Positions 1-64,000 of a DNA stretch of 64,000 bases are shown here, in pieces. Every line of letters begins with the position of its first letter. Position 1 is the stretch's first letter. Position numbers and translations under genes: made by a program. The notes under the pieces are model-generated. The model had not been told where the DNA came from. It searched no databases and saw nothing but the letters and a program-made list of their open reading frames with translations. Where the stretch lies: the NCBI GenBank assembly GCA_002189035.1, contig NEEC01000016.1:1488001-1552000 (forward strand), given 5' to 3'. The DNA comes from Utricularia gibba. Taxonomy: Eukaryota > Plantae > Magnoliophyta.

Positions 1-187
1 TTGATTTTTTTTTAAAAATATTAGATGAATTTACTTTTATAACTATAGCTTTTTCAATTCACTAAAAAATATCAAAACCCTATCACAAGAAATATATCAT
101 TTTTAAACCTTTTTTTAAGCAACCACAGTGAATAAACGTATTTTCAAAGATTTATATTTTTTAGACACTCATATGTATTATTGTGAG

Positions 188-734
188 TGATAAGGGATAA
201 ATCGGAAAGGTTGCCAAAAATGATCCTGAGGGGATAACGCGAGACGACATATCGATATCTATTAGAAATCTGACAGGTATGGCCATATGATGCAGTCTGA
301 AAAGCAGCCAAATTACGATACAACAGACGGCCGATGTTTGAAAAGCGAGATCATATAGCAGGAGCAGAAAGCAACCGATATTTGCAGACGTCAGAATTTG
401 ATCAGAGTGAGTTCTCATATAAATAGGAAGAATCATGACGAAGGAGGGGGTTGGACACAAAAAAAAAAAGAGAGAAAGACATAGTTCTTAGACTTATAAC
501 CTCGTCTTTCCCCCCACCCCCTCCCCTTTTTTTTTGAATCTAGTGGAAATCTTTTCCGGCGAGCTCTGGCAGGTCTATGGTTTTTCCACTTCTCGGCAAT
601 TTCCACATAAAAAACCCCTGTTCATTCTTGTTTCAATCGAACCAACTACGAAAAACGCGACTAAGTGTGGCAATTTCGATTGCACTTATCACCTTAAATC
701 GGTCTTATACCGGATACCGATTTCACCCATAACA
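188..734 (+). repeat. 5' LTR of Tat-1
   Basis: TG...CA ends (TGATAAGGG...CCCATAACA). Homologous to 9125-9530 and to the LTRs at 42991-43481 and 48280-48820. Confidence 0.92.
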
Positions 735-738
735 TTTT

Positions 739-756
739 TGGTGCCCACCGTGGGGC
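739..756 (+). promoter_or_regulatory. Primer binding site, tRNA-Lys(CUU)
   Basis: TGGTGCCCACCGTGGGGC, one mismatch to the complement of the plant tRNA-Lys(CUU) 3' end. A perfect copy lies at 48257-48274 (minus). Confidence 0.88.
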
Positions 757-812
757 CTTGTTCCACAGCCCCACTCGAGAAACCCACAAGAACCACCCGT
801 TAATCACGGATC

Positions 813-2130
813 ATGGTGGAAAATAGCACAGCCACTGACCCGACTCAAGACGGAAGCGCCGACGCGCAAGACCTCGGCCTTATGATCACCAGCAGGGAGC
901 AACTGAAAGCCCTGCTAACGGAAATCCTCGCCGACCTCCGGGCACCTTCAGGCCTCAACTCCAACGCCCAAGAGGGAACACCCGAAACTGCACCACGAAC
1001 GGAGAAACAACCTCTTATTCCGGATTACCCCCTAGACACGGAGACTGAATCGGAAACCAAGGAGGAGATGCTGCGAAGAATGAGGCGTAACCAAGTCATA
1101 TATGAGCCAGGAACTGATAGGGAAAACATGGCTGGAAAAATATTGGAGGAAAGGGAAGAAGAGCTGAAAAGAGAATTGGATCAGATCCGGGAAAAACGAA
1201 AGATCATCGCCACTCGAACGCCACTGGGAAAGAAAGAGAGTAGGGGCTTTAGAGACACTTTCGACCAGAACGTCCACACCGGAAGAGGAGACGTCCTTGC
1301 CAACATCGATTTAGCCTTGAAGAATAATGTTGAAGGAACTGCGAAGACCCTTGCACTTTGTTTTGATCCCTTCTTCGATGAGTTGATCCAAGAGGAGCCC
1401 GAAAGGGGATTCAGAGTCCCCGATGGACTACCCACCTACGATGGGAAGGGAGACCCTATATCTCACGTTACCGACTTCGACATGAGAATGGCCACGGTCC
1501 GGCACTCCGAAGTCATGAAGTGTAAGTTGTTTGCCTGCTCGCTCCAGAAGGGAGCCAAGATCTAGTTCAAATAGTTAGAACCATGTAGCGTGGGATCCTA
1601 TTGGGAGTTGGTGCTACTCTTCACCACCCGATATGCTGTTAACATCGAAGCCTTACCATCAAAGGCAGCGTTGTACTCCATTCGGTATGATCACAGAAGA
1701 GAAAGCTTGAGGAAATTCATCAACCGATTCAACTGCTTGGCACAGGACGTCCAGTTGGATTTGAAGGAAAGGGTGGAAATAATGAAGCGGGCCTTAGGAA
1801 CGTCGAAATTGGGACAGTGTCGAAGTCCCCACCAAAGGATCTTGGAGAATTGCTAAGGAAAATCATGAAGTATATCTGAGTTGATGATGATCTCAGAGCC
1901 GAGATGATCTCAGAGCCGAGATGAAAGGCCGCATGGAGCTCCGCTCAATCCCACAGCAAGAGACCCAACCTAACTGGGGGCCTAGGCCGAATAAGCACTG
2001 TAAAGTGTATCAGGTGGAACCAGCTAGAACAGATGCCCACTGCGAAATACACAAGACCACCAGGCATAAAATTGCCGACTGCCGAGTAATGAAGAGGATG
2101 ATCGAGCAATATCATGCTACCGGGGGATAA
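813..2130 (+). pseudogene. gag: Tat-1 gag, interrupted by stops and frameshifts
   Basis: Fragments with retrotransposon gag motifs (YDGKGDPISHV...KCKLFACSLQKGAK; ESLRKFINRF) and a Zn-knuckle remnant (HCEIHKTTRHKIADC). Confidence 0.9.
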
Positions 2131-2237
2131 ACAACGCGACATGGAACCCCACGTCAACGACGGACCGGAAAAGAGGACGCAACGAACGAACGGGGAATGA
2201 GGGGAACCGATATCCGAAATTCCCCCCAAAACCAGCA

Positions 2238-5200
2238 ATGGTGATCTCAAGAGACAACAGAGAACCAAATCCCGAAGGACAAGACGTACCGGAGAGTTCA
2301 CGGGATGCCAATCAAATGCAGGGCAGTCCCCCCTATATTCGGAAAATCCATATGATATCCGGAGGAACCGAAATAGATGTATCTGGAAAATCACGGAAGA
2401 GATATTTGGATGAAGCCAGAAGAGGAGAAATTTTCGAGATCAGGAATGGTCCGATTGAGAAAGCCGCTTGGGAAAAGGAGGAGATCAGCTTCTCCGACAA
2501 AGACGTCCTGATCGGCCCAGCCATGAGAGATGAGCCCTTGGTGGTATCGGGAATATGCGGGAGCACCAAAGTAAGGAGGATTCTCATTGATCAAGGATCC
2601 TCGTGCAACATCATGAAGAAGGAGGTAGCCGAGTTACTGGCGTCATCTAATGAGGGGAGTATCCACCATGTACGCATGGAATTGTATGTGTTTGACCACC
2701 GGGCTGTGCAAACTATCGGAAAAATAACCCTACCCGTGATGTTTGGAGCGGCAGGGCGGAGCTGAACTGAGAGGTTGGAATTCTTAATCATGGATTAAGA
2801 GGTCTCGTACAACATCATCCTCGGGCGACCTGGCATCAACCAATTCGGTATGTTACCCTCCACTGTGCATTTGAAAATTAAATTCCCAACACCTAAGGGC
2901 ATTTGCACGATGGGTATCGACCAACCAACCGCCCGATCTTGTTATGTATCTTTCTTTCGAGATCCTTGTGCGAAAAGGCCGAGAGTGATGATGGTAGAAA
3001 AGGAGCCCCGAGAACCCCCTAGACAAGCAATGGAACCGATAGGGCACAAGTCGGTACGACTAGTACCAGAGGATGCGCAGAAAGCCACTCGCATTGGCGC
3101 CAATATGGACACGGAATTTGAGAAGAGGTTAGTTGAACTTTTGATGAGGAATGCCGATATTTTTGCTTGGACTGCTGCAAACTTTGTAGGCATTGATCGA
3201 TCCGTTGCTAAGCACCACATTAATATCTACTCGGGAGCAAAACTGGTTCGAAAGAAGCAACGGCATTTCTCAGAGGAAAAGTGCCGAATTATTACGGAAA
3301 AAACAAGGGAGCTCTTGGAAACTGGTTATGTGAAGGAGATCCAATACTCCGAGTGGGTAGCTAACCCAGTCGTCGTCACGAAGCCCGGGGGAAAATGGAG
3401 GATGTGCATTGACTTCACCGACCTCAACGCCTGCTGCGAAAGGGACCCTTATCCTTTGCCGAAAATTGACAAGCTAGTCGACGCCATTGCCGGATCCCGA
3501 TTCCTGAGCACCATGGATGCCTATTCGGGATACCATCAAATTTTCATTGCTGAGAGAGACCAACCGAAAACCACCTTCTACACCAAGGATGAGGTTTACT
3601 GCTACGTGGCCATGCCTTTCGGTTTAAAGAATGGTGGGGCGACTTATCAAAGGTTAGTAAATAAAATATTTTCTTCTGAGATCGGTACCTCATTGGAGGT
3701 ATATGTGGACGATATGATCGTAAAATCTATGAATGAAGAAGACCACTTAGCATATTTGGATTCTTGCTTCTCTCTGTGCCGGTCATACGGGTTAAAACTC
3801 AACCCACTGAAATGTTGCTTCGGGGTGCAAAGCGGAAAATTCCTGGGACATTATCTATCGGAGAGGGGAATCGAGGCTGACCTCGAGAAGATTAAGGCAA
3901 TATGCGAAATGCAACCCCCAAGGACAATCAAGGAGTACTAGAGCCTCACGGGTAAATTGGCTACCCTCAACCGTTTCATATCTCGGTCAACTGATAAGTC
4001 GGCATCCTTCTTCAAGGTCTTGCGAAAGGGAAATGCTTTAGAATAGAACGAGGATTGCCAGATTGCCCTCTAAAAACTCAAGGGATACCTCTCATCCCCC
4101 CACTTCTTGTGGCTCCGAAAACAGGAGAGTCCTTAGGGCTATATCTGTCTATATCGCTCGTTGTAGTCAGCGCGGTCTTGACAACCATTTCGGTGGATAA
4201 ACACTTGCCGATGTATTATGTGAGCAAGGTTCTGTTACCGGTCGAAATCCGTTATTCAATGACAAAAAAATTCATCTTAGCTCTAAAGATGGCGACCACA
4301 AAACTGAGGTCATATTTCCAAGATCGACACATCGTGGTATTCACCAATCAACCTCTGAAGAATATCCTATCTCGACCAGAGATTTCCGGAAGGGTTGCCA
4401 AATGGGTGGTCGAATTGAGTACAATGGATATTGAGTTTAAATCGAGAACAGCAATCAAGGCCCAACCCCTTGCCGATTTTGTGGTCGAAATGACGAGACC
4501 TATAGACCGTTTTGTGGAAGCCAATGATCAATGGGCCCGACATACAACAGTGATGGAGGAGGAATAGACATCCGAACCCAGGATGAGGAACACATTTATA
4601 TCACGGTGAAATTCTTATTCCCAGCCTCCAACAATGTGGCCGAATATGAAGCCTTGATCGAAGGAATGAAAATTGCCAAGGAACTAGGAGTTGCGGAGCT
4701 CGACGTCTACACCGATTCGCGACTTGTGAGGACACTTCTCGGGTGAGTACAAAACCCATGACTCCCTCATGGCTCTTTACCATACTCAAGTAAAGGAACT
4801 GGCAAAGACCTTCAAGGAATTCACCCTGTCGCACGTGGCACGTGAGGAAAACAGATCCGCAGATAGCCTCGCCCGATTCTCTGCAGGGTTTCATGAGCTG
4901 AGGGAAGGAAGTGTGATGATTCGGTTGCGGGATCAACCTTCAGTGACCTTTCGAGCCGTGAATTATATTACCCAACAACCAAAAAATGATATCTCTCCAT
5001 AGCTGAGCCATCTCAATGATTGGACATCGTCCTATGTCCGATACCTACGGAATGGAGAAACACCATCTGATAAATTCAAAGCTCGACAGTTAGAGATTAG
5101 AGCAAAGAGATATACATTGGTAAATGGAATTCTCTATCGCAGATCCCTAGATGGACCCCTCTTGAGGTGCATCGAGGTGAGGCATTCTCAAGAACTTATA

Positions 5201-6200
5201 ACCGATCTGCATGAAGGGGAATATGGTAGCCACGTCGGAATACGATCCTTATGCAGGAAAGCCATGAGAACCGGGTATTATTGGTCAACTATGGAGCGGG
5301 ATATTATCGAAATGGTAAAGAAATGCAAAGTATGCCAATACCATGCAAGTACACCGAGAAAGCCGGTACATAACTTGACTTCTCTTCCATTCTCGTGCCC
5401 GTTCGATCAATGGGGAGTGGATATTATGGGGCCATTTCCCCAAACCTCATGCCAACAGAAATTTGTCATCGTGGTGGTCGAATATTTCTCCAAATGGGAG
5501 GAGGCTGAAGCCGTGGCAAAAATATCAAAGGAGACCGTTATTCGATTTCTATGGAGAAATATCTTCATTCGGTTTGGGAACCCTCAAGAGCTAGTGATTG
5601 ATAATGGAACCCAATTCGCTAGAGGAAAAATGGAGGCATTCCTGGATAAATATACGGTCAAGCACAACTTCACCTTGGTGTATCACCCGCAAAGCAATGG
5701 TCTCACAGAAGTAACGAATCGAACGCTCAGGTTAGGTATGAAGACTAAGCTTGAAGATTTTGGAGGATCATGGGCAGATCGCTTGGATGAAGTGTTGTGG
5801 TCATATCGCACCACCCCTCGAATCACCATGGAAGAATTCCCATTCTTATTGGTTTACAGTTTGGAAGTCATATGCCCTATCGAACTAACCCTGAAAAGCT
5901 ATCGGGTAGAGAATTACAACGAAGGGGAGAATGCCGACTTGTGAAAGTTGGAGTTGGAGCTGTTGGAAGAAAAACGGCAAAATGTCTATAGTCAACTAGG
6001 GGCTCATCAAAGAAGAACGAAGAAACGATATAACAAGTCGGTGTCTCCAAGAGAATTTTCTGAGGGAGACTTGGTGCTCCGAAGCATTCAACCACAGAGA
6101 CATATTGGAAAATTAGATCGCAAGTGGGAAGGCCCTTATCGGATTTCAAGGGTAATCGGAAAAGGAGCGTATCGTCTAAAATAATTAGATGGCGTGGAAT
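2238..6200 (+). pseudogene. pol: Tat-1 pol: protease, RT, RNase H, additional (archaeal-type) RNase H, integrase
   Basis: RILIDQGSS; WRMCIDFTDLN, MDAYSGYHQI, YVDDMIV; ASNNVAEYEAL...DSRLV...ENRSADSLA (Tat-diagnostic extra RNase H); GVDIMGPF, DNGTQF, PQSNGLTE; KWEGPY. Several stops and frameshifts. Confidence 0.95.
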
Positions 6201-7059
6201 TCTCAAGGCCTTGGAATGCATCACACCTACGGAAATTCTATACCTAACTGGCTCAATGACAATCTCCATCACAGGATTGCATAGAATCTGGTATCCTCTC
6301 CCTCAAAACACTCAAGCGCTTGTAAATTCCTCCAGAATGGAGATGAGTAAACAAAACCACAAGCCCTAGCCAAGTCGTGTAAGCCCAAGCAGACCCTAAA
6401 AGATCTAAACCACAAGCCCTAGCCAAGTAACGTAAGCCCAGACGAATCTCCAAAATCGGCATCCCCTACGGGATACAACAAATCAATTCGGGGTCTCCCC
6501 TGGTATATATATCTGATCCCCAAAACCCAAGTGTCAATAACAAGAATAAGCTCTGGTACAATTCAGGCACCGGTTTATATGAATCACACGCGTAAGCCCC
6601 GAAAAGCCCTTAAGTATTGACCTTGTTGTCGAAATCTCGAGGCGGCAAGAGCACCTGAAGTGAATCTCCCCATGTTCAAAACAATGGGATATGGCCAGAA
6701 GAGGGCCCTTTCGGATTGGGGAAGTCGCTCAACCCATGAGGGGTTCCGACCTACTTCCCTAGCAGCGGTCCAGCTCGCATAAGAAAATACTAAGGCAAAC
6801 TAAAATCAAAAAGCCCAACCAAAGGGTTGGTGAAGAGACACCCACCCTCGGATCACAAAAGCATAGGCGAACCTCCCAAGTCTAGGCACGTAATAGACAT
6901 AACAAACCAACTTGGGGCTTCCCCCGATATATGATATCATCAAAGGCAAAAGTGATGTGCAAAAAAGGGAGTAAATTAAAAGAAAACCCCGAACCGGGAT
7001 GCCATAAATGTTCAAGGAGCCCCACAGCAGGGGGAAAATACATCAAGTTAAAGAGATCA

Positions 7060-8614
7060 CTAAAGTGCAAGAGGAGATGGGGGATTAACGGGAGGATTGG
7101 CAGAGAAACCGGTATGTCGCTCCATCTTGGCTCTCAACTTGGCGTCATTCTCTCGTCCTATCTTTGCCTGGATCAGCGCAATCAGCCGCTCCTGATCAGC
7201 TTCGAACCCAAACTCGAGGGCCTGGAAAGTGTCCACGATAACATCAAGCATGTTCCCATCCTTCGTCAAGGGGTTTACCCTGTCGAAGCGTGGATCCATG
7301 ATTGAAAGCCTGAATTCCCGGCTGAACTGTCGCCTCTGACGGTATAGAAGTAAGCCGATTAAGTCTCTTGCATAGATATCGGAGAGTTCGGCAAAACAGG
7401 CCGATTAAGTCTCCTGCATAGATATCGGATCTCAGAGACTTCTACTACTTGATCCTCCCTCGAGGAAGGATCGGCGGCGTCCAGCTGAGCTCCGAACGTA
7501 TCAGCTTGAAAGAAGAATCGAAAAAAGGTTATAATCGGGAATTCGCGATAATTGTTAAATAGGAGACAAACTGGTGCAGGGGAGGGCTCCTCGGGTTCCT
7601 GCATCCTCTGCATCTCGGCAGAGAACCACGCCATCACCAAATCTTCCAGGGAGCTTCTTCGAGCCATCTCTTCAGCTAAAAACAAAAGTAGGGAAAAGCA
7701 ATAAGGCATAGTGCCGATTAAGAGACTCGGGAAAGCTGAACCCGACTACCTCTTTGCCTCTTCGAGGGTTTGTGCGCAACTGCCATAACCCTCTTTTTTT
7801 TTCTTGGGAGCCTTGGTTTGAACAGGTGGGGGGATTGGAGGTGAAGCCGAAACAAGAGGGAAGGATGGAGAGGGGCTAAAAGGAAGGCTTCTCGAATTGG
7901 TGCCGACAAAAGGAATGATATCGGGCCAATGGAGGTCTCGAGAACGACCAATAATACCTGATCTTTTCAACGACTCACCCGAGAACATCAAGGCACGAGA
8001 CTCATACCGAACTGAGCCTCGACTAAGCCTCTCATAAAGGACTTCGTGAGATTCGGAGGAAGAACGATATGCACCAGAGATCTTGATCTTGAAAGGAGTT
8101 GGGGGATCGACTGGGAAGTTCCATCGAAAACCCAAAGGGGGAGCTACCCAAACGAAGGAAGACCACCAATCATGGTGGGTATCGGGGGCTTTAACAACAA
8201 AGTTGGGGTTATCTTCGAATCGGTGGAATTGAAAATGAGATCGACCATCCGTCGGGGACTTCGCTTTACGCACGGCAACCTTGAAGAGATGAAGGAAATC
8301 TACCAGAGTCATAATCGGATCCATACCGGCTGAATAGAAGAGGAAGGTAGTGAAGCAAAATATGGAATTCGGGGCGAGACAATAAAGCGGAATTGCAAAG
8401 GTGTAGAGAAAGCGGACTATTAAAGGATGGAGTGGAAAGCGTAAACCACTCTCGAAATAGGCAAGTGGAATCGGAAGACTGAATGGAGGCAGGGGGTCCT
8501 CGCCTACCCCCTAAGGGATTTCGGCATCCTGAACAGAAAAGAGTTGATACTCATCAGGGATTGAGTATCGAATGCGAAGAGAGGGATATTAAGTTCATTA
8601 GCTCTCCTACTCAT
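7060..8614 (-). pseudogene. Antisense accessory gene of Tat-1 (putative gypsy-type Transposase_28-like), fragmented
   Basis: Starts MSRRANELNI; ORF pieces (TLVDFLHLFKVAVRK...HHDWWSSFVWV; MDPRFDRVNP) match the antisense ORFs of Tat-2 and Tat-3. The Pfam assignment is from recall. Confidence 0.75.
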
Positions 8615-9124
8615 TTTCGAAAAATCGAAAGAAGCCCCAAACCCTAGAAGAAGGCAGAAGTTAGAGAAGGTAATCGACTCAAAAAGGCGATAGCTACCCG
8701 TGAAAAATTCCCAAAGACCTAAGAGGGAGGTAAGCAACCGTAAGGATGCAAAAAGTTATGGAGAAGGATTGAATACCTGGGAAATCTGTAATCTCCGGCA
8801 GATAACACGGCGGCAAGCATGGCAGAGTTCAGAGAGCGCTGGAATCTCGAGAGCGAACGGAGAGGGCAAAGGAAAGAACTGATGCGAAGGGCGCTTACTT
8901 ATACGGGAAAGGTTAAGGAGACGAAAAGTCGTGACATTTGAGGTACCAATGATAGGGGATAAATCGGTTAGAGGTAATGTGGCATGCCAATGAGCCGGCG
9001 CGTGGTAGAGAACGGCATTTGGCTTATTCGAGGGGAGCGGCAGCTCAATAATCGGTATCGTAGCAGTTCTGATTCCCCAATTTACCCCGAGAAGGGCTGA
9101 TATCGGTGAATCAGAGGGGCTGAA

Positions 9125-9530
9125 TGATAGGGGATAACGCCAGACGACAGATCGATATCTGTCAGAAATCTGACAGGTATGGCCATATGATGCAGTCTTA
9201 GCCGAATTACGGTACAACAGGCGGCCGATGTCTGAAAAGCGAGATCGTATAGCAGGAGCAGAGAGCAACCGATATTTGCAGACGTCAGAATTCGATCAGA
9301 GTGAGCTCTCCTATAAATAGGAAGAATCATGACGAAGGAGGGGGTTGGACACAAAAAAAAAAGAGAGAAAGAGAGAGTTCTTAGACTTATAACCTCGTCT
9401 TTCCCCCTCCCCCCTTTTTTTTTTGAATCTAGTGGAAATCTTTTTCAGCGAGTTCCAGTAGCTCCGTGGTTTTTCCGCTTCCCAGCGATTTCCATATAAA
9501 AAACCCTTGCTCATTCTTGTTTCAATCGAG
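9125..9530 (+). repeat. 3' LTR of Tat-1, truncated at an inversion breakpoint
   Basis: Colinear with the 5' LTR until ...TTCAATCGAG (9530). Short internal deletion between two GGGATAA motifs. Confidence 0.9.
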
Positions 9531-10730
9531 TTTTTTAATAAAAGTGAAATAGTTAAAATAAATAAGATATTACAAATCATTAATAATCAATTAGATCTAA
9601 TTTTTTTTAATGTTATTCATATTTTTTGTATATTTAGATTTTATGTGTACTCATTCGACCCATATGATCTCTAATTTCAATATAATATTAGAATGTTTGT
9701 CTTGTGGTACGGATTGGATACCCAAGATGAGTTTCATGTTGATCTGAGTTTTATTTAAAAAAAAGAAAAAATAAGTAGATGCATTAGGATTATATGACAA
9801 AAATTAGATCATATGAGTACTATCTACAATAACAAAAAACTAGTATTAAGGATCAAAGATAGCCAGTATTAAAACAATCAATTTCATATAAATAAATAAA
9901 ATTAAAATAATCAAGTATATAAGGGATTGTATATCATTAATAATCACTAATCTTTTTTATTATAATCTATATATATTATATACTTAGGTTTTGTACTCAC
10001 TCAACTCATCAAATTCTTAATTTCAATAACTAGGTGTTCCAACCATGCCCAATTTTTGATTTTGGACATCTACCGGGAAGGGATGTGTGCGTGCGTGAAG
10101 TTACTTCTTGGTCATGTTGATTACTACTTGGGTAACCTTCATTTCATCCTTACAAACAAAAACACTGCCTCAATACTTTTTGAAACGTATGTGGGAGGTT
10201 TTATTGGGCATTCACACTTCTATTATGCGTGTGAAACTAAGATTTGTTTGTAGGAGGAGTAACATGTTTTTCCAATCCTTCCATATGCATTAAGTGTGCC
10301 ATCGCTGTCTTGACATTGTCCCCACGTCCTTTAGCTTTCACGTGGTATTATCTTTGGATTAAAACATTTATTAGAAGTTATCCATGAGAATGAAGTCTTT
10401 CCTTTCTTCTAGATGCGGGGGGTTTTATTGTCCGAGTGCTGTCCAGCTGTGTTAGGGCATAGCATAAGCTCCAAAAAGAAATAAATGTACCCCATTATTG
10501 TTAATCAGAGCTTCAATATCAAGAGTTAATGGTGATTTTTCACGGTTATGTTGAGGTATGTGTGTTATCATATTATGTGTGAGATTGCAGAGGACGGTGG
10601 AGTGTCCGGAACAAGAAGAAGCCCAGCAGTGGCTCATTAGAGTGAACACCGGTTTTTTTATTCTGGGGGACAAGGAGACGGATGGATGGATAGATTGATA
10701 GATTAGATATGTGCGGTTAGGTTGGCGTGT

Positions 10731-11285
10731 TCAGTTCACCGGCTCAGTCTCTGCTTCCACTTCTGTCTCAGTCACCACCGCATTACAGCAACCACACCCT
10801 CTTGCGCCACAGCAGTCGCAGTAATCGCCACCGCCACCTCCTCCCCGCCCCGCCGCCCCACCACCTCCCCCTCCCCGCCGCCACCCCACCTCCGCCTCCT
10901 CCGCCACGGCCGCCACCGCCACCACCTCTTCCGCCGCCGCAGCCACCTCCACCTCCTCCGCCGCGGGGACCACCTCCACCCCCACCGCATCTACGCGGCC
11001 TGCATGAGCCACCAGCACCGCCCCCAGGACCGCCACCGCGGCCACCACTGCAGCTGCCGCCCGGGCTCCCAGCAGAACCATCAAGGTGGTCCACCTCATC
11101 CCCAGCTTCGGCAGCTGAGTGAAACAAAACAAGATAAGACAGACATCATCTCCGCGCATTTACGAAAAACAAATCAGAAAACAGTCGATTACATGTGTCG
11201 GCGGTGCTCGTGCTTCCCCGGCAGACGCGAGGAGGACAAGCAGCAAGAAAATCAAAGCAGAGAGAACCAGTTTTGAAGCAGCCAT
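10731..11285 (-). CDS. GRP type A copy 1 (signal peptide, Gly-rich, Cys-rich tail); several 1-bp G-run deletions
   Basis: Exon1 11285-11193 (MAASKLVLSALIFLLLVLLASAG), GT-AG intron 11192-11115, exon2 11114-10731 ending DYCDCCGARGCGCCNAVVTETEVEAETEPVN. TATAAAT at 11333-11327. Exon1 is 93 nt versus 94 nt in A2 and A3. Confidence 0.8.
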
Positions 11286-12417
11286 TATTGGAAACCTAAG
11301 CTCGGGCTGAGTTGGTAAGGTTTATCATTTATAGATGTGAACCCAAACTAAATCATTATCATAAAACCTCAATCATTGAACATATAAACCACTGTTAGGG
11401 ACATTGACTTAATATTTTATGGCGTCATGAAACCATAGGTTAAAAAAATGCAATATCTGGCAAGGTACGTATCTATCTCTTTGCAAATGCTGTAAATCGG
11501 TTAGATTTTCGATCGAAATTATTGACGACAACTAAGAACGTCTTTTTCTTGTTAGTTGGATGCAGTGCATTTAAAGCGCGTGGGCCCCAAATATCATCCC
11601 CACTAACAGGTAATGACACGATAGTGCTGATGACGTGGCGCTCTCGTAAAATATCATCCTCACTAACACAATTATTGAAATAATTTCAAATAAAAAATGT
11701 TAAAATTAGTTGACCGGAGACCGGAACTGCACACTTAAAATATCATCATCACTAACACAATTATAATGAAAATTATATTAATATGAAAAAAAATTAGTAT
11801 CATTTTTTAAAATTTTGATAGTGAAAAATAAATTTTAAATAATAAAATTAAATATACGCGGCAAGTATGAATTATAAATTAAGAAAAAAAGTATTTGAAG
11901 GCAATTGAATAATAAATTCATTGATGTTATTATTTAAAAAAAATTTAGGACTTTTTATAAAATCAATTCAATTTATTACACCCAATAAAAAATAGGGTTT
12001 TTTTATTTAGGCCGGGCCTACCATGATAATCATATCAATGTTAAAAAAATTTGTATAGGGATAATAAGGATAATTTAAAAAATTGTATAAATTAATAATA
12101 TTATTTTCCCAAATGACATAATTGATATTTAAATTAATTTGATTGGTGGTGGTCTTGGATCCTCATTTATAAGATTGTTTTATCATAAATATACTATGAA
12201 ATAAAAATTGATTGAAGATCTAAAAAGTACTTTCTAATTTAATTCTCATTTTTTATTTTCCCTCTTATTACAAAAAGTAATAAAGATTTCATTTTTTTTA
12301 TTATAAAAAATAAAATATGTGTGTAATATGTTGTGTTTGAGGAGGAGAATGCAAATCTATTAATAATGTAAATAATATTTTTGTTCTAATAATAAAATGT
12401 ATTTTTTAATTACTCAC

Positions 12418-12535
12418 TGTTATGAGTTCGGTATCCGGTATAAGACCGATTTAAGGTAATAAGTGCGATCGGAATTATCACAATTAGTCGCGTTTTTCGC
12501 AGTTGGCTCCATTGAAACAAGAATGAGGAAGGGTT
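12418..12535 (-). repeat. Inverted terminal segment of the Tat-1 3' LTR
   Basis: Reverse complement matches the last ~120 bp of the 5' LTR, ends CATAACA and is followed by TSD GTGAG. Confidence 0.92.
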
Positions 12536-12539
12536 ATTC

Positions 12540-13129
12540 TTGAGATTTCTGAAGAGTATGGGGTCCAAATTATCTCGGCAGTCTCTGTCGTGTTTACACT
12601 ATGTAAGAACAAGCAAAAAAGGGGGATGAATCTCTTGAAATGTGTTCTTGATGTCATTTCTAGACTTTCATTGCATCGAAATCCAAAACGTACGGAGATT
12701 ACCTAAAACCCAATATGGATTCCATGGTGGAGTATTGGGTGTACACGCAGCACTGAAATACCGAATTCATTCATGTTCTTTGGAATGGCAATTATTGAGA
12801 GGCGGCCATACTTTTCAAATAGGGTCCATGAGTATTGAGATTTCTGACGAGTGTGTGGTCCTAATTATCTCGGCAGCCTCTGTCGTGTTTACACTATGTA
12901 AGAACAAGCAAAAAGGGGGGATGAATCTCTTGAAATGTGTTCTTGATGTCATTTCTAGACTTTCATTGCATCGAAATCCAAAACGTACGGAGATTACCTA
13001 AAACCCAATATGGATTCCATGGTGGAGTATTGGGTGTACACGCAGCACTGAAATACCGAATTCATTCATGTTCTTTGGAATGGCAATTATTGAGAGGCGG
13101 TCATACTTTTCAAATAGGGTCCATGAGTA
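12540..13129 (+). repeat. Two tandem 295-bp units in the B1 promoter
   Basis: Unit boundaries TTGAGAT at 12540, 12835 and 13130. Confidence 0.95.
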
Positions 13130-13291
13130 TTGAGATAACAATATCTGGATTTTAATGTTATATTATTTATTTTTTAGTGGAGTGATGGGATGGCACCTAC
13201 CCATTTGCGCTCTTGATTATTGATTTCAAGTTTTTGTTCTATAAATAGCGAAGAGGCATTCGTGAGTGAGTGTGAGCTCCGCGATCTGAGA

Positions 13292-13772
13292 ATGGCTTCT
13301 ACCAGATTACTTCTCTTTGTCGGGCTCTTCTTGCTCATCGCTCTCCTCGCTTCCTCTGAGGTTGCTGCTGTAAGAAATTTGGCAGAGGCCTCCAACGCCA
13401 ACACCCTCGATGCATGTAATGAAACAAAAAGAGCTTCTATTTGGTGTATGAACTCATTATCCTACTGCTACTGACTCATATATTGGTTTGGTGGGCTTTT
13501 TTCTTTCACTCAGCCAAAGCTGGTGACGAGGTACACAGCCGTGGCGCAGTAGAGGGGTCTGAGCAGTGGTTCCGTAGGCGCCGCCCAATTCGTGGGGTGG
13601 CGGCGGCGGAGGTGGTGGTGGTGGGGGTGGCGGTGGTGGTGGAGGCGGCGGCGGAGGAGGTGGCGGCGGCGGCGGCGGCGGCGGTGGAGGTGGAGGTGGA
13701 GGTGGTGGCGGTGGAGGAGGTGGTGGCCGTCGCCGCCCTCCCCTTAAATCTGGGGAGGAGTCCAAGAATTGA
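13292..13772 (+). CDS. GRP type B copy 1 (Arg/Gly-rich secreted peptide precursor); one -1 frameshift in a G-run
   Basis: TATAAATA 13240. Exon1 13292-13415 (MASTRLLLFVGLFLLIALLASSEVAAVRNLAE, GRP-family N-terminus); exon2 13514-13772 (KAGDEV...WFRRRRPIR-Gn-RRRPPLKSGEESKN*). Spliced length 383 nt, 1 short of a multiple of 3. Confidence 0.8.
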
Positions 13773-14150
13773 CGAGGCTTCGAAGCCATCTCATGTTTCT
13801 AATCTCTGTCCGAATAAAGATACAAGTGTGCATGATTCTGTATTGAGCCTATTGCTTCGGTTTCTTGTGCTATCGGTGTGATGCTGCTGTGACTTCAATC
13901 CACACTTAATACCCATTTTCGAAATAATTAGTAAAAATCGAAAAATCAATTTGGAAAAATTCACATGTTAGATGTATATGTTTTCAGATATACATACAAA
14001 TTCAAATATACGTATAACAAATTATGGTTTTTTAAAAAAATAAAAATGAAAAAAGGAAGAAATTTATTTGACATTTATCTTCAATTCTGCCCACTTATCC
14101 TTATTCAGTTCTTCCCTTATTCTGATTTTTTTTCATTCACTATTTATAGC

Positions 14151-17100
14151 ACAATTTAGCAATTCTGCCCACTTGTTCTGAAAATCTGAAGAAACGGTGT
14201 ACCTGCCAATTATTCTTTTACCTCTTGCTTGATACCAAGATGCTGCAGCGTTTTGGTGTCTAGATAGCGCATTGATTCTTACCCTGCTCCAAAACTTGTA
14301 TCTAGCTTTTCCTCGTGGGCTCTGCTGCTGAACCATAGGTGCTTTGTGAAAATTTTAGTATCTTCCTTATTGAAAAATGTACATTCTTCTCTACTCATTC
14401 TTCTTGAACAGTTCTCTAGGTCCGCCATGGTGATGTCCTTATTTGCAAAAATAGTAGATCCAGTAAGGGGTCAGTTATCTTTTGTTTACCTTTTCCTCCT
14501 TGCGTTATTTGACTTTTCCTCCCTTCTGGATGGTCGTAGTTTCCTTCTCATCTCATGGCCATTTCTTCTATCCCTTACTTTCTCTCTCCGGCTGTTCGGA
14601 TAGTAGAATCCTCCGCCCTTGCCATCTCGGTGGGTGTTGGTGTTGCTTGTTTCTTCCATGTCCTTCTTTTTATTGGCAGCTTCCGCCTCCCTTTCTGGCT
14701 CAGAGGGTTTTTGGGAAGGCGCAGGAGTCATTTCTAATGCCTTTTCCGCATGTGCTCCTGCCATGCCCTTCTTCTTATTGGCAGCATTTTCCTCCTCCCA
14801 CTATTTGGCTGCCAAATCTTCTTCATCTGCTCTCTGCTTCCATGTTTTGTAAGTACCATGAGTCACGCACTGCTTGACTCTGCTTCGCTTGCCCATCACA
14901 GGTCTCACCGTGGTATTTCCTACTGAATCAGTGCTCGGGAGGCTTTTGGTGCAGCATCAGGAGTGAAAGTGGTATCAGGGGCCGCATTTTTGGGAATACC
15001 CCTCTCTAGGGGGTCTGAAATTTCCTGGTCCTCAAGGAAATTTGCATAAATAGGGTCCGATGTAAGCAAGGGTCTAGGGGTGAAGTGCTCCGAGGGCGGA
15101 GGAGTAGCAGAAATGGCGACCACTAGAGGGGGTGAAGGGGTGAGGTGGTGGACAGTTGGGGCGGTAGTAGGACGAGGCGTACCTAGAGTAAATGAAAAAT
15201 CAATGTAACCCATCAGATTTTGCGTTGGAGAAGTAGGTGGAGTTGGGGAATGTTGGCGTACCTAGAGTGAGGGCGTAGCGGGAACAGGGGTTGGCTGCGG
15301 TGCAAGGATGGGCAAAGAGGCGCTGGAAGCAAGGGAGTGAAGATGGGCAACCCGTAAGCCCAGCAGCAATTGCAGAATGTCCGCTTCCACCTATGCTGCA
15401 ATCAGTATTTCGTTAAAGGAGGGCCTAGGGTTCGCGGTAGAGGGTGCGGTAGTAGATTGGGGGAAAAACTAAACAATGCACAACATGTCGAAGGTCAAGT
15501 TGGTGGGTACAGAGGCTGCTAGACCAGATGGGTGGTCAAGGGTGACCGGCGGCACAGCGGTGGAGCCAGAGGATGGGAGGTTCGCCATGAAAGATGTGCA
15601 ACGATTCTGTGAAAATGGGGGAAGGGGTGCAAAAGGGAATGTAGCTATTGGGAAGAAGGGTTTTCCACCCTTTTTAAATTGAACCCGCTGGCCTATGTAA
15701 TTAAAAATAAAAAAAGAATTGCAATTACACAGGAGATGGGCTATTGCATTATAAACTAATAGTGGGGTAGAAAAACAAAATAACATATTGCAACCACACA
15801 TAAGTCAAAATGCATAACTGAAAGTGCAAAGAGGAAGTAAAAATGTATAAAGAGAATAAAAGTTGAAAATACTAGTTACCTCCTAACGAGGACCCTAAAA
15901 TAAGTCTTAGGATAAGACTTAAATGAAAAGTCTTAAATAAGAACTTCAATGAATGCCATAGCATCTACAAGGTGTTCCACTTCATCGATCATAAGCTCAT
16001 GAAACACTTTCAATCTATGACCATTCATAATGAATGAACTATGCATGTCTTTGTCAAACAACTCATGGAGCCATTAGGATTCACATGTTTAATTACAAAA
16101 GGTCCTTTCCAATGAAATTTCAGTTTACCTAGGTGAAGTTTGAGTCTTGAATAAAATAATAATACCTTTTTCCAGGTTCAAAGTGCTTTCGCAAGATCTG
16201 ACGGTCATGGAATTGCTTCGTGCATTCCTTGAACATCTTAGAATTCATGTAGGCCTCATGTCTTATGATGACATACATTTTTCCTGAAATTTATAACATA
16301 AAATAGCTATATTTTATTATAATTTAGGTTGGATAAATATGGTTTTTCATGTTTTAGTAGTGTTTATATTAATCCTATGGGATTATGTTGAAAAGTGGAC
16401 TAAATCCTTTAATTTAGTCCACAACTCGTGTTACTAATATTTCAGTAAGTTCAGCAGGGAGATGAGCCGAAAACCAAACTAGCAAGCATGTGAAACAAGT
16501 AAAAAAGGGCACAAAATCCGGATAAGGACAAAGAGCATTATTGTGTTGCCAACACAGTCTGCAAGTTCACGCTAGGAGCAGTACTGCGGTCAGAAATAGT
16601 ACTGGTAGTCAAGAACAGTGCAATGGAGTGAAGCAAGAGGGAAAATTATTTCGAAGAGAGGAAAGAGAGCACAGAAGGGGGGTTTTTTCTCCACTACTCG
16701 AAGAAGAAGAACAAGAGAGGAGGAAGGGGCAACACAAGGGGTCTTCTTCCCCAATGGAAGAAACGCCTCCATCATCAAGAACAGCGCCAGAGCCCAGTCC
16801 AACGCTACTGTTCCGGGCTGTGAACAGTAGCTAACGAGCGGAAGAACAATCTTTATTTACTTTCTAGTTTTCTGAACATTTTGAGTTTCTTCAGTTGACT
16901 TGTTTCTGCTATTTTGGCCAGCTTATATGAATGAAATCGTGTTTTATTTCCAAAACATGAGTGGCTAGAGTCTTAAGGATGCCTAAGGAGAAATGGGTGG
17001 TATGTGCTTAGGGTTAATGATGAAATTTATGTGTATTCATTAACTCTTGTTTCTAACAAACCATGGGTAAACCTAAGGAGGGAAACAAGTAGTTTCACAA

Positions 17101-19668
17101 CTTAGAAGCTTGGTTTAGAGGTAGACCAACAAACCAAGATGGGAGCAGTCGGTGTTAGTCTAGGGTAGAACCAGTAGAACCGGGTAGACCTAGTTCTATA
17201 TACCTTGCATGCGGGTAAACCTAATTGCAATGTTGGTTATGATATTGGAGACTAACTTAAGCCAAAAATATGATGAATGATTTGGGTAGACCTAGGTTAT
17301 TCGAAGTTGTGAGTGTAGGAAGATAGCAAATTAAGTTAGGAACCTTAGTATGACACCACCTGCAGATCCTTAAGGCGTCCTCGTATTAATCTGAGTCAAA
17401 ACCAGTACCTGTTACCTTAACGTCAAGACCTGATATTGCTTACCTACCTTGATTACTGAATTTGTTTACCACTGTTAGTCCGAGCTTAGACTAAGACCTA
17501 CTGTGTATTTTGTGTAGATTAGGGACTATAAATTTATTTGATATGGATTTTCTATTTTTATTTGCAATGATATTAGGAAAATTTCCATTTATCATCTTAG
17601 CTCATAAAGCTCTGAAAGTTGGAGCTTTCTCAAATCACCACTACCTTGAATCTCCAAGTTCACTCGTTGAATCGCCCATCTGGGCTTTTGCTCTAATTCA
17701 ATGGGCAAATGACAATGTTTACCATATACAAGAGGAAGGGAGACATACTGATGGGGGTTTCGAAGGCTGTGCGAATTGCCCACAAGGTGTCATTCAACTT
17801 GGAGCTCCAGTCCTTGCGAGAAGAAGTTACAGTCTTCTCCAAAATTTACTTGATCTCTCGATTAGAAACTTTTGCTTGCCCATTGGCCTAAGGATGGTAA
17901 GAGTTAGATGGCTTGTACCAGATTTCATAGCTTTTCAGTAGTCTCTACATAGCCATGTTAAAGAAATGGCTTCCACGATTACTGATCAAGGCTTTGGGTG
18001 TTCCAAACCTTACAAAGATGTTATTCTTTAGAGAGTGTATCACTGAATGAGTGTCTTGTGACTTGGTGGGGATCACCTCTATCCACTTTGAAACATAGTC
18101 CACTGTCACCAAGATGTACTCATAGCCATCAGAGTTTGGAAAGGGGCCCATGAAGTCTATACCTCACACATCGAACACTTCTGGAACAATAATTGGCTGC
18201 ATTGGCATTTTATGTCGGTTTGAAATATTTCCTGTTCTTTGGCAGTTTTCGTAGCTCTTACAGTAAGACTTGGCATCTTTGAAAACTGTCAGCCAATAAT
18301 AACCATAATCCAGCACCTTCTTGGCTGTACGGTTAGGACCATGGTGACCTCCACAAGGTGATGCATGACAGAATGCCAGGACCTAGTGAATGTCATCTTC
18401 AGCCAAGTAGCGCTGCACCACACCATCAGCATAGTTTTTCCACAAATAGGGGTTATCCCAAAAATAATGCTTACTATTACTTTTCAACTTCAACTTCTCA
18501 TAGCTCTTTAAATCCTTTGCCAAATCTCTGGTGCAGAGATAGTTGGCTATGTCAGCATACCATGGTTCACTAATCTTCCCTGCATCAGCCTTAATTGCAC
18601 AAAGTTGTTCATAAGGAAATTCTTTAGTAATTGGAATACCATCAATGGGTTGCTCGATCCTACTAAGATGATCTGCAACTTTGTTGAGCTTCCAAGTTTT
18701 ATCCTTGCTTTCCACATTGAACTCTTGCAGCAACAAGACCCACCTCATAAGCCTTGGTTTGGTCTCCTTCTTGGACATAAGGTGTTTGATGGTAGCATGA
18801 TCTATGTGCCAATCACTTTGTTTCCTAGCAAATAGCTTCTGAACTTTTCCAAGGCAAATACAACCACCAGCATCTCCTTCTTGGAAGCATAGCTGATGAT
18901 AGTGTCTTTTCCATCAAACTTCTGGCCCAACACATCTCCTACTACATAGTTGGAAGCATCAGTCATCACATGGAATGACTCATTCCAATTGGGCGCTTGC
19001 ATGATAGGAGCTGATGTCATGGCTGTCCTGAGAGTGTCAAAAGCATGCTTACATTCATTTGAAAAAAATAAACTCAACATCTTTTTGCAAGAGGTTGGTT
19101 GGGCAATTTGAGAAAAACCTTTAATAAACCTCCTTTAAAATCTGACATGGCCTAAAAATGGACGAACTCCTCTTTCATCACGTGGATATGGTAAACCAGC
19201 AATAGTACTTACCTTAGTAGGATCTACCGTAAGACCTGCTGCAGAAACAACATGTCCAAGTACAATTCCTTGGCATACCATTAAATGGCACTTTTCAGAG
19301 TTCAAAATTAAATCTTTTTCAACACAAGTTTCAAATGGTTCAAACAATCATAAAAAATAGTCCCATGCACAATAAAGTCATCCATGAATACTCTATGAAA
19401 TCATCAATATAATCTGAAAAAATGCTGGTGATAGACCTTTGGAAGGTTGCAGGGCTTTGTAGAGACTAAATGGCATCTTCTTGTACGCATAAGTGCCAAA
19501 GGGGTAGGTAAAAGTCGTCTTTTCTTGATCATCCGATGCCACATCAACCTGGGTATACCCTAAGTAACCATCAAGAAAGCAATAAAAACTCTTACTACTT
19601 AACCTATCCAACATTTGGTCAACGAAGGGTAGAGGGTAGTTGATGCGTGTCGTTTCCATAACAAATTT
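14151..19668 (-). mobile_element. Decayed Athila-type gypsy fragment (RT, RNase H, integrase, degenerate 3' ORF)
   Basis: [62 protein letters not shown] remnants. Homology with the B2 downstream flank ends at ~14150. Boundaries approximate. Confidence 0.8.
16330..17550 (+). mobile_element. Probable Athila-type solo LTR inserted in the integrase remnant
   Basis: Interrupts integrase coding sequence; start (GGATAAATATGGTTTTTCATG) resembles Athila LTR starts. No TSD found; ends approximate. Confidence 0.5.
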
Positions 19669-22600
19669 TGATACTTTTAAAACTCGTAAAATACTAAAGC
19701 GTAGTACGGGTGTCGAACACAGGGAGTTGTTTTTGAGTGAAAGATGAGGCACCCCGAATACAACTGTCATGATTTGTAAACGGTTTTGAAGGTAAAAGGT
19801 GCAAGAAACGTTGATGATGAAGCTTGAGTAAGGGAATGAGAGGGGTTTTGAGCAACAACTAAAATGAACATAAGCGATGACTTAAATAAAGTAAATGTTC
19901 CTGGGTTTGGAATCCTGTCCAGCTATATTCGTCGCATCTTCACTCTTCTCTGGTCCTCTCGAGTACTCGGTTATAGGAGTAAGGAATTGCCTACCCTCCC
20001 TTACACTGTCTTGCAAGAAGGCATGTGAATAGCCCGATGTTGCTCCTCCGTGGACGAACGTGAGAATAAGAGGTCGTGCCAGTGTACCCTCACGGCCGAA
20101 TTGCGCGCGTGTGCCCGAGTGTGGCCAATGACCCAATGAGTTCAGATACGAGGTCACTACCTATCCATTGATCCTGAGGTACGGCCACAAACCAAACGTT
20201 GTCTTCCTCCTGCCAAAAGGGTCCGAGTTGGTGTTTTTTACCTTGCTTCTCTCCAAAACCCACGGACAGTGATCAGCTAACCATGAACCTTGAATAAGGG
20301 GACTATTACAGAAAGACTACAACATAGTCACGTGAAGACATACGAAACCCGTTCGGATTCAAAGAAAATGTGAAGATAAGCTAGCAAAACATAGATCTGG
20401 TAGTGTTCCAACCCAGAAATAGAAGTTTCTAGCCGCGAACGGCCATACAAACTAGAGAAAACGAAACAAGGTAACCTAACTGCATTTATTCCTAACTCAA
20501 GATGCACGACTAAGGTAACCTATCCCTTTCTAACTGCATGTATTCCCTTCTGTTTCTTTCTAAATTCTTCAAGTCAATTTAAAGCATGCTACTCAAACAA
20601 CACAATCAGAGAAAAAGATAGTTCAAGATCGCTCTCTAATTTTCAAAAGTTTGGGCCACATTGACTTATTCCTCTTTTTTTTTTTTTGAGAATATGGATC
20701 CCCGCTTTGGGGAAGAGTTGTCTGGATTACGAAACCTTATTCATGGTTCATAAGTAAAGTTCATGTCATCCACGGTTTCGCCAGACAATTCTTACCTTTG
20801 GCATCCTTTTTTTTTTTTAGCGAATAACGAAGAGGTGTCACTGGGCCGCCAATGTACAACAAAAACATGAGAGCAATCCTAGAAAATTCTCAACCCTAAT
20901 GCATGTCATAAGAGCTAGAAATTTAGAGCAAGGAAAATCTAGAAGGTCTCCTAGCAGTAAAATAAATCTATGCACCTTAATCATGAAGCATGCGTAAGGA
21001 ATACCTAAGCATAGATGTCATCTAACCTAGGGAGCATGATACGGGGCAGACTCATAAGATAAAAACGCAGACACATGAAATAAAACAGATAAAAATTGTC
21101 CAAATACGGTAACGAAAGATAGTTCGTTTAATAGAGAAGAGCTCCTCCCCCACACTTAATTCTGAGGATGTCCTCATCATCAAGCATGGTGGAGGGTACC
21201 TTAGTGATGGCGTGGCAGAGAGGTGATCAAGGTGTCCAGTTTGGACGACAATGTTGTCATATGGCGCTGCAGATCTTGAAGAGCCAGCAGGAGGGTGCGT
21301 TTGTCTGGAGATGTAGGGGCAGTCGCCAGGGGAATGTCAGAGGAGTCACCATATGGATCTACAATAGTGTGCGGCATCACGGTGGTCTTACTCTTTGTCC
21401 CGGCTTGGATGAAAATGGCACGGCCTCCAGCTTCCTTGAGATAACTGCACTGAAAGAGGTCAACCAGGTCAAGGTATCGAAAATGGGCCTCTACCTTGGG
21501 TGTGTTGGCGGTGAGATCCACATTAAGGTGCATCGCGATCTTAGTGATGAGGGATGCGAATGGAAGCACTCATTCGCTACGCGATGCCACACAATTCATG
21601 TGCGTGGCAATCCACCAGCCAAGGTTGATCGAGATCTTCTTCATCATGGCCCAGAGGAAGAACACTACCACCTTGGAGACCACACTGGTGCCTTGGCGAG
21701 TGGCAGAATAACATCCTCCGAGATACCTGTTCAAAACTAATAGTGCAGGGGCCCTCAAGTGATGGGCCTTGAGTTTGGAATTGGGAAAGGGTGGTTCACA
21801 CACAGACATGGAACCATAAGCACTATGAACGTCAAATGATAGGGGATAATCACAGCAAGCTTGCAAATATCGAGCAAAAGTGAGTTCATCCTCAGACACA
21901 AAACCAAGAGCAACATTAAAATCATTAACACAAAGCTCAAAGTCTTTTCCACCCAAACGAAAGGAAATGAGGGGTTCAGCAATAGGGTTCCCTTCCACAT
22001 CATTAAAAGCAAATGTAGCATAAAATTCAAAGACCAATTTTGGAAAAACAGGAAGATCAATCTCTGAAAAATGACGCCATTCAGGTGAAAACTCAAACAT
22101 GCGGTTAATATCATACGTCAAATTCAAATGAGCTAACGTTGGAGCATGCATACGGAAAGCAAACAAGATGCGGCGACTCGTTAAAGTGTTAAAAAGGTCT
22201 TGGGATTTCTTATTGGGAAACCTGGCAGTGTCGGAGTTGGGTCCAGGCATGAGACTCCAACAAACGGTTCCGCCAGAACTTTTTTTGCCCTCGTTGGCCT
22301 TTGCCACGCTGTCTGCTTATTTGGCTAGCGTTGATGGCCTGCTCCCCATCTTGAAACGTTAGTGGTGGTCCTTCGTTAGCGGCTCCCTGCATTTCTACAA
22401 TCCACAAATCCACTTTAGAATCAATATTATCATCCTCACCTTCCCTTTTCTCATGGGGTGAGCGTCTGTTTGCAGCAGTTGGTGGGCTAGACGCCTCTTC
22501 CATTTCGGTTTCTTCTTCTTCTTCCTCCAAGCCGTCCAGTCGGAAATCTTCGTCGGAGCTATCGGTATGCGTCTGGTTTGCAACTGGGTCTTGCTCTGGT

Positions 22601-25050
22601 GTCTCCTCTGCAATAGGTTCGGGTGTGGCTTCTCTCTCCGGGTTGCCAGCGGGCATTTCCTGGTTTGTCGAAGACTCCTCATTTGTCCATGGAAGATACA
22701 AAACAGGAGGGATTTCGGCTAAAGGGACTGGGGAAAACAATGGAGAAATCTCCCAGGGTGAAGTTTCTGGTGGAGGCACAGACTGGTGTTTGTGAGGTCT
22801 GGGTGAGGGTGAAGCAGAATGCTGTCGGTTCCTCCGTGATGGACCTTCAGTGATGGCCTTGTGTTGCCTAGCTGTGCGGGGTTTCCTAACAGGAGTACGA
22901 AGAGATGAAGCAGAGGATGTTCCCTTCATGGTTGTTGGTTACGATGGGTCGTAAGGGTAAACTGGAAATTGGTAGAAGTGGGGAATGTTTTACTTAAAGG
23001 TGGGGAAAGTGATAAAAGTAGTGGAATGGGGAAATGGGTAGTTATGGTGAGAGAAGGGTTCCAAGAGGGATAATCATGGGGGGAAAGGAAAGCAATATTT
23101 TAACATCTCTCAGTAATGATGTGTGGGATAGTGTGTAATCCCAACAGAATCCGTGGGAACCTGCAATGTCAGATAATAGTAAAAGAGGAAAGAGAAAATT
23201 AACTCACGGGTTGCCTCCCGTGCAGCGCCAATTTAAAGTCGTTGGCCGACTTGGGACTCTACTGATGATCCTCGATTAAGAGCAAACAACATGCTGTTTG
23301 CGGCTGAAAGTTCTCATAATACGGTTTCAACCTATGGCCTTTAACCTTGAAACATTTCCTTGTCTCATAAGAACGGATCACAATAGCACCATAAGGGAAA
23401 ACATGTGAAACTTCATAAGGTCCTTGCCATTTAGATCTCAATTTCATAGGAAAAAATTTCAGAGTGGTATTGTATAAAAGAACTTTCTGACCGACTCGAA
23501 ATTTCTTTTCATGCAACTTACTATCATGGAAGTGCTTTACCTTCTCTTTGTAGATCAAGTGATTGGCATAGGCATTCAAGCGGATTTCCTCTAGTTCATT
23601 CATGTCAAGTAGTCTCTTTTCTCCTGCTTGATCACTAATCATGTTGCATGCTTTAACGTCCCAGTACGCCTTGTGATGAATCTGCACTGGAAGGTGGCAA
23701 GACTTTCCATAGATCATGCGAAAAGGAGACATTCCAATGGGATTTTTGTAAGTTGTGCGGTAGGCCCACAACGCATCATTCAGCCTGAGACTCTAGTCTC
23801 TTCTGGTTGGATTCACTATTCGTTCCAGGATGCGCTTGATCTCCCGATTTGAGTTTTCAGCCTGCACATTAGTATGAGGATGCCTAGCTGTAGAAAGACG
23901 ATGATGAACTCCAAATTTTGTTAGCATAGCCCTTATGACATGGTTCATGAAGTGGGTACCTCTATCGGAAATGAGAATCTTAGGATAACCAAACCTAGGG
24001 AAAATGTGAGAAGTTAAGAAAAGGCTTACAGTCCTTGCGTCATCTTTCTCACATGCCATGGCCTCGACCCACGTAGAAACGTAATCAACAGCAAGGAGGA
24101 TAAATACCTCAAGCATCAAAAAATTCGCACATCACGATGGGCTGAAGTGGCATTTGGTCTCTAAAACCTATGCCTCCGCCTCTTTGGCAATTAGGGCATA
24201 CTTTGCAATGAAGGTATGCATCTCAGAAAAGAGTGGGCCAATAGAAGCCAACTTCCAAGACCTTGTTAGCTGTGATCTTGGGACCAAAATGACCCCCACA
24301 AGGTAGTTCATGACAATGAGTAAGGATTGAATTCACTTCACCTTGGGGAATGCACCGGCGAAGGATTTGATTAGGCCCAATCTTCCACAAGTATGGGTCG
24401 TCCCAAATGTAGTGCATACTGTCACTCCGCAACTTCTCCTTTTGATGAGGCTGGAAGTCCTCTGGAAAATGTCCTATTACAAGAAAATTCATAATGTCCG
24501 CGTACCAGGGACTTCCATCATGGATCACGAATAAGTGCTCATTAGGGAAATTGTCATCAATGGGGCTGGATGCTTCTCCGGAGGTGATGCGGCTGAGATG
24601 ATCCACTACCAAATTCTCGCATCCTTTCTTATCTCGGATTTCAATGTCAAATTCCTGGAGCAATAGGATCCATTTGATAAGACAAGGTTTCGAATCCTTT
24701 TTGTTGAGGAGGTACCTCAACGCTGTATGATCGGAGTAAACAATGATCTTGGCTCCAAGCAGGTAGGGTCAGAATTTTTCCAGTGTGAAAATGATGGCTA
24801 AAAGCTCTTTCTCTGTTGTCGTATAATTCCGCTGTGCATCATCTAGACATTTTGAGGCGTAATGGATCACATGTGATGCCTTCTCCAATTTCTGTCCAAG
24901 GACCGCTCTTAATGCTACATTGCTAGCGTCACACATGAGCTCAAAAGGCAAAATCCAGTTAGTATTAGCATAAATGTGCTCTCTTGTACCCAGTGATGAG
25001 AAACTCCACTCCATTTGTTTTAAGTTGAATACTCTATAAGCCTTACTCAT
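19669..25050 (-). mobile_element. Second, 5'-truncated Athila-type element (RNase H, integrase, env-like ORF, 3' LTR)
   Basis: LTR-like end ...AAAAGTATCA at 19669 cuts the outer RT. LMCDASNVAL, AVDYVSTWVE, WAYRTTYKNPIGMSPF, LRSKWQGPY; post-pol CGGGTTGCCTCCC motif; TAAGTGTGGGGGAG after the extra ORF. Confidence 0.8.
21201..22929 (-). pseudogene. Athila extra (env-like/ORF1-type) ORF, frameshifted
   Basis: Lies between integrase and the 3' LTR; acidic low-complexity N-part, then VFPKLVFEFYATF...ISFRLGGKDF...FFLWAM...INLG, typical of Athila extra ORFs. Confidence 0.7.
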
Positions 25051-25059
25051 CTTATTGTA

Positions 25060-25640
25060 TCCTAGGAAAATTCCTTGTTCAAATCGCTTACCCCACTTGG
25101 ATCTCTTCTCCTTTGGAATATAGATGTAGCAGAGTGAGCTGAATACTTTTACATGCTCTTAAGTTTGGAGTTTTATCATGCTAGAGTTTTTAGAGAGTTT
25201 TATGACTAAATATGCAATAGTATTCATGGCTTTGCCCAAGAATTCCACAATTAAACCTTTTTGATAGAATAGGCATCTGGCCATATTTACTATAGTTCTA
25301 TTATTTCCTTCACAAATGACATTTTGTTCACGTGTGTAAGGGGTCGTGAATTGATGAGTAATAATATTTATCTCATAGATGTTTCTTTTAGTCGGTAATC
25401 GGTTAACTAAGTACACAATAGTGTTCAATGGATTTTTACTCGTCGCCATTATCAAATTATAGAATCGAGATGTTGCAATTACTTTGAGCTTTGGCAAGGG
25501 CTTTGAATACTTTGAAGTTGGGGACACTTCTGACTTAGGCTTCAAGAGGTATAACCAGGTAAACATTGAATATTAATCAACAAACATGACATACTATTTT
25601 TTGCCAGTTTGGGTAGGTGTGAACATCCGATCACAAACAT
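25060..25640 (-). mobile_element. Ty1/copia integrase fragment
   Basis: FTWLYLLKPKSEV; HQFTTPYTREQNVICEGNNRTIVNMARCL. Confidence 0.7.
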
Positions 25641-25973
25641 CAATGGTAACAACTTTCAATGGTTGTTAGTGGCGATGATACTTGGAGCCCACACACTCTT
25701 AATGCACTGCATCCAATGACCAAGAAAAAGACCTTAGTTGTCGTCAATAATTTCGATCAAAAATCAACCAATTTCCAAAGAGATAGATACGCACCTCGCC
25801 AGATATTGCATTTTTTTAACCTATGGTTTCATGACGCCATAAAATATTAAGTCAATGTCCCTAACAGTGGTTTATATGTTCAATGATTGAGGTTTTATGA
25901 TAATGATTTAGTTTGGGTTCACATCTATAAATGATAAACCTTACCAACTCAGCCCGAGCTTAGGTTTCCAATA

Positions 25974-26520
25974 ATGGCTGCTTCAAAACTGGTTCTCTCT
26001 GCTTTGATTTTCTTGCTGCTTGTCCTCCTCGCGTCTGCCGGGGGAAGCACGAGCACCGCCGACACATGTAATCGACTGTTTTCTGATTTGTTTTTCGTAA
26101 ATGCGCGGAGATGATGTCTGTCTTATCTTGTTTTGTTTCACTCAGCTGCCGAAGCTGGGGAGCCCGGGCGGCAGCTGTAGTGGTGGCCGCGGTGGCGGTC
26201 CTGGGGGCGGTGCTGGTGGCTCATGCAGGCCGCGTAGGTGGGGGTGGAGGTGGTCCCCGCGGCGGAGGAGGTGGAGGTGGCTGCGGCGGCGGAAGAGGTG
26301 GTGGCGGTCGTAACGGTGGCGGCGGGGGAGGCCCTGGCGGAGGAGGCGGAGGTGGGGGTGGCGGCGGGGGGGGGAGGTGGTGGGGCGGCGGAGGTGGTGG
26401 GGCGGGGGAGGAGGTGGCGGTGGCGATTACTGCGACTGCTGTGGCCGAAGAGGGTGTGGTTGCTGTAATGCGGTGGTGACTGAGACAGAAGTGGAAGCAG
26501 AGACTGAGCCGGTGAACTGA
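25974..26520 (+). pseudogene. GRP type A copy 2, frameshifted
   Basis: Exon1 25974-26067; exon2 from 26146 has a 32-nt deletion (removes DEVDHLDGSAG, GCTGGG microhomology) giving an early TAG. The Cys tail is still encoded in another frame. Confidence 0.8.
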
Positions 26521-27465
26521 ACACGCCAACCTAACCGCACGTATCTAATCTATCAATCTATCCATCCGTCTCCTTGTCCCCAGAATAAAAAAACCAACCG
26601 GCGTCGGTGTTCACTCTAATCTGCCACTGCTGTGCTTCTTCTTGTTCCGGACACTCCACCCTCCTCTGCAATCTCACACATAATATGATAACACAGATAC
26701 CTCATCATAACCGTGAAAAATCACCATTAACTCCTGACATTGAAGCTCTGATTAACAATAATAGGGTACATTTATTTCTTTTTGGAGCTTATGCTATGCC
26801 CGAACACAGCTGGACAGCACTCGGACAATAAAACCCCCCGCATCTAGAAGAAAGGAAAGACTTCATTCTCATGGATAATTTCTAATAAATGCTTTAATCA
26901 AGAGATAGTATCACGTGAAAGTAAAGGGCGTGGGGACAATGTCAAGACAGTGACGCCACACTCAATGCATATGGAAGGATTGCAAAAACATGTTACTCCT
27001 ACAAACGAATTTTGGTTTCCCAGACGCACTTTCATATGCATAATAGAAGTGTGAATGCCCAATAAAGCCTCCCCGATAAGTTTAAAAAAGGGTTGAGGGA
27101 GTGTGTTTGTTTATCAGGATGAAATGAAGGTTACCAAGTAGTAAGAAGTAATTTCACACGCGCCATATTATAATGTAAATACTATGATACCATATTAAAA
27201 TTAAAGATTTGACAGATCGGATAAAGACACATAAAACTAACTCATGTATACAATAAACATGAATCACATTATAAAATATTAAACTTAATTGATTACTAAT
27301 AATCTACATTCTCTTATATATTTTGATTATTTAACTTTCATTTCTGGATATAAGATTATTTTTTCTAATAATAGTTCCGTGATTCTCCCATATGCATCTC
27401 AAATGATTGAGATTTTGTCTTGGATAAAACATGTGTTGGTTGGGATTTCCTTATCCTATCTATTA

Positions 27466-27747
27466 TTGAGATTTCTGAAGAGTGTGTGGTCCTAATTAGC
27501 TCGGCGGCCTCTGTCCTGTTTACACTATGTAAGAACAAGCAAAAAGGGGGGATGAATCTCTAAAAAATGTGTTCTTGATGTCATTTCTAGACTCTCATTC
27601 CATCGAAATCTACGGAAAATTACATAAAACTCAATATTGATTCCATGGTGGAGTATTGGTTGTATACGCAGCATCGAAATACCAAATTCATTCATGGTTA
27701 GCAATTATTGAGAGGCGTTCATACTTTTCAATTAGGTTCCATGAGTA
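27466..27747 (+). repeat. Single, diverged copy of the 295-bp B-promoter unit
   Basis: Same TTGAGA boundaries and internal sequence, about 282 bp. Confidence 0.85.
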
Positions 27748-27907
27748 TTGAGACAGCAATATCTGGATTTTAATGCTATATTATTTATTTTTATTGGAGT
27801 GATGGATGGCATCTACCCATTTGCGCTTTTGATTATTGATTTCAAGTTCTTGTTCTATAAATAGCGAAGAGGCATTTGTGAGTGAGTGTGAGCTCCGGGA
27901 TCTGAGA

Positions 27908-28373
27908 ATGGCTTCTGCCAGATTACTTCTCTTTGTCGGGCTCTTCTTGCTCATCGCTCTCCTCGCTTCCTCTGAGGTTGCTGCTGTAAGAAACTTGTCA
28001 GAAGCCTCCAGCTCCAACACACTCGATGCATGTAATGAAACGAAAAGAGCTTTCTATTTGGTGTATGAACTCATTATCTTACTAATGACTCATATATTGG
28101 TTTCGTTGGCTTTTTTCTTTTTCACTCAGCCAAACCTGGTGACGAGGTCCACAGCCGTGGCGCAGTAGAGGGGTCTGAGCAGCGTCGGTTTGGTTTTCCT
28201 CGCCGCCCAGGAGGCGGTGGAGGAGGTGGTGGTGGTGGGGTGGCGGTGGTGGCGGCGGTGGTGGCGGTGGCGGTGGAGGTGGAGGTGGAGGCGGTGGAGG
28301 TGGAGGCGGTGGAGGTGGAGGTGGTGGCCGTCGCGGCCCTCTTCTTAAATCGGCGGAGGAGTCCAAGAATTGA
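27908..28373 (+). CDS. GRP type B copy 2; one -1 frameshift in a G-run
   Basis: Exon1 27908-28031; exon2 28130-28373 (KPGDEV...EQRRFGFPRRP-Gn-RRGPLLKSAEESKN*). Spliced length 368 nt. Confidence 0.8.
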
Positions 28374-29001
28374 CGAGGCTTCCAAGCCACCTTATGTTTC
28401 TAATCTCTGTCCGAATAAAGACACAACTGTGCATGATTCTGTATTGAACCCATTGCTTCCCTTCCTTGTGCTGTCGGTGTGATGCTGCTGTATCTTCAAT
28501 CCACACTTAATACTCCTTTTCCAAATAATTGGACGAAAATTCACGTATTATTTTCAGATATACATACAAATTCAAATGTACCTTTAGCAAATCATTTTTA
28601 AAAATAAAAATAAAAATGCAAGAAATTTATTTGCCACTTATCTTCAATTATGTCCACTCATACTTAATTCAGTTATTCTCTTTTTCTGATTTTTGTCACT
28701 CACTATTTATAATAGATATGATTTTAATAAATAATTTGTATTTTATGCACGAATATATGTAAATTTCAAGAAATGGGTGGGGAATCATTATTCTAAACGA
28801 TCCATCCAGCCCACGATAATGGGCCCATGAATTATTGATAAAAGATAATATCTCTTTATTTTAAGGAAAAAAAATAATAAAAGAATAATCATAGAAATGG
28901 AAAAACATTATCTTCTCGCGACCGTCTTTGAAATGGCTTGATGACCTTTTATAAATGAGGAAGAAGGGGCCTTTCTGCAAGCCCTAGAGTTTATAGAAGT
29001 A

Positions 29002-29029
29002 ATGGCCTCTTCTTCCAATACCCTTATGG
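29002..29029 (+). pseudogene. 5' fragment (promoter and first codons) of GRP-family gene D
   Basis: TATAAAT 28950, then ATG GCC TCT TCT TCC AAT ACC CTT, cut by a MULE TIR. ACCCTTATGG matches ACCCTTCTAG at 50818-50809 (minus). Confidence 0.7.
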
Positions 29030-29393
29030 GAGAGAATTATATAAATAGTGTTAAATAAGTAATCATATTAGAAAACTACATCATTTTTCCAAACTATTAT
29101 ATAACTAATGTTATTTTTATTTAAAAAATATCAATATTATTATTTTAACCCCAAAAACTTTTCTACAATTAGGTTAATTACCATAACTATCTTCAAATCA
29201 CAAAGAAAAACTACTAATGATTTTTATTGTTTCATGCATAGAACCCTAAATGCAGGATTTTGGGTAGGAAAATGCATTAAGCCAGTATTGATTATTTCCA
29301 GTCAGTTTTGATTGGCTCTTCCATCACGACTAATTGTAGGGAGGAGAGCTACATCCACCCAATCAGACTAATGTAATTACAGTTTCATATTTT
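29030..29393 (+). mobile_element. Displaced terminal inverted repeat (~340 bp) of the MuDR element at 50819-54080
   Basis: Starts GAGAGAATT like 50819 and aligns with it over ~340 bp. Its inner end and flank match 53990-54080 in reverse complement. Confidence 0.85.
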
Positions 29394-30055
29394 GGGGACA
29401 ACCCTCTATCATAATACTCATGTTTCGAAAGAATGATGCATTATATATTCATTTACTCGATAGCACCTAGAATATTTTGGACGTTAATTATGATTTTAAG
29501 AAGCGTTCGAAAAATATTTATGTTTAGTTATTTTATAAAAAATATATATTTCAAATAAATTGTTATATATATATCAATTATATCATTAATAGAGATATGA
29601 TAAAATATTTTAGGATTAAACATAATGTGCTGAAATTATTTAATATAATAATTATAAATAATATTTACGTATTTTTTACTAAATGATTTAATATTAAAAT
29701 ATATGGAATTATTATCAAATATTTATATTACTATTTATTTTATGTTTTTAGATTTAATAACATTATATGTCAAATTTTATTACAATGTTTTTCAATAGTA
29801 TAAAATTTAAATCATATAATATATTATTCATTATTGTTTCTTATCATTTTAATAAAATAATGAATATACATACAGTTATATATATATATATATATAATAT
29901 CGTACATAAAAAAAGTAAAATCAATAGTGTATTTCGTTTTTTTATATTTATTTATAAAATCAATATTAATAAATGTGTATTTTGAAGAGGGTTTTGAGAG
30001 GATTTATATTTTTCAAATTAAATTGGAGAAACATGGTTATTTTTCAAATGGACCC
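29394..30055 (-). mobile_element. Part of an AT-rich TIR element (MITE/MULE-like); the other end lies at 54081-54282
   Basis: 29790-30050 resembles 54085-54280 in direct orientation. Flanks GTCTATTGG (30064-30056, minus) and GTGTATTGG (54283-54291) form a 9-bp TSD once the inversion is undone. Confidence 0.6.
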
Positions 30056-30130
30056 CCAATAGACACTCGCACTGCATGCTTTATTCGTTGAAAGGGAGAA
30101 CAACAATTATAAACGCAGCTTCTTCATTCA

Positions 30131-30507
30131 TCAGTTCCTGGGCTCGCCCGCGGCCGCCGCTACCGGTGGGCGGGGAGGACAACGGCACTGGGGGACTTTG
30201 CAGTTGCACAGATAAATATCAGATCCCTCCACCACGCCCGCCTTCATCCATTCTCCCAGCTCCGCTGAGGTAAATAACAAAACACAGATCAGTAACCAAA
30301 ACAAAGAAGTTTTCCAGTCCGCATTCCAGTTCTGTTTTAAATTATAAGCCGAACAGTCGCAGAAAACATCGTGTGGCCTGGATTTCATGAATCGAGCGAG
30401 TTGGAGGTGGTTCCCTCCGCCGGCTGCCTAGCAGCAGAAACCTCAGAGAAAATGAGGAAAGCCACTACCAGGAAGAAAACAAGCACTCTGGAAGAAGAAG
30501 AAGCCAT
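30131..30507 (-). pseudogene. GRP-family gene C: Gly-free Cys-rich peptide precursor (84 aa if spliced); splice donor reads GA
   Basis: TATAAATA 30562-30555. Exon1 30507-30387 (MASSSSRVLVFFLVVAFLIFSEVSAARQPAE); exon2 30264-30131 (ELGEWMKAGVVEGSDIYLCNCKVPQCRCPPRPPVAAAAGEPRN*). Donor is T|GAAAT where paralogues have T|GTAAT. Confidence 0.78.
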
Positions 30508-30749
30508 GTTTGAGAATGGTTTGAGCTTGCCCTCATTCAGGAATGCTTCTCGTCTATTTATAGAAAGGAAATTGGAGCAATCGCACCCACGTCACAGCTG
30601 TCTTCAAAATTGGTTAGCGTGAAGATAAATTTTAAAAAATAAATATTATTTATCGATTTTATTATTCTAGTTTCTAAACCACGATAATTATTTATTAATT
30701 CAGGATAATTTCATGATATCGCTATCTCCTGGGAATAATCACGTATCCA

Positions 30750-31210
30750 AATTTTTAAAACCTGCATTCGATTTTTTTTTATTAAAAAATATTTTTTTAA
30801 AAAAATTGAGATAAACAAGAGTTCAATTATTCGACTGACTATGTAGCGGGCCCCATCGCTTGGTTGTCGTTCAGCCTCTCAGCCAACCGGAGACTATTCT
30901 AAATTTCCAAAATATGTATTTTTTTCACATGTTTAAAGAGCAAAAAAAAAAAAAAAGAAAGAGAAAAATTGATTGGGTGTCTATTCTAAATTTTATACAA
31001 CTAATTTGAAAAAAAATAAAAAGTACATCTAATAAAAAAGGAATTACATTACTAAACATTTTGAAAAAAAAAAATAAGCATTCTTTTTAAAAAATTATCA
31101 ATAAATGTATAGATATTTCGAAGGTATTTAATAAAATATTATACTTAATAATATATTTGAATTATTTATTTTTTAATAAATGTATGCCATGTAATTAAGA
31201 TTGAAATTTT
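30750..31210 (-). repeat. Intergenic spacer homologous (inverted) to 63540-64000
   Basis: Shared blocks such as GATAAACAAGA..TTCAATTATTCGACT and GAAAAATTGATTGGGTGTCTATTCT. Confidence 0.88.
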
Positions 31211-31869
31211 ATTTGGTGCATCATTTATAATAATATTATATTTGATGTGTATGTTTATAATACATAATCTATAGTAATTACTATAAAATTAATTTTATCT
31301 TTCACGTCTTCATTCACTTTGAAGTGCCTAGTTCAGATTATTTATAATTAATTAAAAAAACACATAAATAATATATTTATTTATTAATATGATAATGTTG
31401 AAATATTTATATGATATCAAAATACTCTCTTAAATAGAAAATGATTCTTTATATTATACCGTATTTTTCTCGTCATCAATCTTTTAATTTGGAATTTTAT
31501 TTTTATTTTTATTTTTTTGAGGAGGTGTTAATTTGGGACGGTTACTTGGATTCGAATGATGCATTCCTAGCTTCAATCATGTTGCGATGAAAGTAGACAC
31601 CTCAGGCTCAGCCATCAACATACATATCCTTTACAAGAAATTTTACATATAAAATAAAGACAAAGGGTGGGTACATTGAACGGCGGCCGTCAATTCTGTT
31701 GAGATTATCAAAAGTATATGAATAAGAATAATTGTATGAATATGAAGAGGACTATTGACAGCAAAAGAACTTGATTTTCACTATTTGATATGTATTTATA
31801 CAATTGTTTACTTTTGACCTAACTACTGTAATTACAACAATACCCTTACTATAATCCAACACCACCCCT

Positions 31870-32431
31870 CAAATAAAGCACCTTGTGAGTGCCAAGTTTG
31901 GATTTCAAAGACTCAAACTGAGGCTGCCTGAGAGCTTTTGGAAAGAAGTCCGCCAACTGATTTTCTGAGCAAACATAACTCAACTTAATTTCACCATCTT
32001 GGATTCTTTTTCTGATGAAGTGATGATCAATTTCAATATGTTTCGTTCGATCATGGAAGATTGGATTTAATGCAATAGCTATTGCACTTTTGTTGTCACA
32101 GAAAATTTGTTACTTGCCACGATAACCTAAAAGAAAGTGAAGAATTTTTCTGATCCAAACAACTTCTGCAACATTGGTGGCTAAGACTCTGTACTCCGCT
32201 TTTGTGCTTGACCTAGCAATTGTTCTTTGCTTGTGACTCTTCCAACCAATTAAATTGCTGCCAAAATATACACAATATCCTGTTACTGATCTCTGAGTGC
32301 CAAAATCTGCAGCCCAATCAGAGGGACACAAGGACACAACTGAATCTAAAGAGAGCTTCGTTGGATCATCTCTATGTAGAGTTAATCCCTCTGTAAGGCT
32401 GCCCTTGACAAATCTCAGAATTCTTTTCAAC
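31870..32431 (-). pseudogene. pol: Copia RNase H region
   Basis: SDWAAD..RSVTGYCVYFGSNLIGWKS.KQ.TIARSSTKAEYR and [13 protein letters not shown]. Confidence 0.9.
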
Positions 32432-32436
32432 ATAGC

Positions 32437-35400
32437 TGATGGGGTGTAAATTGGGTGAAGGTAATCGGTCTCTGAAAAGGCTACCCAAAGAAGCTTTGGG
32501 GAGACAGTGCATGTCGACAGACTAATGTGTGTCAGAAACCTGCAGCGGCGGCCATATGGCACAGTCTGAAAAGTGGCTGAATTACGACAGAACAGGCGTA
32601 CGATATCTAGAAAGCAAGGTCGTATAGCAAGCATAAAAGTAGTCGACACCTGCAGGGGCAGAGAATCGGCTAGGCTGGCTTCCCCTATAAATAAAAGGAG
32701 CCATAACAGGGGGAAGAGAGAGATCTGAAGGCTCCTAACCTGTATCTTCCCTCATCATCTCTATCTAGTTAACATTTTCTCCGGCGAGCCCTGACAGCTC
32801 CGTGGTTTTATTGCCTCATGGTGGTTTCCAAGTAAAAAATCCCTGCCCACTCCCACTCCATCCAATTCCTTTGGGGAAACCCGACAAAAAAGGAAAATGA
32901 CACCATTTGCAACACGAAAACCGGCCTAGTCCGGCGCACCGATTTTTACCCATAACATTTTTTGCGCCCACCGTGGGGCTGATCTATGGCCCACTTGAGA
33001 AATCCACAGAGGTCGCTCACCGAATGTCAACCATGGTAGAAAATGAAACGGCAGTGAATCCTAACCACGAAGGGAGCATCGGCATGCAAAACCCCAGTCT
33101 TATGGCCAACAGGGAATAGTTACAGGCCCCCTTTCCTGGGTGACGGAAATTGTCCCTGACTTTAGGGCATCTTTGGGTCTGAGCTTCAAAGCATAGAAGG
33201 GGACACCCCAAAATAAGACGACAAGCGGAGAAACAACCCCTGATCCCAGAATATTCCCTAGTCACAAAAACCAAATCATCTGGGAGCCAAGAGTGGACAG
33301 GGAGAGTGGATGCCCTCACGAATAAACATCACACAAAGAACAAAAACCAAACTTGAAGATTTCGGAGGGTCGTGGATAGTCCAGTTGGATCGGGGAGGAA
33401 CACTACAACAGGGAGGATAATGCTATCTTACGAAAAACGGGAGTTGGAGTTACCGGAAGAAAAACGCCAGAATATTCAAGGTTGACTAGGGGCTCATCCG
33501 GAAAGAACAAAAAAGAGTTACGACAAGTCAGTATCCCCAAGGGAATCCCCGGAAAGAGATTTGATGCTTCGGAACATTCAACCAAAAAGGCGTATAGGTA
33601 AACTAGATGGCAATAGGAAAGGCCCTTAACGGATTTTGAGCGTAATCGAAAAAGGGACTTATCGTCTAGAACGTTTAGATGACGTGGATTTCTCAAGATC
33701 ATGGAATGCATCCCATATGAGGGGATTCAATGCTCAACCAGTCCAATATCAATCCTTACCACGGGTTCTTGCTAAATTCGGTACCCTCTTCACCAAAGTG
33801 CGCAAGCAGCAACCAATTCCTCCCATAATGGAGACGAGCTAAAAACCACAAGCCCTAGTCAAGTCACATAAGCCCAGGCAAACCTCACCAATCAATGCCC
33901 CTTCCGCCCTTATTGGGCACAACATATCAAATTGGGGAATCCATGTCATTCAAGGGGGAATGTCACCGAATAGGCTGACGCATATACCTGCAACCTTCTA
34001 AACTCAGTCTCCAGTGATAAGGATAAGCTCTGGTACCACTCGGGCGCCGGTTTCTGAAAACCATCTGTGTAAACCCCGAAAAAGCCCTTAAGTTCATACC
34101 TTACTGCCGGACCTCGAGTCGGCAAGAGCACTCAAAGCAAATCCATCCATGTTCAACACAATGGGGTTTCGGCCAGAAGAGGGCCCAATTGGATTGGGGA
34201 AGTCACTATCCCGCCGGGGATTTAGGTGCACTTCCCTAGCAGCAATTCGGCTCGTGTAGGGGAACACTAAGGCAGAACAAAAGCCCAACCAAAGGCTTGG
34301 CGAAAAGACATCCATTTCTTGGGTCGCGAAAGCCTTGGTGAACACCCCGATCTAAGCCTCGTTATGAGCACTGCAAACCGACTCGGAGCTATCTCTTAAA
34401 CATGTGATCTCCCAAGCATAGGTTCCAATAATAAGGGTAAGCCCTAATATAACTCGGAAACCGGTTTCTTCGAACCACTCACACTAGCCTCAGAAAACCC
34501 CGAAAAAGCTCCATACAAGACCTGTGTTCCCAAACCCAGATGTAGTAATCATACTCAAAACAAAGATGCAAATATTCCGAAAGCATGAGACTTTCCCCGA
34601 AAGGGCCCCCTTTTTTAAGAAGACAACTCAAGCCATGGAAGGTTCCGAGTTATGTCCTTAACGACAATCATACAATTATAAGGGAGTGTGCAAGTGAAAA
34701 GCCTAGACCGAGAGTTGACGAATCATTCAACTTGTAAATATCAATGAAGGAAACCGGAGCAAAGTAGATCAGACAGGAAAATCCCAAACCGGGATCTCAA
34801 GTGTTCAAAGTGTTCAAAAACCCCGGAACCGGGGACAAAAACATTAGTTCAGAAAAAGAAGCTAGACTTCAGGTAGAGGAGAAGAAGCATTGTCGGGACC
34901 GACCGAGGGGCCAACATGCCCCGAAGCCTCGCTTGCAGCTTGGCCTCGTTCTCCCGTCCGATTCAGTCGTTCCCGCTCTACTTTGGATCCGAATTCAGGA
35001 GCAGGGTACACCTCAGTGATAACATCCAGTATGTTCTTGTCTCTCCTCAAGGGGGTTGATCCTGTCAAAACACGGGTCTGTGATTGCTAACCTGAATTCT
35101 CGGCTGATTTAATGCCTTTTCCGGTAGAGGAGCAAACCGATCAAATCCCCCGCGTAGATATCGGATAAACTCCGAAAAGCATGCCGAGTTGACGAAGTCA
35201 TCTAGAAGGTTTTGCCGAGACGTCTCCCGACTTAGTAAGTCGGCCTCCAGAGCTGCGATGCGATCTCTGGCGTCGTCTAATTTGGCCTCCGTCTCTTCAA
35301 GCCTAACCTTGAAGCCTTCCCTCTCCGATTGGGTGTCGTCAACTGCTTTCCCCATCTCCTCAATTATGCTCCGTAACTCTTCCCCATGACGGTCACGCTT

Positions 35401-37923
35401 TCCTAAGATGCTCCGCAGGGAACTCCCTTCCTCAGCCATCAGCTTCATCTTGGCCTCTTGAGCCTCCACGTGCTTTTGAAGTCGAACGACCTCCGCAGGT
35501 TGAGAGTCAATTTTCTTGGCCAGCCCCCATCCAAAAGTTAAGGCCTGACAAAAATCGATTAAGTTGGAAAGCTATTACGAGTGACACTGAGAGGGCAAAA
35601 AGATCAATACCTGCCAAATCCCCTTAAATCCCCTTAAGTATTACTTTTGGCTGAACGTTCGGAAGACTTGGCACGGCTTCATCCAGCATCCTCCTTAATT
35701 TGGTAGGAACCGAAGATGGAGGAAGAGTTGGGTCGTCTTCCACTTCTATCGGGGCGGGGCTCCCTTGTGCCTCATTCAGGGGAACTGATGTGGAAGTGCT
35801 TGCCAACAAGAGCCCAGTGCGGCAAACCGAGGCCTCGTTACGAACGGGGGAAGGCAGGATTTTTTCTTTTCCCTTGCCAGCTAGCAGATGGGGAGTCGGA
35901 TCACAAGCCTTGGAGACTTCTGTTATTTGATCCTCCCCAATGAAGGAATCATCGACATGCGGTTGAACTTCAAGTGAACTAACCTGGAATAAACAGATTG
36001 AAAGAGCTCAAAATCGGAAGCCAATACCAATCTATAAGTACCCAGTAAACCTGTACAGGTGTAGTCGCTTCTAAGGCAACCTCTACATTTCGACAGAAAA
36101 GCGAGCCATCATCGAATTCTCTAAGGCACTTCTTCGGGCCATCTCTTCGACTGCAAGCAAAAATCGGGAAAGCAGTGAGACACTGAGCCGGACGTGAAAG
36201 CTGGAAAAATAGCACCTAACTACCTTAACCCTTTTCTTTTTCTTGGAGGCTACGGTTTGGGTAGTTTGGGTATTCGGGGACGAAACCGGGATGAGTTGAG
36301 GACTCGGAGAAGGGCCAAAAGGAGGAGTTGGTAGACCAGTGCTCTCGGAGAGCACGATGTCTGGCCAGTGAGGGTCATGGGAATGACTGATAATGCCGGA
36401 ACTCTTCAGCGATTCCCCCGAAAACATGAGGGCCCGAGTTTCGAATCGGAAGGAGCCTCGACTCACCCTCTTGTACAAAGCCTCTCTAGATTCAGATGAA
36501 GACCGATACACATCAGAGAGTTTCACTCTGAATGGACTAGGGGGATTAATCGGAAAGTTCCACCGAAAATCTAGGGGAAGCACCACTGAGACAAAAGAGG
36601 ACCACCAATCATGGTGGGTATTGGGTGCTTTCACAATGAAGTGAGGGTTGTCTTCGAATCGGCGGAACTAGAAGTGCGAATGACCATCCATGAGGGATTT
36701 CGCTTTTCGTACAGCAATTTTGAAGAGGTAGAGGAAATCCTCTAAAGTCATAGCTAGATCCATACCAGCCGAATAGACCAAGAACATAGCGAAACAAAAG
36801 ATGGAATTAGGGGCGAGGCAACTGTATAGGAATTGGACGATCAAGGGATGAAGAGGAAACTGTAAACCGCTTTCGAAATAAGCTATAGGAATTGGTAGGC
36901 TGAAGGGGGGATGTGGGCTCTCACCTAACCTCCAAGGGATTTTGGTATCCCAGGCATGGGTGACGATATACTCATCGGGAATTGAGTATCGGATACGGAG
37001 AGAGGGGATATCGATCTCGCTAGACCTTCTATCCATCTTTGGAGAGGCGCTGGACGAGATTAACCTGAGGATGGAATAAAAATGATACGAAAAAGAAGAA
37101 CTCCGGCAAGACCCGAAGGAAGCGAGTGGGAGGCAGGAGCGCGGAGAAAGTACTTGAGAGCGTTTGTTTCCTAGTAGGTTTCACAACGGCGACGATGGAA
37201 GACGAGCATGGTGGGATGCAGACGGCGCTAAGGATTTGCGAATAAAGAAAGGAAGCAAAGGAGAGGAGTGATAAGAGGGGTGTGTGTTTATATAGAAAGT
37301 ACTCGGGAGGCAAAACGACGCGACATTTGAGATGTCCAAAATGAGCGGGAAAGACGTGGTGCAATCAGGGAGGCGACATGTGGCCAGGAATTCAGTCTAA
37401 ATCGGCACGGGACCTACTCAGGAAGGAGTGGCGTATTCGAAGTCGGCGCGGTAGTGATTCTGATCCGTCGAATTGCCTTAGATCAGCCAATATCGGCAGA
37501 TCAAAGGGGCTGAATGATGGGGTGTAAATCGGGCGAAGATAATCGGTCCTTGAAAAGGCTTCCCAAGGAAGCTTTGGGGAGATAGTGTCTGCCGACAGAC
37601 CGGTATGTGTCAGAAACTTGCAACGGCGGCCGTATGCGCAATCTGAAAAGCGGCCGAATTACGGTAGAATAGGCATACGATATCTGGAAAGCAAGGTCGT
37701 ATAGCAAGCATAAAAGTAGCCAACACCCGCAGGGGTAGAGAATCGGCTAGGCTGGCTTCCCCTTTAAATAAAAGGAGCCATAACAAGGGAAGAGAGAGAT
37801 CTGAAGGTACCTAACCTGTATCTTCCCTCATCATCTCCATCTAGTAAACATTTTCTCCGAAAACGACACCATTTGCAACACGAAAACCGGCCTAGTTCGG
37901 CACACCAATTTTTACCCATAACA
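32437..37923 (+). mobile_element. Non-autonomous Tat element (Tat-3) nested in copia pol
   Basis: LTRs 32437-32957 and 37515-37923; Lys PBS 32962-32979; PPT AAAGGGGCTGAA; exact TSD ATAGC. Only gag-start and integrase C-terminal remnants remain, plus the antisense gene at ~37036-34860. Confidence 0.93.
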
Positions 37924-37928
37924 ATAGC

Positions 37929-40900
37929 AAAGTGATGCCATGTTGATTGGTGCATATGTTGATAGATTTGATTGACACTATATGTAATGTCAGGTTTGGT
38001 CAAAGTTAAATACTGTAAGCCGTCAGCTAATGCACAATAAAGTTCAGGATTACTCATAGGATCATGTTTCTCATGAGGTAGTGGAGAGCAAGGAGTAGAC
38101 GCAAGAGTAGGTGTTGCTTTGCACTCCAACATCTCAGCCCTTTTGAGCAGGGTAGTGGCATATTTAGTCTAGTTAATGGAGAGAGTATTCTTATCCCGCT
38201 GACTTTCCAATCCCAGAAAATAATTTGGTGAGCCAAGATCAATCATTCAGAATCTCCCTTCCAGTATCTCTTTTAGTTTTGTAATCAGAGAAGATGAATT
38301 TCCAGTGATGATAATATCATCCACATACAAAAGAAGAATAATGATGCCAATATTTTTCTTATAGAGAAATAGTGAATGATCAGCACTAGCCTGTATAAAT
38401 GCAAGATTCGAAACAGCTGACTGAAATTTAAGAAACCAAGTCCGAGGAGCTTGTTTCAAGCCATAAATCGAGCATTTCAACTTGCAAACAAAACGTTGAT
38501 GATCACCTTCAATAAAGCCCTCAAGTTGCTTCATGTATACTTCCTCAGCTAATTCTTCGTTAAAGAAAGCATTCTTTACATCAAGCTGGTGTAAAGGCCA
38601 ATTGTGGTTAAGTGCATCTGAAAGATTATCCTAACTGTAATAATTTTCACCACTAGACTGAAGGTTTCATCGTAATCAATGTCATGTTGTTGAGTAAATC
38701 CGCAAGCAACTAATCATGCTTTGTACCAATCAATGGAACAATCAACTTTGTATTTCACCAGAAAAATCCATTTACTACCGATCACATTATGCCACCTAGG
38801 TCATGGAACTATGTCTCAAGCTCGATTCAAATACATCGCACTCAACTCCTCATTCATGTTGTTTGATTGAATGTTCTGATTTCTGATCACCAGGCTCGAG
38901 AGACCTCTATAGGGATCGGTTCCGAGGAGTTCCGGGCTAAAGTCAGTCTTGAAGTCAGATCAAAAGTAGAATCTGATATGGAATTCGAAAAACGAAGAAA
39001 GGAGGCTTCAACAACCCAATGGGAATCAACAGACGCTTCATGGTAAGACTTGGGCTCAATAACTGCGAGGTCTGCATCATTAAGAAAAACATAGTCAACT
39101 AGATAAGACGGCTGCCTATGAAGCCGATTGGAACGTCTTAAGGGAATTATCGTAGGTGAAGAATGCTCGAATGTAGCCTGCAATTCAGCATCAGGAAAGT
39201 CTGGATCAACAAACTCACTATCAGATTGTGGCAATGAAACATCGCTGTTGGAATAGAGGAAACAACAGCTGAAGTTGGCACTAGTGACTCAGCAACCTGA
39301 TTTGAAGATTCAGAATCAAAACTCGAAGATATCCAAGAGTAGACAGCAAGATAAGGGAACGAGCTCTCATCAAAAGTAATGTCCCGTGATATCAATAACT
39401 TGCGATTGGTAATGTCAAAGTGACAAAAACCCTTTTTGTGGTGATCATAACCAACAAAAAATGCAGATGTGGTCCTTTGGAGCAAACTTATGGCGATGCT
39501 TGCTGGAAATATGCACATAACAACGACAACCCGGAATTCACAGAGAAGAATAATTTGGTAATCTGCCATGAAGCAACTGATGCAGCAAACAGTTCTGAAA
39601 TGTGGCTGAAGGGAGCAAATTGATGACATGAACTGCAGTGTGAAAGAACTCTATCCATAGATATGATGGAATGCCAGCTTTAAACATAAAGTTTAATGCA
39701 ACTTCATTAATGTGAAGGTGCTTTCACTTTGCAACTCCATTTTGTGCAGATCTATCAATGCAAGGAGATTGCTGCAAAATACCATTATCTCTAAGAAATG
39801 TTTTAAATTCAGTGGAATTATATTCACCACCACCATCACTGCATAGGATACTAATGGGAAGTTGAAAATAATTTTCAACTTCAATTTTAAATTATCAAAA
39901 AATGGAAAAAAACCTCAGATTTATGCTTCATAAAAAAAATCCAAGTGAAGCGAGAAAAGTCATCCACAAATAAGATTTAAAAACGTGAACCAGAATTAGT
40001 TGGAGGAGGCGATGCTTGTGGTGAGAGAATGAGAAAGAGGGCCCCGAGTGTGCTTTCCAAGCTGACAAGGAGAACATTGAGTACTACTAAAGTTGAGATG
40101 AGAACTTCCCAAGGATATACAATTTTGTCGATGCAAGAGATTTAAGGAATGAGAATTGCAATGACCCAAACAATCATGCGAAATAAATGTACTCTGAGTA
40201 TTATTAGAATAAGAAATTGTCAAAGCAACATTGTTTGAATAAAGACACGTTAAGGAACAACTAGAAGAAAATAAAGCAAGAACTGGACCCAGATCATGAC
40301 TCGTATCCCGACGAGTTCCTCTAGTGAATAGATTCTTGGACACTAGATCCTTTAAAAAAACAGCAGAAGGTGTAAGGGTGCACTCAGCATTAAAATGAGA
40401 AAGTAACTGGGAAATAGAGAGCAAATTAAACTAAAAACTAGGGACCGAGGACACATTAGGAATAACAAGGGAGCTGTAGGAAGTATCCAATTTGACTGAT
40501 CCAAGATGTGTAATGAGGTGACGAGATTTATCACCAGTGAAAATAAAACCATTTCCAAGATAAGGCATTAAACAACAAAATTTACCAGCATCAGAGGCGA
40601 CGTTAACAGAAACACCACTGTCTAAAATCCGCCCACTCTAAGTAGAAGAAGGTGCACCCAAACTCATCTATTGCATAAAAGCAACAATGTCAGCCACATT
40701 GTCACGAGTATGTGGAGTTGGCTGCTGCTGACTCAAGGAATAACCCCAGCCATGGTAAAATCGGTTGGACACGAGTTTGGTTGTTGAGACACATATGATG
40801 ATGGATAATTATTCTGAGGAGAATTAAAATGATCAGCAAAATGAAAATTATTAGAGGGGTATCCTTCAAATGATTTGTAACGATCATAACATCTATCTAC

Positions 40901-41322
40901 AGTGTGTCCAATCCGAGAGCAAATTTGACAAGTAACGGATAGACCACCTCAACCAAGGAATCGACCACCACCTCGTTGACGGAACAGAGTCCCCCATGGC
41001 CAAAATTTGGACCAGAATAATGCTGCAACTGTTGTGAAGAATTCGGATGCTGCCCATATTGATGTGAAATATAAGAATAACAATTTCCTTGTTGATAATT
41101 ATGTTGCTCTCCACTGCGATTGCCTCGACCACCTTGCTGACCATAAGCTTGAGTTGCCAACACAAAGTTTTCAGGTGAAACAACTGTCTCAAGAGTTGCA
41201 TGAACTCTGGCTTTTAGTTTTTGCTCACATTGTAGAAAAATAGCCAACACACTTTCAAACGATGGAAGTGGTTGGTGCACATGAATTGCACTTATAGTAT
41301 CCTGATAGCAATCGAGCAGCAC
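37929..41322 (-). pseudogene. pol: Copia gag C-part, protease, integrase and RT, decayed
   Basis: PLPSFESV; WILDSG; HDCLGH; FFVGYDHHKKGF; EPKSYHEA; SIYGLKQAPRTW; LLLYVDDIIITG. Confidence 0.9.
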
Positions 41323-41323
41323 A

Positions 41324-42597
41324 TGTTAAGTGTCATTTTCTAGTTATTTATTTGATATTATTATGTGTTAATTATGTAGTAAATCATCCAATTAAGAATT
41401 ATATTGATAAGTAATTGAATTTCCTTTGAAAAATCCCATTTTCCTATTTTGTATATATTTTGTGTGTTTTTTCGATTTCTTTGACCAAGACATGTCAAGA
41501 GACTATCGTGGAGTGTTGCAGGAGTATTGTAGGAGGTCAAGCTCTGACTTTTCATGCGTTCTACATGACTTGGAACGATTGTGGGTGGAAGACTGATACT
41601 GGTCAAGGCTCTTGACTTACGGCATGTCAAAATCTACAGCAATGATTGGGCACTAACTTGCACGCAAAGGAAAGCTGCTGGTGCACGTACGACAGAAGGA
41701 ATGATGGGAAGAGGACCCAAAGGAGTTAATGCACGTGGAGAGTGATATAAAAGCGAGTTGGAACACTTAGTTTCGAACTTTTGAACCTTTGTTTCTAGAT
41801 TTAGAATTTTCAGGTTCTTCCTCCTCTCCAAGGAGTAAAAATACTTTGTTTTCAATTTTGTTTTTTTTTCATGGTCCTTTTGGGCTAAAACCCATTAGTT
41901 TCTAGGAGAAGATGAAGTTTCCTTGCAAGTCCGGAGTAATACACTCGGTACTTCGTTGAATTCACTTCGGATTTTGCATACTTCCACGCTTCTTATTGTA
42001 GTCTTTCTGTAATGACTCCTAGTCAAGGTTCATGAGTAGCAGACCACTACTCATGAATTTTTGTGAAGATTAAGGTGAAAAGCACCAACTCCAACCCTAT
42101 ATGTAACGGATTGTTCGTGGCCTAGGTACCGCGACAATGGATAGGTTGTGACCTCGAACCTGCCACTGGCCATTGTCAACAGCTAGGCACACGCATGCAG
42201 TTTGGTTGTGAAGGCAATTGAAGGCAATCGTCTTGTCTTCCTAATCGTTCGAGGGGGAATCACATGAGGCTATTCCCTTGTCTCCTTGTCAATCAGAATG
42301 TAAGGGAAAGTAGGCTATTCCTTGCTCCTATAACCAGCTATTCAAAAGAAATCGGTGAAAACCAAAGCAAGGATGGACAAAGGAAAGAAACGGAATCTCA
42401 TTCCCAGGAATTGCGTCCCGTAGTTAAGGCCCATCACTTAAGTTGTAATTTTTATTTCTACATTTCATCAACCCCCTTTTACAAAACCGTAACATTTTGT
42501 AGAAGTTCTTTACAAAACACTTTTCACGAAAACAACTCCCTGAGATCGATACTCGTACTACACTTTTTTGTGTTTTACGTTTTAAATATTTAAAATT
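41324..42597. mobile_element. LTR-like insertion (~1.27 kb) interrupting copia gag
   Basis: gag frame breaks at 41323 and resumes at ~42598; insert starts TGTTAAGTG. No TSD confirmed. Confidence 0.5.
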
Positions 42598-42990
42598 TGT
42601 TGAGGAAATGACATACAACAGCCCATCTGTGAAATACATTAACCGATCACGAGATTTCAAGGTTTCACCAACTAATTCAAGTTGATCATAGAGACTCTTG
42701 ACATGATTATAAAAGCTAAATATATCTTGTTTTTCTCCTTGCTTTAAATTTGCTGATGAACGTTGGAAATGAGGTTGCTAAATGTCGTTGTTTAGCGCAT
42801 TCAACGCATCAAAATAAATTTATAAACCAAGCTAATCAAGTACACAAATCATAAGAATTAATGTAGTGTGGCAACCAAGGGTTGAATCCACAGGGAATGA
42901 TTGTAATTTCCTAAAGTTTAACACATTTACTGGAAATAAGGGGGGTTTTCTGGAGTTTAGTTCTAATGCGGGTAAGATCTAAAATAACAG

Positions 42991-45900
42991 TGTTATGGAT
43001 GAAATTTTTACCCGCACTTAGTCACGTTCTTCACGGTTGGTGCGATTAGAATAAGAGTGAGCTAGGATTTTTTACATGGAAACCGCCAAAAAGCGGAAAA
43101 ACCATGGAGCTGTCGGAGCTCGCCGGAAAAGATTTCCACTAGATAGAAGGAGGGGGAGGAAGACAAGGATACAAGTCTAAGAATTCTTTTTTTTTGTGTC
43201 CCATCTGGCGTTCGTTATAATTTCTCCTATTTATAGGAGAGCTCAGTCTGATCGAATTCTAACGTCTGCAAACATCGGTTGGTTTCTACTCCTGATATAC
43301 GATCTCGCTTTTCAGATATCGACCGCCTTTTATGCTGTTATTCGGCCGCATTTCAGACTGCGTCATATGACCATACCTGTCGGATTTCTGACAGATATCG
43401 ATCTATCGTCTGGCGTTATCTCTCCAGGATCGTTTTTGGCAGCTTTTTAGGAGCCGATTGTGTCCGATTCATCCCCTACCATTCAGCCCCTTTGATTTGC
43501 CGTTATTGGCCTTTCCGGGGTAAATTGGAGAATCAGAATCACCACAATGCCGACTCCCAAGGTGCCGCCTTGTTCGCATGAACCACCAACCGCTTTGAAC
43601 CGATACATCCGCCACGCATCGGCTCATAAACACACCATGTTTTTTCCCGCTCATTCTGGGTACCTCAAACGTCACGACGCTTTGTCTCCCTAACCTTTCC
43701 TGTATAAATAAGCGCCCTTTGCGTCAGTTCTTTCCTTTGCCCTCTCTATTGCCTGCAAGAGTTTTGTGCCCTCCGTGCTCCATCACACTCGTCCGCCACT
43801 CGATCGTCGCGACATCCGTCGGAAACCACCAATTTTCCAGGTATCATTCGGTTCTTCGTCTTTTTCGTTCAGGTTTTCTAGGATTTTTGACGGGTCCCCC
43901 TTGTCTAGGGTTTTCTAGGGTTTTGGGCTTCTTTGAAAATGGGTAGGAGATCTAGTGAACTAAACATCCTCTCCCTTCAAATTCGGTACTCGATCCCTGA
44001 TGAGTACCAGCTTTCTCATGCTCGGGATACTGAAATCCCTTGGGGGGTAGGTGAGGACCCCTGCCTCCGTTCAGTCTCCCAATTCCACTTGCTTATTTCG
44101 AAAGCGGTTTACGCTTCCCTCTTCACCCTTTAATTGTTCGTTTTCTCTATACCTTTGCAATCCCGATTTGTCTTGCTCCGAATTCCATATTCTGCTTTAC
44201 TACTTTCCTTTTCTATTCGGCCGGTATGGATCCGGCTATGACTCTAGTAGACTTCTATCATCTCTTCAAGATAGCCGTTGGAAGGCCAAGTCCCCGATGG
44301 ATGGCCGATCTCACTTTCAATTCCGCCAATTCGAAGATAATCCCAACTTTATTGTTAAAGCTCCCGATACCCACCATGATTGGTGGTCTTCTTTCGATTG
44401 GATAGCTCCTCCTTTGGGTTTTCGGTGGAACTTCCCAGTCGATACTCCAACTCCTTTCCGGATCAAGATCTTTGGTGCGTATCGGTCTTCTTCCGAATCT
44501 CATGAAGCCCTTTATAGGAGGCTTAGTCGGGGCTCAATTCGGTATGAACCTCGTGCCTTGATGTTCTCGGGTGAGTCGTTAAAAAGATCAGGTATTATCG
44601 GTCGTTCTCAAGACCCCCATTGGCCCGATATCATTCCTTTCGACGGCACCGATTCGAGAAACCTTCCTCTTAGCCCCTCTTCATCCTTTCCTCTTGTCTC
44701 GGCTTCACCTCCGATCCCCCCATCTGTTCAAACCGGGGCCCCCAAGAAAAAGAAGAGGGTTAAGGCAGTTGTGCACAGACCCTCAAAGAGGCAAAGAGGT
44801 AGTCAGGTTCATCTTTCCAGAGTCTCTGAATCGGACTTTGCCTTATCGTGTTTCTATTTTTCATCTACAGCTGAAGAGATGGCTCGGAGGAGAGCCTTGG
44901 AGGATTAAGTGATGGCACGTTTCTTGGCAGAGATGCGCCAAATGCAGGAATCGGAGGCAGCTCCTTCCGCACAGGTTTGTCCGATTTCTGGTAGTCCGTT
45001 AAGTGCGCCTGAATCTGATCTTTTTAACTTTTCTTCCCAGGCTGATTCTCCCACAGCTCACTCAGATGCTGCCGGTTGCCTCCCGGAAGGTCAAATCGTT
45101 GAGGTTTCCGAAACCCGGGAATCAACTCCTTCCCCAGCGGGGAAAGGGAAAGAGAGGCTCTCGCCTTCACCGATATCTTATAATGATCCGGCTCCCGGCA
45201 TTGGGCGGACTTCGGCTGGAGCTTCTACCTCCGTCCCTCCAAATGACATAGGAGAAGCTTCCACTCCTCCGATTCAGGTAAGGGATGATTCTGCTTTCCC
45301 TCCCTCTTCCTTCCCCTCTGAGATGTGGAAGGCCTTAGAAGAGGCTACCCCCAACATTGTGGGAATTCAGCCAGAGGTTGTACTCAAAGGAATCTGGCAG
45401 GTATGCTTTCTCCCTTCTTTTTTCCTTCTTCTCTCCCTCTCGAGTAGGCAAGTATATCTGATTCCTCGTCTGCCGATTCCATCATAGGCTTTGACCTTTG
45501 GGTGGGGAATGGCCAAGGAGATGGGATGCCATTCTGAGGAAGTCTCTTGGCTCCAAGCTCAAATCATGGCTCAGGATGCCAAAATAAAGTCGTTAGAGGA
45601 AGAAGACAGCGCATTGAGATGCATACTCGGAAAGCGTACCTGCCGAGAGGAAGAGTTGCAGACCTTGGTTAGTGAAATGGGGAAAGCAATTGATGATGCC
45701 AACTCCGAGAAGGAAGGTTTCAAGGTGCAACTCGAGGAGGCTGAGGCAGAGCAGAAACAGACCAAGGACCGTGTATCGGCCCTGGAGGCAGAGCAACTCA
45801 ATCAGGAGGCATCTCGGGGGAGACTCTTGGAGGACTTCGTGAACTCGGCCTGCTTTGCCGAGTTATCGGATATCTACACTGGGGACTTAATCGGCCTTCT

Positions 45901-48820
45901 CTTGTATCGGCAGAGGCGTCAGTTCAGCCGGGAATTCGAGCTTTCAATCATGGATCCGCGCTTCGACAGTGTGAACCCCTTGACGAAGGATGAAAACATG
46001 CTTGAAGTTATCGCGGATACATTCCAAGCCCCGGAATTCGGGTTCGAAGCTGATCCGGAGCGGCTGATTGCGCTGATTCGGGCGAGGATAGGGTGAGAGA
46101 ATGACGCCAAGCTGAGGGCAAGGATGGAACGGCATACCGGTTCCTCTGCCAATCCTCCCGATAATCCCCCATCCCCTCCTATACTTTAGTAATTTTTGAC
46201 TTGATTTTTTTCCCCCTAATGAGGGGCTTTTTGGATAATTTTGGTCTCCCTGTTCGGGGTTTCCTTCTAATTTACTCTATTTTTTCCTGCATCACTTTGG
46301 GCTTTGGTGACGTCACATTTCGGGGGGAGCCCCGAGTTGGTTTGTTGTGTCTATTACGTGCTTAGACTCGGAGATTCGCCTATGCTTTTGTGATCCGGGG
46401 GTGGGTGCCTCCTCGCCAACCTTTTGGTTGGGCTTTTTGATTTTAGTTTGCCTTAGTATTTCCTTATGCGAGCTGAACCGCTGCTAGGGAAGTAGGTTGG
46501 AACCCCTCATGGGTTGAGCGACTCCCCCAATCTGAAAGGGCCCTCTTCTGGCCACACCCCATTGTTTTGAACATGGGTGGATTTGCTTTGGGTGCTCTTG
46601 CCATCTCGAGATTCCGACAATAAGGTCAATACTTAAGGGCTTCTCGGGGCTTACGCGTGCGGTTTACATAAACCGGTGCCCGAATCGTACCAGGGCTTAT
46701 TCTTGCTTATTGACGCCTGGGTTGGTGGATCACACATATATATATCGAGGGAGACTCCGAGTCGATTTGCTGTATCCCGCATGGGACTCCGATTTTGGAG
46801 ATTCGCCTGGGCTTACGTTACTTGGCCAGAGCTTTAGATCTTTGATAGTCTGCCTAGGCTTATGCGATTTGGCCAGTGCTTACAGTTTAGTTTCCCATCT
46901 CCATTTCGGAGGAATTTTTTGGCGCATGAATGTTCTGAGGAAGAGAATGCCGAATCTTGCGTAATCCCGTGATAGAGATTTGAGCCGGTTAGGCGTAGAA
47001 TTTCCTTAGGTGTGATGCGTTCCATGACCTTGGGAATTCCGCGCCATCCAATTGTTCTTCCTCCGACATGTCTAGTTTCCCGACGTGTCTCTGTGGTTGG
47101 ATGCTTCGGAGTACCAAATCTCCCTCGGAGAACTCTCTTGAGGATACCGAGTTGTTGTAGCTCTTCTCCGTTCTCCTCTGAGAAGCCCCTAGTCGGCTAT
47201 AGATGCTTTTTCGCTTCTATTCAGCTCCAATTCCAGTTTTCGGAGGTCAGTATTTTCTTCTTCATTATAATGTTCCACCCGGTAGCTCTTCAGGGTCAGT
47301 TCGATAGGGCATACGGCTTCTGAACTGTAAACCAATAAGAATGGGGACTCTTCCGTGGTGGTTCGAGGGGTAGTGCGATATGACCAAAGTACCTCATCTA
47401 GGCGATCTGCCCATGACCCCCAAAATCTTCGAGCTTAGTCTTCATACCTAATCGGAGTGTTCGGTTCGTTACCTCTGTGAGGTCGTTGCTTTGCGGGTAA
47501 TATACCGAGGTGAAGTTGTGCTTGACCGAATATTTATCCAGGAATGCATCCATTTTTCCTCCAGCGAATTGGGTTGCGTTATCAGTCATTAGCTCCTGAG
47601 GAATTCCAAACCGAACGAAGATGTTTTTCTAGAGAAATCGGATAACGGTCTCCTCCGATATTTTTGCCAAGGCTTCGGCCTCTACCCATTTGGAGAAATA
47701 TTTGACACCCACGATGACGAATCTCCTTTGACCCGAGGTGTGAGGGAAAGGCCCCATAATATCCACTCTTTCTTTTAAATCTAATTGAACATCCTGCGCC
47801 AAGCAGTTGAATCGATCGATGAATCTTCGTAAGCTCTCTTTTAGGTGATCGTACCGAATAGAATACAGTGATGCCTTTGAAGGCGGAGCTTCAATGTTAA
47901 CATCGTATCGGGTCTTTCTTGGTTGCGCCTCTTTCTCCGCAGCATCTCCTCCTCGGTCTCGGATTCAGTCTCCGTATCTGGGGGGTACTCCGGTATAAGA
48001 GGTTGTTTCTCCGCTCGTGGTGCTGTTTCGGGTGTTCTCTCCTGGGCATTGGAGTTGAGACCTGAAGATGCCCGGAAGTCATTAAGGATTTCCGTTAGCA
48101 GGGCCTTCAGTTGCTCCCTGCTAGTGATCATAAGGCCGAGGTCTCGCACGCCGGCACTTCCGTCATGAGTCGGGTCGGTGGCTATGCTGTTTTCCGCCAT
48201 GATTCGTGATTAACGAGTGGCTCTTGTGGGTTTCTCAAATGGGACTGTGGAATGTAGCCCCACGGTGGGCGCCAAAAAATGTTATGGATGAAATTGGTAT
48301 CCGGCGGGAGACCGATTTTAGGTGATAGGCGCGGTCGGGAATGCCGCACTTAGTCACGTTCTTCATGGTTGGTGCGATTAGAATAAGAGTGAGCTAGGAT
48401 TTTTTACGTGGAAACCGCCGAAAAGCGGAAAAACCATGGAGCTGCCAGAGCTTGCCAGAAAAGATTTCCACTAGATAGAAGGAGGGGGAGGAAGACGAGG
48501 ATACAAGTCTAAGAATTCTTTATTTTTTTTGTGTCCCATCTGGCGTTCGTTATAATTTCTCCTATTTATAGGAGAGCTCAGTCTGATCGAATTCTGACGT
48601 CTGCAAATATCGGTTGCTTTCTACTCCTGCTATACGATCTCGCTTTTCAGATGTCGGCCGCCTGTTATACCGTGATTCGGCCGCTTTTCAGACTGCGTCA
48701 TATGGCCATACCTGTCAGATTTTTGACAGATATCGATCTGTCGTCTGGTGTTATCCCTCCAGGATCGTTTTTGGCAGCTTTTTAGGAGCCGATTGTGTCT
48801 AACCGATTTATCCCCTACCA
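42991..48820 (-). mobile_element. Non-autonomous Tat element (Tat-2, same family as Tat-1)
   Basis: LTRs 48280-48820 and 42991-43481; perfect Lys PBS 48257-48274; exact TSD AACAG. The gag N-terminus (MAENSIATDP) is joined to an integrase remnant; PR, RT and RH are missing. Confidence 0.95.
43939..46096 (+). pseudogene. Antisense accessory gene of Tat-2 with probable introns 44799-44870 and 45401-45487
   Basis: MGRRSSELNILSLQIRYSIPDEY...; KKKKR basic patch; coiled-coil C-part; at least one stop and one frameshift. Confidence 0.75.
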
Positions 48821-50531
48821 AACAGTTATTGGGATAAACGAGTTGCAGGGATGAAAAGGGACTAAAATTAACGTGAAGGTGCAGAAAACATAAAATAAAA
48901 GTAATATTGCTGGGTTTTACATCAGGGTCTAGCTCTTGTGTTACTCAAGAGAGCCCATAGACTTAAACCTAGCTTTGGAATGCATAAAACTAGAGTAATG
49001 GTTTGTAGAAACAGAGCATGGTTCGCAAGAACAGTAAATCGTGTTAAACTTAAGGCAAAGCACGAAAAGGGTAAACAACAACATGTTCATAAGCTAAAAC
49101 AAGGTCTACAACTAGTTTCTCATTCACAACAGGGTACTGAAATACAATAGAAAGCATAAAAACGACGACAATAACAGTAGCAAGTTCACGCAGAAAAGGG
49201 AGTGCAGAAATCTATAAATAAAAGTTGCAGGATGCTTCTATGGGCTGGAGATCTGCTGGGAATCGAAGTTCTGGTCGGAATGGTGGTGTAGACACAAAGA
49301 TCTGGAGGTTGCTGGAGACTTTTGCCAGAGAAACGATGTTCTCCTCGTTCCCGCTCGCTCCTGGTCGCTGTCTGTGCACTCTGCGTGCACCATGTACTCC
49401 TCCCTTTCTCTCTCCCTTCCTTTTCCCTTTTGCAGCTCGAAAGTAAGGGCATATTGGTCTTTTCCTCAGGCTTCTAGAAGGGAGATCTCTGCTCCATATC
49501 TTATCTCTTCATAAGGGTGGCTACTTTCGGCGAAAAGTGGCTTTTGCACAACTTTACTGTCCCTTTTGACTTGTCAATGCGGAAAGTACGCTGCTACAGT
49601 ACTAGCTCTTACCTTGGTAAGACTTAGAACATAGACTGGACAAAATATTAGAGTTTTCGGCTCAATTGTTGCCAATTGAGCCTGTTTTCACAATAAACAC
49701 ATTCTAGTAGACTAAATACGCAAAAGAAGATAATTTAGCACACTGAATTCTCCCTACAAAACATACTTAAAAACATATATAAAAACATAATTAAAATGGT
49801 GTTATCACTTGCCAAAGTATGTTTTAATTGCAACATCTTTGATTCAGTTTGAACCATCTAGACATCCTGCAGAAAATTCTAGAGGTCAATGGAGACATTT
49901 ATATTCAAAACCTGCAATAATATTTCCTTAGATAATGTGGATTTAATCCACGACACAACCTGAATATCATTGGCTGCCTGTTCTTCGAACTTGGGATTGA
50001 CAACGCTAGTTTCTGTTTCTTTTTCACCAACTTTCACACTAGTGACTACATCCTTTTCCATTGCTGGAATTGAACCATCAATATATCATGCCCTTCTCTG
50101 ACTAGTCAAAAATGTCCACAATAAATTTTGCCAAATCATATAGTTAGTGGTATTTAACTTGATGGGCACAACATGGGACAACAATGCAGGAACATAAAGA
50201 TTCGTCATGATGAATATCAATAGCAAGACTACCTACAAACTGAAACTTTCCTGCAAAATACCCAACGGCTGAAACCTATCAATGGAAGCTTGAAATTGAA
50301 ACAAACAATAATGCCAATACAATAACAAAATCACGCTGCAAAATATAATCCCACTTCTGAAACCATGTTGAGATTATCAAAAGTATATGAATAAGAATAA
50401 TTGTATGAACATGAAGAGGACTATTGACGGCAAAAGACCTTGGTTTTCACTATTTCATATGTATTTATACAATTGTTTACTTTTGACCTAACTACTGTAA
50501 TTACAACAATACCCTACACTATAATCCAACA

Positions 50532-50818
50532 AGTTCTTGGGCTTGCCTTCGACATCGATGTCTGGATCATCCTGGGGGCCATGGTGGCGGCCGTCGCAGT
50601 TGCAAGGACTCCTGATACATACGCATCTGGGCGGCCTGGGATGCAAAGATGGATGGTTTCGGAATCAGACAAAATGATGGCTTTTCTGGCACAAAACTCT
50701 TACACTTAGATGGGAATTACATCAGTGCGTCGGTGTTGGAGGTCTCCGCCATCTCTTTCGCAGCAGAAAACTCAGAGGAAACTAGGAGAGCAGCCGCCAC
50801 CAAGAGAACTAGAAGGGT
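50532..50818 (-). pseudogene. 3' part of GRP-family gene D (Cys-rich peptide precursor)
   Basis: TLLVLLVAAALLVSSEFSAAKEMAETSNTDAL; predicted intron 50720-50636; exon2 PPRCVCIRSPCNCDGRHHGPQDDPDIDVEGKPKN. Stop codon split by the copia LTR; 3' UTR continues at 31691 downward. Confidence 0.72.
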
Positions 50819-53800
50819 GAGAGAATTACACAAATAGTGTTAAATAAGTAATCATATTACAAAACTACATCACTTTTCCAACCTATTACACAACTAATGT
50901 AATTTTTATTTAAAAAATATCAATAGTATCATTTTAACTCCCAAAAATTTTCTACAATTAGGTTAATTACCATAACTATCTTCAAATTACAAAGGGAAAC
51001 TACTAATGATTTTTTATGTTCCATGCATAGAACCCTAAATGCAGGATTTTGGGCAGGGGATTGGAATTTAGGGAAACGGATTAAGCTAGCATTGATTATG
51101 TTCAATCGGTTTCGGTTGGCTCTTCCATCACGACCATTTGCAAGGAGGAGAGCTACATCCACCCAATCAGAATCGATTTCCAACAGGTAAATTTGCTGCA
51201 TCTTGTCATCTTGTCTTCAAATTTATTGTGAGCCTCGTATGCTACATTTTAGTGTTTCATGTTGTTCATCATTGATGAAATTTTATAGTTGCAGGTTTTA
51301 TGAATCATGTCAACCTCCATTGGAGTGACATTATATTGAGGTGGTAAATTAATATCAATTGGTAATCATACTGTTTATGATCAAGCTCCAAATGATATTG
51401 CAATTTTTTCACGTAACACAAGTTTTGAAGGGATGTTAACTCAATTACAAGAAATTGTAGGAGCACATGATTCATTGTTGAAGATTTATGTGCAATATAT
51501 GGCGATGGATAATGCAAATCATGCCAAATCTTTCTTTCTTATTGTAGACAGCGATCTCATGCTCACTTATCCCTTTGATATGCAGCGAAATGCTAGTGGG
51601 ATCAATACGTATATTGAAGAGGTTTCATTGATAGCTAATGCAGTTATATATGTATGTGTTTATAACTATTGTAATGTCTTTTCTAATTATTGATATTACT
51701 CATATATATTCATACATTTCCACCGCAGATGAACCACTTAGAAGTGAATCAATTCATCAAGATGAGATTACAAATGCTACAACAGAAAATCAGTCATCAT
51801 GGAATCCAAGAAATTTGTTTACGTCTTCTACTCCCCCTATATTAGTAGATTCTGTTGGCATTCCCTACCATGTTGATGATTGTAATATTGAGAAGGAATT
51901 ATTTGACACATCTGATTGCTTTGACTCCAAAGAAGCTTTTCAAATGGCCGTTCAAAGGTATTGTATAGAAGTCAGTAAAAGAGCATATGTTGTGAAATAT
52001 AGTACAAAAAAGGTATGGGAGGTGCATTGCCCACAAGAAAATGGAATGCGGCCTTGCAATTGGAGAATTAGAGATATATTTAAAAAAAAATTTCAGGTTT
52101 GGAAGGTTTCTAAGTATGAAGGATGGCATAAATGCTATATTAGCAACAACTTATCTTTGGAGCATAACAATATGAGTATGAGATTTATAGCTTCTAAGAT
52201 ACTTTCTGATATTAAGAGAGATCCTGCTATCACAATTGTTGAAATTTGTCGATTGATCAAAAATCAGTTCAAGTTTGATATTAAGGTGAGTAAAGCCCGA
52301 CGAGCAGTCAATTTAGCAGTACAAGAAATATATGGCACATGGGAAACATGTATTCCTAAATTGTCATGCTTCCTTCAAGCTGTTCAAGCAACAAATCCAG
52401 GTAACATTTTTACATTACTTATTGTTACTATATTATTCCTTCAATTATTATGATATTTTATTCTTCTTAAACACTAGTTTTCATGGTTCTACCATATAGG
52501 TAATGTTGTTGAATATAGTAATATACCTTTGGAGAATGGAAATTCAATGATGTATTATGTTTTCTGGGCATTTGGACCATGTATTGATGCATATAAGCAT
52601 TGTCGACAAGTTATTATAATTGATGCGACCCATTTGCAATCAGATTATCAATGCAAACTTCTTATTGCTACTGCTCTTGATGTTGGTGGTCATATTTTGC
52701 CATTAGCTTTTGCTTTCGTAGATGAGGAATCGAAATATTCATGGCACTAATTTCTTGATCTTCTTAGCACACATATTGTTCAAAGACAGCGAAATACATG
52801 CCTCATATCTAATCGAGGCTCTGGTTTAATAGGGGCTCTACCTTACAATTCTGCATTTAATGAACCTGAAGGTTATTATCGATTTTGTATGAGACATGTG
52901 ATATTCAATTTCATGGATAAATTCAAGAATTCTCATTTGAAAAGCATGGCATGGTCAGCTGCATATGCTAAAGATATAAGCAAGTTTGGCATTATCATGG
53001 AAAATATTCGAAAAATAAATGAAGAAGCACATCAATGAACCTTTGTTCATGATGGTGGTGCAAGGTATGTTATTTTGTACCTTATTTTTAGTCATTATAA
53101 TAACTAATATCAATTATATAGGTATGGGTCTTCATCATCAAATTGGTCAGAGATTATGAATAGTATACTCAGAGGTGCTCGTCGGCTACCTCCAACAGCT
53201 ATTGCATAGGCTACGTTTTTGCGTTGTCTGGATTACTTTCAAGAACATCAAGGAGAGATAAATTGTTTGAAACAAGAACATCATCTATGGCCATAAAAAA
53301 ATTCATTTGAGATATAGTTGGTGGGACAAAAAGGCTAAAAAATATTATGTTCGTCCATACAACACAAATACTATGACAACATATGTGACTATGCTAGGTA
53401 AACCAGGTCGTGGCCCTCGGGTTTACAACGTTAGTTTGAAAAACCGTTCCTGTACATATGGTAAATGGTTAGTTTACAAGATCCCTTGTTCACACTCAAT
53501 GTAGGTACTTATTTGAAAATTATTATTAAAGATCTTCCTCTCTAATTTTAAAATATTTACTATTTTATCTCTTTTCAGGTGTGCAATTACTTTAAAATTT
53601 ATCCATGTGAATATGTGCCAGATGATTTTAGTATTGACGTATTGGAAACCACATATTCTTACTAGTTTGAGTGTCCATTAGAGGAATCATGTTGGAAAGC
53701 TCCTTTTCATCTAGCTCATAATCCCTATTTCCGTTCTCAAACAAAAGTTGGTAGAAAGAGAGCCAAATGTTATCCATGTGAAATGGATTGACAGTGTGGC

Positions 53801-54080
53801 AAGAAGTAAAGTAAAAATATTATTGATGGAATATGATTTATTTTATAGATTTTGTTTTTGCTTTTGTTTTATTGGATTGTCCTTTCTCGATTTATACAAA
53901 AGCTATTTATATCAGTTTACTTGCCATCAGACAGGCTGGATTTTTCTTTGTCGAAGCTATATTAGTGTGATTGGATTTCTGTTATGGCAAATATGAGATT
54001 GTAAATACATTAGTCTGATTGGGTGGATGTAGCTCTCCTCCTTGCAAGTAGTCGTGATGGAAGAGCCAACTGAAACCGAC
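50819..54080 (+). mobile_element. MuDR/Mutator element; outer part of one TIR relocated to 29030
   Basis: TIR 50819-51171, transposase remnants, and the inner part of the opposite TIR at 53990-54080. Confidence 0.88.
51433..53720 (+). pseudogene. mudrA: MuDR (MURA-type) transposase, multi-exon, with stops
   Basis: FDSKEAFQMAVQRYC (MuDR domain); FWAFGPCIDAYKHCRQVIIIDATHL...ILPLAFAFVDEESKYSW (MULE DDE); CTYGKWLVYKIPCSH (SWIM). Confidence 0.88.
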
Positions 54081-54376
54081 TATATACCATTTAAATCATA
54101 TAATATGACATTTATTATTCTTTTTAAGAATTTTAATAAAATAATGAACATACATATAGATTTATAGATAATGGTAAATAAAAAAAGCAATATTAAGGAT
54201 AGGTATTTTGCAAAAAGTTTTGAGAGTATGATTATTTTTCAAATTAAGTAGGAAAGAGATGGATGCTTTTCAAAATTAACTGGTGTATTGGGGGGTGGCC
54301 TACATTGGTGTTGTAGCACCAGCCGGCAGTGCATGGACGTTACTGCTTCTAGTTATGGAACAAACAAGGTTTTGGG

Positions 54377-54878
54377 TAGGGGTGTAATCAAGCCGAGTCG
54401 AGCCGAGCTTTCGGTGTGCTCGGCTTGACTCACCCACCTTCATATCGAGTTCGAGCCAAGCTTGAGCTCGGAACAAGCCTGACAACCTGTGCTCGAGCTC
54501 GAGCTCGGGTAGCCTCGAAGCTCGGCTCGAGCATGAGAAGTCTCGAGTTAAGGCTTAGTTAATGTCCTTGCACATTCTGTCAAAATTGTAATAAATGAAG
54601 TAATAAAATACATTAATTAATGCTACAGTTTATGTTTCAAAAAATATTTTTTTATTATGAAAAAAATTATATAAATTAATGATTCTTTACAAATTTTTAA
54701 ATATTTATTTACTTGGGCCAACCCATGAGCGATCGAGCCGAGTCCATACTTGATCAAGCTCGACTCGATTAGGTATATCGAGCTCGGGCTCGAACTCGTG
54801 TAAATCGAAATCGGGCCAAGCCTTTGTTGAGCCGAGCTTCGGGCCACTTGATTAAAGCTCCACCCGATTACACCCATA
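54377..54878. mobile_element. Non-autonomous hAT element (502 bp)
   Basis: TIRs TAGGGGTGTAATC / GATTACACCCATA; exact 8-bp TSD GTTTTGGG; subterminal GAGCTCG/CGAGCC repeats. Confidence 0.9.
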
Positions 54879-55607
54879 GTTTTGGGTGAGTGTCCGTTGG
54901 GAGTAGACAGCATCATGCGATGATCATGGTGGGCCAGGCCTAATTAAAAAAACCCCAATTTTTTATTGGGTGTAATAAATTGGATTAATTTTATAAAAAG
55001 TCAATAATATTAATGAATTTATTATTAAATTGCCTTCAAATACTTGCCGCGAATATTTAATTTTATTATTTAAAATTTAATTTTCACTATCAAAAATTAA
55101 AAAAATGAAACTCAATTTTTTCATATTTATTAATTTTTATTATAATTGTGTTAGTGATGATGATATTTTAATTGTTCTGTAGCGGTCTCCGGTCAACTGA
55201 TAACATTTTTATTTTAAATGATTTCAATAATTGTGTTAGTGAGATGATATTTTACGAGAGCGCCACGTCATCAGCCCTATCGTGTCATATGTGTGTTAGT
55301 GGGGATGATACTTGGGGCCCACACGGTTTAGCAATGCATCCATTGAACAAGAAAAAGACGTTCTTAGTTGTCGTCAATAATTTCGATCAAAAATCAACCA
55401 ATTTCCAAAGAGATAGATACGTACCTCGCCAGATATTGCATTTTTTTAAACTATGGTTTCATGATGCCATAAAATATTAAGTCAATGTCCCTCACAGTGG
55501 TTTATATGTTCAATGATTGGGGTTTTATGATAATGATTTAGTTAGGCTTCACATCTACAAATGATAATGAAACATTACCAACTCAGCCCAAGCTTAGGTT
55601 TCCAATA

Positions 55608-56183
55608 ATGGCTGCTTCAAAACTGGTTCTCTCTGCTTTGATTTTCTTGCTGCTTGTCCTCCTCGCGTCTGCCGGGGGAAGCACGAGCACCGCAGACACA
55701 TGTAATCGACTGTTTTCTGATTTGTTTTTCTTAAATATGCGGAGATGATGTCTGTCTTATCTTGTTTTGTTTCACTCAGCTGCCGAAGCTGGGGATGAGG
55801 TGGACCACCTTGATGGTTCTGCTGGGAGCCCGGGCGGCAGCTGCAGTGGTGGCCGCGGTGGCGGTCCTGGGGGCGGTGCTGGTGGCTCATGCAGGCCGCG
55901 TAGATGCGGTGGGGGTGGAGGTGGTCCCCGCGGCGGAGGAGGTGGAGGTGGCTGCGGCGGCGGAAGAGGTGGTGGCGGTCGTTACGGTGGCGGCGGGGGA
56001 GGCCCTGGCGGAGGAGGCGGAGGTGGGGGTGGCGGCGGGGGAGGGGGAGGTGGTGGGGGCGGGGGAGGTGGTGGCGGTGGCGGTGGCGATTACTGCGACT
56101 GCTGTGGCGCAAGAGGGTGTGGTTGCTGTAATGCGGTGGTGACTGAGACAGAAGTGGAAGCAGAGACTGAGCCGGTGAACTGA
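55608..56183 (+). CDS. GRP type A copy 3, intact, 165 aa (class II-like GRP with Cys-rich C-terminus)
   Basis: Exon1 55608-55701 plus exon2 55780-56183 gives 498 nt, open: MAASKLVLSALIFLLLVLLASAGGSTSTADTSAEAGDEVDHLDGSAGSPGGSC...G-rich...DYCDCCGARGCGCCNAVVTETEVEAETEPVN. Confidence 0.92.
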
Positions 56184-57065
56184 ACACGCCAACCTAACCG
56201 CACGTATCTAATCTATCAATCTATCCATCCGTCTCCTTGTCCCCCAGAATAAAAAACCGGTGTTCACTCTAATGAGCCACTGCTGGGCTTCTTCTTGTTC
56301 CGGACACTCCACCCTCCTCTGCAATCTCACACATAACCGTGAAAAATCACCATGAACTCCTGACATTGAAGCCCTGATTAACATTAATGGGGTACATTTA
56401 TTTCTTTTTGGAGCTTCTGCAATGCCCTAACACAGCTGGACAGCACTCGACAATAAAACCCCCGCATCTAGAAGAAGGGAAACACTTCCTTCTCATGGAT
56501 AATTTCTAATAAATGTTTTAATCAAGAGATAATATCACGTGAAAGCAAAGGGCGTGGGGACAATGTCAAGACAGTGACGCCACACTCAATGCGTATGGAA
56601 GGATTGCAAAAACATGTTACTCCTACAAACGAATCTTGGTTTCCCACACGCACATGCATATGCATAATAGAAGTGTGAATGCCCAATAAAACCTCGCAGA
56701 TACGTTTCAAAAAGGATTGAGGCAGTGTGTTTGTTTATCAGGATGAAATGAAGGTTACCAAGTAGGAAGAAGTAATTTCACACACGCACAGATCCCTTCC
56801 GGGTCGATGTCCAAAACCTAAAATTGGGCATGGTTGGAACATCTAATTGTTGAAATTAAGAATTCGATGAGTTAAGCGAACATATATGAAACCTATTCAT
56901 ATAATAAATACAGATTACATTAAAAAAATTAGACATAATTGATTATTAATGATATGCAATTTATTATATATTTGATTATTTTAATTTCATTTATCGATAT
57001 GAGATTAGTTTTTCTAATACCCAATATCTTTGATCCTGTTAATACTTGTTTTTCGTGATTGTAGA

Positions 57066-60000
57066 TGATGGTAACTTTGCAAGTGCACAAAAACCGTCGA
57101 AATAATAAAATAAGATCGTATCCACAGGAAATTGTTATTGAAATTTTCTTTTCAAACAAAAACTCAAAAAGACCGAAAACAAAAGAAAGATCGGGTTTTA
57201 AAGATAGTAAGAAAAGTGGACTTGGATCTTAGATCCACCTTATTTGAAATTCATCCTTGCGTGTGTGCAAACCTTGAAGACTGATCTACTTGCGTGTGTG
57301 CAAACCTTGATCCAAAAGTACCCTAAAAATCCACAAAATACACTTTCTCTCCAGAAAGATCAAAGTAGTGTAAAAGATGCAAAATCAATTGAAAATAATG
57401 AGAAAGTGGGGTCTTAAATAAGTAAAAACAACATTCAAAAATAATGGAAGAATATGTTTTGGAACGACACAAAATCACTGATAAACTCCCCCACACTTAG
57501 ATATTGCTTGTCCTCAAGCAATTGTTCAAGGTATTTTCCTCCAAAGTAGTAAATTGCAAATAGAATTAAGGCTAGCAAAATGCATGAGTTATTCAATATT
57601 ACACCATCCACTAGCTCCCGTTGCACGTAGCTACTCCTCACAGGTCACTCAATGCACTCAACAAAAGAAATCCATAAGAGGAGGGTGAAATGAAAAGAGG
57701 ATCGCTCAATACCTGAATGTAGGCGAGTCAGTAAACTTGCGCAAGTTATCCACTAGTTTCAGCAAGCTTGCGCAATCATGAGGTATTTTTCACGGGTTGT
57801 AGCATGGCAGGAGCTTGGGACAGGTAGGAAATTCGGTTGGAGCCTCCATTTCATGGGTAATAAGGAGTGAGCATCCATCAAACAATTCTGTCATGCTTGT
57901 CTTTTGATTTTTGTACTTCAAGGAACTCTTTCTTTTTCAGCTTTGTGGCTTCTTTTCAACACTTTAGCCTTTTTTCTTTCTTCTTCTTCTCTTTTTTTTT
58001 TCTCATTCATTCTTTTGTTCGAAATCAATCTCTCTCTGGATAGAATGTCTGTTGAAAATTCCTTCATAATTTGTTGAGATAGAGCTTGATTACTGAGTTG
58101 AAAATTGCTCTCAACTTTTCTTCTTTTGTAATAGAGCTCTTAGTTCTGCAACTTGCGCAAGCAAATGAACAGAACTATTCTCTAGATGCTCCTTCCTTGG
58201 GTCAAGAGAAATTGCATTAGGCTATAATTGTAAAAATGGGTTTGGCTTCTGATGTGGTAATCCAAATAAAACGGTTTCAGGTTAAACGGGGCTCACTAAG
58301 CGGATTCAAGGTGGGATAATAGAGATAAAATGGGGAAAATCCTAATGCCTCAATCCCTTTGCACAAGACCTGTAGAATAACCTAGTAGTATACACAAGAA
58401 CAAGCCCATGATCGTGGTACATTCAGGTCACTCATAAAGAAAAGAGAATAAAAGTGTCTCCTCACCAAGAAAGTAGGGCTATGTAGCTTGTGAAAGGCGT
58501 ACAAAATGAACAGCATGCAAAAGAATACCTTAGCAAGAAGCATGCCAAAAATCTAATGCACATCAATTATTTTGAAAACTGGACATATATCAAAACTCAT
58601 ACGAAAATTCAGATCTTATCTCTATAAAACCATTTCTCAACAAATTTATTAGAAAACAGAAAACACCAACTTGTTTTTGAATGGCAACAAGTAAGCCATG
58701 CCTTGGTAAAAGATTAACGTGGTCAGTATGGAAATGTGTGAAAGCGAAGAGCAAACCTCTTGAATTTTCCATAAAGCTTCTTTCATTTTCTATTGCTCCA
58801 TAATTTATTTTGAAAGAGCCTCTTGATTACAGAAATCACAGTCCATCTTGATTTGAAATTTCCTGCAAAAAAATTCATGGTTTGAAAACAGGACTAAAAA
58901 TTCATCACCTTTTATACGCCTCATCTTGTGCAAGTGCCCATCACGCCATGTTTTTGTTTGCTCTTTGTACAACTCAAATGGAAAGCTTCAGTGCATGGAA
59001 TTGTGATTGAAGCTTCCTTGAGTTGCTGCACTTTACAAAAGAAATCCTTGTCAAAAACATATTCTTCAACTAAATCATTACTTGTAATGACAAATTCTTC
59101 TTCCTTCAAATCTTTTTCTATGAAGCTTAGGGACCTTTGAACCTCCCCTTGATGTGTGTCCTGATCACATAATTTGTGGGTGTGGTCATCAAAAATATCT
59201 GCTGCTTCCAAATGTTCATGTGTAACACAATCTGCTTCTGTAGCTTGCGCAAGGTCAGGGACACGCATTATTGGAACTCCATCTTCAGTTTCAATATCCT
59301 CACATCTAGTGGGGGTTTCTTCCAATTGACATGAATACTCTAGTGTGTGGATGGCTTCCAAATCATTCAATTGAGCTTCCAACATTTGATTTTTAGTTAT
59401 GAGGTGCTGCAACTTGTCATGCATGTCATGCACTCCCTTCATTTGATCTGAAAATTCTTCTTTTATCTCTTTGATTTGTTTAAGAAATTCTCTATTCATC
59501 TGCTCTTGCCTCTCAATGATTTGACTCAATAGAACTCTGAAAGATGGGCATTGAGGTTTTCTCCAACTCTGATTTGAGTCATGTTGGTTGTCAACCCGAA
59601 ATGCATGACTTTCTCCTTGCGCAAGTCTACTGTGAGACTCCATGAATTTCTCTTCTAACTCTTCATCTTCAGAATCACTTCCAAAATCATTGTCCTTTGA
59701 ATCTAACGATGAATAAGATTGATACCTGGTGTATTGTTGATTTCTGGTCCTCCAATCTTTTTCATACCCAACATCATTATAATAAACATGAGATTCATTC
59801 ACAGACCTTTCTCTGGTGCAGTAATGATTTGTTGCTGGAAGTATATTTTGTTTTTTCGTCCGTGCTTGCGCAACCATCAATTGATCTCTATTGTACCTGC
59901 GTGAAGGTGTCAATTTAGAATATGAAATCAAATGATCTACCTGATGGCCATGTGATTTGTGCTCAAGAATGCATCTCTCAACACGTGATTCTTCAGGATA

Positions 60001-61496
60001 ATCTTCAGGATAAAACAAGTCGTCCATCTTCCGAGAACGCATCCTAGAATCTGCCACCCAAGGATAATATCTTGATCTAATTCGCCCATCAATATTCTCG
60101 AATTCGAGATTAAAGGTTACATCTCGATCAAGTCTCCTCATATCTACACAAGCAAATGATGAACGAAAATCGAAAACAAAAGATTTTTTTTTTACCTCCT
60201 TTTTTTGGATGGAGAAAATCAGCTGCTTGCGCAAGTGCGCAAATAGAGAAAAACTACGAAAATAACAGAAAAATAAGAAATAACCAAAAATGAAATCAGA
60301 AAAGAAAATCCAAAGGAATACAATTCCCCGGCAACGGCGCCAAAAACTTGATGGTAATTCTGCAAATGCACAGAAACTGTCGAAGTAATAAAATAAGATC
60401 GTATCCACATGAAATTGTTATTGGAATTTTCTTTTCAAACAAAAACTCAAAAAGACCGAAAAAAAAAGAAAGATCGGGTTCTGAAGATAGTAAGAAAAGT
60501 GGCATTGGATCTTAGATCCACCTTACTTGAAACTCGTCCTTATGTGTGTGCAAACCTTGAAGACTGTTTGCTTGTACAAGCTTTGGGGGTGTTATGCTAA
60601 AGTAGTGCTACTCGGTGTCCGTTATAGCATTGCCCCTTGTTTTGTGGGATTATGGAATCAACCACACCACCAGAGCCATTTCACCTCTTGTGATAACCCA
60701 TGTTTTTCCAACACCCAAATCTAACCCTTACACCTCTCACCTCGCAGACAGATTAGATAGAATGTGTCTTACCAATGATGTCCGATTGAGCACTTCTCCT
60801 TAGGTGCTTGAGGCCAACCTTTGATTGTCCCACACTTCCTTAGGGCTATATGATACTAAAGATCATGTTGGTAAAGAAAACGTTGCGAAAAATAGAATCA
60901 GACCTCAAATTAAATGCTGAAAAACATAGTAAGATAGTCATGCGCGCAGAACTTGCGCAAGCAAGGCTTCACCACAGATCCTCAGCCAAAAGCACCTACA
61001 TGCACAGACTCGACTCTAACATGAAAATAGACATGAAAAAAGGAAAGATACAAAGGAAAAGTGGTCAAAGACGTTTCTAATGGTTGAGAGGGTGGGGTAT
61101 TCATAGAAGAGTCAATCCAAATCTTTGTATTGAGCTTATTTGATGGGTTTGGATAAGATCTTCTAACCAAATCTTTTATTCAAATCTTCGAAGATCATCT
61201 TCATATCTCTATCTTATCCACGAATCTTGGACTAAATCTTCATTGATTGACCGAGTCTTGGGTTGAGATTCGTGGTCCATCAAATCCATAATTTGGTGGG
61301 TCTTGATTTCTCCTCAAATTGATCCAAAAGTACTTTAAAAATCCACAAAATATACTTTCTCTCCAAAAAGATCAAAATAATGCGAAAGATGCAAAATCAA
61401 TTAAGAATAATGAGAAAATAGGATATAAGATAAGTAAAAACAATACTCAAGAATAGTGGAAGAACATGTTTTGGAACAATACAAAATCACTTATCA
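57066..61496 (-). mobile_element. Non-autonomous Athila-type element (4.4 kb, no pol)
   Basis: 5' LTR 60349-61496; internally deleted 3' LTR 57066-~57484; tRNA-Asp PBS TGGCGCCGTTGCCGGGGA 60342-60325; PPT at ~57486; exact TSD GTAGA. Confidence 0.92.
58921..60141 (-). CDS. 406-aa open ORF of the non-autonomous Athila element (gag-derived or unknown, with coiled coil)
   Basis: First ATG after the PBS (MRRLDRDVTFNLEFENID), uninterrupted; heptad segment IIERQEQMNREF...NQMLEAQLNDL; acidic C-half. Confidence 0.6.
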   Translation of the reverse strand: MRRLDRDVTFNLEFENIDGRIRSRYYPWVADSRMRSRKMDDLFYPEDYPEESRVERCILEHKSHGHQVDHLISYSKLTPSRRYNRDQLMVAQARTKKQNILPATNHYCTRERSVNESHVYYNDVGYEKDWRTRNQQYTRYQSYSSLDSKDNDFGSDSEDEELEEKFMESHSRLAQGESHAFRVDNQHDSNQSWRKPQCPSFRVLLSQIIERQEQMNREFLKQIKEIKEEFSDQMKGVHDMHDKLQHLITKNQMLEAQLNDLEAIHTLEYSCQLEETPTRCEDIETEDGVPIMRVPDLAQATEADCVTHEHLEAADIFDDHTHKLCDQDTHQGEVQRSLSFIEKDLKEEEFVITSNDLVEEYVFDKDFFCKVQQLKEASITIPCTEAFHLSCTKSKQKHGVMGTCTR

Positions 61497-61899
61497 GTAG
61501 ATAATGTTTATATAATCTAATTTTTGTAACCTAATGCTAATACATCTACTTATTTTTTTTTAAATAAAACTCAGATTAACATGTAATTCATCTTGGACAC
61601 CCAACCCATGCCGCAAGGCAAATGTTTTATATTATATTGAAATTAAAAATAAGATGAGTTGAATAAATAAACATGAAATTTAAATACACAATAAATATGA
61701 ATCATATTAAAAAAATATTAGATCTAATCAATTACTAATGATTTGTAATATCTTATATATTTTACTTATTTCAATTTTATTTTACAATATGGGATTATTT
61801 TTTCTAATAAGAGTTCATTCAGAGGTGACTCTGGCATATTCATCTCAAATGTCTTGGGCAAAACATGTGTTGGTTGGCATTTCCTTATCCTATCTATTC

Positions 61900-62784
61900 T
61901 TGAGATTTCTGAAGAGTGTGTGGTCCTAATTAGCTCGGCAGCCTCTGTCGTGTTTACACTATGTAAGAACAAGCAAAAAGGGGGGATGAATCTCTTGAAA
62001 TGTGTTCTTGATGTCATTTCTAGACTTTCATTCCATCGAAATCCAAAACGTACGGAGATTACCTAAAACCCAATATGGATTCCATGGTGGAGTATTGGGT
62101 GTACACGCAGCACTGAAATACCGAATTCATTCATGTTCTTTGGAATGGCAATTATTGAGAGGCGGCCATACTTTTCAAATAGGGTCCATGAGTATTGAGA
62201 TTTCTGACGAGTGTGTGGTCCTAATTATCTCAGCAGCCTCTGTCGTGTTTACACTATGTAAGAACAAGCAAAAAGGGGGGATGAATCTCTTGAAATGTGT
62301 TCTTGATGTCATTTCTAGACTTTCATTCCATCGAAATCCAAAACGTACGGAGATTACCTAAAACCCAATATGGATTCCATGGTGGAGTATTGGGTGTACA
62401 CGCAGCACTGAAATACCGAATTCATTCATGTTCTTTGGAATGGCAATTATTGAGAGGCGGCCATACTTTTCAAATAGGGTCCATGAGTATTGAGATTTCT
62501 GACGAGTGTGTGGTCCTAATTATCTCAGCAGCCTCTGTCGTGTTTACACTATGTAAGAACAAGCAAAAAGGGGGGATGAATCTCTTGAAATGTGTTCTTG
62601 ATGTCATTTCTAGACTTTCATTCCATCGAAATCCAAAACGTACGGAGATTACCTAAAACCCAATATGGATTCCATGGTGGAGTATTGGGTGTATACGCAG
62701 CACTGAAATACCGAATTCATTCATGTTCTTTGGAATGGCAATTATTGAGAGGCGGTCATACTTTTCAAATAGGGTCCATGTGTA
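61900..62784 (+). repeat. Three tandem 295-bp units in the B3 promoter
   Basis: Boundaries TTGAGA at 61900, 62195, 62490 and 62785; units near-identical. Confidence 0.96.
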
Positions 62785-62946
62785 TTGAGATAACAATATC
62801 TGGATTTTAATGTTATATTATTTATTTTTTAGTGGAGTGATGGGATGGCACCTACCCATTTGCGCTCTTGATTATTGATTTCAAGTTTTTGTTCTATAAA
62901 TAGCGAAGAGGCATTCGTGAGTGAGTGTGAGCTCCGCGATCTGAGA

Positions 62947-63400
62947 ATGGCTTCTGCCAGATTACTTCTCTTTGTCGGGCTCTTCTTGCTCATCGCTCTC
63001 CTCGCTTCCTCTGAGGTTGCTGCTGTAAGAAATTTGGCAGAGGCCTCCAACGCCAACACCCTCGATGCATGTAATGAAACAAAAAGAGCTTCTATTTGGT
63101 GTATGAACTCATTATCCTACTGCTACTGACTCATATATTGGTTTGGTGGGCTTTTTTCTTTTTCACTCAGCCAAACCTGGTGACGAGGTACACAGCCGTG
63201 GCGCAGTAGAGAGGACTGAGAAGTTTGGGTTTTATAGGAGGCCAATTCGTGGTGGAGGCGGCGGAGGAGGTGGTGGTGGGGTGGAGGCGGTGGTGGAGGT
63301 GGAGGTGGAGGCGTGGTGGAGGTGGAGGTGGTGGCGGTGGTGGTGGAGGAGGGGTGGCCGCCACCCTCACCTTGAATCTGGGGAGGAGTCCAAGAATTGA
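62947..63400 (+). CDS. GRP type B copy 3; open frame but three internal -1 slips in the Gly tract
   Basis: Exon1 62947-63070 plus exon2 63171-63400 gives 354 nt: ...AVERTEKFGFYRRPIRGGG...GGRHPHLESGEESKN*. Confidence 0.82.
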
Positions 63401-64000
63401 CGAGGCTTCCAAGCCACCTTATGTTTCTAATCTCTGTCCGAATAAAGACACAAGTGTGCATGATTCTGTATTGAGCCCATTGCTTCCCTTCTTTGTGCTG
63501 TCGGTGTGATGCTGCTGTATCTTCAATCCACACTAAATAAAATTCCAATCTGAATTACATGACATATGTATTTAAAAATAATAATTCAAATATATTATTA
63601 AATATAATATTGTATTAAATACCTTCTAAATATCTAAATATTTTTGTTATCAAATATTGATAATTTTCAAAAATAAAAAAAAAACTTATTTTTTTTCAAA
63701 TTATCTAGTAATGTAATTTCTTTCTTAGTAGATAAAATTTTTTTAATTATTTTTTGAAATTAGTTGTATAAAATTTAAGAATAGACACCCAATCAATTTT
63801 TCTCTTTTTGTTTGCTCTTCAAACATGTGAAAAAAAAATACATATTTTGGAAATTTGGAAGAGTGTTCGAGCGGGTGAACGCCAACCAAGCGATGGAGCC
63901 CGCTACACAGTCCAGTCGAATAATTGAAATCTTGTTTATCACAATTTTTTTAAAAAAAAATATTTTTTAATAAAAAGATCGTATGCAGGTTTTAAAAATT

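Follow-up and report, generated by a model that had tools for sequence, protein, structure and literature searches.

The window, a stretch of 64,000 nucleotides of Utricularia gibba DNA, probably carries a cluster of ordinary plant genes for secreted glycine-rich proteins (GRPs) of the PF07172 type, multiplied by tandem duplication, in which the frame breaks of gene A1 and of the B genes would be artefacts. It contains exactly eight GRP-type loci, each of two exons, and all were located at the places and with the architecture that a first-pass annotation had given them. The A genes would be class II GRPs, with a GGN-coded Gly repeat and a six-cysteine C-terminal module. The B genes would have the Gly part only, grown to 33–45 consecutive Gly residues between Arg clusters, and C and D would consist of the same chassis with a four-cysteine stretch, the Gly repeat being absent.

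Eight genes built on a common plan

10731–11285, minus strand: A1 (exon 1 11285–11193, intron 78 nt, exon 2 11114–10731)
12540–13136, plus strand: two copies of a 295-bp tandem repeat in the B1 promoter region
13292–13772, plus strand: B1 (exon 1 13292–13415, intron 98 nt, exon 2 13514–13772)
25974–26520, plus strand: A2 (exon 1 25974–26067, intron 78 nt, exon 2 26146–26520)
27908–28373, plus strand: B2 (exon 1 27908–28031, intron 98 nt, exon 2 28130–28373)
30131–30507, minus strand: C (exon 1 30507–30387, intron 122 nt, exon 2 30264–30131)
50488–50815, minus strand: D (5'-truncated exon 1 fragment 50815–50721, intron 85 nt, exon 2 from 50635)
55608–56183, plus strand: A3 (exon 1 55608–55701, intron 78 nt, exon 2 55780–56183)
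62947–63400, plus strand: B3 (exon 1 62947–63070, intron 100 nt, exon 2 63171–63400)

The common chassis comprises a TATA box, a signal-peptide exon, an intron of 78–122 nt, a conserved exon 2 start and an E-P/S-x-N end. The exon 1 products have hydrophobic cores with a Kyte-Doolittle mean of 3.2–3.6 over 12 residues. The introns, which are rich in T and have an AG acceptor, measure 78 nt (A1–A3), 98, 98 and 100 nt (B1–B3), 122 nt (C) and 85 nt (D), in agreement with the range claimed at first pass. The three core types described there are also present: GGN codons with C-x-CC-x4-C-x-CC in A, Arg-flanked poly-Gly without Cys in B, and C-x-C-x4-C-x-C without Gly in C and D. All genes had been said to end in Asn, and EPVN (A), ESKN (B) and EPRN (C) are indeed followed by a stop, but the KPKN of D is not. 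AATAAA lies 41–69 nt downstream of the stops.

Loci and architecture thus stood, but the reading frames of all genes except A3, the donor site of C and the start of D did not. As assembled, only A3 gives a full ATG-to-stop reading in the described frame. Most copies in the cluster look broken, probably in large part through sequencing-assembly errors.

Homology and probable exchange of the chassis

Exon 1 of B, C and D is 70–77% identical at the DNA level over 73–95 nt (E 1e-9 to 5e-6), and the 5'UTR from TATAAA to ATG is common to B and C. The exon 2 start is alike in A and B (p about 0.002 by shuffling) and in B and C (p about 0.014). Judged from the sequence, the shared architecture is far beyond chance. 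Promoter and 5'UTR, signal exon, intron position and exon 2 ends are alike, in keeping with the earlier claim of one homologous chassis bearing different mature parts; within exon 2 the chassis covers the first ~15 codons and the last four. Local DNA alignment of the A3 tail to exon 2 of C or D is at the level of shuffled sequence (p 0.53 and 0.30), and loop lengths in the Cys tail of A and in the Cys cores of C and D differ by one residue. Exon 2 of C and of D resemble each other (p 0.008 by shuffling), mostly due to the terminal codons.

B1 and B3 are 99% identical up to ~40 nt into exon 2 and far more divergent beyond, with 9 differences across 12620–13540 and 24–38 per 100 nt from 13555. 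This sharp exchange boundary falls at the chassis/core border. The 295-bp repeat of the B1 promoter region recurs in three copies at 61900–62791, upstream of B3 (97–98% matches). Exon 1 and intron of A1 are identical to those of A2, and the A1 upstream region resembles that of A3. The sequence upstream of D (50819–51171) is 86% like 29030–29367, the region 3' of C. At the window's end, 63531–64000 (plus strand) is an inverted homologue, at 81%, of the region upstream of C (30750–31218), which points to a further, putative C-type gene on the plus strand ~244 nt past the window end.

We propose that gene conversion homogenises promoter, exon 1, intron and the opening ~40 nt of exon 2. An ancestral three-gene unit (A, B, C) may have been duplicated about three times, accompanied by one inversion and the insertion of several transposons, and diversity would have come from repeat expansion or contraction and module loss. 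The free swapping of cores suggested at first pass is not borne out; the two modules of the family are kept or lost instead.

The A and B cores

In A1–A3, GGN repeats precede a C-x-CC-x4-C-x-CC motif that lies 17 residues ahead of the stop. The 59 GGN codons that A3 has in runs of at least three are all in frame, all eight of its interior G runs are G5, and its tail reads D-Y-C-D-C-C-G-A-R-G-C-G-C-C. Its TATA box is changed to TACAAA, and the sole copy intact as assembled has thereby lost its TATA box. A1 has a TATA at -48 and AATAAA 69 nt past the stop. Its exon 1 is one G short (G4 where A2 and A3 have G5), and the GGN array of its exon 2 has five G4 runs at G5 positions of A3; six bases are lost in all, which brings the Cys tail back into frame. 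A2 carries in exon 2 a 32-nt deletion with flanking GCTGGG microhomology and a 5-nt deletion, reaches a stop 11 codons past the splice site, after AAEAGEPGRQL, and has further run-length changes (G9 and two G4). A2 is probably a true pseudogene.

The B cores are nearly pure poly-Gly of 33–45 codons between Arg clusters, without Cys. B1 has 44 uninterrupted GGN codons, and a single G4 at 13594 throws both the poly-Gly and ESKN off the exon 1 frame by one base. In B2, 10 and 29 GGN codons meet at a 2-nt remnant codon, where one G4 at 28237 shifts the frame past ten Gly and leaves ESKN out of frame with exon 1. B3 has 10, 10 and 13 GGN codons and three single-base losses (63278, about 63307 and 63351); its ORF remains open, the middle being read as V/E/A and then W/R, not Gly.

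Frame breaks as probable assembly errors

The ten breaks in A1, B1, B2 and B3 are exclusively single-base losses, with no gains. Nine fall in a G4 where G5 is expected, with G5 in A3 at homologous sites, and the tenth, in B3, sits in a GG pair. Within the shifted stretches the GGN pattern is perfect, with a mixture of third bases. Over the first nine Gly codons of B2 and B3 the third base differs at 5 of 9 and the first and second bases at 0 of 18, which argues that Gly has been under selection since those copies diverged. Given the perfect GGN periodicity and the loss-only pattern, the breaks in these four genes most likely arose when the assembly dropped single G's.

It is rather unlikely that the breaks are real and that the window holds a decaying array made up almost wholly of pseudogenes. 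The lesions of A2, C and D are not of homopolymer type, B2 and B3 have one break site in common that could be inherited, G5 runs are shortened at 0/8 positions in A3 versus 5/8 in A1, and the neighbourhood is transposon-rich. However, the single-base changes are all losses and lie almost entirely in G5 runs, neutral decay would not produce perfect GGN codons downstream of the breaks despite many third-base differences between copies, and the genes retain promoters, splice sites, stops and poly(A) signals. We favour assembly error for A1 and B1–B3, while A2, C and D look like genuinely damaged copies.

The Gly-free genes C and D

C has the core C-N-C-x4-C-R-C in an exon 2 of 43 codons, without a Gly repeat. 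Its 5' splice site reads CAT/GAAAT versus CAT/GTAAT in A, B and D (GA for GT), and an in-frame TGA is found there; TATA (at -55), ATG, acceptor, exon 2, stop and AATAAA are intact. Other donors were rejected: the sole upstream GT (GAG/GTTTCT) gives the wrong phase and an early stop, and each downstream donor would take in the in-frame TGA.

D has the core C-V-C-x4-C-N-C, again without Gly. Its exon 1 begins inside the signal peptide with no in-frame ATG, and a displaced 5' end was rejected, as the 3 kb upstream contain no homologous match. The D intron is in phase 2, not 1. KPKN ends at 50533 and is followed by TTG and 14 more codons to a stop at 50488–50490. Both Gly-free copies in the window are thus damaged (2/2).

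Membership of the GRP family

The PF07172 profile, to which the first-pass annotation had pointed, matched exon 1 of B3, C and D over profile positions 1–31 (19.4, 18.0 and 17.1 bits; E 0.0017–0.0087), but all of these scores lie below the gathering score of 30, because single exons only were scanned. The same single-exon scan gave no match for exon 1 of A or for any exon 2. The start of the profile corresponds to the N-terminal SSEVAA-type region of the cluster genes. A and B combine the signal peptide (Kyte-Doolittle 3.2–3.3) and the Gly repeat (33–60 GGN codons) that characterise PF07172, whereas exon 2 of C and D has no Gly repeat.

Class I and class II GRPs were compared as defined in PMC5852109. 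For the class II plan, a signal peptide is predicted from hydrophobicity (MAASKLVLSALIFLLLVLLASAG, 12-residue Kyte-Doolittle mean 3.29), the Gly-repeat domain is present in A3 and absent from C and D, and the Cys tail is present in A1–A3. The class I plan of a signal peptide and (GGX)n, with X itself Gly, is found in B1–B3, where the Gly frame is continuous with exon 1 only if the single missing G's are assumed.

Like the class II proteins AtGRP3, CrGRP and LsGRP1, the A genes encode a Gly repeat followed by a Cys tail. The order of single and paired cysteines in this tail (C..CC..C..CC, six cysteines) is that of Crip29, whose peptide sequence is printed in PMC7576778, but its loops (C-x-CC-x4-C-x-CC) are much shorter than those of Crip29 (C-x4-CC-x8-C-x2-CC). 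Class II GRPs have GGxxxGG repeats, whereas the Gly domain of A consists almost entirely of GGN codons, with additional Cys scattered through it, and C and D differ from the class in lacking any Gly domain. B resembles class I GRPs and PF07172 in having a signal peptide followed by a Gly repeat, but is extreme, with 33–45 consecutive Gly residues, no interspersed residue and Arg brackets. Petunia and bean GRP genes have one short intron after the signal/N-terminal exon, and the cluster genes do likewise. The tandem arrangement with variable repeat lengths is comparable to that of the Arabidopsis At2g05380–At2g05530 homologues (PMC6161759).

All homology searches were run exon by exon. Word-index protein searches were blank with C exon 2 and B3 exon 1, and with A3 exon 2 gave 0 of 8000 scored candidates at E<=1, within the limits of composition filters and a length window. 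Exhaustive phmmer searching matched C exon 2 to three repeat proteins of 957–2649 residues, which we judged spurious, their composition being unrelated. The ESM Atlas gave no usable match, and neither of two metagenome scans, one queried with B exon 1 and the other with an exon 1 alignment, turned up a confirmed relative. Searched against PDB sequences, the C core, for which the protein-sequence searches likewise found no relatives, matched nothing, and the A tail gave only chance-level matches (E 3.7–5). A literature text search for the cluster motifs returned only noise. No outside relative having been retrieved, family membership rests on architecture, weak Pfam matches and composition.

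Possible function of the mature proteins

The proteins would enter the secretory pathway, lose the signal peptide and, when mature, sit in the wall or apoplast. Class II Cys tails act in WAK1 binding (AtGRP3), as a CuRe1 ligand and as antifungals (PMC5852109, PMC7576778, PMC7411634). The Cys-rich C-terminal piece of Cuscuta CrGRP/Crip21 is active alone as a ligand of CuRe1 (PMC7576778), as is the antifungal C-terminus of Lilium LsGRP1 on its own (PMC7411634). By analogy, these roles suggest one for the Cys module here, which may be disulphide-bonded and the interacting part, as in AtGRP3–WAK1, CrGRP/Crip21–CuRe1 and LsGRP1.

The Cys spacing of C and D is that of protegrin-1, a resemblance that makes a short, disulphide-laddered hairpin a plausible fold. 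Protegrin has no sequence or evolutionary relation to C and D, and protegrins are cationic whereas C and D are not, D being acidic past the motif. It is unlikely, though worth stating, that C and D represent young, lineage-restricted secreted four-cysteine hairpin peptides that arose by loss of the GRP repeat and act as free-standing ligands or antimicrobials, with conversion up to the chassis/core border holding one secretion chassis constant as the mature parts diversify, and the near-pure, 45-residue poly-Gly of B as a second unusual product.

Also unlikely is the wider interpretation offered at first pass, a fast-evolving array of secreted peptide precursors in which the core is exchanged on a fixed scaffold and defence or signalling peptides are released as from the shepherin precursor. 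The chassis is indeed common and the core compositions unrelated, the B1/B3 exchange boundary lies at the chassis/core border, Arg clusters flank the B core on both sides, and the isolated C-termini cited above are active. However, A and B agree with the standard definitions of class II and class I respectively, the supposed pro region is the family's normal N-terminal region, and both Gly-free copies in the window are defective. A released peptide is implausible for B, since some forty glycines (33–45) make no obvious bioactive peptide. Shepherins are linear peptides rich in Gly and His. Their precursor, shep-GRP of Capsella, is likewise secreted and Gly-rich and is said to release peptides, but the cluster genes have no His-rich repeats, repeated peptide units or spacer dipeptides. 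The shared chassis and the exchange boundary thus survive from the earlier interpretation, but separate cargos and peptide release from B do not; what were called three chemically different cargos make better sense as three combinations drawn from two standard class I/II GRP modules, with Gly and Cys tail in A, Gly only in B and Cys only in C and D.

Implications

Since GGN is open in all three frames, one-base assembly errors give plausible wrong proteins, Ala/Val-rich or Trp/Arg-rich, rather than obvious stops, and this is a practical warning. A GGN array permits only G runs of length 2, 5, 8 and so on, a parity rule that provides a reference-free error check. That frameshifts yield real, retained secreted proteins rich in Ala/Val/Glu or Trp/Arg is hardly credible: A1 and B3 are open from ATG to the normal stop through net losses of six and three bases, but about one third of copies would show a net loss divisible by three by chance, the third-base-only variation indicates selection on the Gly frame, and B1 and B2 lose their conserved C-terminus through the shift. 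The open Ala/Val-rich frame of A1 was rejected as a real product on G-run parity and third-base variation.

A and B are otherwise ordinary GRP genes, and their family is well known. If Gly-free copies are functional somewhere in the genome, a structural wall-protein gene would have turned into a gene for a small cysteine peptide with its promoter, leader and intron retained, and the cluster would offer a concrete case of the birth of a peptide gene.

Gene inventory and shared chassis

A six-frame motif scan and direct reading gave exactly eight loci with the two-exon plan proposed by the first-pass annotation, and a sensitive self-search found no further glycine-rich protein (GRP) copies in the window, the remainder of which is mostly transposon sequence. 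In character the DNA is plant-like and nuclear. The copies fall into types A (Gly repeat and six-Cys tail), B (poly-Gly between Arg clusters) and C and D (Gly-free four-Cys core).

GRP gene copies, in window positions.
A1, minus strand: exon 1 11285-11193; intron 78 nt; exon 2 11114-10731
B1, plus strand: exon 1 13292-13415; intron 98 nt; exon 2 13514-13772
A2, plus strand: exon 1 25974-26067; intron 78 nt; exon 2 26146-26520
B2, plus strand: exon 1 27908-28031; intron 98 nt; exon 2 28130-28373
C, minus strand: exon 1 30507-30387; intron 122 nt; exon 2 30264-30131
D, minus strand: exon 1 50815-50721; intron 85 nt; exon 2 from 50635
A3, plus strand: exon 1 55608-55701; intron 78 nt; exon 2 55780-56183
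B3, plus strand: exon 1 62947-63070; intron 100 nt; exon 2 63171-63400

Exon 1 encodes peptides whose cores are strongly hydrophobic, and the introns are T-rich with a pyrimidine tract and CAG at the 3′ end. TATAAA lies 48-55 nt 5′ of the ATG in all ATG-bearing copies but A3, the only copy with an intact frame as assembled, which has TACAAA (55555-55565) where A1 and A2 have a TATAAA box. AATAAA follows the stops of the GRP copies by 41-69 nt.

Judged from the DNA, the common chassis of these copies (promoter and 5′UTR, signal exon, intron position, exon 2 start and last codons) is real. Within the window, exon 1 shows DNA homology among B, C and D (70-77% over 73-95 nt, E 1e-9 to 5e-6), and the 5′UTR can be aligned between B and C from TATA box to ATG. 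Exon 1 of A lacks a 30-nt piece, the SEVAA-R-LAE part. A still agrees with B in its donor context (CAT/GTAAT), in having a phase-1 intron, in the acceptor TTTCACTCAG and over some 30 nt at the start of exon 2 (p about 0.002 vs shuffles). The exon 2 start is also common to B and C (p about 0.014). The last codons are similar across all four types (GAG/AAG, CCN/TCC, NNG, AAY). At 17-19 bits, exon 1 of B, C and D matches the N-terminal ~30 positions of the Pfam PF07172 (GRP) profile; a value under the gathering score of 30 bits is to be expected of a query of 31-41 residues. Since PF07172 is driven in part by its signal peptide (PMC2912341), we gave the DNA-level homology more weight.

Reading frames of A1, A3 and B1-B3

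As assembled, A3 alone can be read from ATG to stop in the frame described. A3 encodes 59 in-frame GGN (any Gly) codons, then D-Y-C-D-C-C-G-A-R-G-C-G-C-C and an acidic tail ending in EPVN. G runs within an in-frame GGN array can only be 2, 5 or 8 long, and all eight interior runs of A3 are G5. At five of these sites G4 is found in A1 instead, and exon 1 of A1 also has G4 vs G5 in A2 and A3. There is a single G4 in B1, at the array start, and another in B2; B3 has two G4 runs and one G missing from a GG pair. G runs with one base too many are absent from A1 and B1-B3. All ten breaks are therefore single-base losses, nine of them within G5 runs, and the frame segments join at exactly 2-nt remnant codons. 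As assembled, A1 (net -6) and B3 (net -3) are still open, with Ala/Val/Glu or Trp/Arg replacing the expected glycine, and the poly-Gly and ESKN end of B1 and B2 are out of frame relative to exon 1.

Perfect GGN codons with mixed third bases persist in these out-of-frame stretches, 44 of them consecutively in B1. Across the B1-B3 arrays (13594-13727, 28208-28328 and 63249-63353), third bases of Gly codons rank T > C > A, with G in only 1-2 of 33-44, and the rare GGG codons coincide exactly with the one-base loss sites. Comparison of the first 9 Gly codons of B2 and B3, a pair with about 12% divergence, reveals differences at five of the nine third bases and at none of the 18 first and second bases. 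Glycine has thus been selected since the B2/B3 split, so that a break site common to both is incompatible with an old real mutation. Real breaks would fit the uneven shortening of the G5 runs (none of eight in A3 vs five of eight in A1), and we regard them as a possible, less likely explanation. The breaks in A1 and B1-B3 are probably assembly errors, because all are single-base losses, the out-of-frame Gly codons are perfect and B2 and B3 vary in third bases only.

Damaged copies

A2, C and D are truly damaged, although the lesion in C can also be read as a base error. In A2, one deletion of 32 nt, flanked by GCTGGG microhomologies, and another of 5 nt place a stop 11 codons into exon 2. The donor of C is GA instead of GT, with an in-frame TGA at the donor; with the rest of C intact, the donor change is either one recent lesion or a base error. 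Other donors were tried for C, none yielding a workable product.

D has no start codon because its exon 1 homology starts within the signal peptide, and the missing 5′ piece was not found within 3 kb. The sequence in its place (50819-51171) has 86% identity to 29030-29367, 3′ of C, and suggests that D may have been truncated by a deletion between two neighbouring C-type genes. The D intron is in phase 2. Directly after KPKN comes TTG, and 14 more codons can be read in that frame. Thus, the proposal that all copies end in Asn does not extend to D, and a signal exon, ascribed to all, is present in seven of the eight.

Evolution of the array

In a self-comparison of the window, A, B and C form a repeated unit. 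It appears as A2-B2-C (C on the minus strand), as A3-transposon-B3 followed by an inverted homologue of the C upstream region at 63531-64000, and as A1 (minus strand)-B1 with the A segment inverted. The inverted homologue places a predicted C-type gene about 244 nt past the window end. Only 9 differences separate B1 from B3 between 12620 and 13540, an interval that spans the promoter, in which a 295-bp tandem repeat lies, all of exon 1 and the intron, and ~40 nt at the start of exon 2. The count is 24-38 per 100 nt from 13555 onward. A1 has an exon 1 and intron identical to those of A2 and an A3-like upstream region. The B1/B3 and A1 mosaics point to gene conversion or unequal exchange that keeps the chassis homogeneous and stops where the core begins, the sole directly supported part of the suggested fixed scaffold with a variable core.

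The 295-bp repeat (97-98% matches) is present in two copies 5′ of B1 (12540-13136) and three 5′ of B3 (61900-62791), ending ~155 nt before the ATG. Its copy number could make B1 and B3 differ in promoter dosage, their 5′ regions being otherwise identical.

Other elements were also observed. A Ty3/gypsy-type LTR retrotransposon occupies 1-9530, with gag, protease, RT, RNase H and integrase ORFs in at least 9 pieces and LTRs (229-640 vs 9129-9529) sharing 89% identity; more diverged relatives of it occur at 43012-48820 (reverse) and 32437-37859. Between A3 and B3, a 495-codon open frame (58921-60408, minus strand), acidic and coiled-coil-like in its second half and with no Pfam match, falls within the ~5 kb that separate A3 from B3 relative to the A2-B2 spacing and is probably part of an inserted element. 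Just upstream of D, a 271-codon ATG ORF (51638-52453, plus strand) looks, on inspection by eye, similar to the DNA-binding N-terminal part of MULE/MuDR transposases, with no Pfam match at E<=0.001.

Cysteine modules and family identity

Tandem GRP clusters with variable repeats are already known from the Arabidopsis At2g05380-At2g05530 homologues (PMC6161759). Among class I-like GRPs, B is an extreme form. The A tail shares the single-pair-single-pair order of six cysteines with the Crip29 peptide of Cuscuta GRP (PMC7576778) but has shorter loops. The activity of known class II GRPs resides in their Cys-rich C-terminus: that of Cuscuta GRP is the ligand of tomato CuRe1 (PMC7576778), that of Lilium LsGRP1 is antifungal and that of AtGRP3 and CpGRP1 binds WAKs (PMC7411634).

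C and D combine the chassis with a four-Cys stretch, C-x-C-x4-C-x-C, and have no Gly repeat. Descent of this stretch from the A tail was not recovered, with a DNA alignment no better than shuffles and a loop one residue different. An exhaustive search of 1.84 billion representatives for relatives of the Gly-free form returned only spurious repeat-protein matches, a weak negative given the 43-residue query and databases that lack this genome; word search, Atlas, PDB and metagenome scans, likewise run with single exons on databases without this genome, returned none. The simplest reading is that two family modules were differently retained among paralogues, rather than foreign cores having been swapped in.

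In another frame, the PPRPPVAAAAG-coding stretch of C (30134-30175, minus strand) reads as a Gly/Ser/Arg-rich, GSGGRG-like remnant. Its resemblance to the start of the A Gly domain is weak and not significant (p 0.15). A lost Gly repeat may have left the C tail as its frame-shifted relic.

We propose that the GRP proteins would carry a signal peptide that is cleaved off and would be exported to the wall or apoplast. The Gly repeat would serve as a spacer, either flexible or self-associating, and the interacting end would be the Cys module, held by disulphide bonds. Release of a discrete peptide is not indicated for A or B and is possible for the C type.
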